DNA of 64,000 nt from Scyliorhinus canicula. Its lineage: Eukaryota. The stretch covers positions 5,952,001 to 6,016,000 of the forward strand of contig NC_052168.1 of assembly GCF_902713615.1 (NCBI RefSeq). The letters run 5' to 3'. The position numbers and the translations under genes are program-made. Shown piece by piece: positions 1 through 64,000 of the stretch; position 1 is the first letter of the stretch, and each line of letters starts with the position of its first letter. The notes below the pieces were generated by a model, which was given only the letters and a program-made list of their open reading frames with translations, did not search any database and was not told the DNA's origin.

Positions 1-173
1 AAAAATTGGACGAACTGCCATTAGAAACTATCTTGTAAATTGTGGGGAGGGAGAGCTTTTTGATGACATTAGCAAGATTTTTATTTGGAACATTCCACAA
101 GCTTGAACTGGGGGAAATTAATTACCACTTTAATCCAACTGTTTGCTGGTGGGATTTCCTTCCTCATCTCCAG

Positions 174-713
<540 letters not shown>

Positions 714-1699
714 CTGGGATTTGGGAAGCCCTGTGGCTAATTTGGTTTTTTCTCTTGCTAAATATGGAAATAAAAATATTTATCAATTTAGCTGTTGTTC
801 TTCATTGGTCAGATACGATTGGGCAGTAATGACTTTTCCACTTCTATATTTCTTGGCTTGTTTACTTCAATTTGCAAGCTTTGTGGGGCTGATTTACTCC
901 ATGGCAAGATTTCTCAAAAGGAGTCAGTTAGTGTACTCTGTGCAGAGGGAGTAAAAGTGGTTTGTTGTGTCCAACCACAAGCTTCTACATCTGTAGTAAG
1001 ACACTTTATTCAATAATTTTAAATGTCTACCTGGGCTCTGGTTGCTATAAGCCAACAATTGTTGCCCTTCCTGTAACCTGGTGAAACACGAAAAACCTGT
1101 CTCAGGCCAGTTGCTTTGTGTCATCTCAATCAATTATCAACATCAGGCCCATAAATTTGTCACAATTGATTTGCACAAACAATCACGCAGGCTTAAGCTG
1201 AACCTTACTCTTCAATGCTATCATTGTAAAACTACTTTCACACTTCACGAGTAAGAGTTGAATTGGCATTCCCATGCCTACTGCCACTTGCCATGCTGCA
1301 GATGAGCCAATTCCCTGAGGTTGGTCTGCAGGTCAGTCTTGTGCTAGTCTAGCCAACACCGTTCAGTTTGGAACACCAACCCCAGCCTCATCTTCCACAC
1401 CTGCCAAATTGTCTGAGTTCCCCTCAAGATTGGCTGTCAAACTGCTTTATATTTGATGCCAACTTGAATTGATCTTCTCAAAAGCCCTTTCACTTTCATC
1501 TGCCAGAGTTTGACCCAGTCACCACATATCCCAATGTGAGGCAGTGAGATCATCCACTCTGGAATGGCAAGATGAATCCGTGTTCTTTTTTAAATAGTGA
1601 GGAGCTCTGGGCTGAGGCAGAAGAGAGATTAATGGGCCCATGCACAGGAAACCAAAAGCTCCTGCGCAGGTACAACAAATAGTTGAAAAAGCAATGGTC

Positions 1700-2686
1700 T
1701 ATGGGCAGATGCCCTAAGCAGGGTTAATACCTCCTCATCGTGTGCCAGGCTCAGCCTGATACAGTTTAAGGCAGTCCACCGGGTGTACATGACAGTGACT
1801 AGGATGAGCAGGTTTTTCGGGGTAGAGGACAGGTGCGCGGGAAGCCCAGCAAATCATGTCCATGTGTTTTGGCCATACCTGAAGCTTAGTGGGTTTTGGC
1901 AGGGTTTTGCTAAGACAATGTCCACGGTGCTAAAAACACGGGTGGTGCCGAGTCCGGGGGTAGCGATCTTTGGAGTATCAGAAGAGCCGGGAGTTCAGAG
2001 GTCAAAAGAGGCTGACGTCTCGGCCTTTGCCTGCCTGGTAGCCCGGAGACGGGTCTTGTTAATGTGGAGGGGCTCGAAGCCCCCGAGTGGAGAGACCTGG
2101 GTTCGTGACATGGCTGGGTTTCTCAGTCTCGAGAAAATAAAGTTCACCTTAAGAGGGTCAATGGTCGGGTTCACCCGGAGGTGGCAGCCGTTTGTCGACT
2201 TTCCCGGAGAAAATTAAAATGTCAGTAGATGCAGAATTCCAGGGGGGTGAGGAGGGGGGGATGAGGGGGGTGGGATGAGGGGGGGAATAGGGGGGAGTGG
2301 GGGATGAGGGGGGAATTGGGGGATGGGGGGGATAGGTGGGGAATTGGGGGGGTGGGGGATGAGGGAGGGTTGAGGAGGGAATTGGGGGTTGGGGAATGGG
2401 GTGGTGGGGACATGGGGGAATGAGGGGGGGTGGGGTGAGGAGGGATGAGGGGGAATGAGGGGGGTGGGGTGAGGAGGGATGAGGGGGGATGGGGGGGATG
2501 AGGAGGGATGGGGGGATGAGGAGGGATGGGGGGAGATGAGGGCCCGCTTGTTTTTTGGGGTGGGTGAAGATTGAGATGGGGGGGGGGGAGAAATGTTTAT
2601 TATACCATTTTGATGTCATTGTCTATGTTATTTTTCTAAAAAATTTCAAATACCTTAATAAAGTTATTTTAAAAAAAAAGAAAAAG
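1700..2686 (+). mobile_element. L1/Tx1-clade LINE 3' fragment (ORF2 C-terminus, G-rich 3'UTR, poly-A)
   Basis: HVFWP...FW...AIFG...ARRRVLLMWR...LEKIKFTLRGS...RRWQPF, typical of fish L1 ORF2 ends; G-rich tract 2240-2590; AATAAA plus A-tail ~2657-2686. Confidence 0.8.
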
Positions 2687-2700
2687 CAATAGAATGATGG

Positions 2701-3293
2701 CACCTTGGGGGGAGGGGGGGTGGGAGTCTCCCAGCCAATTGGCGGCCCCCAGATGGTCGGCCTCTCGGTACCTTGACGCTGCTGCTGGAACTTGGGCACA
2801 CTTGGCACCGTCACCTGGGCACCCTGGCACTGCCAGGAGGCCAGTGGCATGGCCAGGATGGCAGGGGCACTGCCAGGAGGCCAGTGGCACAGCTAGGATG
2901 GCAGGGGCATTGCCAGGGTGGCACTGCCTATGTGTCCGGGTGCCAGGTTGCCCATGCCTGGGATCGGGCCCAGGAGAGCCCTCCCCTGAAGAGGTGGGGT
3001 GAGGGGGGGGGGGGGGGGGGGGGGGTGGGGGTGGGGGGGGGGGGGGTGCTTGGGGAGCCCCTAAGAGGTAGGTTGGGGCAATGTGGATCTGAAGGCCATG
3101 GTGGGCGAGCTGAGCTAGTCAGTGCAGGAAATTAAGGTAAGTGCGGCCTCGGCTGGACGTCCCTCACCGAGGCCAGAAAAGCAGCAGAGTCCCGTTAGAT
3201 AGCGGGGTCGTGCTCGGTGCTGCAGATGCCAAGAAACACCCCACCGTACGTGCCCAAAACGGGACTCTGTTTTTTTTGTGTTAAATCGCGCCC
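2701..3293. mobile_element. GC-rich non-autonomous TIR-type element, left end deleted
   Basis: Ends TTAAATCGCGCCC|TA; internal TGGCACTGCCA/TGCCAGG repeats; a fuller copy lies at 9046-9778. Confidence 0.45.
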
Positions 3294-3377
3294 TATAGAT
3301 TATTGTTAGGTTAGGGGATGAAGGCGTATGGAACCCAAGTCGACACGCGGCACTAAAAATCGGAACAACCATGATAA

Positions 3378-3702
3378 TAATAATAATAATACACTTTATT
3401 GTCACAAGTAGGCTTACATTAACACTACAATGAAGTTACTGTGAAAAGCTCCTAGTCGCCACACTCCTGCACCTGTTCGGGTACACAGAGGGAAAACTCA
3501 GGATGTCCAATTCACCTCACAAGCACGTCTTTCGGGACTTGTGAGAGGAAACCGGAGCACCCGAAGGAAACCCACGCAGACACGGAGAGAACGTGCACGC
3601 ACACGTGCACACTCCGCACAGACAGTGACCCAACCCAGGAATCGAATTTGGGTCCCTGCCGCTTTGAAGGAACAGGGCTAACCACTGCGCTACTGTGCCG
3701 CC
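3378..3702 (-). mobile_element. tRNA-derived V-SINE-like element (tail type 2)
   Basis: tRNA-like head GGCGGCACAGTAGCGCAGTGGTTAGC, V-domain GGGTTTCCTTCGGGTGCTCCGGTTTCCTC, tail GGCGACTAGG...CTACTTGTGACAATAA(TTA)n. Confidence 0.8.
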
Positions 3703-3794
3703 AATTGAATGGCAGAACAGGCTTGATGGGCTGAATGGCCTCCTGTTCCTGTTCCTACATTGCAATCATCCAAATCTGCCTGCTTTCCAAAGCT

Positions 3795-3976
3795 CTGATT
3801 GGCTCCGGATATTGCACTCCACCCCCTCCCCTTTATTAATTGGTGGCCGGATTCATGGACGATTCCTGATTGGCTATCGGGGATTGGCAATCATCATTGG
3901 TGATGTCATTCCCTATTTGCATGCAGGATGTCCCAGTTGTATAAATACAAGAACTCATGGTAGGAAGGCTCAGTTT
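3795..3976 (+). promoter_or_regulatory. Ferritin copy 2 core promoter: five inverted CCAAT boxes, TGATGTCA, octamer, TATA, Inr
   Basis: ATTGG at 3798, 3839, 3869, 3883, 3896; ATTTGCAT 3915-3922; TATAAAT 3940-3946; Inr-like TCAGTT 3970-3975, about 30 bp downstream of TATA. Confidence 0.8.
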
Positions 3977-4014
3977 GAGAACTTTCTAAATAACATTGAG
4001 CAGTAATAGCGAGG

Positions 4015-6431
<2,417 letters not shown>

Positions 6432-7339
6432 CTGGGATTTGGGAAACCCTGTGGCTAATTTAGTTTTTCTCTTGCTAAATATGGAAATAAAAATATTTAT
6501 CAATTTAGCTGTTCTTCATTGGTCAGATAACGAGCAGTAATGACTTTTCCCCTTCTATTTCTTGGCTTGTGTTTACTTCAATTTGCAAGCTTTGTGGGGC
6601 TGTTTTACTCCATGGCAACATTTCTCAGAAGGAGTCAGTTAGTGTATTCAGTGCAGAGGGAGTAAAAGTGGTTTGTTGTGTCCAACCACAAGCTTCTACA
6701 TCTGTAATAAGACACTTTATTCAATAATTTTAAATGTCTACCTGGGCTCTGGCTGCTATAACCCAACAATTGTTGCCCTTCCTGTAACATGAAAAACCTG
6801 TCTCATGCCAGTTGCTTTGAGTCATCTCAATCAATTATCAACATCAGGCCTATAAATTTGTCACAATTGATTTGCACCAACAATCACGCAGGCTTAAGCT
6901 GAACCTTGCTCTTCAATGCCATCATTGTAAAACTCCTTTTGCTACCGATGAGCCAATTCCCTGAGGTTGGTCTGCAGGTCAGTCTTGTGCTATCCTAGCC
7001 AACACCGTTCAGTTTGGAACACCAACCCCTGCCTGATCTTCCACACCCTGCCAAATTGTCTATGAATTCCCCTCAAGATTAACTGTCAACCTGCTTTATG
7101 TTTGCTGCCATCTTGAATTGATCTTCTCAAAAGCCCTTTGACCTCCATCTGCCCGGGTTTGACCCAGTCACCACATATCCCGAAGTGAGATCATCCACTC
7201 CGGAATGGCAAGATGAATCCGTGTTCTTTTTTAAGTAGTGAGGAGCTCTGGGCTGAGGCAGTAGAGAGATTAATGGGCCCATGCACAGGAAACCAAAAGC
7301 TCCTGCGCAGGTACAACAAATAGTTGAAAAAGCAATGGT

Positions 7340-8262
7340 CTAGGGGTGGATGCCCTAAGCAGGGTTAATACCTCCTCATCGTGTGCCAGGCTCAGCCTGA
7401 TACAGTTTAAGGTAGTCCACCGGGCGTACATGACTAGGATGAGCAGGTTTTTCGGGATAGAGGACAGGTGCGCGGGAAGCCCAGCAAATAATGTCCACGG
7501 GTTTTGCTAAGGCAATGTCCACGGTGCTAAAAACACGGGTGGTAGCGACCTTTGGAGTGTCAGAAGAGCCGGGAGTTCAGAGGTCAAAAGAGGCTGACGT
7601 CTCGGCCTTTGCCTGCCTGGTAGCCCGGAGACGGGTCTTATTAATGTGGAGGGACTCAAAGCCCCCGAGTGTAGAGACCTGGGTTAGTGACATGGCTGGG
7701 TTTCTCAGTCTCGAGAAGATGAAGTTCGCCTTAAGAGGGTCAATGGTCGGGTTCACCCGGAGGTGGCAGCCGTTCGTCAACTTTCTCGGAGAAAATTAAA
7801 ATGTCAGCAGATGCAGAATTCCAGGGGGGGTGAGGGGGTAATTGGGGGAGGGAGGGATGAGGGGGGGGAATTGGGGGGAGTGGGGGATGAGGAGGGGGAG
7901 ATGAGGGGGTGGGATGAGGGGGGAAATTGGGGGATGGGGGATAGGTGGGAAATTAGGGGAGGGAGGGTTGAGGGGGGAATTGGGGGGGTGGGGAATGGGG
8001 TGTTGGGGACATGGGGGAATGAGGCGGGTGGGGTGAGGGGGGATGAGGGAGGGATGAGGGGGGATGAGGGGGGATGGGGAGATGAGGGGGAGGGATGAGG
8101 GGGGGTGGGCAGAGATGAGGGCCCGCTTGTTGTTGGGGTGGGTGAAGATTGAGATGGGGGGGGAGAATTGATTATTATACCATTTTGATGTCATTGTCTA
8201 TATTATTTTTCAAAAAATTTTCAAATACCTTAATAAAGTTATTTGTTTTAAAAAGAAAAAGC
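7340..8262 (+). mobile_element. L1/Tx1-clade LINE 3' fragment (duplicate of 1700-2686)
   Basis: Paralogous copy within the tandem duplication, with small internal deletions. Confidence 0.8.
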
Positions 8263-8282
8263 AAATGGAATGATGGATCATA

Positions 8283-8630
8283 TAATTTACAGTGCATAAA
8301 GAGGCCATTCAGCCCATTGAGTCTGCATCAGCCCTTGGAAAGAGCACCCTACGTAGGTCCACACCTCCACCCTATCCCTGTAACCTAGTAACGCCACCCA
8401 ACGTTTTCTTTGGACACTAAGGGGCAATTTAGCATGGCCAATCCACCGAACCCGCACATCTTTGGAATGTGGGAGGAAACCGGAGCACCCGGAGGAAACC
8501 CACGCAGACACGGGGAGAACGAGCAGACTCCGCACAGACAGTGACCCAAGCCGGGAATCGAACCTGGCGCCCTGGTGCTGTGAAGCAACTGTGACGCAAC
8601 TGTGCTAACCACTGTGCAACCGTGCAGCCC
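8283..8630 (-). mobile_element. HE1-like V-SINE
   Basis: tRNA head, V-domain, CR1-type tail (GGCTGAATGGCCTC...GCACTGTAAATT). Confidence 0.82.
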
Positions 8631-9045
8631 TTGTTTGGGATGTAAAGTGATGGAGATTTTTGCTACAGTTGTGTAAATCTCTGCCTGACATCTGAAGAGC
8701 TGCATTCAGTTCTGATCATTTAACTTTGGAGGAGATGTAGCAGATTCTCCGGAACGACACCAGAGCTAAACAGGTTTAATGATGAGGACAATTTGCATAG
8801 TTGCAATCCTTTGTGTATTAAAGATAAAGGGATGATTAATGTATATAGTTAGGTAGATAGCCAGAGGCTATTTCCTCTTGGACATTGTCTATTCTCTGAA
8901 GGTTGCATATTGACCATTTCTTCACAAAGGAACAGACCACTTTATGGGGCCACCGCTGCAAAATGCTGATATCAAACAAATATTTCAGAATGGAGACTGT
9001 GGACACGATACAATGACCTCGTCGTGCCTGACTTGGTGATGTAAT

Positions 9046-9778
9046 GGGGCCATTTAATCTTGCTCCGGAACGCCTCGTGAGATTTAACAAAATCTTTCGA
9101 GGCGTTGCAATCTGGGTTTGGTCCAGATTAACACACTTAATGAGCAATTGGGCTTATTTGAATCTGTCGATGCTGCATTCTCCCATGGCCCGGGACCTAA
9201 CGGCCATGCCTGGGACACCTCGTCATGGCCCTGTTTAGTATTGGTCCATACAAACATGGCACCTGGGGGGGGAGGCTCCCAGCCCATTGGAGGCCCCCAG
9301 ATGGTCGGCCTCTCGGTACCTTGACGCTCCTGCTGGCACTTGGCACTGCCACCTGGGCACCCTGGCACTGCCAGGAGGCCAGTGGCACAGCCAGGATGGC
9401 AGGGGCATTGCCAGGGTGGCACTGCCTATGTGTCCAGGTGCCAGGTTGCCCATGCCTGGGATCGGGCCCAGGAGAGCCCTCCCCTGAAGAGGTGGGGTGA
9501 GGGTGGAGGGGGGGGGGGGGGGGTAAAGGGGTGCTTGGGGAGCCCCTAAGAGGTAGGTTGGGGCAATGGGGGTCTGAAGGCCACGGTGGGCGAGCTGAGC
9601 TAGTCAGTGCAGGAAATTAAGGTAAGTGCGGCCTCGGCTGGACGTCCCTCACCGAGGCCAGAAAAGCAGCAGAGTCCCGTTAGATAGCGGGGTCGTGCTC
9701 GGTGCTGCAGATGCCAAGAAGCACCCCACCGTACGTGCCCAAAACGGGACTTTGTTTTTTTCATGTTAAATCGCGCCC
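9046..9778. mobile_element. GC-rich non-autonomous TIR-type (MITE-like) element
   Basis: Right end TTAAATCGCGCCC followed by TA; degenerate left end GGGGCCATTTAA; no coding capacity. Confidence 0.45.
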
Positions 9779-9857
9779 TATAGATTATTGTTAGGTAAGG
9801 GGATGAAGGCGTATGGAACCCAAGTGGACACGCGGCACTAAAAATCGGAACAACCAT

Positions 9858-10172
9858 GATAATAATAATAATACACTTTATTGTCACAAGTAGGCTTACA
9901 TTAACACTACAATGAAGTTACTGTGAAAAGCCCCTAGTCGCCACACTCCGGCGCCTGTTCGGGTACACAGAGGGAGAATTCAGAATGTCCAATTCACCTA
10001 ACAAGCAGGTCTTTCGGGACTTGTGAGAGGAAACCGGAGCACCCGAAGGAAACCCACGCAGACACGGAGAGAACGTGCACACTCCGCACAGACAGTGACC
10101 CCAAGCCAGGGATCGAATTTGGGTCCCTGGCGCTTTGAAGGAACAGGGCTAACCACTGTGCTACCGTGCCGC
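9858..10172 (-). mobile_element. V-SINE-like element (tail type 2), duplicate of 3378-3702
   Basis: Same head, V-domain and tail. Confidence 0.8.
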
Positions 10173-10264
10173 CAATTGAATGGCAGAACAGGCTTGATGG
10201 GCTGAATGGCCTCCTCCTCCTGTTCCAACATTGCAATCATCCAAATCCGCCTGCTTTTCAAAGC

Positions 10265-10442
10265 TCTGATTAGCTCCGGATATTGCACCCCCTCCCCTTT
10301 ATTAATTGGTGGCCGGATTGATGGCTGATTCCTGATTGGCTATCGGGGATTGGCAATCATCATTGGTGATGTCATTCCCTATTTGCATGCAGGATGTCCC
10401 AGTTGTATAAATACAAGAGCTCATGGTAGGAAGGCTCAGTTT
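10265..10442 (+). promoter_or_regulatory. Ferritin copy 3 core promoter (CCAAT boxes, octamer, TATA, Inr)
   Basis: Near-identical to the copy 2 promoter; ATTTGCAT 10381-10388, TATAAAT 10406-10412. Confidence 0.8.
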
Positions 10443-10480
10443 GAGAACCTTCTAAGTAACATTGAGCAGTAATAGTGAGG

Positions 10481-12723
<2,243 letters not shown>

Positions 12724-13247
12724 ACTGAGTGGTGGGGGGGAGAAGCTTATAGTATCATATTTATCACTTGAGACCTTCGGACCTGCCAGTTTGTAATGTT
12801 GCTGAACCAGGGCTCCATGGAAATGTAGAAACTCTAAATAAATACTTCATTCGGTGATTTTTGGCTCAAGTGTATAGCTGCTTGTTTGGGGGGGGGGGGG
12901 GGGGCTGTTGGTGATGCTTATTCTTTTGCACCAGTGGCAACTCTTTTCTAACCATTAGCTGTTGTGAATATTTTTCAGTGGTGGTATAAAATTATCAGCT
13001 CAAAATCAAACCTATTTTTGCTGTGGATAGATTTGTATCCATGTTCACTGAATTGTTGGCAAGGTTCCCTGGCTAGGAGGAATGAGTCTCAGAAAATAGG
13101 AGGCCCTTCAAGCCTGCTCGACCATTAATTTATGATTAATGCTGATCATGCAACTCAGTAGCCTAATTGTGCTCCACATACAATGTTTTGGCCTCCAGTA
13201 CTGCAGTAACAAATTCCACAGGCCGATCACTTTGTTTTTGACCTCAA

Positions 13248-13560
13248 AGGGCAGCACAGTAGCATAGTGGTTAGCACAATCGCTTCACAGCTCCAGGGTC
13301 CCAGGTTCGATTCCGGCTTGGGTCACTGTCTGTGCGGAGTCTGCAAATCCTCACCGTGTGTGTGGGTTTCCTCCGGGTGCTCCGGTTTCCTTCCACAGTC
13401 CAAAGATGTGCGGGTTAGGTGGATTGGCCATGATAAATTGCCCTTTGTGTCCAACTTTAGGTGGGGTTTCTGGGTTGTGGGTGTAGGGGTGCTCTTTCCA
13501 AGGGCCAGTGCAGACTTGATGGGCCAAATGGCCTCTTTCTGCACTGTAAATTCTATGATC
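13248..13560 (+). mobile_element. HE1-like V-SINE
   Basis: GGGCAGCACAGTAGCATAGTGGTTAGC...GGTTCGATTCC (A/B boxes), V-domain, CR1 tail. Confidence 0.85.
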
Positions 13561-13823
13561 CAGAAAGGGTACAATTATCCTGAGAAAGCCAGAGACTTGT
13601 GTCACTGACAGGGTAGAAGAACACTAAGACAATAACTAACACTGCATTAATTCCAAACAATCAACTCAATGTTCCTCAACACCTTGGATAAGATTTGTAA
13701 ATATCTATTTTAACTGTTACTGCCAGTGATCTTTTTAAAACTCCTGGTTCCTTCTCAAATGGAAGTTCCTTCACTCTGCTTACTGCGGCCAATATGCCAT
13801 TCAGTAGTCCATTAAACACATCT

Positions 13824-14140
13824 GGGGCAGCATGGTAGCATTGTGGATAGCACAATCGCTTCACAGCTCCAGTTTCAATTCCGGCTTGGGTCCTGTCTGT
13901 GCGGAGTCTGCACGTTCTCCCGGTGTGTGGGTTTGCTCCGGTTTTCTCCCACAGTCCAAAGATGTGCAGGTTAGATGGATTGGCCATGATAAATTGCCCT
14001 TAGTGTCCAAAATTGCCCTTAGTGTTGGGTTGGGTTATGGGGATAGGGTGAAGGTGTTGACCTTGGGTGGGGTGCTCTTTCCAAGAGCCGGGGCAGACTC
14101 GATGGGCCGAATGGCCTCCTTCTGCACTGTAAATTCTATA
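13824..14140 (+). mobile_element. HE1-like V-SINE
   Basis: Same family signature. Confidence 0.85.
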
Positions 14141-14378
14141 AAATGGTCTGCCTCAGACATTTCCCCTGCCCTCATTCTCCTGAACTAACTGATTCAATCT
14201 CTCCTCGTATGTCTGTCCCACCTATCAGGAATCAGTCTGGTAAATCTTCATTGCACTCCCTCTCGAGCAAGAACATCCTTCCTTCGATAAGGAAACCAAA
14301 ACTGTGCACAATATTCCAGGTGTGACCTCATGAAGGCACTGTGTATTTGTAGTACGACATCCCTTCTCCTGTACTCCA

Positions 14379-14736
14379 TGTCATAATATACACCAATATA
14401 TCATGGTGTGGACACACACAGGGACCAATCAACATGTACAAACACTGCAGCCAATCACCAGTTAGAATACACACACTATAAAGGCAGTGGGCACCACGGT
14501 TCAGCTTTTTCTGGGTGCTGCCTCTCAGTGTAACAAGAACTCATCCAGCCCAGCACGGAGTCACACCACGTGCTGAGAGAATCTACTGGTTCGGACAAGG
14601 CTTAAGTCTCTAGTTTAAGTTAGCATCACTTAGACCCACAGTCATCGTTAGTTAGTAGTAGTTAATAAAATTGAGTTGAACCTTCAGTGTTGGAAGTGTC
14701 TGTTCATCTCTCAAGTCTACACTAGCCAACACTTCA
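14379..14736 (+). mobile_element. Solo LTR inserted in a CR1 fragment
   Basis: TG...CA ends, internal CCAAT, TATAAA and AATAAA; interrupts the CR1 sequence CTCCTGTACT|CAAATCCTCTCACTATGAAGGCC; imperfect TSD. Confidence 0.65.
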
Positions 14737-15041
14737 TTCAAATCCTCTCACTATGAAGGCCAATACACCATTCTCCCTTTCTGCCTGGGCTATATTCAGT
14801 ATGCAAAGGATGTCAATGTGGTGATTATCGCATTAATGGTAACATAGAGTAGGGGTCACCTGGTCTGAATGGCCAATTAGGACTCCAGTGGGGAGTTACA
14901 CAAGGGTGAGGATTCTCAGATATTTTATTAAAAGCTGTAAACATGTTGTTGCTTTTGTGGATCCTTGTAGGCAATTTAGCCTCCCAAGCATAAACCCTTT
15001 CAAAGTCTGAGGGAAAAAGTGGGAAAAATATACTCCTCAAA

Positions 15042-15520
15042 ATGCCTTTCCTTACGCAATTAGACCATTTTGATTCCTTCATGGAGGACTGGATATAATA
15101 GATCGAGTGCCTCGGATATTGTTTCCAAGCAAGCAAAATAGGGAAGTAGGCGAAACACAAATCAATTCCCCTTAGTGCTTTGTGGAAGTCAGATCTATAA
15201 TCCTTATTCGCAGTCTTACAGCCCCAAGCAGCTCAATTCAATCATTTAGTGATGGCTCAATTGCAGCCTCAAGAAATTCAAATTTAATTCCAAGGTGAGT
15301 AGGTGCATCAATCACAGCTTGCATTGCTAAACTGAAGCAATTATCTGCGTGTTGTGGTTTTTGAGCGACTCTAAATGACATGTTATGGGATAGGTTAGTC
15401 TGTGGTATGAACAACGGTGCTGTTCAGAGCATATTGGTTACAGAGGTCAATAGAGATAGTGCTGGCCATGGAAAGCACTGGCAAAGGTGCACATGATCTG
15501 CAAGGGCGCACAAAATGGCT
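15042..15520 (+). mobile_element. Decayed Ty3/Gypsy gag fragment
   Basis: Frames read MPFLTQLDHFDSFMEDWI**IECLGYCF and GASITACIAKLKQLSACCGF*ATLNDMLWDRLVCGMNNGAVQSILVTE, matching the Gypsy gag pattern E...LxxLAxxCxF...LRDRLVCG. Confidence 0.7.
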
Positions 15521-15685
15521 CAGTTTACCACTTGTGCATTTTACAACATTGATGATACAACTCCCGTAGTATCGGCTATCCTTTCCTTTTCCCAATCTCT
15601 CTCTTCCAAGGGCAATGCTTGATGTCTGACATCTAGTTAAACCACCATCAGTCTGTATACAACAAGACACCAAAACTGCAGTATA

Positions 15686-16008
15686 GATTCATAGAATCTA
15701 CAGTGCAGAAGGAGGCCATTCGGCCCATTGAGTCTGCACTGGCTCTTGAAAAGAGCACCCTACTCACCTCCACCCTATCCCCATAGCCCAGCAACCTCAC
15801 CCAACACTAAGCGCAATTTAGCATGGCCAATCCACCTAACCTGCACATCTTTGGACTGTGGGAGGAAACCGGAGCACCCGGAGGAAACCCATGCACACAC
15901 GGGAAGAATGTGCAGACTCCGCACAGACAGTGACCCAAGCCGGGAATTGAACCTGAGACCCTGGAACTGTGAAGCAATTGTGCTAACCACAATGCTACCG
16001 TGCTGCCC
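15686..16008 (-). mobile_element. HE1-like V-SINE
   Basis: Family signature on the minus strand. Confidence 0.85.
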
Positions 16009-16435
16009 TTAAACTATGTCCCCTTGTGACAGCCATTTCCGCCCTGGGGAAAAGTCTCTGGCTATCCACGCCTCTCCATGCCATTAGTGAACCAGATGGG
16101 TTTTTCCGACTATCACCAATGGTTTCATGGTCATCATTTGACTTTTAATTCCAAATATTTTATTGAGTTTTAGTTCCATCAGCTGCCGTGGAAGGATTCG
16201 AACCCAGGTCCCCAGATTATTATCTCGGGTATCTGGATTACTAGTCCAGTGACAATACCACTACACCACCGCCTCCCCATCTTAAACATATTAACGATGT
16301 TCCCCTTCAGAGTTTGGTATATTCCAGATAGATCAATAGTGCTTATAATTAACTTCCCTGTGTTCCAGTATCACTGTTACAGACATCCTCTAGCTCATAA
16401 TCTAATACTAACTACATTATTTTATATAATCCACT

Positions 16436-17020
16436 GGGGTCGACACGGTAGCACAGTGGTTATCACTGTTGCTTCACAGCGTCAGGGTCCCAGGTTCAAT
16501 TACCGCTTGGGTCACTGTTTGTGCAGAGTCTCCACGTTCTCCCCGTGTCTGCATGGGTTTCCTCCGGGTGCTCCGGTTTCCTCCCACAAGCCCCGAAAGA
16601 CATGTTTGTTCGGTGAATTGGACATTCTGAATTCTCCCTCGGTGTACCCGAACAGGCGCCAGAGTGTGGGGACTAGGGAATTTTCACAGTAACTTCATTG
16701 CAGTGTTAATGTAAGCCTACTTGTGACTCTAATAAAGTTACTGTGCTCCACGCCATTGAGAGAGTGGAAATTCATTTGCAAATGCATCGACCTCTGAAAT
16801 ATCTTTTGAAAAGGGGCTGCATAGTCCAAAGATGTGCAGGTTAGGTGGATTGGCCATGCTAAGTTGCCCTCAGGGTCCAAATTGCCCTTTAGTGTTAGGT
16901 GGGGTTACTGGGTTATGGGGATAGGGTGGAGGTGTGAGCTTGGTTAGGGTGTTCTTTCCAAGAGCCGGTGCAGACTCGATGGGCTGAATGGCCTCCTTCT
17001 GCACTGTAAAATTCTATGAA
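16436..17020 (+). mobile_element. V-SINE (tail type 2, 16436-16737) followed by a 5'-truncated HE1-like SINE (16822-17020)
   Basis: Family signatures. Confidence 0.8.
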
Positions 17021-17764
17021 TCGGTGATTTGGAGATGTGTAGCTCTGTTAGCTGTCTCACCCAAATCCCACCGCGTCATTCCACTCCGAGCGGAGGACTG
17101 CTCCTGCATATTCTCCACCCCAGCACCCTCATCTTTCATCTGGTCCTCTGGTGGAGATGAAGGTCCCTGGGGCAGAGCTCTTTCTGTCGGAGCACTCCCC
17201 TTGTTCCAAATCGCAGGGCGAGGGCCCGTGTTTCACGTGCATGCGCGGTCCCACAGGCCGCAGCCTGTCTTCAGAAGTTTGGCTGGTTTCTTCTCTCATT
17301 CTGGCTGCACTTTCAGACCCACCCACCTTATCTTTGGCTCCCCTGATATGGAGGGAAGTGGGCCGGTCAGAGAACCTCCTCACAGGTCTCCCCCTGGACT
17401 TGCACGACCAACTCAAGGACTGAGAGAGCATGGCTCATGGCGGAGCTGACTCAGGCCTACCTCTCCCACAGGCATACTCAAACCCGCATGCCCCCAGAGA
17501 GGCAGTGCAGTGTTCATCAACCCCCAGAGGGACAGGGAAGAAAATTATAAAATTATAATTAAAATTATAATTTGAAACACCGTTATTTAAATTTTTAGCA
17601 TCATTAAGAACTCATTGCTGGTACTTTTTGAAAACCGGGGCTTCAGGACTTAAGTGTCTCCGATTGAGGATTTAATGATTCTAATTGATTAATTAGCAGT
17701 GTTGAGATGTGTTATCAGATTCAATTTGTGGTCATTCATTCAAAGAATCGAACAGCAATTACAT

Positions 17765-17950
17765 CAGACCCCCTCCCCCTCACATTGATTAATTGGTGCC
17801 TGGCTTTCATGACCAATTACTGATTAGCTATAATTGGTGACCGATTACTGATTGGCTATCAGGGATTGTCAATCATCATTGGTGTAGTCATTCCCTGTTT
17901 AAATGTCCCAGTTGTATAAATACAAGAGCTTGTGTTGGGAAGAGTCAGTT
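17765..17950 (+). promoter_or_regulatory. Ferritin copy 4 core promoter (CCAAT boxes, TATA, Inr; no octamer)
   Basis: Several ATTGG/CCAAT, TATAAAT 17915-17921, TCAGTT ~17944-17949; alignable to the copy 2/3 promoters but the octamer segment is altered/shortened. Confidence 0.75.
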
Positions 17951-18269
17951 CTAGAACTTTCTAGGTGACAGTAGCAGCAGCAAAGATGGCCTCCCAAGTG
18001 CGTCAGAACTACCACAAGGACTGTGAGGATGCTGTTAACAAGCAGATCAACCTGGAGCTCTATTCCTCCTATGTTTACCTCTCCATGGTGAGTTTTCTTT
18101 ATTTTTGGGGGTCTTGGTTCAAAGTTTGGCCTGTGGCATCCATTGTATGCAAGTGGTTGGCATTCCCTTTGGGTGTCATTTGGGTCCTAAAGTATCTCTG
18201 TAGCCCAGTTTTAACATATATGTTTAAGAACACTTAACTTCATTCACCTCTGTTTGTTACCCATTCTGA

Positions 18270-18720
18270 TCATAGATCATGCCCTTTGGCCCTTGATGTC
18301 TGAAACCAAGGTCAAGCTCTCCCACTCCCTGTCATTCTGGTGTGCTCCATGTGCCTATCCAATAACTGCTTGAAAGTCCCTAAAGTGTCTGACTCCACTA
18401 TCACAGCAGGCAGTCCATTCCACACCCTAACCATTGAGTAAAGAACCTACCTTGGATATCCCTCCTATATCTCCCACCCTGAATCTTATAGTTATGCCCC
18501 CTTGTAACAGCTTCATCCACCTGGGGAAATAGTCTCTGAACACCCACTTAATCTATCCCCCTCATCATCTTTTAAACCTCTAAGTTGCCTCATCCTCCTC
18601 CGCTCCAAAGAGAAAAGCCCTAGCTCCCTCAACCTTTCCTCATCAGACCTATCCTGCAAACCAGGCAGCATCCTGGTAAATCTCCTTTTCCCCCTTTCCG
18701 ATTCTTCCACATCCTCCTTT
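18270..18720 (-). mobile_element. CR1/HER1-type LINE 3' fragment in ferritin copy 4 intron 1
   Basis: RRFTRMLPGL...EERLRELGLFSLERRR (CR1 ORF2 C-terminal motif). Confidence 0.85.
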
Positions 18721-19427
18721 TATAGTGGTCAGAAGACTGCTTAAAAATTGAAATTTGATTGAAACAATTCTTAATTGGGTATCTAATGAGTGAATTGGCT
18801 CTGGTGCTAAATTTGTTCTCCAGGGCCTGAAGTGACCATATTAAACTGAAAAGGTTTTGCTTTTATCCCACTTCTGATTCTAGACATCACAAAGGGAAGT
18901 TGAGTTGCCAATTTCCTTTCTATTTTCTACTGATAAAACCTCCTCCCTTGGGACTTCTAATCAGAAAAGATAAGGAAGCAGGTGGAATTGCAGCAAAGAC
19001 GCCTTGTAATCTTTCAATGATGGGGTCATTAGCGAATCCAAACATTTTGGTCATAATGAGACGTGGGTCTATTCTGACTCCTTTTCCATTCAGTCCTCCT
19101 ACTTTGACCGGGATGATGTTGCCCTGCGTCACTTTGCTGAGTTCTTCAAGGAGCAGTCACATGAGGAACGGGAACATGCTGAGAAACTGATGGAATTCCA
19201 GAATAAACGTGGAGGCCGCATCATCCTGGAGGATGTCAAGGTTAGATTTTAATGGACAAATTGGTGACTTTTGTTTTTTGGTGTCATGGAAGCTAGGAGG
19301 ATTAATATTTTGTGTACGTGGTTTTAATTGCCACTGGTTAGGTGAGCATTTATATTGCCCTTTAAAGGTGGTGGATGAGTTGCTACTTTAAACCCATGCC
19401 TATGTGGTGAATCCACAGTGCTGTTTA

Positions 19428-20115
19428 CATAGAACTTGCAGTGCAGAAGGAGGCCATTCAGCCCATCGAGTCTACACCGCCCCTTGGAAAGAGCACCCCA
19501 TTTAAGCCCCCACCCAACCTTTTTGACACTAGGGCAATTTATCATAACCAATCCACCTAACCTGCACATCTTTGGACTGTGGGAGGAAACCCATGCACGC
19601 ACACACGGAGAATGTGCAGACAGTGACCCAAGCCGGGAATCGAACCTGGGACCCTGGAGCTCTTGGAGGGATTTCCAGAATTTTGACCCAGTTATCTGTA
19701 CTTTGGGAAGCGTGCCTCTTTGCAACCCTCATCCTGACGGGTGAATGTGATACCACCCGGGCTGGATCTCAAACCGAGTTCAGAACATGGGTAATGTGAC
19801 TTGGATGGCTACAGTCTCAAATCACGTCAGGCCCATGTGGGTTTTTCCATGGGTGGCACTGTTGCTTCACAGCACCAGGGTCCCAGGTTGGGTCACTGTC
19901 TGTGCAGAGTTGGCACATTCTCCCCGTGTCTGTGTAGGTTTCCTCCGGGTGCTCCGGTTTCCTCCCACAAGTGCTGTTGGGTAATTTGGACATTCTGAAT
20001 TCTCCCTCTTGTGTATCCGAACAGGTGCCGGAGTGTGGGGACTAGGGGATTTTCACAGTAACTTCATTCATTGCAGTGTAAATGTAAGCCTACTTGTGAC
20101 AATAAATATTATTAT
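19428..20115. mobile_element. Two V-SINE fragments (19428-19660 -, 19850-20115 +) in ferritin copy 4 intron 2
   Basis: Family signatures. Confidence 0.75.
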
Positions 20116-20925
20116 TAAATTTGAGCTTCCTGCTCCTGGAGCAAATGGCCACATCCTCCGTGGCTCATGGGGATTGTTCAGACTTTCCTCTTAAGATTGA
20201 AACTGGAATCTCACCAGAAGTTGGTTAAACCTCCTGCAGGAAATGTGCATCAGGTGAGGCTGTTCCACATATGGCAGAGTGCTTCAGTTATTGGCTAATG
20301 ATGCACTTGAGGAGTGGGTTCTCCCTCTGGACATTGTGCTAGCTCAGGAAGTAAGTCTGTTCTCCAGTCCCAGATATCTCTTGCCCTGGAGGTGGAAGTA
20401 GATATCTAACGGGGTTGTTGTGGTGGTTTCTGAACCAGATGGAGTAGTGGTGGTGTGAATTGTTGGCTGTGCTGTTCCAAGTGGTACCTACCAGTCTGAA
20501 ATTCACTACTTTGTGACCTTGACTCCGCAGGTTTGCCAATAGGCCTGTCATCGTAGGGGCAGACATGTTTAACTTTAAATTGCCAGAACTCAGAATATTG
20601 AAAAACCTGAAGAAACTATGTAATTTTAATGAAAATAACTGCCCTGAGTGAGAACCATTTCCTCATCTGGTGGATGATCTGTATCCTCTGCAGTTGTAAT
20701 GGACCATTTTTAATTTTAAAATCCATCCACTTTTTAGATTTATTGTTTTCCTCCCTCCCTTTCCAGAAACCAGAGCAGGTCTGGAGGCAATGCAGAGAGC
20801 TCTGCAGATGGAGAAGAATGTGAACCAGAGTCTGCTGGATCTGCACAAACTCTCCTCTGGGAACACTGACCCTCATGTAAGTTCTTTATTTCTGGGGGTA
20901 TATTGGAGGTTCTCCAATTCTAATG

Positions 20926-21197
20926 TGTGGTGGTATGAATGGGAGCACTGACATTGGTGCAGAGCATTGGTTTCCCATTTTGCTCTGGCTGGTCATGTGC
21001 CTCATCTGATTGGCTGGGACTAGTCATGTGACTGCTCACCAATTGGTTTAGAGGCAAGTAGACCCCGCCTCTGAGGCGGGGTAAGTACAGAGTTCCTGGC
21101 GGTCGGCCTTTCTCTGTAGTCGACCACCTGGCTCAAAACTAGCTGATTAAAGCCTTTGGACCTTCATCGTGCCTCGCATCCAATTGATGGTACATCA
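20926..21197 (+). mobile_element. Solo LTR (Gypsy-type) in ferritin copy 4 intron 3
   Basis: TGTGG...CATCA ends, perfect 5-bp TSD TAATG (20921-20925 / 21198-21202), CCAAT boxes, ATTAAA. Confidence 0.8.
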
Positions 21198-21283
21198 TAA
21201 TGGCTTTGCTTTTGCTGGTGGGAGGAGTTGGGTGAAATGGGTCTTGCCCCAATTTTCTGGGATGTAATAACATTAATGTCTAA

Positions 21284-21508
<225 letters not shown>

Positions 21509-21725
21509 TGACTGAAGTTAATCCAGGACAATTCTGTAATCTTGGTGATCTGTACCTTGGCTTTATGTCCTAATCTGAACTGTACAAAATAAAGTCTGTT
21601 CATTACAGCTCTCGTGTCAAACATTCCTAACTACACACTTAACCAGCAAAGCTGAGTTTTCCGGAATGAAAAAGGCTGCTTTATACATCGGGGCTTAACA
21701 GGATGGCTTGAAGCCCAGAACTTCT

Positions 21726-22036
21726 GGTAGCATTGTGGATAGCACAATTGCTTCACAGCTCCAGGGTCCCAGGTTCGATTCCGGCTTGGGTCACTGTCTG
21801 TGCGGAGTCTGCACGTTCTCCCTGTGTCTGCGTGGGTTTCCTCCGGGTGCTCCAGTTTCCTCCCACAGCCCAAAGATGTGCAGGTTAGGTGGATTGGCCA
21901 TGATAAATTGTCCTTAGTGTTGGGTGGGGTTATGGGGATAGGGTGGAGGTGTTGACCTTGGGTAGGGTGCTCTTTCCAGGAGCTGGTGCAGACTCAATGG
22001 GCCGAATGGCCTCCTTCTGCACTGTAAATGCTATGA
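21726..22036 (+). mobile_element. HE1-like V-SINE
   Basis: Family signature. Confidence 0.85.
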
Positions 22037-23870
22037 AACTAGGGAACATGGTTCAAACAATGAAGTCTTCTGTAGGATACTCGAGTCTACTGCCATTCAA
22101 CTAGGTACTACCTTTCCCAAGCTATACTGAGCCATTAGTACCTGGAACATGTATGTGGGAAGTAAACAGGTTTATGATTTAGTGAGGATTATGGGAGCTG
22201 AGTTAGGTGAGGTGATGGCAGAGCAAGAATTTGGTTATTCTGACCCCAATTCTCTGGTGTCTGTGATTTAGATGATGAAACTTGCAGATCGTAGCACCAA
22301 CCAGCAGAAACTTGAGTGTTTCTGAGAATGGTTTAGGTACCATTGTTTAAGGCGCAGACTAAGTGGCTATCATGCCGCTAGACTTTAATTATATTGTTAG
22401 GATTCACCGGTGAAGATGATTTGTGTCACAATGGGAAATTGTGATTCAGTGCGATCTACCCATAACTTCAACAAACCTATTGAACTAAGAGAACCTGGTT
22501 TATTTATTCCTTTTAAAAAGCAGCAGTGGCCAAAGATGGCTGCCACTAGTCACCTGCTGTCTGATTATTTTTTTAAGTTGATTACTTTCTGGGACGTTTC
22601 TATAGGGGTTGCACTGCAGACCTGCCTTGACATGTTGCGTGGAGTTTCACATCTTCGGGGGTATCAAGGTCCACTTCAATAAAGGGGTTCTTGAAATGTA
22701 AGACGTTAAAAATGCAAAAGTGCTGAATTTTAATAAATAGTGGAGGCAATGGGAGCTGCTAAGCAGACAGGGTCCACGCAAAGTACAAAGTGTGGCAGGG
22801 GGGAAGTGGGTGCCAGCAGACTAGGCTAGTGGTTGTGAAAATAATGGAAGGGCAGAATTTAAGGCAATCTAGCTGAATGCACACTTTGGGTAGCTGAATA
22901 GGAAGGGAGGTGGGGTAGCACTGTTTAAAGTGAGATTTATACATTCGTGAGAAAGGACTGCCGATAACGATGTAGAAATAGTTTGGGTGGGGCTAAGAAA
23001 CAGAAAGCATTGGTTGGAGTTTATAGGTCACCAAGCAGTAATGATGTGGGTCACAGTATAATTCGAGGTGCATGTAACAAGCATAATCATGGGGGACTTG
23101 GAATGGGTAAACCTAATTAGTCCTGATGCTGTGGAGGGTGAATTCCTGGAATGTATACAAGATGGTTTTCTAGTACAGTATGTTGAGGAACTTCATTGCA
23201 GTGTTAATGTAAGCCTACTTGTGACACTAATTGCATGCACCATTCTAAATCGGATGGATTCCGAAACGTATGGGACCAATATCTCAAATTTATAGGCTGT
23301 GATGTTTGACTTGCTCCTACAAGGTTTTACATTAGTTATGTAGCACTGTCTTGAACTTGCTATACATGAAGGTGTGCATCATATTACTATGTCCACATGG
23401 CCTTATGCTGTTCTCAAGCTTATGTTTTTTTTTCTCTATTGTGTGGTTGGCAGCACTAAGTTTAAGAATCAGTTGTATTGCTGTTCTCCTGTCTTTTTCT
23501 CTGCTCGTGTAGTCAGAAGCATTTATGTTGTACTGTACCCGTGTTGCATTACTTGTAAAAAGAAACTAAAAAAACATGTTTTGTTAAAATGACTGACTAT
23601 GAGTGGAACGACTAGCATTTATATTGCAAAGTTCTCCACAAGCCAGTTTTAGTCATAGCTGCATTGTAGAAAATGCAGCAACCTCTTGATTGAGGGATAA
23701 ATAATAATAATATAATAATCTTTATTAGTATCTGAAGTTACTGTGGAAATCCCCTCGTTGCCTGTTCGGGTACACAGAGGGAGAATTCAGAATATCCAAT
23801 TCACCTAACAAGCACGTCTTCCGGGACTTGTGGGAGGTAACCGGAGCGCCCGGAAGAAACACACGGAGAC

Positions 23871-24560
23871 CTTGGTGTCCATGTACATAGATCCCTGAAA
23901 GTTGCCACCCAGGTTGATAGGGTTGTGAAGAAGGCCTATGGTGTGTTGGCCTTTATTGGTAGAGGGATTGAGTTCCGGAGCCATGAGGTCATGTTGCAGC
24001 TGTACAAAACTCTAGTACGGCCGCATTTGGAGTATTGCGTACAGTTCTGGTCGCCTCATTATCGGAAGGACGTGGAAGCTTTGGAACGGGTGCAGAGGAG
24101 ATTTACCAGGATGTTGCCTGGTATGGAGGGAAAATCTTATGAGGAAAGGCTGATGGACTTGAGGTTGTTTTCGTTAGAGAGAAGAGGTTAAGAGGTGACT
24201 TAATAGAGGCATACAAAATGATCAGAGGGTTAGATAGGGTGGACAGTGAGAGCCTTCTCCCGCGGATGGAGGTGGCTAGCACGAGGGGACATAGCCTTAA
24301 ATTGAGGGGTAATAGATATAGGACAGACGTCAGAAGTAGGTTTTTTACGCAAAGAGTGGTGAGGCCGTGGAATGCCCTACCTGCAACAGTAGTGAACTCG
24401 CCAACATTGAGGGCATTTAAAAGTTTATTGGATAAGCATATGGATGATAATGGCATAGTGTAGGTTAGATGGCCTTTAGTTTTTGACTTCCCATGTCGGT
24501 GCAACATCGTGGGCCGAAGGGCCTGTACTGCGCTGTATCGTTCTATGTTCTATGTTCTAT
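23871..24560 (+). mobile_element. CR1/HER1-type LINE 3' fragment nested inside a V-SINE (SINE halves 23700-23870 and 24561-24642, - strand)
   Basis: [41 protein letters not shown]...; (TTCTATG)n tail; flanked by the two halves of one SINE. Confidence 0.88.
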
Positions 24561-25119
24561 GACTCCGCACAGACAGTGATCCAAGCCGGGTCCCTGGCGC
24601 TGTGAAGCGACAGTGCTAACCACTGTGCCGCCATGCTGCCCTGCTTTTTATTCAGTCTGAGAGAGCAGATGAGACCTCAGTTTAACACCTCCTTTGAAAG
24701 AGTGCTCCACTGACAGCGCAGGACTCTCAGTACCGCACGGGGAGTATCGGCCTGAACATTTGTGGAGCCTCCGGAGGAGGGCTTGAACCCACGACACACT
24801 GACACTGAAGGAAAAGCTCCAGGTTAGCTGTAACTCGCAAACTAATAACTTATTTGCCTTTTAGCCTGGCCCTGAGATGGTTAAATAGGGACGCATGCCT
24901 AAACCAGTCCCATTGGACAAACCTGCCCCAAGTTAAAGCCTGTCGCGTTATCTCTCCTGCCCCACGGGTGACCTCCGCCCTTGCTGCCGTCATTTGACAA
25001 ACAAATTATCTTCCACCCTTCAACTTCAGGGGAGGAGGGGGGGTGGGGGAGTGAGAGAGCGAGAGAGAGAGAGAAACGCAGAGAGAGTGAGGGAGCCAGC
25101 TATTCGGAGGATCCTCACC

Positions 25120-28100
25120 ATGTCAGCTAATAAAGATCAGGAGAGCGTCCACGCAGCCGAGATGGACAAGGCCCCAGCTGCACCCTCCGAGGCTCCCTGC
25201 GCGGAACTCAAAACGGCCATGGAGAAATGGTGAGCTCATCAAGGGGCTTTAAGAAACATTCCTGTCCAATTGCAATTTTACGGGAGGCTTGCGAAGCGTC
25301 ATGGTAAAACGTATGGTTTTTCTTTACATAACTGAGTGCGGGGTTAAATGACAGAATCGCTTTGCAGTTAACGCGTCTGCCCAGTTCCAGCCGTGCAAAT
25401 GGCTTTGCCTGATTGACCTGACACCTCGCATAGCATCAACTCCAAATTAACCATTTCCGGGAGTCGGTGTGGAATTCCGATCAGGGTTATTGAGCCGTTA
25501 TTGTCCTTTCATTCACGCCACCTTACGCAAGAGGAGGGAGTCTCTTCAGCAAACTGGTAAATACCCATAACCTAGCACATTTGTAGCAACATAGGAAGCA
25601 CCCAGCGTTGGCAGTGAAACATCGCCACCCTCTCAAGTTTCTCCCGGATTCTAGGTTTTCTGCTGTCTTGAGCACCCCCTCCCCCCCAATTTTAAACGCC
25701 CCACCATTTGGCAGCCATGTTTTCAGTTGCCTGGGCCCCAACCTCCCTAATCCTCAACGCCTCTCCCTTCTCCTTTAAGATGCTACTTCGAGACACCCCC
25801 CCCCCCAACACCTCCTTATGTGGCCTGTCAAATTTCATTTGATAATGCTCCAATGAACCACGTTTTACTATGTCGGAGGTGCTATTTAAATGCAAGTTAC
25901 TGTTGTTGTGTTGGATGAGGAACTGAGAAAGTCCTCAATGCAGAATGGTTTGTCTCGGTTCAGCTCGACCCACATTTTTTACTTTGATAAATTTATTCGA
26001 TTGAAGGTTGAAGTCGAATTTGCTGAAGTAAGTTATCTTTTTAGATTCAACTACAAGCCGTTTGAACAGGCCCCGATGCAGAAGGGCATCCATTTTAGGT
26101 TAATGCAGAATCACGAGACCTAGCATTGAACTAGGAGGGGAGAAAAATCAGAAATGAATGATTCTGGTTTGGAAGGGTGGCACTACTGCCTCACAACCCC
26201 AGGGACCCTGTTTCAATTCCGGCCTCGGTTGACTGTGTGGAGTTTGCACTTTCTCCCCATGTGTGTGTGTGGGTTTCCTCCGGGTGCTCCGGTTTCCTCC
26301 CACAGTCCAAAGATGTGCAGTTTAGCTGGATTGGCCATGTTATATTGCCCCTTTGGTGTCCAAAAGGTTAGGTAGGGTTAGGGGGATAGGGTGGAGGAGT
26401 GGGCTTAAGTAGGGTGCTCTTTCCAAGGACCGGTGCCTACTCGATGGGCTGAATGGCCTCCTTCTGCACTGTAGGGATTCTGTGATTCTACGATGAAAGA
26501 GGGATGAACAAAATGATCCTGTAGAGAGGCACTGATGATATTTAAGTGAATTGAAGAAGTCAAACCCTGTTACAATGGGCAGGAGGAGGGTATATGTTAG
26601 TAACCAGCGAAATATAGGACTGGTTATGGAGGCATCAACTTGGTTAAACTTGAGGGCAGCACGGTGGCACAGTGGTTAGCATTGCAGCCTACGGCACCGA
26701 GGTCCCAGGTTCGAATCCCGGCCCTGGGTCACTGTCCGTGTGGAGTTTGCACATTCTCCCCGTGTCTGCGTGGGTTTCACCCCCACAACCCAAAGGATAT
26801 GCAGGGTAGGTGAATTGGCGACGCTAAATTGCCCCTTAATTGGAAAAAAAATAATTGGGTACTCTAAATTGAAAAAAAACTTGGTTAAACTTTTGAGCGA
26901 TATTCCAATGGTTAAGATAGAACATTAGCCACTGATTTAAACGGGGAGTGGGATGCGGCAGGATTGAGGTGCGCCTGTGTTTCTATGGAAGTACCAGTGA
27001 GATGGAACGAATTGACTCCTTGTCTAGACATACCTCGGGTGGTAAAGAACCAGTTTCCTTTGACATATTTCTATGTATCCTTTAATGTGTCCATAGGTTA
27101 TATGGCCTCTGGGAAGGGTAGGCCATGAGATACCTGCTTTGTCAGCAAACCCCCTCATGAATCCCTTTGATGGAGATAGGAAAGCACTTGGTGGTGGAAA
27201 TGTTCTTTAACGGGCATTTAATTGTTTCCATTAAGTTAGGACGTGGAGCGTTTGGTCAATAGCAGATAGGTGTCTCGAGGGGGACTGGCGTTTATATATC
27301 CCCTTTCACATCCTCAGAATGTTCCAACATGCTCAATAGCCAATTACCTCTGAAGTCCAGCCCCTAATGTTCTGTACAGGAATGTGGCAGCCAAAGTGCA
27401 CACAGCAAGATCCCGCACACAGCAAAACCTGTTAAATATGTCTTTGATGGCGTTGGTTGAGGAAGGAATGTTGATCTGGGCACCTCACCTGTTCTGCAGA
27501 TCGCTCAACGTCATCTTTTTCATACAGAGGACAGACAGGAATGTCAGTTTAATATTTCACCTGGAAGGCAATATCTCCCTCAATGCCATGTTCTCTCATT
27601 TAAAAAAAAATATTTGTTCACAGGATGTGGGCGTCTCTGGTTAGGTCAGCATTTATTGCCCATCCCAATTGCCCTCGAAGGCAGTGGTAATGAGCCGCCT
27701 TCTTAAACTGCTGCAATCCATGTGGTGTAGGTACACCCACAGTGCTGTTAGGGAGGGAGTTCCAGGATTTTGACCCAGCGACAGTGAATGAACGGCCGAT
27801 ATATTTCCAAGTCAGGATGGTGAGCGACTTGCAAGTGATGGGGTTCCCAGGTATCTGCTGTTCTTTTCCATCTAGATGGTAGAGGTCGTGGGTTTGGAAG
27901 GTGCTGTCGAAGGAGCCTTGGCGAGTTCCTGCAATGCATCTTGTAAATGGTACACACGGCTGCCACTGTTCGTCGGTGGTGGATGGAATTAATGTTTAAG
28001 GTGGTGGATGGGGTACCAATCAAGCGGGGCTATTTTGTCCTGGATGGTGTTGAGCTTCTTGAGTGTTGTTGGAGCTGCACTCATCCAGGCAAGTGGAGAG

Positions 28101-31100
28101 TATTCCATCACACTCCTGACTTGTGCCTTGTAGATGGTGGACAGGATTCGGAAAGCCAGGAGGCGAGTTAATCGCTCCTCTTGGTAATGTAATCCCAACT
28201 CTCAAATGAGTTCAATTTATTTTAATGGCCTTCCTGGCGAGTGGAGCCTCCCACAGTTGAATAGTCTAGGGACACTGGGCATTGTGAAGTAGTTGATATT
28301 TTATCATAGATATTTATCATAGTATTTAAAGTGCCGAAGGAGGCCACTCGGCCCATCAAGTCTGCACTGGCTCTTGGAAAGAGCACCCTACCCAAGCCCA
28401 CACCTCCACCCTATCCCCATAACCCAGTAACCCCACCCAACACTGAGGGCAATTTTGGACACTAAGGGCAATTTATCATGGTCAATCCACCTAACCCGCA
28501 CATCTTTGGACTGTGGGAGGAAACCGGAGCTCCCGGAGGAAACCCACGCACACACGGGGAGGATGTGCAGACTCCACACAGACAGTGACCCAAGCCGGGA
28601 ATCGAACCTGGGACCCTGGAGCTGTGAAGCAATTGTGCTATCCACAATGCTACCGTGCTGCCCTGGAAAGCGTGAATATCCTGTTTCTCCAACACAAAAT
28701 GAGTGTTTGTACCTTTTGACCTTGTATATATATATTTTTAAAAAAAATAAATTTAGAGTACCCAATTATTTTTTCTAATTAAGGGGCAATTTAGCATGGC
28801 CAATCCACCTACTCTGCACATTTTTGAGTTGTGGGGGCGAAACCCACGCAGACACGGGGAGAATGTGCAAACTCCACACGGACAGTGACCCAGAGCCGGG
28901 ATCGAACCTGGGACCTCAGCGCCGTGACGCAGCTGTGCTAACCGCTAGGCCACCGTGCTGCCCTTGTATATATTTTTTTATTACTGTTTTAATAAAAAGA
29001 TATGGCCAATCCAAAAAAAAAAATGCTCCATTCGGTAGTAACACCCTCAGACAAAACAATCGTCCCTCCGCCGGTTTTGTTGCGTGCTCGGCCTCTCTCT
29101 GCCCCGTGTTATTTTAACCTCAAGCTCTGCTCCCTAATTTGAGCTGACGGTGACTTTGCCTGCTTATCTGGCGTGGCCACACTCAGGGCAGGGATTGAGG
29201 GCTGTGCCACGGTGATGGGTAATTTGAACTGTCGAGCTGCGAGCTGACTCAGCTCCTGTCAACTGATGAGACCAGGGGAAGTATTTCTGGCTGGCTGCTG
29301 CCGTCTCTGCCTTGTATTTGTCTAATGAAGTCTGACTGATCATTAGTGCTGGGTTCCTGGTCACCCTGATCAATGTATGGAACATTTTTGTACAAATTCT
29401 CTGTGAGTATGCAATCGGAAAATGCTGCTTCCCCCTCGCACGCCAGTGTTTAACAGGCTTAGAACAAGCCTGACCTTGAATTTTAGTATGAATGTTGTGG
29501 TTAGCAAGTTAAGGAACATGAACGCTGGGGAATCGTATGCTCTCTGTTGGGGCTGCCCAGTTCAACACGGTTTATGCGAGGTGCTCCTTCCCACTGCTGA
29601 CCAGCCAAAGATGTCACATGTTTTAGCCGTGCACACTAATTTTAGGAGAAAATGCCTCACATGCATTCGCACAATGTGGGGGGCATGTACTGCATATGTA
29701 CATATCCACTTAAACATCTGTCACATTCAAACAAGGCAGTAAAACACTCGCCACCATCAAAAAAACAATCACAGGCACACTCTGTTTTTGTCTTATCACC
29801 ATCAAATAACAAATAACTGGACAACGTAGAAACGGTTGGAGGCCATTCAGCCCCTTACTTCAGTGCTTCAAATCCATTACTCCCACACTCGGCAGATAGC
29901 CCTTTCATACCCTTAGTAAAAAAAATCTCTTTTTAACATTTCAGACAAAGAAGATGGAAGCAGGTGGAGGCCATTCGGCCCTTCGAGTCTGCTCCACCAT
30001 TCGTGGCTGATCATCAAATTCAATACCCTGATCCCGCCTCGCCCCCACCAGCCCCTGATCCCTTTAGCCCCGAGAGCTAATCCCATCGGGAAATCACTCA
30101 ACGCTTTGGCCTCGACTACTTCCTATTGTGGCGCAGTGGTTAGCACTGGGACTGCGGCGCCGAGGTCCCAGGTTCGATCCCGGCTCTGGCTCACTGTCCG
30201 TGTGGAGTTTGCACATTCTGCCCGTGTTTGCGTGGGTTTCGCCCTCACAACCCAAAAGATTTGCAGAGTGGGTGGATTGGCCAGGCTAAATTGCCCCTTA
30301 ATTCGAAAAAAAAAAATTGGGTACTCTAAATATATTTTTTTTAAATGACTTCTTATTGACACCCACACTTCTGGTGACAGGGATGTGCTGAGCATTTGCA
30401 CATCAGGTGGCTCTCCTCCATAATACAGTAGAATAGGCACTTTTGGATGAATTTAGCCTGAAAATCCGGACTTATTGTACCCTTAAAGAGAAAAGGAAGA
30501 GAAAAAGAGCAATATGCCAACTAGTGGTGGCTCAGGAGGCCACAGCGAAGCCAGAAGCGATGGACAAGAGGGCAGGAGCAGCGAGCGAGCGAGTCGGCAG
30601 GCCCACGAGCTAAGGGGTCCCCGGCCACCCCCGAGAGAGGGAGACCGACGGCCCGGACAACGGGCCCCCCACCCCCCCCCCCCACCCCTTCAGACCCGGA
30701 GAGGGGTGGAAGACACAACAGCCCCAGAATCCACTCCTTTTTTCTGGAGGGGGAAAGAGTTCCAGATTTCTATGACCGTGTTTTATGAAAAGGATGCTGC
30801 CAGGTATCGCTCCTGAATGGCCTGGATATCACTTTCAGGTATTGTACCTGGATGCCCTCCTTGAGCAGATCTCAACCACATCTGGATTCCCCAAACCGCC
30901 CATATGCTGCTTGCGGTTATTGCTTGGGACGAGCGAACCATCCCCCCAACAGTTGTGCTTCAGCTCTGACCCTCGGGGCCTGCTACAGGACTCCGAATTT
31001 AGCTTTTAACAATCGTCCTGATTGCAAATGCCACTTTGGGTCATTTGTAGGCCTTCATGTCCAGAACCAGAAAGTTTCAGCAGGGCACCATCACCGCTGA

Positions 31101-34100
31101 ACCTGTCCACAGGCCCCAGGTCGCCCACCTCCACCCGAGTATTGCACTGTCAATAATTCAGGAAATTATGCTCCCCTTAGATTGGCTGATTTCCGTCTCA
31201 CCTTTAATCCCCTCAGCTCCATTAACTTTCAACCCAACTCTTTTTGTACATCCTGCTTCCCCCATGGACAGTGGAGACATAAGAACATAAGAACTAGGAG
31301 CAGGAGTAGGCCATCTGGCCCCTCGAGCCTGCTCCGCCATTCAATGAGATTGTGGCTGATCTTTTGTGGACTCAGCTCCACTTTCCGGCCCGAACACCAT
31401 AACCCTTAATCCCTTTATTCTTCAAAAAACCATCTATCTTTACCTTAAAAACATTTAATGAAGGAGCCTCAACTGCTTCACTGGGCAAGGAATTCCATAG
31501 ATTCACAACCCTTTGGGTGAAGAGGTTCCTCCTAAACTCAGTCCTAAATCTACTTCCCCTTATTTTGAGGCTATGCTCCCTCGTTCTGCTTTCACCCGCC
31601 AGTGGAAACAATCTGCCCGCATCTATCCTATCTATCCCTTCATAATTTTAAATGTTTCTATAAGATCCCCCCCTCATCCTTCTAAATTCCAACGAGTACA
31701 GTCCCAGTCTACTCAACCTCCTCGTAATCCAACCCCTTCAGCTCTGGGATTAGCCTAGTGAATCTCCTCTGCACACCCTCCAGTGCCAGTACGTCCTTTC
31801 TCAGGTAAGGAGACCAAAACTGCACACAATACTCCTGATGTGGCCTCACTAACACCTTATCCAATTGCAGCATAACCTCCCTAGTCTTAAACTCCATCCC
31901 TCTAGCAATGAAGGACAAAATTCCATTCGCCTTCTTAATCACCTGTTGCACCTGTAAACCAACTTTCTGTGACTCATGCACTAGCACACCCAGGCCTCTC
32001 TGCACAGCAGCATGCTTTAATATTTTATCGTTTAAATAATAATCCCGTTTGCTGTTATTCCTACCAAAATGGATAACCTCACATTTGTCAACATTGTATT
32101 CCATCTGCCAGACCCTAGCCCATTCACTTAACCTATCCAAATCCCTCTACAAACTTCCAGTATCCTCTGTACTTTTCGCTTTACCACTCATCTTAGTGTC
32201 ATCTGCCAACTTAGACACATTGCCCTTGGTCCCCAACTCTAAATCATCTATGTAAATTGTGAACAATTGTGGGCCCAACACGGATCCCTGAGGGACACCA
32301 CTAGCTACTGATTGCAAACCAGAGACATACCCATTATTCCCCACTCTTTGCTTTCTATTAATTAACCAATCCTCTATCCATGCTACTACTTTATCCTTAA
32401 TGCCATGCATCTTTATCTTATGCAGCAACCTTTTGTGTGGCACCTTGTCAAAGGCTTTCTGGAAATCCAGATATACATCCATTGGCTCCCCTTTATCTAC
32501 CACACTGGTAATGTCCTCAAAAAATTCCACTAAATTAGTTCGGCACGACCTGCCCTTTATGAACCCATGCTGCATCTACCCAATGGGACAATTTCTTTCC
32601 AGATGCCTCGCTATTTCTTCCTTGATGATAGATTCCAGCATCTTCCCTACTACTGAAGTTAAGCTCACTGGCCTATAATTTCCTGCTCTCTGCCTACCTC
32701 CTTTTTAAACAGTTTGCTCATTTCCAATCCACCGGGACCAACCCAGAGTCTAGTGAATTTTGGTAAATCATCACTAGTGCATCTGCAATTTCCCTAGCCA
32801 TCTCTTTTAGCACTCTGGGGTGCATTCCATCAGGGCCAGGAGACTTGTCTACCTTTAGCCCCATTAGCTTGCCCATCACTACCTCCTTAGTGATAACAAT
32901 CCTCTCAAGGTCCTCGCCTGTCCATAGCCTCATTTCTATCAGTCACTGGCATGTTATTTGTGTCTTCCACTGTGAAGACCGACCAAAAAACCTGTTCAGT
33001 TCCTCAGCCATTTCCTCATCTCCCATTATTAAAACTCCCTTCTCATCCTCTAAAGGGCCATATTACCTTAGCCACTCTTTTTGTTTTATATATTTGTAAA
33101 AACGTTTACTGTCTGATTTTTATATTCTGAGCAAGTTTTCTCTCATACTCTATCTTACTCTTCTTTATAGCATTTTTAGTAGCTTCTGTTGCCCCCTAAA
33201 GATTTCCCAGTCCTCTGGTCTCCCACCATCTTTGCCATTTTTATGCTTTTTCCTTCAATTTGATACTCTCCCTTATTTCCTTAGATATCCATGGTCGATT
33301 TTCCCTCTTTCTACCGTCCTTCCTTTTTATTGGTATTAACCTTTGCTGAGCACTGTGAAAAATCACTTGGAAGGTCCTCCACTGTTCCTCAACTGTTCCA
33401 CCATAAAGTCTTTGCTCCCAGTACATTAGGAAAATGTTTAGTCTCAGAGAATGGTTACAGCACAGAAGTCTATTCTCCCCACCGTGTGCATTACAGCCCT
33501 CTCTGCAAGAGGGTGAACACCTAACCCTAGTCCCTGTCAACATTCTAGGGGGTTGACATTGATCAGAAGGTGAACTGGACTAGTCATATAAATACTGTGG
33601 CTACCAGAGCAGGTCAAAGACTAGGAATCCTGCGGTGAGTAACTCACCTCCTTACCTCCCTCCCCCCCCCCCCCCCCCAAAGCCTGTCCACCACCTACAA
33701 GACACAAGTCAGGAGTGTGATGGAATACTCTCCACTTGCCTGGGTGAGCGCAGCTCCAACAACACTCAAGAAGCTCGACACCATCCAGGACAAAGCAGCC
33801 CAGTGATCGGTACCCAATCCGCCCCCTTCAACTTTCGCTCCCTCCGTCCGTTTCCCCCGCAGCCCGACAATTGTTCCCTCTTCAGATAATTAAAATTCTC
33901 TTTTAAAGGTCTCAATTGAACCTGCCTCCACCAGACTCTCAGGCCGTGCATTCCAGATCCTAGCCACTCGCTGCGTGAGAAAGCGTCTCCTGGTAGCCAC
34001 AGTTGCTGCTTTGCCAATCACCTTATATCGGTTTTCTTGGCTGTCAGGGTAGGGATCGGGATTGGCATGGAGCTTGGGCCTCGGAATCTCCGTCTAACTT

Positions 34101-34216
34101 TGGTGTTTTTTTTTATTTTAATGGTTTCCAGCATCACAGATAAAGGTGAAGAAAACTGCAAAGAAGCAACTCAGGCCTACAAAAACTGCATGAAAACATT
34201 AGGATTTAAAGTTTAA
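25120..34216 (+). CDS. COX17-like twin-CX9C (CHCH) small protein, 64 aa, lacking the Cu(I)-binding CC motif; coding exons 25120-25229 and 34132-34216
   Basis: Kozak CACCATG; donor TG|GTGAGC; acceptor with CTAAC branch, poly-T and CAG|C; spliced product [64 protein letters not shown] aligns to the COX17 C-terminus [28 protein letters not shown]. Confidence 0.88.
26174..26880 (+). mobile_element. Two V-SINEs (26174-26490 HE1-like; 26654-26878 short A-tail variant)
   Basis: Family signatures; located in intron 1 of the COX17-like gene. Confidence 0.8.
27620..28175 (-). mobile_element. CR1/L2-group LINE 3' fragment
   Basis: [37 protein letters not shown]; related pieces at 33540-33840, 34900-35410, 62950-63150. 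Confidence 0.75.
28305..28963 (-). mobile_element. Two adjacent V-SINEs (28305-28663, 28735-28963)
   Basis: Family signatures. Confidence 0.82.
31277..33420 (-). mobile_element. CR1/HER1-type LINE, ~2.1 kb of ORF2 (RT) with frameshifts and 3' tail
   Basis: [49 protein letters not shown] motifs; (CATAAGAA)n tail. Confidence 0.92.
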
Positions 34217-34321
34217 CAACAGCTGACTGGTGAGCGTCTATTCTACGATTAGTTTGGTGTCCGTGTTTGGGTAGTAACTATCCGTTGGGCCTAACCTGCT
34301 TCACCTGGGTATGTCCTGAAA

Positions 34322-34608
34322 TAATAATAATAATCTCTATTGTCGCAAGCAGGCTGACATTAACACTGCAATGAGGTTACTGTGACAAGCCCCTAGTCGC
34401 CACATTCCTGATCGGGTACACAAGAGTGAGAATTCAGAAATGTCCAAGCAGGTCTTTCGGGACTTGTGGGAGGAAACCGGAGGAAACCCACGCAGACACA
34501 GGGGGAGAACGTGCAGACTCCACACAGACAGTGACCCAAGCCGGGAATCGAACCTGGGACCTTGGCGCTGTGAAGCACCCGTGCTAACCACTGTGCTGCC
34601 GTGCCGCT
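34322..34608 (-). mobile_element. V-SINE (tail type 2)
   Basis: Family signature. Confidence 0.8.
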
Positions 34609-34830
34609 GCACCCTCAGCCAGTCAAAAGGTGGGAACAGTCAAGGAGGTAGACTTTCTCACATCCCCAACTGTGGTTGCATAATCCTGGGGAACTGATGC
34701 AGATGCTGTGCCGTCTATGCGCTGTCCCGTTACCTAACTCTAGTTGCACATATTCCTGGAGGTTTTATTGTGTGGCCTCCCACTTCTAACTGTTTCCACC
34801 CAGAACACCGGCAATTCCAACCCTCAGCCT

Positions 34831-34865
<35 letters not shown>

Positions 34866-35412
34866 AGAATGATTTTATAAAAAATGAATGATAGTGTTGA
34901 AGTTGGATATCAACATACTGGAGGTCACCATTGACCAGAGGCTTAACTGGACCAGCCATGTAAACACTGTGGCTACAAGAGCACATCAGTGGCTGGGGGT
35001 CCTGTGGCAAGAAACTGACATCCCGACTCCCCAAAGCCTGTCCGCCAACTGGCACAAAACAGGATTCTGATGGAATACTCTCCCCTTGCCTGGATGAGTG
35101 CAGCTCCAACACACAGAAAGCTTGACTATCCAGGACAAACAGCCCGCTTGATTGGCACCCCATCCGCCACCTTCAACATTCGCCCCCTTCACCATTGACA
35201 CACAGTACCAGCCGTCTGTACCATCGACAAGTGGCACTGCGGCAACTCACCAAAGCTCCTTCAACAGCACCTTCCAAACCCAAGACCTCTAGCACCTTGG
35301 GTGGCAGCTACGTAGGAACACCACCACCTGGAGGTTCCCGTCCAAGCCACTCGGCTCCCCGACTTGAAAATATATCACCGTTGTCGCTGAATCAAAATCC
35401 TGGAACTCTACA

Positions 35413-36285
35413 ACATGGCGGCACAGTGCTTGGCACTGCTGCCTCACAGTGTCAGGGACCTGCGTTCAATTCCGGCCTCGGGTGACTGTGTGGAGTCTGC
35501 AAATTCTCCTCATGTCTGCGTGGGTTTCCTCCGGGTGCTCCGGTTTCCTCCCAGAGGCCAAAGATGTGCAGGTTCAGATAAAGTGCCCCTTAGTGTTCAG
35601 GGATGGGCAGGTTCAGTTACATAGAACATAGAAAAATAAAGCACAGAACAGGCCCTTCGGCCCACAATGTTGTGCCGAACCTTTGTCCTAGATTAATCAT
35701 AGATTATCATAGAATTTACAGTGCAGAAGGCCACTCGGCCCATCGAGTCTGCACCGGTACTTGGAAAGAGCACCCTACCCGAGGTCAACACCTCCACCCT
35801 ATCCCCATAACCCAGTAACCCACCCAACACTAAGGGCAGTTTTGGACACTAAGGGCAATTTAGCATGGCCAATCCACCCTAACCTGCACATCTTTGGACT
35901 GCGGGAGGAAACCTGAGCACCCGGAGGAAACCCATGCACACACGGGGAGGATGTGCAGACTCCGCACAGACAGTGACCCAAGCCGGGAATCGAACCTGGG
36001 ACCCTGGAGCTGTGAAGCAATTGTGCTATCCACAATGCTACCGTGCTGCCCTTAAGAACAAATTAATCTACACCCCATCATTCTACCGTAATCCATGTAC
36101 CTATCCAACAGCCGCTTGAAGGTCCCTAATGTTTCCGACTCAACTACATCCACAGGCAGTGGATTCCATGCCCCCACTACTCCCGTTACAGGGTTACGGA
36201 CCTAGGGAGGGTGGTCTTTCTGAGGGTCGGTGCAGACTCGACGGGCCGAATGGCCTGCTGGTTCACTATAGGAATCCTATGATTC
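35413..36285. mobile_element. Nested cluster: + strand SINE split by a CR1 tail fragment that is itself split by a - strand HE1-like SINE (35700-36051)
   Basis: SINE head 35413-35615 resumes at ~36180; CR1 tail pieces flank the inner SINE. Confidence 0.7.
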
Positions 36286-36639
36286 CAACAGCACAGTGGG
36301 TGTACCTGCACCACATGGACTGCAGCGGTTCAAGAAGGTGGCTCACCACCACCTTCTCAGGGGCAATAAGGGATGGGCAATCAATGCTGGCCCAACGAGT
36401 GATGCCCACATCTCCCAAAAAAAAACTCAACCTTTTTTAAGCCGCTACCATTTGTCTCTTGCATTGCTGTGTCAACCAGGTTAATCCTCAATCCCGCGAG
36501 AGTCCTGGACAGTCCTAAAGGGCCGGCAATCCTAATGTTTAATTTTCCACGGCATGGCAGAATATCACCACTCTGATCATTAGGACAAGCCACTGACTGG
36601 TGGGGCCATGTAACCACCTATTTCTTATGTTGCGATCAC

Positions 36640-36675
<36 letters not shown>

Positions 36676-36839
36676 CCCACAATATATTTATCAATGGGGC
36701 AAACAATCCCTTCACAATGCCTGGAAACTTCAAGAAGAAATACTTTCTGTAGAATTATCCTCCATCTCTCTCCTCCGTTGGGTCAGGAAACTTGAGGAAA
36801 GCTTGGCTGATACAAGCAATCACTCGCCCTCGCATCAGT

Positions 36840-37640
36840 TCAAGGTTGTTAAGAAAGCTTATGGAATGCTCTCCTTCACTGGCAGAGGTATAGAATATAA
36901 AAGTAAGGATATAATGTTGGAATTGTATAAAACACTGGTGACGCCACAGCTGGAGTATTGTGGGCAGTTCTGGTCGCCACATCACAGGAAGGATGTAACT
37001 GCTCTGGACAGAGAGCAGAGGAGATTTACAAGAACGTTGCCAGGGCGGGAAAGATGTAGCTACAAGGAGATTGGAGAGGCCGGGGTTATTTTTCTTGGAG
37101 TAAATAAGTCTGACGGGTGACATATTAAAATTAATTTAAAGTGCCCAATTCTTTTTTTTTCCTAATTAAGGGGCAATTTAGCATGGCCAATCCACCTACC
37201 CTGCACATCTTTGGTTTGTGAGGGTGAGACCCACGCAGACACGGGGAGAATGTGCAAACTCCACACGGACAATGACCCGGGGCCAGGATTGAACCTCGGT
37301 CCTCAGTGCCGTGAGGTAGCAGGGATAACCACTGCGCCACCATGCCACCCAGGAGGCGTACAAAATTATGAGGCAAAAGAGATCGGGTGGACAGGATACA
37401 ATTGTTTCCCTTGCTGGAGAATCCGAGAACCAGAGGACATAGATTCAGGATAAGAGGCAGAAGGTGTAGAGGGAACATGAGGAAGAACCTTTTTACGCAG
37501 AGGGGAGTGGGAGTCTGGAATTCGCTGCCCGAGTTGGTGGTGGAGGCAGAGACCCTAAACTCTTCTAAATAGTACCTGGATCTGCACCTTAAGTGTTGTA
37601 AGCTACACTGCTACGGATCGGGCGCAGGAAGGATGGATTA
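36840..37640 (+). mobile_element. CR1 fragment interrupted by a V-SINE (37125-37350, -)
   Basis: LYKTLVTPQLEYCGQFWSPH...; RTRGHRFRIRG...NLFTQR. Confidence 0.82.
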
Positions 37641-37870
37641 GAAAAGGGTACCTGGGTGTCTTTGGGCTGGAGTTGTAATACATCTGTGGTTCCATCTTTA
37701 GTCTTCAAACATTCTCACTGTCTTATTAACATTTTTCGTTGCTCCATCTTCTGAGGTCATGTACCGCGGTGGGTCGCATCGCTACCTCTGAGCCAGGAGC
37801 ACTGGGTTTGCGTCCCACTCCAGCACCTTGATAGCCATAGAAGATGCATTCGCAATCCGGCAAACAAGTT

Positions 37871-38057
37871 AGGGGCTGGTTTAGCTCACTGAGCTAAATC
37901 GCTGGCTTTTAAAGCAGACCAAGCAGGCCAGCAGCACGGTTCGATTCCCTGTACCAGCCTCCCCGGACAGGCGCCGGAATGTGGCGACTAGGGGCTTTTC
38001 ACAGTAACTTCATTGAAGCCTACTCGTGACAATAAGCGATTTTCATTTTCATTTTCA
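37871..38057 (+). mobile_element. Short SINE (head type B, tail type 2)
   Basis: Same family as 5365-5534, 39249-39429 and 62685-62875. Confidence 0.82.
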
Positions 38058-38348
38058 AGTTGGGTGTCAACTGCAAACCCTTCCAACATACGGTAAGAGT
38101 GGGAGAGATTCCTGGTCAATCAATGATGGGAGAGAAAGTTAGAACCTCTGCCATCGCTATCCATAGCTCCGGGCTACAACGTGCACTTAAAAGTGCATGT
38201 TCCCGTAGCAACGTGGCCTTTCTGGGTGAACCACAACAGACCACCACCAGAGCGAGATAGCTAGTATCGGATCCCACTCATCAACCCTTTTAATGTGAAA
38301 TAGGATATGCACTGCTCAATTAACACACTTGTTTGTTTCCTCCTACAG

Positions 38349-38460
38349 GTATCTGCATCTCTGGGCTGCCCATTTCATGACCGGCCCTTCTTCCAAGCAT
38401 CTCCGTTTCCCCATGACCTCCCACTCACTAATAAACCTCCTCCACGGTGAATAATCCACC
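38349..38460 (+). other. Putative non-coding terminal exon (3'UTR) of the COX17-like gene
   Basis: Exon 2 has donor CTG|GTGAGC at 34229/34230, 13 nt after the stop; strong acceptor TTGTTTGTTTCCTCCTACAG|G at 38348/38349; AATAAA 38430-38435 followed by a GU/U-rich tract. Confidence 0.65.
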
Positions 38461-39248
38461 ACAGAATAGCCACCTCGAGTTGTTGCATTCTGATTTTATC
38501 TTGTTGCATAAACGACCATGAGGTACACAACTTATGAAGGAACCATCCCATCTGACACGTGTGACTTCCAGCAGCCTCCCATTGGAGTGACGCTAAGTCA
38601 GACACACACTCTGCTGCACTTCGAATTCAAGGACCACGTTCTTGACCCTTGACATTACGTGCAAGCAGAGAGGTCTTCTTCTTTTAAACTTTCGCTGCCA
38701 AAGATGGAAAGCCTTGCATTTATACAGAGCCATGTTGCAACTCTTAAATGTTCCCAAAGACTCCACAAACAATTAAGTTCCGTCTGCGAACAAGTCAAAC
38801 AGAAGAAGTACCGACCTCATTAAACCAGTTACAAAGGTATTTTCTGGAAATATTGATCGAGTAATCTACCCTTCTTCCAAAGCGCCACAGGATTGGTTTG
38901 TTCGTTGGCACTGTAGCCTTAGTTGGCAGCATCCAAGCCACTGTCCCACATTACCCATCCATCCAATTTTTCGTCTTGCTCTTCTGTTTTTGCCCTCAAG
39001 TTATCCTTCAGTTGTTGCCAGGACCAGGATCTTTTACAGTCACCCGAAACTCCACTTTGACGTTTGCCCAGTTGAGAGCGACGTTTGTCCAGTTTGTGCC
39101 CTTCCCATTCGGAGCGGAGAATGAACCACCCTCAGCCCGGGCAGTGAAAAATGCCATCAGTATTTCAACATTTATTGGAGTCTCCCCTCTAGCATTCTTT
39201 GCTGCGTGAGAGAGCGAGGCTTATTCCAATGCAGAACAAAAGTAAACG

Positions 39249-39429
39249 AAATGAAAATTGAAAATGAAAATCGCTTATTGTCACGAGTAGGCTTCAATTA
39301 AGTTACTGTGAAAAGCCCCTAGTCGCCACATTCCGGCGCCTGTCCGGGGAGACTGGTACGGGAATCAAACCGTGCTGCTGACCTGCTTTGAAAGCCAGCG
39401 ATTTAGCTGAGTGAGCTAAACCAGCCCCT
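39249..39429 (-). mobile_element. Short SINE (head type B, tail type 2)
   Basis: Reverse complement of the 37871-38057 family. Confidence 0.82.
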
Positions 39430-39433
39430 AAAT

Positions 39434-39635
39434 TACTGCAGATGCTGGAATCTGAAACAAAAGAGAAAACGCTGGAAAATCTCAGCAGGTCTGGCAGCAA
39501 CTGTAGGGAGAGAAAACAGCTAACGGTTCGAGTCCGATGCTTTGACAAAGAGTCGTCAGACTCAAAACGTTGGCTCTTTTCTCTCCCTACAGATGCTGCC
39601 AGACCTGCTGAGATTTTCCAGCATTTTCTCTTTCG
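39434..39635. mobile_element. Penelope-like inverted terminal fragment (imperfect hairpin)
   Basis: AAAGAGAAAACGCTGGAAAATCTCAGCAGGTCTGGCAGC ... GCTGCCAGACCTGCTGAGATTTTCCAGCATTTTCTCTTT. Confidence 0.65.
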
Positions 39636-39874
39636 AAAGAGATCAGGGTTCTTTTGGCAATTGATGAAATATTCAGGTGCAGCCGAGCGAAGTATGTTTA
39701 GGTACAAAGCCATCTGCAGCAATGCCCTTCACCCCCACCCCTCCTTTCCCCCAAATACCCACCTACCTTCATATTCGATTTTTAGCAGCAAAGGTGGCGA
39801 GACACTACATTCTGGAACTTTAACCATCACTCCAAAAGCCACCGACCACTTCAGCCGCATTTTTGGCTTCCACC

Positions 39875-40222
39875 ACCCCCCCCCCCACCACCCATTCCCC
39901 CCCCCCCCCCAATCCCCCCCCCCCACCCCCTCCCATTCCCCCCCCATCCCCCCCACCCTCCCATTCCCCCCACCCTCCCATTCCCCCCCCATCCCCCCCA
40001 CCCTCCCATTCCCCCCCCATCCCCCCCCCCCACCCATTCCCCCCCCTCCCCCAACCACCCATTCCCCCCCCCTATCCCCCCCACCCTCCCATTCCCCCCC
40101 ATCCCCCCATTCCCCCCCATCCCCCCCCCCACCCCCCATTCCCCCCCCACTCCCACCCCCCCCAACCCCCATTCCCACCCCCCCCCCATTGCCCCCCCCA
40201 CGTCCCCCCCCCCCCCCCCCCC
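39875..40222. repeat. C-rich low-complexity repeat (CCCTCCCATTCCCCCCC-like)
   Basis: Directly visible. Confidence 0.9.
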
Positions 40223-41203
40223 ATGTCATTTGGTGTCCAGTCTCCACCCTGTCAAGAAGCTTGGGCAGTTTTTGGACAGTAAAGCCATTCAATAAATCCA
40301 GGTTTGCATACCTCCCTTTACGGGTCGCGCTCTGAGTGGCGTAATGAAAATCTATGAAAAGCTTCCTAGCCCCAATACCAACTCAAGGGTCACTGTTCAT
40401 TAACATAGGAAATGAGAGCAAGGCCATTTGGCCCCTCGAACCTGCTCCATCATTCAACTGCATCATGGCCGATCTTCTACCGCAACACCATTTTCCATGC
40501 ACTATCCTTTGTTATCTTTAATACCTAGAACCTGCAATCTCAGTCTTGAACATGCTCTGCAGCCCTCTGGGGTCAAGAATTCCAAATATTCACATCAGGC
40601 TTAAATAGTCAACTCCTTTTTGAGACTAGACTATGTCCCTTGGTTCTATGGCCACGCCCCCTCCCCCAAAGCCAGCAGAATCATCCTATCCACATCTACC
40701 CTGTCGAACACTGTAAGAATTTTCGCTGGTTCAATGGGATCAGCTCATGTTTCTAAACTAGAGAACACAGACCCAATCTCTCCTCATCCCCAGGAATTGG
40801 CACAGGTGAACCTTCGTCGCACTGTGGCAAATATATCCTTCCTTAAGGGAGACCAAAACTGCCCACAATACTTCAGGTGTGGTCTGGTGATAAGATTTGT
40901 TCATTATTAAAGAGACAGCAGACTAGAATCTTCACATTTGATTTGAGATTTCCATTGCTCAGCCAGAGCTACGATGCAGCACATTAAGATGTGTGTTTGT
41001 TTGTCGTGGGCCATAACAGACAAACTGCCCTGAACTCCACGACACACCCATTCCTGGCGAAAGATCCTGCTCATGTCAACATTGGCGAGATTGAGGTATT
41101 TGAGCATTCCAGGCCAACATGTCGCCACGTGATGCAACTGGTTTCTAATGCTAGACCGTGCCCTGCATGGGCAGGCTGCATCAGGTCAATTCCCCAACCC
41201 AAA

Positions 41204-41559
41204 GGGGCAGCACGGTAGCATTGTGGATAGCACAATCGCTTCACAGCTCCAGGGTCCCAGGTTCGATTCCGGCTTGGGTCACTGTCTGTGCGTAGTCTGC
41301 ACATCCTCCCCGTGCGTGCGTGGGTTTCCTCCGGGTGCTCCGGTTTCCTCCCACAGTCCAAAGATGTGCAGGTTAGGTGGATGGGCCATGATAAATTGCC
41401 CTTAGTGTCCAAAATTGCCCTTAGTGTTGGGTGGGGTTACTGGGTTATGGGGATAGGGTGGAGGTGTTAACCTTGGGTAGGGTGCTCTTTCCAAGAGCTG
41501 GTGCAGACTCGATGGGCCGAATGGCCTCCTTCTGCACTGTAAATTCTATAAATTCTATG
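41204..41559 (+). mobile_element. Full-length HE1-like V-SINE
   Basis: Complete head, V-domain, CR1 tail and (AAATTCTAT)2 end. Confidence 0.88.
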
Positions 41560-42641
41560 CAATGGCAAAGCCATCGTGGAAGGTGCACGCAAGGAGAAAA
41601 ATTACAAAATAAAAATCAGAAAGTCAAATGTTGGAAGTTTCTCTGCCAGTTCTCCCTCCCAAAAAAAACACAGACCAGCAAATCACAGCGGCAGCACAGA
41701 GAATCGCAAGTGCTTGTACCAGGGGAATGCCCACCCATAACCATAATTCCATCCACCAGTTGGCTACCATTCCCCCACCCTCCCCTCCCCACCCTGGGGC
41801 ATTTGCAGCCTCCTTCTGTTCCTTGCACTCACCAGCACAGATCTGTCAACCAACCATCGCCACTCGAAGATTCAGCCACTCTCCAACAGGAAGATCTACT
41901 GAGGACATGGACCCATCGCCCAGTCTTCAGGAGGACCTCTGATGAAGTCACAGCCGATCAGTATCAGCCCCGGCACAGGGACTTACCACCTGGCGCCAAT
42001 CTAGTTTTGTTTTGAACCAACACTGTTTGGATAAATCTTTTTTAATATAATAAATGTAGACAATTCAATGACTGCTTAATTCGGAATTGAGGACTGCTGC
42101 ATCACTCACTGAATTCTCAGACGTCAAATGAGACAAGTATCTTTAGCAGCAAGGGAAAGGTCCATGTCACATCCACCATTCAAGAGAGTTGGTCACAGCA
42201 GTGGAGGCTGCCATTCAGCCCATCGTGTCTATGCTGGGTCTCTGCAAGAGCAACTCAACTACTCTCATTCCCTCGTCCTTTCCCCGTACACCTGCATTTT
42301 TCAATTCCCTGCAGATGCTTATGAAAGCCACGATTAAACCAGCCTCTGCCACACTCTTGAGCAACGCGGTCCCAGATAATTCGCTGCATTTTTTAATTCC
42401 CCGCTGGTGCCGTCGCTGGAGAGGTCAGCCTCTGTCAGCTGGTGGTGAGCATGAACGAGAGAAAGCTTCTCCTCCCATCACCGCCGCTTCTTTTGCCAAT
42501 CATCTCTAACCGCTGGTTCTTGACCCTTTGCCAATGGCGACCTTTCCTCTCTGGCCCGGCCCCTCATGATTTTCAGCACTTCTATCAAATCTCCTCACAT
42601 CCTTCGTTCCTGCAAGAACCACCCCCAGTTTCTCCAATCTA

Positions 42642-43065
42642 CCTTGGTAACGGAAGGCCCACCCCGCCCTTGGCAACGGAAGCCCCACCCCGCCCTTGGC
42701 AACGGAAGGCCCACCCCGCCCTTGGCAACGGAAGGCCCCACCCCGCCCTTGGTAACGGAAGGCCCACCCCGCCCTTGGTAACGGAAGCCCCACCCCGCCC
42801 TTGGCAACGGAAGGCCCACCCCGCCCTTGGCAACGGAAGCCCCACCCTGCCCTTGGTAACGGAAGCCCCACCCCGCCCTTGGTAACGGAAGCCCCACCCC
42901 GCCCTTGGTAACGGAAGCCCCACCCCGCCCTTGGTAACGGAAGCCCCACCCCGCCCTTGGTAACGGAAGCCCCACCCCGCCCTTGGTAACGGAAGCCCCA
43001 CCCCGCCCTTGGTAACGGAAGCCCCACCCCGCCCTTGGTAACGGAAGCCCCACCCCGCCCTTGGA
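42642..43065 (+). repeat. 26-bp minisatellite, ~16 copies (CCTTGG[T/C]AACGGAAG[C/G]CCCACCCCGC)
   Basis: Directly visible tandem array embedded in a CR1 relic. Confidence 0.95.
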
Positions 43066-43259
43066 ACCACCCTCAGGAAGGTTTTCTGCAGCCTCTCTAA
43101 AGCCTCCATGTACGCCCTTCACTGCCAGACCCTGGAATTGGCCACAATACCCCGGCTGAGGCCCATTTCCCACCTCACCCCAACTCATTGCATCATTGAA
43201 ACCTATGGCTGAAGCTTCTAACCATCTCACTATGGCTGGGGTGGCAAGGCTACTCTCTA

Positions 43260-44362
43260 CCCCCCTCCCTCCCTCCCTCTGCCCCCCCTCGCTCTACCCA
43301 CCCCCTCTCTCTCTATCCCCCTCTCGCTCTCTCTCTCTATACCCCCCTCTCGCTCTCTCTCTCTATACCCACCTCTCGTTCTCTCTCTTCACCCCCCTCA
43401 TGTTCTCTCTCTTCACCCCCCTCTCGTTCTCTCTCTTCACCCCCCCCCTCTCGTTCTCTCTCTTCACCCCCCCCTCTCGTTCTCTCTCTTCACCCCCCCT
43501 CGTTTCTCCTCTCTTCACCCCCCTCTTCGTTCTCTTTCACCCCCCCCTTCGTTCGCTCTCTTTCACCCCCCCCCTCCTCGTTCTCGTCTCTTCACCCCCC
43601 CTCTCCGTTCTCTCGCTTCACCCCCCCCCTCTCGTTCTCTCGCTTCAACCCCCCCTCCTCGTTCTCTCTCTTCATCAACCCCCCCCCCCTCTCGTTCTCT
43701 ATCTTCTTCACTCACCCCACCTCTCGTTCTCTCTCTTCCACCCCCCTCGATCGTTCTCTCCTCGTCTCTCTTCACCCTCCCCCCCCCCTCGCGGTTCTCC
43801 TCCTCTTCACCCACCCCCTACTCGTTCTCGTCTCTTCACCCCCCACCTCTCGTTCTCTCTCGTCACCCCCCCCTCATCGTTCTCTCTCTTCACCCCCCCC
43901 TCTCGTTCTCTCCTCTTCACCCCCCCTCTCGTTCTCTCTCTTCACCCCCCCTCTCGGTTCCTCATCTCTTCACCCCCCCCTCTCGTTCTCATCGCTTCCC
44001 CACCCCCTCTCGTTCTCTCTCTTCCCCCCCCCCCTCGTTCTCTCTCTTCCCCCCCCCTCTCGTTCTCTCTCTTCCCCCCCCCTCTCGTTCTCTCTCTTCA
44101 CCCCCCCTCTCGTTCTCTCTCTTCACCCCCCCTCTCGTTCTCTCTCTTCACCCCCCCTCTCGTTCTCTCTCTTCACCCCCCTCTCGTTCTCTCTCTTCAC
44201 CCCCCCTCTCGTTCTCTCTCTTCACCCCCCCTCTCGTTCTCTCTCTTCACCCCCCTCTCGTTCTCTCTCTTCACCCCCCACTCACTCTCTCTCTTCACCC
44301 CCCTCTCGCTCTCTCTTCACCCCTCTCTCTCTCTCCACCCCCCCCCCCCCCCCCCCCCCCTC
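43260..44362. repeat. ~1.1-kb polypyrimidine minisatellite, ~24-bp unit CTCTCGTTCTCTCTCTTCACCCCCC
   Basis: Directly visible. Confidence 0.95.
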
Positions 44363-44459
44363 GTCGGACACCTTCACATCCTGGGCCCCACATTGTACCT
44401 TCTACAGAAACTGAAAAGTGACATTCAAAAGGAGACTCCAGTAAAATTTCAGAAAAGTC

Positions 44460-47134
44460 TAAAGAGTGCATAATTTATTGTGACAAAATGAAGGACGAGT
44501 GTACACTGTCAAACAAAACAAAATAAAATCCCAATGTAAAAAGCACCCGCAAAAAAAAAAAAGAGGAAAATGTAGTGCAGGCTGCACCTTGCCCCAACCT
44601 CCAGCTCCTGTTAACGGCAGAATAGAAATAATACACATTCTTATCAATCCTCTATAACAGGACAGGGAGAGCTTCACAAAAGGTGCATCACCACAGCCGC
44701 TTATACAGAAGCTGCGGGATTTCATTTTTAAAAGGGAAATGCAGAGTTACACTGGAGGCTGCTGTACTCTCGCACGTTATCAGTTGTCTAGGTGCACGAG
44801 GCAGGTCAACGCGACTCCTCACAGACACAGCCGAGATCTCGAGGGGGACCAGTTATAGATTTCAGCCCCTGGCTCTACACACAGGCACCTCCTTGTCTGG
44901 GTAACGCCAAGGGTGGGGGTGATGAAGTACTCTGCCGTACAGACCCCAATGGGGAAGAGAGGCATCAAACTTCTCTCGCTCAACTGGTTCATTAATACTT
45001 TACAATCCAAGCTCCTGAAACAATTATTATTAGTGCAGTTTTCTCGGGGAAAGTGGGGGGTCATTTATTGCTTGGCAAGTCAAACGTCTGGGACACAATA
45101 AGCAACCCTCCCACAAATCGGTTCATTTTAATATCAAATCACGGAGAGTTAAGCTGCAGAAAAATAGCACATTACAGACCAACCATTCCCCCACCTCAGT
45201 TAAGTTGCTCGTTGAAATAGTACATGGTCTGGACTTGCTACTCTGAAAAGTCCTATTTGTGTAGCCTGCTTTTACATAGAGTTATAAGTATTGGGTTCAA
45301 GGGCAAATGGAACAGAGCACGACGCAGGTCAGGGGTGGTCTGCTGTCTCAGAGGACGTTGCCCAGGAGACCAGACAGCTTCCAGACACCGGAGAAGCAGC
45401 CAGAGAAAGCAGACACCTCTTCCAATCACACCTCACTGGCTTGGTTAATACTAAAGGCGCGACTCACTTGCTGCAGTCCCCGATTCCAGGGAGCTCAGCC
45501 TCCCAGCTGTTGAGAGCAGGGTAACCCAGCTAGCGCCGGCCAGCGGGCGCAGCGCTCGCAGTCTGAACAGTGGACCCATGGGGCACCTGCCCTGGCACAA
45601 ATGACAAGTAGAGAGCTCAGATCTAAACACACAGCCTCAGATTCACTCTTACTATGGGCATGAAGCATCAGTCATTCTCTCATTTAACACCAATCAAGCT
45701 CATGGGGTGTTACAATTATAAGTGTAATTTAGGTGCGAGGTATAAGTAGGCCCAGATAGATACACATAATTCAGGCCAAAGTCATATATTCTACCCGAAT
45801 ATTTATATGGTGATTAATTCCTATGCCCACCTTTACAATGTAAACTTTGTGTAAACAGGTCATGTTGTAGTTACACTGTCCCACCAATGGCTGCGCTGTG
45901 ACAGGAAGGTGGGATTATATTGTGACGTGTATACACGTATTCCATTATAAATGCTGACAGGAATTTATAACAGGAATTTATAACAGAATATGCTAGCACG
46001 AAGTGCACACAAGAGATCAGATTTTGAATCTTACTGCGAGATAACGGAGATTGGGATTCTCTTCAAGTTTGGCGCACAGCAATGGAGAGATTGGAATCGT
46101 ACCTCACCCTGGCCTTAGTACGTGCTTTCCTTATATATAAATCTCATGGGAAACAAATGAATCTTTTAAGTTGGTAGGTAGGGGGTGGGGTGGACATAAT
46201 GGGTCTCAGCAGCACTCGAGGGTGGAAATCAAAGCTTCTGCCCCCGATTGCTGCTCAGTACCTCGACGGAAAGTGCAGCGGATCTGGTTGGACTGCAGTG
46301 CCCTTCCCGAGTTGAAGAGCTGACGGAGGCCTGAAGGAAGGTGCTGCTGCTGCATGTATGTTGGCGGCAGAGGTATCAGGGCACAACCGTGGTGTTAAAA
46401 GCATGACACGCGTGCTCCGCAGGTGGAGCAGAAATCCCAGTTCTTATACCAGTGACGGTACAGGCGAGAGGTCCCGGCCCAGGGCCGTTCTCCTGCAGCT
46501 TTACCATTTCGGCAGCGCCCCCTGAAGGACATCACGGGAGCCGGATTCCTGTCGGACATCCACAGGAGGCCCAACAGCTTCATCGCAGCGTGCGCAACAT
46601 GCTTTAACATCTACGTCTGCAGACACGAACATAACCTTCCAATTTACCACCGCTGTCACTTTACTAACTCCCGTGGAGCCTGGGTTTGTGTGGATTTGTG
46701 CCCAGTACCTCCTGCCCTCCCTCACTTTGGTGGTTATCAACATGCAGGTGGGAAGGAGGGGGGGGTTTGAGTGATACAGGGGGCGGGGAAAGCAGCAAGG
46801 AAAAGAAATAAACTGCCCGCAAACAACTTCCGAACTACCTTTAGCAGCAGGCTCCCCAAGACCTCCAGCAAAAGCAGCTTGGGTGTGTAAGAATGAGTGG
46901 CACTGCCATGCTGTGCTGTGCCAGGTCTGCCCACGCAGTAGAGGAGGTCCTGCAGAATCTTGCTCCCGCGCCAACTGCACAGCTCGATGATCATTCCCAT
47001 AAGCGTTAAAAGGTACAAGATAACTAAATCACTATTTCTCCGTGCAAGTCGGCATCATTCCACCCTCCCCGGATTTCAGATATAAACAAAACAAAAGAGA
47101 AAAAATATATATATACACATCATCATCGTCTCTC
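44460..47134 (-). other. CHMP2A: Probable long 3'UTR of CHMP2A
   Basis: ~2.7 kb with no recognisable SINE/LINE in an otherwise repeat-dense window; minus-strand AATAAA at 44479-44474 (alternative at ~45069-45064). Confidence 0.55.
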
Positions 47135-50100
47135 TCAGTCTTTACGGAGATTTTTCAGCCGTTTTTCCAGGTCGGCATCTGCATCTTCCAGGACCACAGG
47201 CTCCGCTTTCTTCCCGGCAGCAACGCTGAGAGACGCTCCGGTGCTGGGGAGGTCTGGAAGGGAAATGGGAAATGTGAGGCGTCTAGCTGGACAGGGAACT
47301 GTTGGCATTACCAGAGTCCGTTCAGAATGGCAGCTCTCGCCGACACTTGGATTTATACAGCACCTCAAATTGAATAGGACCTCCCCAAGGGCATTAAAAA
47401 ATAAGATTTGACAACGGTCAACTCATCTCAGAGGCCAGAAGGTCACAGGGTTCAATGTCCAGAGAGTAGTCCAGACTGACACTCCCAGTGCCAGCACTGG
47501 GAGAGTGCCGCACTGTCAGATGCGCTGGACATTAAACTAAGATCCCAACTACCTTCTATGGAGGACATAAAAATGGACCTGAGGCTTAAGGAGGAACAGG
47601 AATGGCAGCTCAACAAATCCTGACGGGGTTCTCAGACCAGATAGAGAGGGTGTAAAAAAATAAAGGAGGGGGAGTGGTAATTCTGGGCGAGGAAGCAATT
47701 ACAGATATGAGAAGGGAGGATATATTAGAGTGATCATCAATTGAGGACACATGGATTTGGCTTAGGAACAAGAAAAGGGGCAGTTACACTACCAGGGGTT
47801 CTGTTAGCCCCCCCCAAACTGTCAGAAATAGAAGAGCAAATACACAGGCAATTCTCCGAGGTGTGCAAAAACAGTAGGGGAGCAATGATAGGGGATTTTA
47901 ACTACCCCAGTAATAACTGGGATAGTTTCAGTGTAAAGAATAGAGGGATTCTTAAGGTGCATTCGGAGAGCCTTTTAGTCAGTATGTAGCAAGTTCAACA
48001 AGAGAGGGCGTGGCTGTGGGCTTAGTGTGTGGAAATGAAGCTGGGCAGGTGGAAGGAGTGGTAGTGGGGGGAGCATTTCGGTAGTAGTGACCATAACCCA
48101 GTTAGTTTTCACATCATTATGGAAAAGGACGAAGCTAAAACTCGAGTTAAAGTTCTAAACTGGGGCAAGGCCAATTTTACTAAGCTGTGGAATGACTTGG
48201 CAAAGGTGGACTGGAAACTGGAGCCACTTGAAGGTAAATCAGTGTGAGAGCAGTGGGAGGTATCCAAAGGGGAGAGTAAACATGTTCCCACCAAGAAAAT
48301 GGGTGGGATGGTCACATTTACAGCGCCCCCCCCGAATGTCAAGGATCTTACAGAGCGAGGTTAAGGCAGAAGGCGAAAGTTTGCGTCCATCACAGAGAAC
48401 TGACTACTAGAGAATACCCGAGAGTGAAACCAAAAAGGAAATTAGGAGAGCAAAGAGAGGACATATTGGCAAGCAAAACCAAAGAGGACCCAAAGATGTC
48501 TTATCAATGCATTAAATGCAAGAGGAAAACGTAAGAGGACAACTAAGGAACGAATAGGGCCCATAAAAGACCAAAAAGGAAACCTGTGTGTGGAGACAGA
48601 GGATGTGGACATGGTTCTGCATGAACACTCTTGTGTCTGTCTTCACAAAAGAGGGGCCAATGCAGGCGTTGTAGTTGAGGAGGAGGTGCGTGGAGCTGTG
48701 GATGTGATTAACAGAGAGAGAGAGGAAGTACGAATGGGATTAGTGTCCTTGACAGTGGATAAATCACCAGAGCGGATGAAATGTACCCCAGGGTGTTCAA
48801 AGAAGCCAGGGAGGAAATAGCGGAGGGTCTCTGACCACCATTTTCCAATCCTCACTCCGGATGCGGGCGAGGTGCCGGAGGATCTGTTCACGTTGTACCT
48901 TTGGTTAATAACGGAGCGAGGGATCAATCAAATAATTACAAGCCAGTCAGTCCAATCTCAGTGGTGGGAAAATTATCGGAATCGATTGGGAGGGACAGGA
49001 TAATCTGTCACTGAGGAAAACACTGATTAATCAAGGCTAGCCAGCATGGATTTGTTAAGGGAAAGTAGAGTCTGACTAATTTGGTTTAAATTTTTGAGGA
49101 AGTAACGAGGAGGATCAAGGAGGCAAGTTGAGTTGATGCGGTCGGAATGGATTTTGTTAATGTTTTGGACAAGGTCCCACGGGGCAGACTGGTTAAAAGT
49201 AAGTAAGAGCCCATGGGATCTTGCTGAATGCAGCAAGATGGATACAAGATGGGCTCAGCGCCAGGAAACAAAGGGTAATTTTGTAACGTGGATGTTTTTG
49301 TGACTGGAAGGTGGTTTCCCGTGGGGCTCAATGCCAGGTCCCCTGCTTTTGTGGTATGTCTTAACGATTTGGAAATAAATGTAGAGGGAACGATGAAAAA
49401 GTCTGCAGATGACAAATATTGGCCAGGTGGTGGGATAGTGAGGAGGGCAGCTGTGGACTGCAGGAAGCTATCAATGGCTTCGTCAGGTGGGCAGAAAAGT
49501 GACAAATGGAATTGAACCCAGAGAAGTGCGAGGTGATGCGTTTGAGGAGGTCAAACAAGGCAAAGGATTGCACAATAAACGGGAGGAGACAGAACTGTAG
49601 AGGAAGTGAGGGACCTTGCAGCAAGTGTCCACCGATTCCGCAGGACAGGCCGACAAGATGGTTAAGGCGGCAAATGGAATCCTTTCATTTATTAACCAAG
49701 GTACTGAATAGAAGCCATGATGTGGAGATGCCGGCGTTGGACTGGGGTGAGCACAGTAAGAAGTCTTACAACACCAGGTTAAAGTCCAACAGGTTTGTTT
49801 CAAACACGAGCTTTCGGAGCACGGCTCCTTCTTCAGGTGAATGAACATTCACCTGAAGAAGGAGCCGTGCTCCGAAAGCTCGTGTTTGAAACAAACCTGT
49901 TAGACTTTAACCTGGTGTTGTAAGACTTCTTACTGAATAGAAGAGCAGGGAGGTGATGCTGAAACTGTATAGAACCTGCGATCGGCCACAACTGTACGCA
50001 GTTCTGGCCTCCTCATTACAGAAAGGATGTGATTGCGTTAAGAGAGGGTACAGAGGAGATTGACGAGGGTGTTGCCAGCGCTGGAAAACTGCAGCTATGA

Positions 50101-52327
50101 GGAAAAGTTGGGGAGAGGCTGGAGTTGTTCTCCCTGGACAGAGAAGCGGAGGGGTGTTTTGATTGAGATGTGTGTGTGGTGAATGTGATTCACACCATAT
50201 ATAGTTGCCAATATCACTCCATGTATATATGTTCGTTATCTACCCATTGCAAGTGCAGTTGCACTATCCGACCACCAGGGGGAGTCGCTCTGGGAGTACG
50301 CGAGAGTTTGTACTGGGCTCCTCCCCCTGGGACCGATGTATAAAGATCAGTGCCTTAGAGCCAGCCTGCCATTTCACCTGAAGCTCAACGACGAATAGGC
50401 TGGCTCTGTTGTAAGTGTATTAAAGCCTCTGTTCAGATCCAACTACACGTGTTCGCTGAATTGATGGTTCCATCAATGTGCAAAATGTTGAGGTTAGAGA
50501 GGAAGGGAAGGGACTGTTTCCTTTAGCAGAGGGGGGTTTTGGAAGTCACTACCTCACAGGGTGGTAGAGGCAGAAACCCTCAACTCGTTCCAAAGGTGTC
50601 GGGATGTGCGCCGTAGGGTCGGTAACCGGCAGGGCAACGGACCAAACGCTGGAATCATGCCGGGTGGCTCGTTCTTCAGCCGGCGCAGATACGATGGGCC
50701 GAGTGCCATAAACTGTCTACGATTGGACATGATTATACCGAAGAACCAGGTGCGTTCCCCACACTCTCTATTTACCTCTCGACTAAAATCACTTCACCAG
50801 AAATCTGGTTGTGGGAACTTGCTGTGCGCTAATTGGTTGCTGAATTTCCTGCAGTACAACCGCACTTCCAAAAAAATACTTCATTGACTGGAAAGCACTT
50901 TTTTGGGACATCCAGGAGTCACGGACAGCGCTGTACAAATCCAAGTCTTTCTTTCTCGAGATCCCAACATCAGACAGCACGTCGCAAGTTCTGCGCGACT
51001 GCCCCGACACCGACCGGCGGTAACTTAAGACATGGAAACACGAACAGGCAAAGGCGGGCAAACAGAACCCGTCCGTTCAGAAGCGGCTCGGCTGTCGGTG
51101 GGACAAGTTGTCTTGGCAACCCTGCACCAACAGGTTCCCAGGCAACCTGCGCCAGACACGAGGTGCGACCAATCGGTTCAGATACTCACTGGACAGTTCG
51201 TCAGTCAGGTTGAGGCCAAGTTCGTCCAGCACTTGAGACACAATCGCATCACTGCAGAGGCAAAACAAAAATCAGTCGGCGCGTCCAACACAAGCCACTC
51301 TGCCATTTTCTCTTCCGCAATCAATAGGAGAGACTGACCATTTAGGGGATAGACGGAGGTGGGGATTCGACTTTCTAGGGAGTTGGGGGCCAGAAGAGGA
51401 GAAAGAACATAGAACATGGAACATAGAACATTACAGCGTAGTACAGGCCCTTCGGCCCTCGATGTTGCACCGACCTGTGAAACCCCTCTAAAGTCCATCT
51501 ACACTATTCCCTTATCGTCCATATGTCTATCCAATGACCATTTGAATGCGTTTAGTGTTGGCGAGTCCACTACTGTTGCAGGCAGGGCATTCCACGCCCC
51601 TACTACTCTGAGTAAAGAACCTACCTCTGACATCTGTCCTCTATCTATCTCCCCTCAATTTAAAGCTATGTCCCCTCGTGCTAGACATCACCATCCGAGG
51701 AAAAAGGCTCTTGATGTCCACCCTATCTAATCCTCTGATCATCTTGTATGCCTCAATTAAGTCACCTCTTAACCTTCTTCTCTCTAACGAAAACAAGCTC
51801 AAGTCCCTCAGCCTTTCCTCGTAAGATCTTCCCTCCATACCAGGCAACATCCTGGTAAATCTCCTCTGTACCCTTTCCAATGCTTCCACATCCTTCCTAT
51901 AATGTGGCGACCAGAACTGCACGCAATACTCCAAATGCGGCCGCACCAGAGTTTTGTACAACTACAACATGACCTCATGGCTCCGAAACTCAATTCCTCT
52001 ACCAATAAAAGCTAACACACCGTACGCCTTCTTAACAACCCTCTCAACCTCTCCCTCTCTCAAAGTACCCAACAGCATCCTGTGGGAGAGGGTTGCCGAT
52101 TCCAACTACATTTGTGCTTCCTAAGGGCAGCACGGTGGCGCAGTGAGTAGCACTGCTGCCTCACGGCGCCGAGGTCCCAGGTTCGATCCCGGCTCTGGGT
52201 CACTGTCCGTGTGGAGTTTGCACATTCTCCCCGTGTTTGCGTGGGTTTCGCCCCCACAACCCAGAAAGGTGCAAGCTAGGTGGATTGGCCACTCTAAATT
52301 GCCCCTTAATTGGAAAAATGATTGGGT

Positions 52328-52358
<31 letters not shown>

Positions 52359-55300
52359 TGTTGTGCTTCCTGGCATCGCACACCCCCCTCCCCTGATCGG
52401 TCTGGCTCTAGTTTTAAGGTTTTGCCCCTCGTTCTGGGTTCTCCCACCAGGGTGAAATAGTTTCCTCGCTCCTTCAATCACCATAGCCAGGTCAGCTTAG
52501 TCTTCCTGTACTCGAGGGAACACAAGCCCAATCTGCGCAGTCTGTCATTGTTCCTTCCTTTCCGATCCAGTATCCATTTGCACTTCAAAACCCCCTCACT
52601 TCAAACCCAATACATCCTGCAATAATTACAGCACAGGGGGGAGCCATTCACCCCATCGTCTTCATGCCAGCTCTCTGCAAGAGCTACTCAGCTGGCACCA
52701 CACCCCTCCGCCCCTGGCCTTTTCTCCTAGACCTGTTATTTCTTTCCTTTCAAGTGCTTATCCTAGTCCTTGTCGAGAGTCAACATTTATTTTTTATAAA
52801 TTTAGAGTACCCAATTCTTGTTTATCCAATTAAGGGGCAATTTAGCGTGGCCAATCTACCTATCCTGCACATCTTTGGGTTGCGGGGGTGAGACCCACGC
52901 AGACATGGTGGGAATGCGCAAACTCCACACGGACAGTGACCCAGAGCCGGGACCGAACCTGGGACCTCAGTGCTGTGAGGCAGCAGTGCTAGCCACTGTG
53001 CCACCGTGCTGCCCACCACCCCCTCATGATTTTAAACACATCTATCAGCTCTCCCCTCTTCTCTAAATTGAACAGCAGCTTATATCTGGAACCATTCTCG
53101 TAAATCCTTTTTTTATCCTCCCCAAGCTGTGGGCCTGTACTCATTGGAGTTCAGAAGAATGAGGGGTAACATTATTGAGACATACAGGATTCTCGGGGGG
53201 GCTTGACAGGGTCGATGCTGAGAGGTTGTTTCCCCTTGTGGGAGAGTCTAGGACCAGAGGGCATCATCTCAGAGTGAGGGAGTCACCCATTTAAGGCAGA
53301 GATGAGGAGGAATTTCTTCAACTCTGTGGGTAGTGAATCTGTGGAATTCTTTACCGCAGAGAGCTGTAGAGGCTGGGACGTTAAGCATGTTCAAGGCTGA
53401 GATAGACAGATTTTTAAATCAGCAAAGGGAATCAAGGGTGACGTGGAGATGGTGGCGTTGGACTGGGGTGAGTACAGTAAGAAATCTTACAACACCAGGT
53501 TAAAGACCAACAGGTTTCACTAGCGAATCACTAGCTTTCAGAGTGTAGCTCCTTCCTCAGGTGAATGGGGATAAGGGGGGGAAAGTGGAGTTGAGGATTA
53601 TCACGTCGGATCAGTCATGATCTCGTTGAATAGTGGAGCAGACTCAATGGGCTGAATGGCCTTCATCTGCTCTCAAATCTTATGGTCTTAATCGGACACA
53701 ATACTCCAGTTAAGGGCCAAAGCTACTTCCTTACTTTATACCTCTATTTCTAAAGCCCAAGATCCCTTATGCTTTATTAAACGACTTCCTCAACCTGCCC
53801 TGCCACCTTCAAGGAATTTCACGCCTGTCCTTCCTGATGTGATAACAATGCCCCAAATGGGACTCTCCCCCCCACCCCCCCCCCCCCCCCCCCCCCCCTC
53901 CTCCCGAGCTCGGTACAGCTGCAACATCATAGTGATGTGCGCTTGACTGTTCTCAGTGAAGCTGCCCCATTGTTGGGCGAACCCCAATCGCAGGTCATCT
54001 GAAAACCAACAGGTGTGAATGAACATAATGAGGAAATGAACAGAAAGGCATGATGGGTAGTTAGGCCAAGTCTGGAGTAAAATCTTACTACAGTAGAATA
54101 AGGAGTTAGGTTAGCGGACTTTTAAACATCTCTAGCTTAGGCTGGAGAAAATGGGTAGCAGTCTGTGGTTGCCTGTAACTGAGACTCCATCATAGGCAGA
54201 TATCTGATCCAAACGGAATGAACGCTGCCCCCCCCCCCCCCCCCCATCACTCTGCGCGGTGGAGAATTGCAGTGAGACAGCCTCGTCGCAGCACAGATGA
54301 CCTCAAACAAATTTACAAACCATCTCCCACCGGCCAAAACCAGTGTCTAGTTCATCCAGCCAGTTCTGCCCACTCCTGATATTCTACCCCCCACTTCTCC
54401 TGAAGCACGGACTCGCCCTGTGGCGTGTTCCCCAGACTCCCGCACTCGGGTATCTCACCCAATCCCACACGCAGACCAGTTTGGGAAGGCTACAATCCGA
54501 CAGACAAACCCCATCCTGATCGTGCCCACAAACATCAGCTTCCACCTGTGTTCTTTAACTGGGCAGGAAACCATTCCACTGAATAGTGAATCAATGGTGG
54601 AGGACACGGAGAGCAGGGCCCAAGGGGAAAACAGGAGATACTGGGAGAATCGTCTCTCACGAACATCCGGAGGGTTAATAGGACGGAAAACAGCGCTGGA
54701 AGCCAGATCTACAATAACTTAAAAAATGAAATATATGGGTCAAGGGTGTAATTTGCTGATTCCTTCAGAGCACAAGTACAGGGGAGATGGGATGAATGGC
54801 CTGCATTTCTGCTGCAAGGCATTTTTATTCTATGACCTTTGCAAGTAACATGCAAACAGTAGGTGGCTGTTACCTACGGGAGCTGCGAGATGTGCCTGGC
54901 ACAAGTAATTCACATCACAGTAAGCTCCCGGACCTCCTGCTAGCCAGTGTGAATCATCAGCTCGAGTCACCAGCACGTCACGGAGCTGGTTCCGGAGTCC
55001 GGCACAGAATGGGAGCAGAGATTTGGGAAGCGGTCACACGCCAGGGCTCAGGATAAGGATAAGGACGTGACCGTGAATGGTGGAACAGGCTTGAGGCGTT
55101 GAACGGGCTGCATGTGTGTCCTTCATGATGTTAATTATATTGTTAAGATATAATTTTATTGTTAAGACAGCTGAAGGGCAGCCAGGTTCGATTCCCGGCT
55201 TGGATCACTGTCTGTGCGGAGTCTGCACGTTCTCCCCGTGTCTGCGTGGGTTTCCTCCGGGTGCTCCGGTTTCCTCCCACAAGTCCCGAAAGACGTGTTT

Positions 55301-58300
55301 GTTAAGTGAATTGGGCATTCTGAATTCTCCCTCCGTGTACCCGAATAGGCGCCGGAGTGTGGCGACTCGGGATTTTCACAGTAACTTCATCGCAGTGTTA
55401 ATGTAAGCCTACTTGTGACAATAATAAAGATTTTTTTTTTTAAATTTAGAGTATCTAATTCATTTTTTCCAATTAAGGGGCAATTTAGCGCGGCCAATCC
55501 ACCTAGCTTGCACATTTTTTTGGGTTGTGGGGGTGAAACCCACGCAAACACAGGGAGAATGTGCAAACTCCACACGGACAGTGACCCAGAGCTGGGATCG
55601 AACCTGGGACCTCTGCGACACTTGCCTTCTACAATAATAAAGATTATAATTAAGTAATCAGAGCACTTGTAAAGAGTGACTGTGCCTTCCGTGACTGGTG
55701 GGTACCACAGTTCTTCATCAGTCCCCATAATAACATTTTCATTTGATTGGACAAGTTTCCTTTAAGATTGTGTCTTTTGTTACACTGTCTCTTTAAGGGG
55801 CGATTGCTTTAATTTAACTGGTTAGTTTGATTAATTTGTCCAGTTTATTTTATGGGTTACTGAAAAGAATATAGCCAAGTTCCACACACGGGTACGGCCT
55901 CAACCGGGACCTGGGATTCATGTCACATTAAATTCACCCCCCATCATCTGGCCCGGGCTTGCAAAATCCTACCAACTGTCCTGGTTTTAGACAATTCACC
56001 CCTCTTTAACCTGTGATTATCCCTCTCTCTGGATCGGTCAAGACTTAATTACCTGCAAATGCTCGCATTCAAAGTATCGTCTTGCATCTTTGAATTTGTC
56101 TATATAAATCTTTCTGGAACACACCTCTTCATTCACCTGAGGAAGGAGCAGTGCTCCGAAAGTTCGTGTTTGAAACAAACCTGTTGGACTTTAACCTGGT
56201 GTTGTCAGACCTCTTACAAAAAAAATAGAGAAAGACTACGCCTTCCATGTGGGCAATGCAGCGGCTGGAGCGTATCATTGGCTCCCAAAACAACACTTTG
56301 TTTTAGTTTAAGTTTCCTTTAAATCCTGATCAGGATTGCTGGGACACTGGATGAGTTGGGAGGAGACAGACATTACGCAAGGTTGCATTCTGTAACAAAG
56401 GAACTACCGCAAAAAGGACAGGCGTCTGGTTTTATACTTCAACACCTCGTATGGGATACACTTCTCATTGTATTGCTCCGGATCCCATTTCCCCAACACC
56501 CACTGTGGGGTATCCTTCACTGACCTCTCTTCCTCGTCATCTTCGTCGCCCATGGCATCATCAATGGCGTCATTCATCATTTCCTCCTTCATGTCCATGA
56601 TCTCCGACTGCTTCTCAAACTCCATCATGATCTTCTGAATCTGAGGCAGTTTCAACTGCAACATGGGAGAACAGGATTCGGGAGGGAATAAAGGTCAGTA
56701 GCTCTCGTGCAGGAGGAAATCCGGGTACCCCAAGTAGCGATCACAAACAGCGTTTGGTCTAAATATGTGGTCGAAAACACGTGTCATCCCTACAGTTCCT
56801 CCCAAAAGCAGAAAGCAGTGATCTTAAGCTTTGGCTACAAGTACAGGATAACTAAAGCCCCTGGTCAAAAATAAATAGTGCAAATCGCGCATTCTGAAAC
56901 GGAAGGCTAAATGAACGCTGGTTACTGGAATAAACAATATTACCAATCACAACATCTGAAGAGAAAAGGCAGTTAATTTATCCCATCCTTTCCCTTTCTA
57001 GATGGATGGAATGCTGGTTAGCAGAGAGGAAGCAAAAAGTTGGAATAAATGGGTCTTTTGCTGATTGACAGACCAGTGACTAGTGGGATAGTGATGCATG
57101 GATCGGTGTCTGGACCCCATCTGTTCACATTATATATTAATGATTTGGACGAGGGAACTAAATGTGTTATCTCCAAATTTGCAGATGATACAAAGTTGGG
57201 TGGGAGGGCGAGTTGTGAGGAGGGTGCAGAGATGCTTCAGCGGGATTTGGACAGGGTGAGCGAGTGGCCATATGCATGGCAGATTCAGTATAATGTGGAT
57301 AAATGCGAGGTTATCCACGTTGGTCGCAAAAACAGGAAGGCAGATTATTATTTGATTGGGTATAAATTGAGAGAGGCGGATACTCAGCGAGACCTTGGTA
57401 TCCTCGTGCATCAGACGCTGAAAGTAAGCACGCAGGTACAGCAGGCAGTAAAGGAGGCAAATGGTAGGTTGTCCTTCATAGTGAGAGGATTTGAGTATAG
57501 GAACAGAGATATTTTACTGCAATTGTACAGGGCATTGGTGAGGCCACAGCTGGAGTATTGTGTGCAGTTTTGGGGTCCTTATCTGAGGAAGGATGTTCTT
57601 GCTATGGAGGGAGTGCAGCGAAGGTTTACCAGGCTGATTCCTGGGATGGCGGGACTGTCATATGAGGAGAGACTAAATTGGTTAGGATTATATTCATTGG
57701 AGTTTAGAGGAGATAGAGGGGATCTCATAGAAACTTATAAAATTCTAACAGGATTAGACAGGGGAGATTCAGAAACAATGTTCCCGATGGTGGGGGAGCC
57801 CAGAACCAGGGGTCATGGTTTGAGGATAAGGTGCTGAGATGAGGAGAAATTTCTTCACCCAGAGAATGGTGAATCTGTGGAATTCACTCCCAGACAGTAG
57901 TTGAGGCCAAAACGTTGTAGAATTTCAAGAAGGAATTAGATACAGCTCTTGGAGCTAAAGGGATACATGGTGGGAGAGGCGGGATCAGGATATTGAACTT
58001 GAGGATCAGCCACGATCATAATGATAGCCGAGGTAGGTTCTTTACTCAGAGAGTGGTTGGGGCGTGGAATGGACTGTCTGTTGTGAAAGTGGAGTCGGAC
58101 ACTTTAGGAACTTTCAAGCAGTTATTGGATAGGCACATGGAGCACATCAGAATGACAGGGAGTGGGATAGCTTGATCTTGATTTCGGACAAAGCTAGGCA
58201 CAACATCGCGGGCCGAAGGGCCTGTTCTGTTCTATGTAATAGTGGAACAGGCTCGAATGGCCACCGCCTGCTTGTCTTTTATGTATGTTTCTATGTAAAC

Positions 58301-60118
58301 GCTGATAAAATGTTTGAAAAATTCCCAGCATTTTTAAAAATTCACTCCAGGAGGTACTGAAATCCCTCAGCATCGCTGTAATCACCATGGGTCTCACAAC
58401 TCTGAACGTCCCGTTGCTATGATGCCTTGTACATGGCAGCAACCAAACCCATGGGCGAAAGATCCAGCTCTCTAATTCCTCTCCTGCAACACCCACTCTC
58501 TCACTACCCCCTCAGCCTACACTTGCTCACTCCAGCAGTAACAAAGGTATGGGCAGGCCCTATCTTACCTGCTGGTTCATGGTGGCCATGGCCTTAGTGA
58601 CACCCTTCATTGCCTGGGCCATGGTGTTGTTGGATTTCAGCGTCTGAATCTTCAGGGACACCGCCTGGATATTCGCCTTCATCATGATAAATTTCTTCAC
58701 GTAGCGCCGTGTTCGCACCAAGTCTTTCGCCATTATCTTAACTGCGTCCTAGGAGTTGGAAAAAAAAACCCAGAAAGGCTCATAAGCGAAGTCTAGAACT
58801 GCTCAGACAATCACCAGATTTACAGACACAGAAACAGGCCATTCAGCCCAAATAGTCCATGCTGTTATTTATACTCCACACGAGCCTCCTCCCTCTCTAT
58901 CAACCTATCTTCCTATTCCTTTCTCTCTCCTGTACCTCTTTGAACATCTGAAATAGGGGCAGAAATAGACCACTCCGCTGTGAGCCTCTCCACCTGCCAT
59001 TCAGTAAGTTCATGGCTGATGTGGTGTCAAGTTCTACATTCACATATACCCGTGATCCCCATCCCTAACAAGAATCTATCTCTGCCTTAAACATACCCAA
59101 TGACCCCGGCCTCCACCGCCTTCTGAAACACAGGTCCAAAGTCACACAACCCTCCGAGAAATAATTTCTCCTCATCTCGGTCCTGAAAGGGCGACCCCTA
59201 ATTTTAAAACCGTGCCCTCTGTTTCTGGACTCACCCACAAGAGGAAACATAATTTCCACGTCCGCCTTGTCAAGGTCGTTCAGGATAATATGCACTTCAA
59301 TCAAATCATCCTTCACTCTTTTAAACTCCAGTGGAAGCAAAACCAATACGTCCAACCTTTCCTCACAAGACGACACGTTCATTCCAGGTATTAATTTAGT
59401 AAACCTCCTCTGAATTGCCTCCAATGCATAATAATAATAATAATCTTGATTGTCACAAGTAGGCTTACATTAACACTGCAATGAAGTTACTGTGAAAAGC
59501 CCCCAGTCGCCACATTCCGGCGCCTGTTCGGGTACACGGAGGGAGAATTCAGAATGTCCAATTCACCTAACAGGCATGTCTTTCGGGACTTGTGGGAGGA
59601 AACCGGAGCACCCGGAGGAAACCAACACAGACACGGGGAGAACGTGTAGACTCCGCACAGAGAGTGACCCAAGCCGGGAATCGTATCCTGGAGCCAGGCG
59701 CTGTGAAGCAACAGTGCTAACCACTGTGCTACCTTCCCGCCCATTGCTGAAATTTCTGTCTTGGTGGCTTAAAATATGAATCAAAAGAATTACGATTAGA
59801 CCTGGAACCACCATTGCAGATTACCCAAGGCACGTTCAACTCATTACAATGTAACTGTGACGCAAATCGCCATCTTGAATTCCCATACTCGAAAGTGGCA
59901 GGAAGCTACCTTCCACGAAAGAATTCCTCAACATCTTCTCTCACGCGTACCATCTGTCCTTGTTTAGCCATTTTCTTAATGTCGGCGATGATTTTCTTCT
60001 CCTGCTGCTCCAGTTTCTGCCGCTCCCGGTCCAGCTCCCGCATGGCCCGATTCAGGGCCCGCTGGTTCTGCCGGAGCATCTCCTCCGGGGTCTTTCTCCT
60101 ACCGAATATGGCATTCAT
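47135..60118 (-). CDS. CHMP2A: Charged multivesicular body protein 2A (ESCRT-III), 219 aa; coding exons 60118-59951, 58748-58569, 56655-56525, 51251-51190, 47253-47135
   Basis: MNAIFGRRKTPEEMLRQNQRALNRAMRELDRERQKLEQQEKKIIADIKKMAKQGQM/DAVKIMAKDLVRTRRYVKKF...MNQQ/LKLPQIQKIMMEFEKQSEIMDMKEEMMNDAIDDAMGDEDDEEES/DAIVSQVLDELGLNLTDELSN/LPSTG...DADADLEKRLKNLRKD*; phases consistent (660 nt total); C-terminal MIM1 motif. Confidence 0.97.
49715..49935. mobile_element. Penelope-like element terminal fragment forming a 90-bp-arm palindrome
   Basis: Arms 49754-49843 and 49846-49935, one mismatch; flanking duplication TACTGAATAGAAG (49702-49714 / 49931-49943); related pieces at 53440-53566 and 55890-56216. 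Confidence 0.75.
50173..50475 (+). mobile_element. Solo LTR (Gypsy-type) inserted into CR1
   Basis: TG...CATCA ends, 5-bp TSD ATGTG (50168-50172 / 50476-50480), TATAAA, ATTAAA; 3' end AATTGATGGT[T/A]CATCA shared with the LTR at 20926-21197. Confidence 0.8.
51405..52050 (-). mobile_element. CR1/HER1-type LINE 3' fragment
   Basis: [40 protein letters not shown]; (ACATAGA)n tail. Confidence 0.9.
52124..53013. mobile_element. Two short A-tail V-SINE variants (52124-52358 +, 52790-53013 -)
   Basis: Family signatures. Confidence 0.8.
53130..53690 (+). mobile_element. CR1 3' fragment with an inserted Penelope-like piece (53440-53566)
   Basis: [12 protein letters not shown]...SRTRGH motifs; AAGAAATCTTACAACACCAGGTTAAAG piece. 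Confidence 0.75.
55180..55615. mobile_element. Tail-to-tail V-SINE pair (55180-55430 +, 55432-55615 -)
   Basis: Family signatures. Confidence 0.78.
55890..56216 (+). mobile_element. Penelope-like element 3' fragment
   Basis: GLNRDLGFMSH-type ORF end followed by CACCTGAGGAAGGAGCAGTGCTCCGAAAG...GGTGTTG, shared with the 49715 hairpin. Confidence 0.65.
57000..58260 (+). mobile_element. CR1/HER1-type LINE ORF2 fragment (262-aa open stretch) with a second CR1 tail nested
   Basis: GSVSGPHLFTLYINDLD...KFADDTK...LYRALVRPQLEYCVQFW. Confidence 0.92.
58940..59742 (-). mobile_element. CR1 3' fragment (58940-59428) and V-SINE (59430-59742)
   Basis: EAIQRRFTKLIPG...; SINE family signature. Confidence 0.82.
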
Positions 60119-60714
60119 GGTGCTTCAGTGAGCTGAGGGAGGGAGGGAAGGCAGCAAGAGGGGGGTCAGCACAGTTTAACCAGGCAACGCTGTTCTTTCA
60201 ACAGAAAAAAAAAATCACAATTCTCACGCAGGCTTTCCGGATGCCACAAAGGAAGGAATCACTTGAATTTAGAGCCTTTCTCAATGTCGCAAAACACTTG
60301 AGCCAGTGGTGTATCCTTATTGTCGGAGACATCATCCAATTAGCACACCGCAAGCTCCCACAAAAATCAACGTGACAATGACCGGATGATTATATATATT
60401 TTTTTAAACTTATGTGGGTTGAGGGATAAATATTGGTCAGGTCACTGGGGAGAACTCCTCAGCTCTTCTTCAAAATAGCGCCATGGGATCTTTTACAAGG
60501 AGCTCAGTTTGACTCCCTCAGCACTGCACTGGGAGAGGCAGCATGGACCGGGTACTCAGGCCGAGAGAGGGCAGGCATAAACCCATAAATCTCCTGGCAA
60601 TAGGATGCAACCCACAGAACCGTGGTGAATCCTGAAAAACCACAAAAACAAACCCACCCCCACCGCCAGTTCTACCAGAAGAGGGGCAAACAACCCTTCA
60701 GGTTGGTGCCCTGG

Positions 60715-61760
60715 AGAGGGGGAGAGGGCTGAGGGGAGAGGATAGTGGTGAGGGGGGGGGGGGGGGAGAACGGTGAGAGTGGGACGCTGAGGGTGGGTGA
60801 GGGGGGGATGGTGAGGGGTGGGAACGGTAAGGGTGGGACGCTGAGGGGGGGGATGGTGAGGGGTGGGTGAGGGGGGACGGTGAGGGTGGGTGAGAGGAGG
60901 GGACGGTGATGGTGGGTATGGGGGGATGGTGAGGGTGGGTATGGGGGGACGGTGAGGGTGGGTATGGGGGGACAGTGAGGGTGGGTATGGGGGGACGGTG
61001 AGGGTGGGTATGGGGGGACGGTGAGGGTGGGTATGGGGGGACGGTGAGGGTGGGTATGGGGGGACGGTGAGGGTGGGTATGGGGGGACGGTGAGCGTGGG
61101 TATGGGGGGACGGTGAGCATGGGTATGGGGGGTACGGTGAGGGTGTGTATGGGGGGACGGTGAGGGTGGGTATGGGGGACGGTGAGCGTCGGTATGGGGG
61201 GGGCGGTGAGGGTGGGTATGGGGGAACGGTGAGGGTGGGTATGGGGGAACGGTGAGGGTGGGTATGGGGGGACGGTGAGTGTGGGGGGACAGTGAGCGTG
61301 GAGACAGTGAGGGTGGGTATGGGCAGTACGGTGAAGGTGGGTATGGGGAGTACAGTGAAGGTGGGACGGTGAGGGTGGGTATGGGGGGCGGTGAGCGTGG
61401 GTATGGGGGGACGGTGAGTGTGGGTATGGGGGGACGGTGAGGTTGGGGACAGTGAGGGTGGGTATGTGGGGTACGGTGAGGGTGGGTATGGGGGGTACGG
61501 TGAGGGTGGGTATGGGGGGTACGGTGAGGGTGGGTATGGGGGGTACGGTGAGGGTGGGTATGGGGGGTACGGTGAGGGTGGGTATGGGTGGGACGGTGAG
61601 GGTGGGATGGTGAGGGTGGGTATGGGGGGTACGGTGAGGGTGGGTATGGGTGGGACGGTGAGGGTGGGATGGTGAGGGTGGGTATGGGTGGGACAGTGAG
61701 GGTGGGTATGGGGGGTACGGTGAAGGGGGGACGGTGAGGGTGGGGAAGGAGGGTGGTGGG
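60715..61760. repeat. G-rich ~23-bp minisatellite (GGTGAGGGTGGGTATGGGGGGAC) in CHMP2A intron 1
   Basis: Directly visible, ~40 units. Confidence 0.95.
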
Positions 61761-61789
61761 GTTTAAGCTGCCCCCTCCCCTCTGCTCGG

Positions 61790-62128
61790 TCGGCTCCCCT
61801 CCCCTCCTCCGGGCGGGCGGCTCCCCTCCCCTCCTCCGGGCGGGCGGCTCCCCTCCCCTCCTCCGGGCGGGCGGACCCCCTTCCCCGGGCGGGCGGGCGG
61901 ATCCCCTTCCCCGGGCGGGTGGGCGGATCCCCTTCCCCGGGCGGGCGGGCGGATCCCCTTCCCCGGGCGGGCGGGCGGGCGAATCCCCTTCCCCGGGCGG
62001 GCGGGCGGACCCCCTTTCCCGGGCGGGCGGACCCCCTTCCCCGGGCGGGCGGGCGGGCGGATCCCCTTCCCCGGGCGGGCGGGCGGATCCCCTTCCCCGG
62101 GCGGACCCCCTTTCCCGGGCGGGCGGAC
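61790..62128. repeat. GC-rich minisatellite (CCCCTTCCCCGGGCGGGCGGGCGGAT-like) at the start of CHMP2A intron 1
   Basis: Directly visible; many GGGCGG boxes. Confidence 0.9.
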
Positions 62129-62330
62129 CTGTCTCTCTCTCTGACTCCTGGATCTCCGGTGGGCTCGGGGCCTCTGCTTCCTGTTGTTGTCGATGACGTC
62201 ACCGGCGCCTCCGGCCAATGGGAAAGGTCGGCCGCAGTGACGCACTGCCGGCGGATGACATCACGCGTCACAACGTCAGCGACGTGACCTCTCCACCCCG
62301 CGCAGGCAGCCTGGGAAAGGCTGGCAGCAG
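62129..62330 (-). promoter_or_regulatory. CHMP2A: CHMP2A CpG-rich promoter and probable non-coding exon 1
   Basis: CRE TGACGTCA 62194-62201, further TGACG half-sites, CCAAT 62215-62219, CAGGAAG ETS-like site; candidate donor CAG|GTCCGC at 62129/62128; the ATG exon has an acceptor at 60133/60132, so an upstream exon is required. Confidence 0.7.
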
Positions 62331-62379
62331 CATTGGCCAGTGGCTGTGTGTTTGCAACTAATAACAATTATCATCAATA

Positions 62380-62875
62380 TTGTCACTGGTAGGCTTCCAT
62401 TAACACTGCAATGAAGTTACTGTGAAAAGCCCCTAGTCGCCACATTCCGGTGCCTGTTCGGGTACACGGAGGGAGAATTCAGAATGTCCAATTCACCTAA
62501 CAGCACGTCTTTCGGGACTTATGGGAGGAAACCGGAGCGCCCGGAGGAAACCCACGCAGACACGGGGAGAACGTGCAGACTCCGCACACACAGTGACCCA
62601 AGCCAGGAATCGAACCCGGGACCCTGGCACAGTGAAGCAACAGTGCTAACCACTGTGCTGCCACATGGCTGGTGGCAAAATACATGAAATGAAAAATGAA
62701 ATGAAAATCGCTTATTGTCACGAGTAGGCTTCAATGAAGTTACTGTGAAAAGCCCCTAGTTGCCACATTTCGCCGCCTGTCCGGGGAGGCTGGTACGGGA
62801 ATCAAACCGTGCTGCTGGCCTGCCTTGGTCTGCTTTAAAAGCCAGCGATTTAGCCTGGTGAGCTAAACCAGCCCC
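62380..62875 (-). mobile_element. V-SINE (62380-62668) and short head-B SINE (62685-62875)
   Basis: Family signatures. Confidence 0.8.
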
Positions 62876-63539
62876 TAACATGATTGTGTCATTGGGACAA
62901 TGATCACATCAGAGAATATTGTATGAGATCATATGGACTGGACCTTGTGTTTGGGACCAATGGCTTTATGAGCTGGGGCAGCGACACCTACATGAGGCTC
63001 GGCAAGGTTCCTTAGGCAGCACCCACCAAACCCACCATCTACAAGGATAAGAGCAGCAGATAACCTGGGAACGTTCCCCTCCCAAGTCACTCACCATCCC
63101 GGCTTGGAAATATATTAGCCGTTCCTTCACTGTCATTGGGTCCAAATCCTGGAACCCCCCCCCCACCCCTAGCGGTGCTATAGGGTTCTATGATCTATCA
63201 TATAAATGTACAGCCGATTGAAGGAGGCCGTTCAGTTCATCATGTCCAAGTAATCTCCCAGACTAATCCCACTTTACTTGCTGGTTCAAGCTATTCCTGA
63301 GCCAATCCGAGCTCTTCAAATAAGGGTTTCTTCCTCGCCCATCTTTTCAGGCCGTGAGCACCACATCCCCCGCCACCCCCAGGATGGCTACCTCCCCACA
63401 AATCTGCTCCAAACCTCCTGCCTTGGCCTATGGGCCACTCTTTATCACCATTTTATCCCGATACTCTGCCCTAAGTCAGCTTTGGCAACCATGGACTCCT
63501 ACTGGATTAGTCCAGGATTGTGCTTGGCAAAGTACTGCA

Positions 63540-64000
63540 ATGCGACCAGCCTGAACTTGTACGCCACTTCAGTAACTGACTTCATTAGTAAGTGTGTAGA
63601 AGACTGTGTGCCAAAGAAGCGAATCCGCGTGTTTCCCAACCGGAAACCTGGATGAACAGGGATATCCACTGCTTGCTGAAGTCTAGGTCTGAGGTGTTCA
63701 AGTCAGGCGGAGGTATTCGTAGACATCTTCAATCTCTCTTTACAAGAATCTGAGGTCCCTATCTGCTTCAAGAAGACGACCATCATCCCTGTACCAAAAA
63801 AGAATCAAGCAGCGTGCCTTAATGACTATCGTCCAGTGGCTCTGACAGCCATCATCATGAAGCGCTTCGAAAGGTTAGTCATGGCACGAATCAACTCCAG
63901 CCTCCCGGATCGCCTTGATCCACTACAGTTTGTCTACCACTGCAACAGGTCCACAGCAGACGCCATCTCCATGGCCCTGCACTCTACCCAGGAACACCTA
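63540..64000 (+). mobile_element. Rex1/Babar-type non-LTR retrotransposon RT fragment (runs off window)
   Basis: CVEDCVPKKRIRVFPNRKP; [14 protein letters not shown]...[23 protein letters not shown]. Confidence 0.78.

What the first reader, a model, noticed from the sequence alone, without database searches (positions are those of the whole stretch)
25120..38460. Hidden COX17 paralog that has lost the copper-binding Cys-Cys motif
Seen: two tiny coding exons 8.9 kb apart (25120-25229, 34132-34216) with strong splice signals join through a split Cys codon (TG|C) into a 64-aa [67 protein letters not shown]. It has a perfect twin CX9C (C27-C37, C46-C56). Known: human COX17 reads ...[47 protein letters not shown], binds Cu(I) through the adjacent CC just before the first CX9C cysteine, and is imported via Mia40/CHCHD4. 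Here the C-terminal half is unmistakably COX17-like (KGEExC, CMxxLGFK), but the CC positions are E24-A25 and the basic KKPLKP segment is replaced by an acidic/Ala-Pro stretch. Inference: a copper-blind COX17-like intermembrane-space protein that may act as a decoy/regulator of SCO1/COX11 loading, a MICOS or redox factor, or use alternative ligands (H11, M15, M34, M57). The intact frame, splice sites and all four structural cysteines suggest it is under selection rather than a pseudogene.
Basis: partly seen in the sequence, partly recalled or inferred. Interest (0 to 1): 0.92.

Follow-up and report, generated by a model that had tools for sequence, protein, structure and literature searches.

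The report
Unannotated copper-site-less COX17 paralog in catshark
The small-spotted catshark carries an unannotated, very old extra copy of the mitochondrial copper-chaperone gene COX17 that keeps the gene's exon layout and its four structural cysteines but has lost the two copper-binding cysteines, so it probably makes a small mitochondrial protein with a different, still unknown job.

Summary
Exon 1 (25120-25229) and exon 2 (34132-34216) join through a split Cys codon (TG|C) into the stated 64-aa ORF with a perfect twin CX9C. It scores above Pfam's COX17 cut-off, and exon 2 does so alone.

The window is Scyliorhinus canicula LR744052.1:5,952,001-6,016,000. No protein-coding gene is called at this site in that assembly's gene set.

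- **Gene layout:** it matches canonical elasmobranch COX17, with a phase-2 intron in the same Cys codon, an 85-nt exon-2 CDS and a donor just after the stop.
- **Copper site:** all 114 canonical COX17 proteins examined have the Cys-Cys pair; here it is Glu-Ala. Ten further invariant positions also differ.
- **Age:** silent sites are saturated against canonical shark COX17 (pS 0.85-0.95, against 0.15-0.34 between shark and skate orthologs), so the duplication is ancient.
- **Selection:** differences by codon position are 9/9/23 (p = 1.7e-4), which indicates purifying selection.

Best reading: a real, old, copper-site-less COX17 paralog encoding an intermembrane-space CHCH protein.

Not shown: transcription, orthologs in other species, a canonical COX17 in this same genome, and function.

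The scan holds another note on this same stretch (s1-207419, the 2R-ohnolog idea). My silent-site result agrees with it but does not prove it.

The parts
24860..25119 (+). Putative promoter and 5'UTR: inverted CCAAT (ATTGG 24912-24916), G-rich/GA-repeat tract 25030-25092, no in-frame upstream ATG
   Evidence: Read from the sequence; GC 0.52 and CpG o/e 0.65-0.73, slightly above the flanks. Weak evidence; the transcription start is unknown.
25120..25229 (+). Coding exon 1 (110 nt): Met1 to the first two bases of the Cys37 codon. It encodes an acidic Ala/Pro-rich tail and the first CX9C helix (C27 [10 protein letters not shown]37); E24-A25 replace the copper-binding Cys-Cys.
   Evidence: It is the unique CX9(C)+donor candidate in the window and adds about 7 bits to the Pfam COX17 score.
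25230..34131 (+). Intron 1 (8,902 nt), phase 2, GT..AG, splitting the Cys37 codon TG|C; filled with interspersed repeats
   Evidence: Canonical COX17 has the same position and phase in Mustelus, Carcharodon and Amblyraja (introns of 8,806, 6,891 and 4,424 nt) and in a non-vertebrate COX17 (72-nt intron).
34132..34229 (+). Exon 2: 85 nt of CDS (C37 [27 protein letters not shown], stop TAA 34214-34216) plus 13 nt of 3'UTR before a GTGAGC donor
   Evidence: Alone it gives Pfam COX17 at 31.6 bits and PDB 2RN9 at E 2.3e-5. The exon-2 CDS is 85 nt in all three canonical elasmobranch genes as well.
34230..38348 (+). Proposed intron 2, lying within the 3'UTR
   Evidence: Donor and acceptor consensus. 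Canonical elasmobranch COX17 genes have a conserved donor (GTG|GTGAGTAT) about 25 nt after their stop codon, i.e. the same layout. Not confirmed by transcripts.
38349..38460 (+). Proposed exon 3, entirely 3'UTR, with AATAAA at 38430-38435 and a T/GT-rich tract downstream
   Evidence: inferred from signals only.
17986..21511 (+). Upstream neighbour: ferritin gene copy 4, last of a tandem ferritin array (copies at about 1-710, 4000-6428, 10466-12720 and 17986-21511)
   Evidence: Pfam Ferritin. P0223 (S. canicula 'ferritin heavy chain-like') matches its exons at 100% and its gene range equals this interval.
47138..60124 (-). Downstream neighbour: CHMP2A, convergent with the COX17-like gene
   Evidence: Pfam Snf7 on two exons. 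The first coding exon matches human CHMP2A (7ZCG), E 3.6e-23. The C-terminal exon was read.

Best explanation
This is a genuine, unannotated protein-coding paralog of COX17 in Scyliorhinus canicula. It arose by an ancient DNA-level duplication, not retroposition. [quoted passage not shown] It has replaced the whole copper-handling N-terminal module: the Cys-Cys pair is now Glu-Ala, the basic KKPLKP segment is now an acidic Ala/Pro tail, and Arg-Asp in helix 1 is now Met-Glu. Shown here: the homology, the shared gene structure, the loss of the CC site, the great age of the split, and purifying selection on the twin-CX9C region. Inferred: the 6.9-kDa acidic product (pI 5.3) enters the mitochondrial intermembrane space through the MIA40/CHCHD4 disulfide relay, folds into a two-disulfide helical hairpin, and cannot bind Cu(I) at the canonical site, so it is not a copper donor to SCO1 or COX11. 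It most likely acts as a small copper-independent CHCH adaptor or assembly factor. It would work through the surface it still shares with COX17, the I-x-x-KGEENC loop and the C-terminal CM-x-x-LGFK. Its MIA40 recognition signal may have moved: the helix-2 positions +3/+4 after the docking Cys are Ala-Thr rather than Leu-Ile (+7 is Tyr, as in yeast), while helix 1 has gained Leu30 and Met34 in an x-Hy-x-x-Hy-Hy-x-x-C arrangement before Cys37.
For: The ORF and splice signals are verified. Pfam COX17 is above cut-off for the joined peptide and for exon 2 alone, and exon 2 matches PDB COX17. Exon 1 is the unique compatible partner. The gene structure is identical to canonical COX17 in Mustelus, Carcharodon and Amblyraja: a phase-2 intron in the second Cys codon, an 85-nt exon-2 CDS and a donor shortly after the stop. 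A non-vertebrate COX17 has the same intron. CC is present in 114/114 canonical sequences and absent here, and 10 more invariant positions differ. Against canonical genes, pS is 0.85-0.95 (saturated) while pN is 0.24; canonical shark-shark and shark-skate pS are 0.15-0.34. Third-position divergence (22-24 of 38) equals that between shark and non-vertebrate COX17. Differences by codon position are 9/9/23, Fisher p 1.7e-4. Neutral simulation keeps the frame and four Cys with P = 0.003 at the overall divergence, and in none of 200,000 runs at p = 0.65, near the third-position divergence. Net charge is -2.4 against +0.5 for canonical. The MIA40 docking rules for COX17 (C45, L48/I49, position 7) come from Sideris et al. 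2009, PMC2806287. A COX17-like protein in a non-chaperone, structural role is known in Tetrahymena complex IV (PMC10227065).
Against: There is no transcript, junction or peptide evidence. The gene is not called in the S. canicula annotation. No similar protein was found among 15 billion predicted proteins, which include RefSeq sets of many sharks and rays. That search was made with a 31-aa piece, so it could see only relatives about 75% or more identical. No ortholog could be located in S. torazame or Callorhinchus, but the loci reachable were not the orthologous interval. The L48A/I49A mutant of human COX17 fails to dock on MIA40, and this protein naturally has A/T there, so MIA40-dependent import is not assured. 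The selection test rests on 38 codons and assumes a canonical-like ancestor. The structure was not predicted.
Confidence: 0.62

Rival explanations
1. A non-functional relic: an old COX17 duplicate that is no longer expressed or translated, or only recently stopped being so, and whose frame is intact by luck.
For: It is unannotated in a RefSeq-annotated genome. No matching protein or ORF exists in the large collections. The branch is very long, 2.4 substitutions per site against 0.19 or less for any canonical branch. The canonical MIA40 docking residues are lost.
Against: Silent sites are saturated while replacement sites are not, so constraint lasted for most of its history. The ATG, both splice pairs, the stop, the poly(A) signal, all four Cys and the KGEENC and LGFK motifs are intact. 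Neutral simulation gives P of 0.003 or less. A very recent loss of function cannot be excluded.
Confidence: 0.15
2. A copper-blind competitor of COX17, the first reader's decoy/regulator idea. By keeping the COX17 loop and C-terminal surfaces it would occupy COX17's partners (MIA40, SCO1, COX11 or MIC60) without delivering copper, and so tune complex IV metallation.
For: The loop I-x-x-KGEENC and the C-terminal CM-x-x-LGFK are retained almost unchanged, while the copper module is replaced.
Against: The basic segment and the Arg-Asp of helix 1, invariant in canonical COX17, are gone and the tail is acidic. If partner docking depends on those residues, which was not tested here, competition for SCO1 or COX11 is doubtful. 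There are no interaction data of any kind.
Confidence: 0.1
3. A recent, lineage-specific duplicate of catshark COX17 that diverged quickly, rather than an ancient paralog.
For: No ortholog has been found in any other species. It sits in a fast-changing tandem ferritin region.
Against: Third-position divergence from canonical elasmobranch COX17 is 22-24 of 38, as large as shark against non-vertebrate. Canonical orthologs across the shark-skate split differ at only 6-7 of 38. No intron or flank similarity to canonical loci was seen, but it was not specifically searched for.
Confidence: 0.08
4. This is the catshark's only COX17 gene, and the CC motif is supplied by an alternative first exon.
For: A canonical S. 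canicula COX17 was not among the hits I could list.
Against: No CC-x-C COX17-like exon exists anywhere in the 64-kb window. Exon 2 itself is saturated at silent sites and changed at invariant residues relative to the otherwise near-identical elasmobranch orthologs, so the locus is not the ortholog. Only the best 120 of 188 hits were visible, so absence from the list means little.
Confidence: 0.02

Closest known systems
COX17 (Pfam PF05051), the intermembrane-space Cu(I) chaperone for SCO1 and COX11; canonical elasmobranch proteins such as Mustelus asterias XP_078089104.1
   Same: Twin CX9C with identical spacing. The I-x-x-KGEENC loop and CM-x-x-LGFK[IV] C-terminus. About 64-67 aa. A three-exon gene with a phase-2 intron in the second Cys codon, an 85-nt exon-2 CDS and a 3'UTR intron. 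20 of 38 residues are identical in the CHCH region.
   Different: The Cys-Cys copper site is Glu-Ala. The basic KKPLKP segment is replaced by an acidic Ala/Pro tail. Invariant P, T, R and D of helix 1 and L, I and H of helix 2 are changed. pI is 5.3 against 7.6. The chromosomal neighbours differ. The branch is more than 10 times longer.
Other copper-independent twin-CX9C intermembrane-space proteins (CMC1, COA4, COA5, CHCHD7/COX23, CMC4)
   Same: A small CHCH protein with no presequence and no metal-binding Cys pair; weak Pfam hits to CHCH and Cmc1. This is the working analogy for its role.
   Different: By sequence and gene structure it descends from COX17, not from any of these families.
Tetrahymena thermophila COX17L, a COX17-like structural subunit of complex IV (PMC10227065)
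   Same: A precedent for a COX17-derived protein taking a non-chaperone role.
   Different: It is a ciliate-specific subunit in an unrelated lineage; no sequence comparison was made here.
Arabidopsis COX17-1/COX17-2 and icefish COX17 copy expansion (PMC6696091, PMC3595028)
   Same: They show that COX17 can exist as more than one copy.
   Different: As far as I know the Arabidopsis copies are canonical; the papers were checked only for the names and copy numbers. No CC-less copy is described there.

Membership tests
COX17 (PF05051) | Profile match above Pfam's gathering score | tested here: met
   38.7 bits for the joined peptide and 31.6 bits for exon 2 alone, against a cut-off of 24.9. The match covers profile positions 9-47 only, so the CC part of the profile is unmatched.
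COX17 (PF05051) | Twin CX9C with COX17 spacing (C-x9-C-x8-C-x9-C-x8-end) | tested here: met
   C27, C37, C46 and C56 with 8 residues after the last Cys, identical to 114 canonical sequences.
COX17 (PF05051) | Cys-Cys pair two residues before the first CX9C cysteine (the Cu(I) ligands) | tested here: not met
   E24-A25 here; CC in 114/114 canonical sequences. No alternative CC exon in the window.
COX17 (PF05051) | Invariant helix-1 Arg-Asp and the basic K-P-L-K-P lead-in | tested here: not met
   Met34-Glu35 replace R-D. The N-terminal 26 residues carry a net charge of -3.4.
COX17 (PF05051) | Shared gene structure (intron position and phase, exon-2 length, 3'UTR intron) | tested here: met
   for three elasmobranchs; for a non-vertebrate.
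COX17 (PF05051) | Cu(I) binding and copper delivery to SCO1/COX11; rescue of cox17 deletion | not testable with these tools
   Needs biochemistry and yeast complementation.
Ortholog of vertebrate COX17 | Silent-site divergence and neighbours comparable with other elasmobranch COX17 orthologs | tested here: not met
   pS is 0.85-0.95 against 0.15-0.34 among orthologs. The neighbours here are ferritin and CHMP2A. In the skate an HCN-type channel gene lies next to COX17.
MIA40/CHCHD4 substrates (twin-CX9C CHCH proteins) | Amphipathic 9-residue ITS/MISS next to a docking Cys (hydrophobic at 3/4, aromatic at 7) | tested here: inconclusive
   After C46 the residues are A49, T50 and Y53, where human COX17 has L48, I49 and H52 and L48A/I49A abolishes docking. 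A candidate signal L30..A33-M34..C37 exists in helix 1. This is by reading only.
MIA40/CHCHD4 substrates (twin-CX9C CHCH proteins) | Helix-loop-helix fold with two inter-helix disulfides | not tested
2R ohnolog of COX17 | Duplication older than the elasmobranch crown | tested here: met
   Silent sites are saturated, at the level of shark against non-vertebrate. This is consistent with 2R but does not date it.
2R ohnolog of COX17 | Location in the paralogon matching COX17's region, and presence in other gnathostomes | not testable with these tools
   From memory only: human COX17 and GSK3B are at 3q13.33 and CHMP2B at 3p11, while CHMP2A, FTL and GSK3A are on 19q13. No eukaryotic genome search was available.

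The most novel reading that the evidence does not exclude
The gene is a retained ohnolog of COX17 from the early vertebrate genome duplications, kept beside CHMP2A in cartilaginous fishes and lost, or never recognised, in bony vertebrates. It would found a previously undescribed vertebrate twin-CX9C intermembrane-space family that has given up copper binding and moved its MIA40 recognition signal from helix 2 to helix 1.
Probability: 0.3. Interest if true: 0.7.

Novelty: new variant of a known kind. Interest (0 to 1): 0.55.

Why it matters
COX17 is treated as a single-copy, almost invariant gene in animals; 114 of 114 sequences here keep the copper site and most of the domain. A second, ancient copy that has shed the copper site yet stayed under selection would be a natural separation-of-function allele. 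It would show which COX17 surfaces matter apart from copper delivery, and it would add a member to the small set of intermembrane-space CHCH proteins. It is also a concrete example of a conserved small ORF (64 aa) missed by a standard vertebrate annotation. The limits are clear: expression, orthologs and function are all unshown.

Tried and rejected
- **Word-indexed protein search with the 64-aa peptide.** It found no candidates. The negative is weak: canonical shark COX17 shares 3-4 five-residue words with the query and was not returned either.
- The exhaustive-search tool rejected it as not exact in the window. After that I sent only exon pieces by reference. I did not run structure prediction, exact look-ups or the atlas search on the joined sequence.
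- **Exhaustive HMMER with the 31-aa exon-2 ORF.** The only relevant hit was a canonical COX17 read through its intron. The other five were 738-1309-aa proteins matched in short stretches (four of them at several sites), which I did not inspect. No ortholog appeared.
- **Exact look-ups of the genomic exon-1 and exon-2 ORFs.** Neither is in the collection.
- **ESM Atlas with the exon-2 ORF.** It returned only generic CHCH clusters with scores below 0.85.
- **Walking from ferritin genes towards the orthologous interval.** Four S. torazame loci and one Callorhinchus locus hold no COX17-like exon. The S. torazame array is rearranged and continues beyond the 10-kb flanks. The Callorhinchus ferritins lie next to a matrix metalloproteinase (MMP) gene, not CHMP2A.
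- **Cluster members of eight chondrichthyan COX17 proteins.** S. canicula's own canonical COX17 is not among them.
- **Protein phylogeny on 42 sites.** Placement of the CC-less sequence is unresolved (bootstrap 22).
- **Literature searches for a COX17 paralog or COX17-like protein in vertebrates, and for the 3q/19q paralogy.** Nothing relevant turned up.
- **Bacterial-type promoter and terminator scan.** Not applicable to this eukaryotic gene.

Full report
**Observation.**
Positions 25120-25229 run from an ATG (context cACCATGt) to ...GAGAAATG followed by GTGAGC. Positions 34132-34216 follow a T-rich tract ending TTTCCAG and run to TAA. Joined, they give exactly the 64-aa peptide quoted, with Cys37 split TG|C across an 8,902-nt phase-2 intron and cysteines at 27, 37, 46 and 56.

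Thirteen bases after the stop there is a GTGAGC donor. At 38348/38349 there is a strong acceptor, followed by AATAAA at 38430-38435. The window has no N.

**Is it more than chance?**
- The joined peptide scores 38.7 bits on Pfam COX17 (cut-off 24.9), over profile positions 9-47 of 47.
- Exon 2 alone scores 31.6 bits and aligns end to end with human COX17 (2RN9), E 2.3e-5.
- Exon 1 alone gives no hit. It is nevertheless the only site in the 12.5 kb upstream where a Cys codon, nine sense codons and TG|GT occur in frame. With a GTRAG donor it is the only such site on either strand of the whole window.
- A pattern scan of all six frames found no other COX17-like exon and no CC-x-C exon resembling COX17.

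**Where the window comes from, and annotation status.**
A ferritin protein of Scyliorhinus canicula (P0223) matches ferritin copy 4 of the window at 100%. Its locus, LR744052.1:5,959,986-5,983,511, is letter-for-letter identical to window 7986-31511. The window is therefore LR744052.1:5,952,001-6,016,000.

In that locus only two ferritin genes are called. Nothing is called over exon 1.

**Neighbours.**
Upstream lies a tandem ferritin array (Pfam Ferritin). Downstream, convergent on the minus strand at about 47.1-60.1 kb, lies CHMP2A (Pfam Snf7; 7ZCG, E 3.6e-23). Minisatellites lie between them.

**Comparison with canonical COX17.**
An exhaustive HMMER search with the 31-aa exon-2 ORF returned one small protein, P0005. 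It is a canonical COX17 whose gene caller read straight through a 72-nt intron. The DNA shows ...GCCTG|GTACGA...GGGCAG|CATC, the same position and phase as here.

Using P0005 as a query brought in 188 COX17 proteins, including those of many sharks and rays. Eight further chondrichthyan species appear as members of the same clusters.

I fetched the canonical loci of Mustelus asterias, Carcharodon carcharias and Amblyraja radiata. In all three:
- exon-1 CDS is 116-119 nt and exon-2 CDS is 85 nt;
- the intron is phase 2 in the second Cys codon (TG|T) and 4.4-8.8 kb long;
- a conserved donor (GTG|GTGAGTAT) lies about 25 nt after the stop.

The catshark gene has the same three-part layout (110 and 85 nt, TG|C, donor 13 nt after the stop). 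It is therefore a DNA-level duplicate of COX17, not a retrocopy and not a chance ORF.

**What has changed.**
In 114 canonical sequences with a clean twin CX9C, the CC pair is present in every one. So are A, P, E, T, R and D of helix 1, L, I, A and H of helix 2, and R after the last Cys.

| Feature | Canonical COX17 | Catshark protein |
|---|---|---|
| Copper site and next residue | C-C-A | E-A-P |
| Helix 1 | P, T, R, D | A, L, M, E |
| Helix 2 | L, I, H | A, T, Y |
| After the last Cys (C-M-R) | R | K |
| Lead-in to the copper site | basic KKPLKP | acidic tail (net -3.4) |
| pI | 7.6 | 5.3 |

The protein keeps the four Cys, the I-x-x-KGEENC loop and CM-x-x-LGFK.

**Age and selection.**
Over the 38 alignable codons, the differences from Mustelus COX17 fall 9, 9 and 23 at codon positions 1, 2 and 3 (Fisher p = 1.7e-4).

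| Comparison | pS | pN | Third-position differences (of 38) |
|---|---|---|---|
| CC-less gene vs canonical elasmobranch COX17 | 0.85-0.95 (beyond saturation) | 0.24 | 22-24 |
| Canonical shark vs shark, shark vs skate | 0.15-0.34 | 0.02 or less | 3-7 |
| Canonical shark/skate vs non-vertebrate COX17 | not computed | not computed | 22-25 |

The split from canonical COX17 is therefore far older than the shark-skate divergence. Because canonical COX17 hardly changes at the protein level, almost all replacements lie on this gene's own branch. They are still several-fold fewer than its silent changes.

I simulated neutral drift from the canonical sequence. At the overall observed divergence it keeps an open frame and all four Cys in 0.27% of runs. 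At p = 0.65, near the third-position level, none of 200,000 runs did so. Purifying selection over most of its history is the only simple reading.

A 42-site protein tree puts the sequence on a branch of 2.4 substitutions per site, with unresolved placement.

**How it most likely works (inferred).**
A 64-aa protein with twin CX9C and no presequence is the signature of a MIA40/CHCHD4 substrate that folds into a disulfide-stapled helical hairpin in the intermembrane space. Without the Cys-Cys pair it cannot form the canonical Cu(I) site. Without the basic lead-in and Arg-Asp it lacks residues that are invariant in canonical COX17. I therefore read it as copper-independent.

One point deserves attention. 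Human COX17 docks on MIA40 through its third Cys, guided by L48 and I49, and L48A/I49A abolishes docking. An aromatic or hydrophobic residue at position 7 strengthens it (Sideris et al. 2009, PMC2806287). Here those positions are A49, T50 and Y53, while helix 1 has gained L30 and M34 upstream of C37. Either import is weak, or the recognition signal has moved to helix 1. This is testable.

A COX17-like protein in a non-chaperone, structural role is known in Tetrahymena complex IV (PMC10227065).

**What remains open.**
- I found no evidence of transcription.
- I found no ortholog. The exhaustive search could see only relatives about 75% or more identical to exon 2. The collection appears to hold no Scyliorhinus transcript assemblies: the S. 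canicula and S. torazame ferritin clusters returned list only NCBI, UniRef or nr as sources, none from Logan. So the negatives weigh little.
- Attempts to reach the orthologous interval in S. torazame and Callorhinchus through ferritin genes failed, because the array is large and rearranged.
- The canonical COX17 of S. canicula itself was not among the visible hits. Its existence is inferred from 17 other chondrichthyans.
- The idea that this is a 2R ohnolog was also noted by the scan as s1-207419. It fits the silent-site saturation. It also fits my recollection that human COX17/GSK3B/CHMP2B lie on chromosome 3 and CHMP2A/FTL/GSK3A on 19q13. That synteny argument was not tested with tools (searches found nothing).

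**Verdict.**
This is a new variant of a known kind, of moderate interest until transcripts and orthologs are shown.

Noticed in passing
window 1-21600 (+); L002-L006: There is a tandem array of at least four ferritin H/M-type genes. In S. torazame the homologous array spans at least 0.9 Mb (31.86-32.79 Mb of CM105050.1) with a rearranged copy order. The search listed dozens of distinct ferritin entries for Pristiophorus japonicus, some clusters holding more than 100 member sequences. Ferritin is greatly expanded in sharks.
   Followed up: partly
window 20700-20948 (ferritin copy 4, exon 3): Copy 4 lacks the usual [10 protein letters not shown] start of exon 3. The RefSeq model P0223 reads [15 protein letters not shown] there instead, so this copy may be aberrant or mis-modelled.
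   Followed up: no
window 47138-60124 (-): CHMP2A is convergent with the COX17-like gene. A G-rich minisatellite (23-mer x 38, 60847-61730) and a 26-mer array (61810-62104) lie just upstream of its first coding exon.
   Followed up: partly
window 42642-43064 and 43317-44331: Two minisatellites lie between the COX17-like gene and CHMP2A: a 26-mer x 16 (96% matches) and a 25-mer x 39. A C-rich array lies at 39880-40224.
   Followed up: no
window 21726-22041, 28317-28668, 35697-36051, 41205-41559 and many more, both strands: An abundant interspersed repeat of about 330 bp, whose translation reads ...[17 protein letters not shown]..., occurs throughout the window and in S. torazame loci at 88-97% identity. 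It also produces spurious 'CX9C' pattern hits.
   Followed up: no
P0005, P0007-P0010; L001:788-1012: Several COX17 'proteins' in the metagenome and Logan collections are gene calls that read through a short phase-2 intron (RDA-W-Y...S-IIEKGEE). They are mis-predictions, but they usefully reveal the intron position.
   Followed up: yes
L010:1-1375 (Amblyraja radiata CM021379.1): In the skate, canonical COX17 lies about 8.6 kb from an HCN-type channel gene (Ion_trans_N, cNMP_binding), which is not the neighbourhood I recall for human COX17.
   Followed up: no
The word-indexed protein search reported no candidate for the 64-aa query. Yet canonical ray COX17 (e.g. P0045) shares the words KGEEN, GEENC, EENCK and LGFKV with it. 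Blanks from that tool are weaker than they look.
   Followed up: partly

What the first reader, a model, noticed from the sequence alone, without database searches (positions are those of the whole stretch)
25120..60118. Ferritin - COX17-like - CHMP2A neighbourhood suggests a retained 2R ohnolog of COX17
Known: in human, CHMP2A and FTL lie on 19q13, while COX17 lies at 3q13.33 close to GSK3B. 3q13 and 19q13 share ohnolog pairs (GSK3B/GSK3A, CBLB/CBLC, NECTIN3/NECTIN2). Seen: a COX17-like gene that keeps COX17-style introns (so it is not a retrocopy) sits between an M/L-lineage-like ferritin cluster and CHMP2A. Inference: this may be the whole-genome-duplication sister of COX17, lost in mammals, kept in cartilaginous fish and neofunctionalised by loss of copper binding.
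Basis: inference. Interest (0 to 1): 0.72.

Follow-up and report, generated by a model that had tools for sequence, protein, structure and literature searches.

The report
Old copper-less COX17 copy beside CHMP2A
A catshark chromosome carries an unannotated, apparently expressed and very old duplicate of the mitochondrial copper chaperone gene COX17 that has lost its copper-binding cysteines and lies between a ferritin gene array and CHMP2A, but the data here cannot show that it dates from the vertebrate whole-genome duplications.

Summary
The window matches Scyliorhinus canicula gene for gene. It carries four tandem ferritin genes, then a COX17-like gene, then CHMP2A in convergent orientation.

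COX17L:
- It encodes 64 aa and passes Pfam COX17 (38.7 bits, cut-off 24.9).
- It keeps the twin CX9C cysteines but lacks both copper-ligand cysteines.
- It keeps both introns seen in whale shark, skate and tarpon COX17: one in phase 2 inside a Cys codon, one just after the stop. It is therefore a DNA-level duplicate, not a retrocopy.
- Many small, probably RNA, runs hold exon 1, and hold exon 2 only up to its donor.
- At synonymous sites it is as far from shark COX17 as tarpon COX17 is, so a recent duplication is rejected.

The 2R-ohnolog reading is not shown:
- The protein tree cannot place COX17L within vertebrates.
- No orthologue was found or could be searched for in other genomes.
- The ferritins are H-like rather than L-like, and highly multicopy in sharks.
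- CHMP2A is the only 19q13 marker in the window.
- By gene-map knowledge, FTL's part of 19q13 pairs with 11p rather than 3q13.

The scan had already noted this same stretch (s1-207373).

The parts
1..713 (+). 3' part (exons 3-4) of a ferritin gene, copy 1 of the tandem array
Evidence: Ferritin exon 3 and exon 4 translations at about 170-300 and 560-710.
4015..6431 (+). Ferritin gene, copy 2 (4 exons)
   Evidence: Exon translations found. The H/M-type ferroxidase residues are present on direct reading.
10481..12723 (+). Ferritin gene, copy 3 (4 exons)
   Evidence: Its length (2243 bp) and its distance to copy 4 (5263 bp) equal those of the 176-aa ferritin gene upstream of P0203 in S. canicula GCA_902713615.2.
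17986..21511 (+). Ferritin gene, copy 4, the last copy before COX17L; annotated product P0203 (174 aa)
   Evidence: The gene is 3526 bp long, the same as the P0203 gene in S. canicula. P0203 matches human ferritin H chain best (285.7 bits), then frog M (about 273), with no L chain in the top 60.
25090..25229 (+). COX17L exon 1 (CDS 25120-25229, 36 codons plus 2 bases; ATG in the context caccATGt); the true 5' end was not determined
   Evidence: Sequence read and translated. Eleven small runs hold all sampled words of 25090-25229 and seven hold 0.60. The donor TG|GTGAGC at 25230 is in phase 2 inside a Cys codon, as in canonical COX17.
25230..34131 (+). COX17L intron 1 (8.9 kb, phase 2), full of SINE and LINE fragments
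   Evidence: The homologous intron is 6.1 kb in whale shark, 4.4 kb in skate and 159 bp in tarpon.
34132..34229 (+). COX17L exon 2 (CDS 34132-34216, stop TAA, then 13 nt of 3'UTR before the donor CTG|GTGAGC)
   Evidence: Sixteen small runs from eight studies hold exactly 0.39 of the words of 34132-34336. That is the share expected (68 of 175 words) if transcripts stop at 34229. Exon 2 hits human COX17 2rn9 at E 1.6e-5.
38350..38455 (+). Predicted non-coding exon 3 of COX17L (3'UTR): acceptor cctacag|G, AATAAA at 38430
   Evidence: Prediction from sequence only. It is consistent with the conserved 3'UTR intron of COX17.
47135..60118 (-). CHMP2A, five coding exons: 60118-59951, 58748-58569, 56655-56525, 51251-51190, 47253-47135 (219 codons plus stop)
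   Evidence: Exon anchors and splice sites found. Exon 2 matches 7zcg_B, 'Charged multivesicular body protein 2a', at E 1.5e-28.

Best explanation
Gene and origin. COX17L is a real, transcribed, three-exon gene of Scyliorhinus canicula that is missing from the annotation. It arose by an ancient DNA-level duplication of the whole COX17 gene. The duplication may have been segmental or genome-wide; which one is unresolved.

Protein and likely function. The product keeps the four cysteines of the twin CX9C hairpin (C27, C37, C46, C56). It therefore most likely still folds as a CHCH domain and is trapped in the mitochondrial intermembrane space by the MIA40/CHCHD4 disulfide relay. It has lost both Cu(I)-ligand cysteines of the CCxC motif and the basic KKPLKP patch. 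Its pI falls to 5.3, against 8.2 for whale shark COX17. It therefore cannot hand copper to SCO1 or COX11 the way COX17 does. It is best read as a copper-independent offshoot of COX17 that purifying selection has kept.

Neighbourhood. Its position 3.6 kb after the last gene of a ferritin array, and convergent with CHMP2A, is real. That position does not by itself date the duplication.

Shown here: gene structure, homology, loss of the copper ligands, deep synonymous divergence, and k-mer evidence of transcripts.
Inferred: import route, fold, loss of chaperone function, and selection.
For: - Homology: Pfam COX17 at 38.7 bits against a 24.9 cut-off, matching profile positions 9-47 only. Exon 2 hits human COX17 2rn9.
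- Alignment with 35 animal COX17: all four CX9C cysteines are kept, the CC pair is replaced, and the otherwise near-invariant core is only about 50% identical. All 119 retrieved COX17 proteins have CCxC.
- Intron 1 has the same position and phase in whale shark, skate and tarpon COX17.
- The second intron lies just after the stop codon in all four genes.
- Age: at 18 degenerate codons with the same amino acid in all four genes, whale shark and skate share 16 codons. COX17L shares only 6-8 with any canonical gene, and shark versus tarpon share 10 (Fisher p = 0.0016).
- Selection: dN is about 0.29 with dS saturated. The ORF, the start, the stop position and both splice sites are intact. A random 64-codon frame stays open with p = 0.046.
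- Expression: runs of only 20-220 million letters, from at least 8 studies, hold exon 1. They hold exon 2 exactly up to the predicted donor and not the sequence beyond it.
- Not annotated: no gene is called in the 10 kb after ferritin copy 4 in GCA_902713615.2. No close relative turned up in the protein collections.
Against: - Only one sequence from one species is in hand. Selection is argued from an intact ORF and dN well below dS, not from orthologues.
- The runs are only guessed to be RNA, and they are kept as contigs.
- Exon 3 is only predicted.
- No structure could be predicted, because the remote tools refuse the spliced protein.
- The hydrophobic pair of the MIA40 docking helix (LI in COX17) is AT in COX17L, so import by MIA40 is plausible but not certain.
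- Synonymous dating rests on 18 codons and assumes similar mutation rates at the two loci.
Confidence: 0.75

Rival explanations
1. COX17L is the 2R whole-genome-duplication sister (ohnolog) of COX17. It sits on the 19q13-type paralogon, was lost in bony vertebrates and was retained in cartilaginous fish.
For: - The whole gene structure was copied, including both introns.
- Synonymous sites are saturated. COX17L is as far from elasmobranch COX17 as teleost COX17 is.
- COX17L groups with vertebrate COX17 against insect COX17 with 96/89 support.
- A tree with COX17L outside all canonical vertebrate COX17 is not rejected (AU p = 0.48).
- Its neighbour CHMP2A is a 19q13.43 gene in human (established gene map).
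- 3q13 and 19q13.3 do share four-fold families: NECTIN3/NECTIN2 and CADM2/CADM4.
Against: - There is only one 19q13 marker in the window.
- The ferritins are H-like, not L-like. They are highly multicopy and dispersed in sharks. The nearest Callorhinchus ferritins have a different neighbour and no COX17L.
- The cited ohnolog pairs lie at 19q13.2-13.32. FTL's segment pairs with 11p13-14. TRIM28, next to CHMP2A in human, has its paralogues on 1p13, 7q34 and 11p15 (my knowledge, not tested here).
- An unchecked note of this scan puts a '19q13-equivalent segment' on another piece of this genome.
- No orthologue is known in any other vertebrate.
- The best constrained tree actually puts COX17L with chondrichthyan COX17, though not significantly.
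Confidence: 0.25
2. COX17L is a small-scale (segmental) duplicate. It was made after 2R, on the chondrichthyan or elasmobranch stem and well before the shark-ray split. It then evolved fast after losing the copper site. Its position next to CHMP2A is incidental.
For: - COX17L is known only from a catshark.
- It shares the Lys after EENC with all nine chondrichthyan COX17, whereas other vertebrates mostly have G, T, Q, R or S there.
- Holding COX17L with chondrichthyan COX17 gives the highest likelihood found (+2.3 lnL, AU p = 0.68).
- The gene lies at the edge of a tandemly duplicating, repeat-rich array.
- The synteny argument for 2R is weak.
Against: - With the shark-skate rate of 2 changes in 18 codons, 11-12 changes would need far more time than the age of elasmobranchs. 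Even at an assumed 30% expected difference, p = 0.006. A higher local rate or more time is therefore needed.
- A random insertion next to a gene of a chromosome arm that partly pairs with 3q13 would be a coincidence.
- The shared Lys also occurs in two teleosts, so it is weak evidence.
Confidence: 0.45
3. COX17L is a decaying, merely transcribed duplicate (unitary pseudogene or non-coding RNA) with no protein function.
For: - It is not annotated in the S. canicula gene set.
- The functional copper ligands and the basic patch are lost.
- It sits on an extreme branch in the tree, and its composition differs from the family.
Against: - With saturated synonymous divergence, a neutral copy would not keep all of these: the ATG, the stop at the same codon, both splice sites, all four structural cysteines with exact x9 spacing, and 20 of 38 identical core residues.
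- Transcripts are seen in many runs.
Confidence: 0.1

Closest known systems
Canonical COX17 (cytochrome c oxidase copper chaperone, Pfam PF05051; human 2rn9, yeast 1u96)
   Same: - Length is about 64 aa.
- It has the twin CX9C hairpin.
- The C-terminal LGFK[IV] end is kept.
- The KGEENC turn is kept.
- It has the same two introns.
- It passes the Pfam gathering score.
   Different: - Both Cu(I)-ligand cysteines (CCxC) and the KKPLKP patch are gone.
- The core is about 50% identical, whereas COX17 is about 90% identical from insects to mammals.
- It is acidic rather than basic.
- It lies at a different locus. Canonical COX17 lies beside POPDC in tarpon and beside an HCN-type channel gene in skate.
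Human COX17 processed pseudogene (PDB 2l0y chain B is named as a COX17 pseudogene product)
   Same: It is a second COX17-derived locus in a vertebrate genome.
   Different: Processed copies lack introns. COX17L keeps both. It is also far more diverged and keeps an open frame.
Other twin-CX9C intermembrane-space proteins (Pfam CHCH, Cmc1, CX9C, Pet191)
   Same: It has the CX9C-CX9C architecture without a metal-ligand CC pair. A copper-independent structural or assembly role is the kind of function proposed here.
   Different: All of these score below their Pfam cut-offs on COX17L (19.3, 17.3, 15.2 and 11.8 bits). COX17 passes.
Metal-site-less derivatives of Cu/Zn superoxide dismutase (abstract of PMC13017621, seen)
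   Same: It shows the same evolutionary pattern: a cuproprotein paralogue that lost its metal site and was kept.
   Different: It is an unrelated fold and family, so this is only an analogy.

Membership tests
COX17 family (PF05051) | Sequence passes the curated family profile | tested here: met
   38.7 bits against the 24.9 cut-off, E 1.2e-9, matching profile positions 9-47 of 47.
COX17 family (PF05051) | Twin CX9C cysteines forming the CHCH hairpin | tested here: met
   C27-x9-C37 and C46-x9-C56 align with the four structural cysteines of 35 COX17 proteins.
COX17 family (PF05051) | CCxC motif supplying the two Cu(I) ligands (C23 and C24 in human, by established structural work on human Cox17) | tested here: not met
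   The two positions are not Cys in COX17L (…SEAPC…). All 119 retrieved COX17 proteins have CCxC. COX17L is therefore a homologue by descent but not a copper chaperone of the COX17 type.
COX17 family (PF05051) | Gene structure: phase-2 intron inside the second CX9C Cys codon, and an intron shortly after the stop codon | tested here: met
   The splice position and phase are identical in whale shark, skate and tarpon COX17 and in COX17L. A donor lies 13 nt after the stop in COX17L and 25-30 nt after it in COX17.
COX17 family (PF05051) | Intermembrane-space location, MIA40-dependent oxidation, copper delivery to SCO1 and COX11 | not testable with these tools
   This needs localisation, import and metal-binding assays.
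2R ohnolog pair (COX17 / COX17L) | The two copies lie on chromosome segments that share many other ohnolog pairs and descend from one ancestral linkage group | tested here: inconclusive
   The window holds only one usable marker, CHMP2A. Ferritin is H-like and multicopy. The nectin and CADM pairs link 3q13 to 19q13.3, but FTL's segment pairs with 11p. Chromosome-scale synteny could not be reached.
2R ohnolog pair (COX17 / COX17L) | The duplication node falls after the split from invertebrates and before the chondrichthyan-osteichthyan split | tested here: inconclusive
   COX17L groups with vertebrates against insects at 96/89. Inside vertebrates it is unresolved (AU p 0.68 and 0.48). Synonymous sites only show that the duplication is much older than the shark-ray split.
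2R ohnolog pair (COX17 / COX17L) | Orthologues of the extra copy exist in more than one deep gnathostome lineage | not testable with these tools
   No vertebrate genome search is offered. None was found among annotated proteins or in 10 fetched loci. None of those loci was shown to be the orthologous array end.
Processed retrocopy | No introns, poly(A) tail, flanking target-site duplications | tested here: not met
   There are two introns at the parental positions.
Ferritin L (or M/L) lineage, used as a marker for human FTL at 19q13.33 | Closest similarity to L or M chains rather than H chains | tested here: not met
   P0203 scores 285.7 bits against human H chain and about 273 against frog M. 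No L chain is in the best 60. Exon 2 alone scores M 72 against H 68 bits, which is not discriminating. Similarity is not orthology, so the lineage stays open.
CHMP2A (ESCRT-III, Snf7 family) | Near-identity to CHMP2A rather than CHMP2B | tested here: met
   Exon 2 has a single PDB hit, 7zcg_B 'Charged multivesicular body protein 2a', at E 1.5e-28. The full five-exon CDS has 219 codons.

The most novel reading that the evidence does not exclude
COX17L is a true 2R ohnolog of COX17. It survived only in cartilaginous fishes (or only in elasmobranchs) and was re-used as a copper-independent twin-CX9C protein of the mitochondrial intermembrane space. On this reading the universally single-copy COX17 did once have a vertebrate sister gene.
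Probability: 0.22. Interest if true: 0.6.

Novelty: new variant of a known kind. Interest (0 to 1): 0.42.

Why it matters
- COX17 is among the most conserved small proteins of animals. Its core is nearly invariant from ants to whales. It was single-copy in every proteome retrieved here.
- A long-lived paralogue that keeps the CHCH scaffold but drops the copper ligands is a natural separation-of-function allele. It could show what COX17 does apart from copper delivery, for example structural, redox or MICOS-linked roles.
- It would also add a member to the small set of MIA40 substrates.
- If the 2R origin were confirmed, it would be another gene kept by cartilaginous fish and lost by bony vertebrates.
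- Practically, the gene is missing from the catshark annotation and should be added.

Tried and rejected
- Word-indexed protein search with the spliced 64-aa protein found no candidate. This is a weak negative. Canonical shark COX17 shares the overlapping words of KGEENCK with COX17L and was still not returned.
It was not sent out again, so there is no structure prediction and no atlas search.
- The exhaustive search with exon 2 alone gave one COX17 (P0005, a model with the intron read through at the same site) and five repetitive long proteins, which I take to be spurious.
Great white shark and catshark returned no DNA because the files were too large. Callorhinchus, whale shark (three loci), zebra shark (two loci), sawfish, skate and tarpon loci were fetched. 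None holds a COX17L-like exon by tblastn or blastn. The ferritin loci were interior slices of large arrays or non-orthologous loci, so this does not show absence.
No junction reads were obtained. Later local comparisons stopped at 34400.
- Literature searches for a vertebrate COX17 paralogue or ohnolog found nothing relevant.
- A search for a UBE2M exon upstream of CHMP2A (60.1-64 kb) found only G-rich tandem repeats.
- Scan notes for GSK3A and TRIM28 in this genome do not exist.
- Rejected: retrocopy (introns present).
- Rejected: recent duplicate (synonymous saturation).
- Rejected: another CHCH family (all below their Pfam cut-offs).

Full report
**What is in the window**

The window is vertebrate DNA rich in shark SINEs and LINE fragments.

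It can be placed exactly. In Scyliorhinus canicula GCA_902713615.2 (record of 27,685,257 bp), the gene of ferritin P0203 is 3526 bp long. It lies 5263 bp after a 2243-bp ferritin gene. These are the dimensions of window copies 4 (17986-21511) and 3 (10481-12723). All sequencing runs that hold the stretch belong to one organism.

Four tandem ferritin genes occupy 1-21.5 kb on the + strand.

CHMP2A occupies 60118-47135 on the - strand. It has five coding exons. Its exon 2 has one PDB hit, 7zcg_B 'Charged multivesicular body protein 2a', at E 1.5e-28.

**The COX17-like gene**

An ATG at 25120 opens 36 codons that end in TG|GTGAGC. After 8.9 kb, a polypyrimidine tract and an AG are followed by C ATC ACA... 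and a TAA at 34214-34216. The spliced frame has 64 codons.

- It passes Pfam COX17 (38.7 bits, cut-off 24.9), matching profile positions 9-47 only. Every other CHCH-type family stays below its cut-off.
- Exon 2 alone finds human COX17 2rn9 at E 1.6e-5 and yeast Cox17.
- I aligned it with 35 COX17 proteins from insects, teleosts, amphibians, sauropsids, mammals and nine chondrichthyans. COX17L keeps the four CX9C cysteines, the KGEENC turn and the LGFK[IV] end.
- It has no cysteine at either position of the CC pair, and no KKPLKP patch.
- All 119 retrieved COX17 proteins carry CCxC.
- COX17L has pI 5.3 with 4 Cys. Whale shark COX17 has pI 8.2 with 6 Cys.

**Gene structure**

I fetched canonical COX17 loci of whale shark (L003), thorny skate (L005) and tarpon (L006) and solved their splice sites by exact reconstruction of the annotated proteins.

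- All three split the codon of the second CX9C cysteine after its second base: TG|gtaatg...cag|T in the two elasmobranchs, and TG|gtgagg...cag|C in tarpon. COX17L does the same: TG|gtgagc...cag|C.
- All three also have a strong donor 25-30 nt after the stop codon (GTGTG|GTGAGT or GTGTG|GTAAGT). COX17L has CTG|GTGAGC 13 nt after its stop.
- A candidate 3'UTR exon lies at 38350-38455, with acceptor cctacag|G and AATAAA at 38430.

The whole three-exon gene was therefore copied as DNA. The retrocopy alternative is excluded.

**Expression**

The query 34132-34336 is held at 0.67-0.78 by three large DNA-type runs. It is held at exactly 0.39 by sixteen runs of only 20-220 million letters, from eight studies.

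If transcripts end at the donor (34229), 68 of the 175 possible 31-mers lie inside the exon. That is 0.39.

Exon 1 (25090-25229) is held completely by eleven such runs and at 0.60 by seven.

Runs this small cannot repeatedly contain one locus of a multi-gigabase genome by chance. I therefore read them as RNA. The tool marks that as a guess.

**Age of the duplication**

The COX17 core is almost invariant across animals, so protein trees carry little signal.

- COX17L sits on an extreme branch.
- It groups with vertebrate COX17 against insect COX17 (96/89).
- Holding it with chondrichthyan COX17 is 2.3 lnL better than the free tree (AU p = 0.68).
- Holding it outside all canonical vertebrate COX17 is 0.16 lnL worse (AU p = 0.48).
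- Neither placement can be rejected.

Codons are more informative. I compared the 18 degenerate codons that encode the same residue in all four genes.

| Pair | Identical codons (of 18) |
|---|---|
| Whale shark vs skate COX17 | 16 |
| Whale shark vs tarpon COX17 | 10 |
| COX17L vs whale shark COX17 | 6 |
| COX17L vs skate COX17 | 7 |
| COX17L vs tarpon COX17 | 8 |

- 6/18 against 16/18 gives Fisher p = 0.0016.
- dS is saturated and dN is about 0.29.
- These data cannot separate a 2R date from a duplication on the chondrichthyan stem.
- COX17L shares the Lys after EENC with all chondrichthyan COX17. This is a weak hint toward the chondrichthyan stem.

**The synteny argument**

It is weaker than it looks.

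1. The ferritins are H-type by similarity. P0203 scores 285.7 bits against human H chain and about 273 against frog M, with no L chain in the best 60.
2. Ferritin genes are present in very many copies in sharks and lie on several chromosomes. Carcharodon hits lie on three different contigs and Heptranchias hits on four. Slices fetched from whale shark, zebra shark and sawfish were all interior parts of arrays.
3. The closest Callorhinchus ferritins form a pair followed by a matrix metalloproteinase gene. There is no COX17-like exon within 28 kb.
4. Only CHMP2A therefore ties the window to human 19q13.
5. The nectin and CADM families do show a 1q23 / 3q13-3p12 / 11q23 / 19q13.3 tetrad. However, FTL's part of 19q13.33 lies beside LHB-KCNA7, whose paralogous pair FSHB-KCNA4 is on 11p13-14. 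That FTL lies beside LHB, and that TRIM28 has its paralogues on 1p13, 7q34 and 11p15, are from my knowledge of the gene map and were not tested here. Human 19q13 is therefore not one paralogon.
6. An unchecked note of this scan places a '19q13-equivalent segment' on another piece of this genome.

**Distribution**

No close relative of COX17L appeared in the protein collections. None appeared in the 10 loci I could fetch.

Vertebrate genomes cannot be searched at the DNA level with these tools. 'Kept in cartilaginous fish' is therefore untested, and the gene is documented in one species.

No paper describing a vertebrate COX17 paralogue was found.

**Verdict**

The gene is best explained as an ancient, intron-retaining, expressed duplicate of COX17 that lost copper binding and remained under constraint.

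| Reading | Probability |
|---|---|
| 2R ohnolog | about 0.2-0.25 |
| Later segmental duplication on the chondrichthyan or elasmobranch stem | about 0.45 |
| Other or undecidable timings | the remainder |

The scan had already flagged the same stretch as a hidden COX17 paralogue (s1-207373). That note's end coordinate led me to the predicted 3'UTR exon.

Noticed in passing
window 10481-21511: The window can be identified as Scyliorhinus canicula GCA_902713615.2 (27.69-Mb record). Gene lengths of 2243 and 3526 bp and the 5263-bp spacer equal those around P0203. No gene is called in the 10 kb after copy 4, so COX17L is unannotated there.
   Followed up: yes
L003 7496-7530; L005 14628-14660; L006 10363-10400; window 34217-34235: COX17 of whale shark, skate and tarpon, and COX17L, all carry a splice donor 13-30 nt after the stop codon. 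This looks like a deeply conserved 3'UTR intron, close enough to the stop to escape nonsense-mediated decay by the usual 50-nt rule.
   Followed up: partly
window 20700-20950 (ferritin copy 4, exon 3): In copy 4 the start of exon 3 (…QKPEQ) and the rest (GLEAMQ…) lie in different frames, as if a short deletion had occurred. The annotated product P0203 is 174 aa, against 176 aa for its neighbour.
   Followed up: no
(L004, L007, L008, L009, L010): Ferritin H/M-type genes form very large tandem arrays in elasmobranchs. There are 3-5 copies per 20 kb slice in whale shark, zebra shark and sawfish. Clusters of up to 180 near-identical proteins occur in Heptranchias and Pristiophorus.
   Followed up: partly
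L005 1-1375 and L006 643-18524: In thorny skate, canonical COX17 lies next to an HCN-type channel gene (Ion_trans_N and cNMP_binding domains, 947 aa). In tarpon it lies between SKA3 and a POPDC gene, which matches the human COX17-POPDC2 adjacency.
   Followed up: no
window 60500-62400: A G-rich tandem repeat block of about 1.8 kb (GC 0.63, GC skew +0.44) lies directly upstream of the CHMP2A start. No UBE2M exon was found in 60.1-64 kb.
   Followed up: partly
window 31709-32575 (-) and 57049-57837 (+): LINE reverse-transcriptase ORF fragments lie inside the COX17L intron and inside a CHMP2A intron. Many copies of one SINE family occur throughout the window.
   Followed up: no
P0005: This is a 74-aa COX17 model from a short assembled contig. 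It reads through the intron at exactly the shared splice site (…RDAW…), which independently marks that intron position in another organism.
   Followed up: partly
They lie in a SINE just downstream of COX17L exon 2.
   Followed up: no
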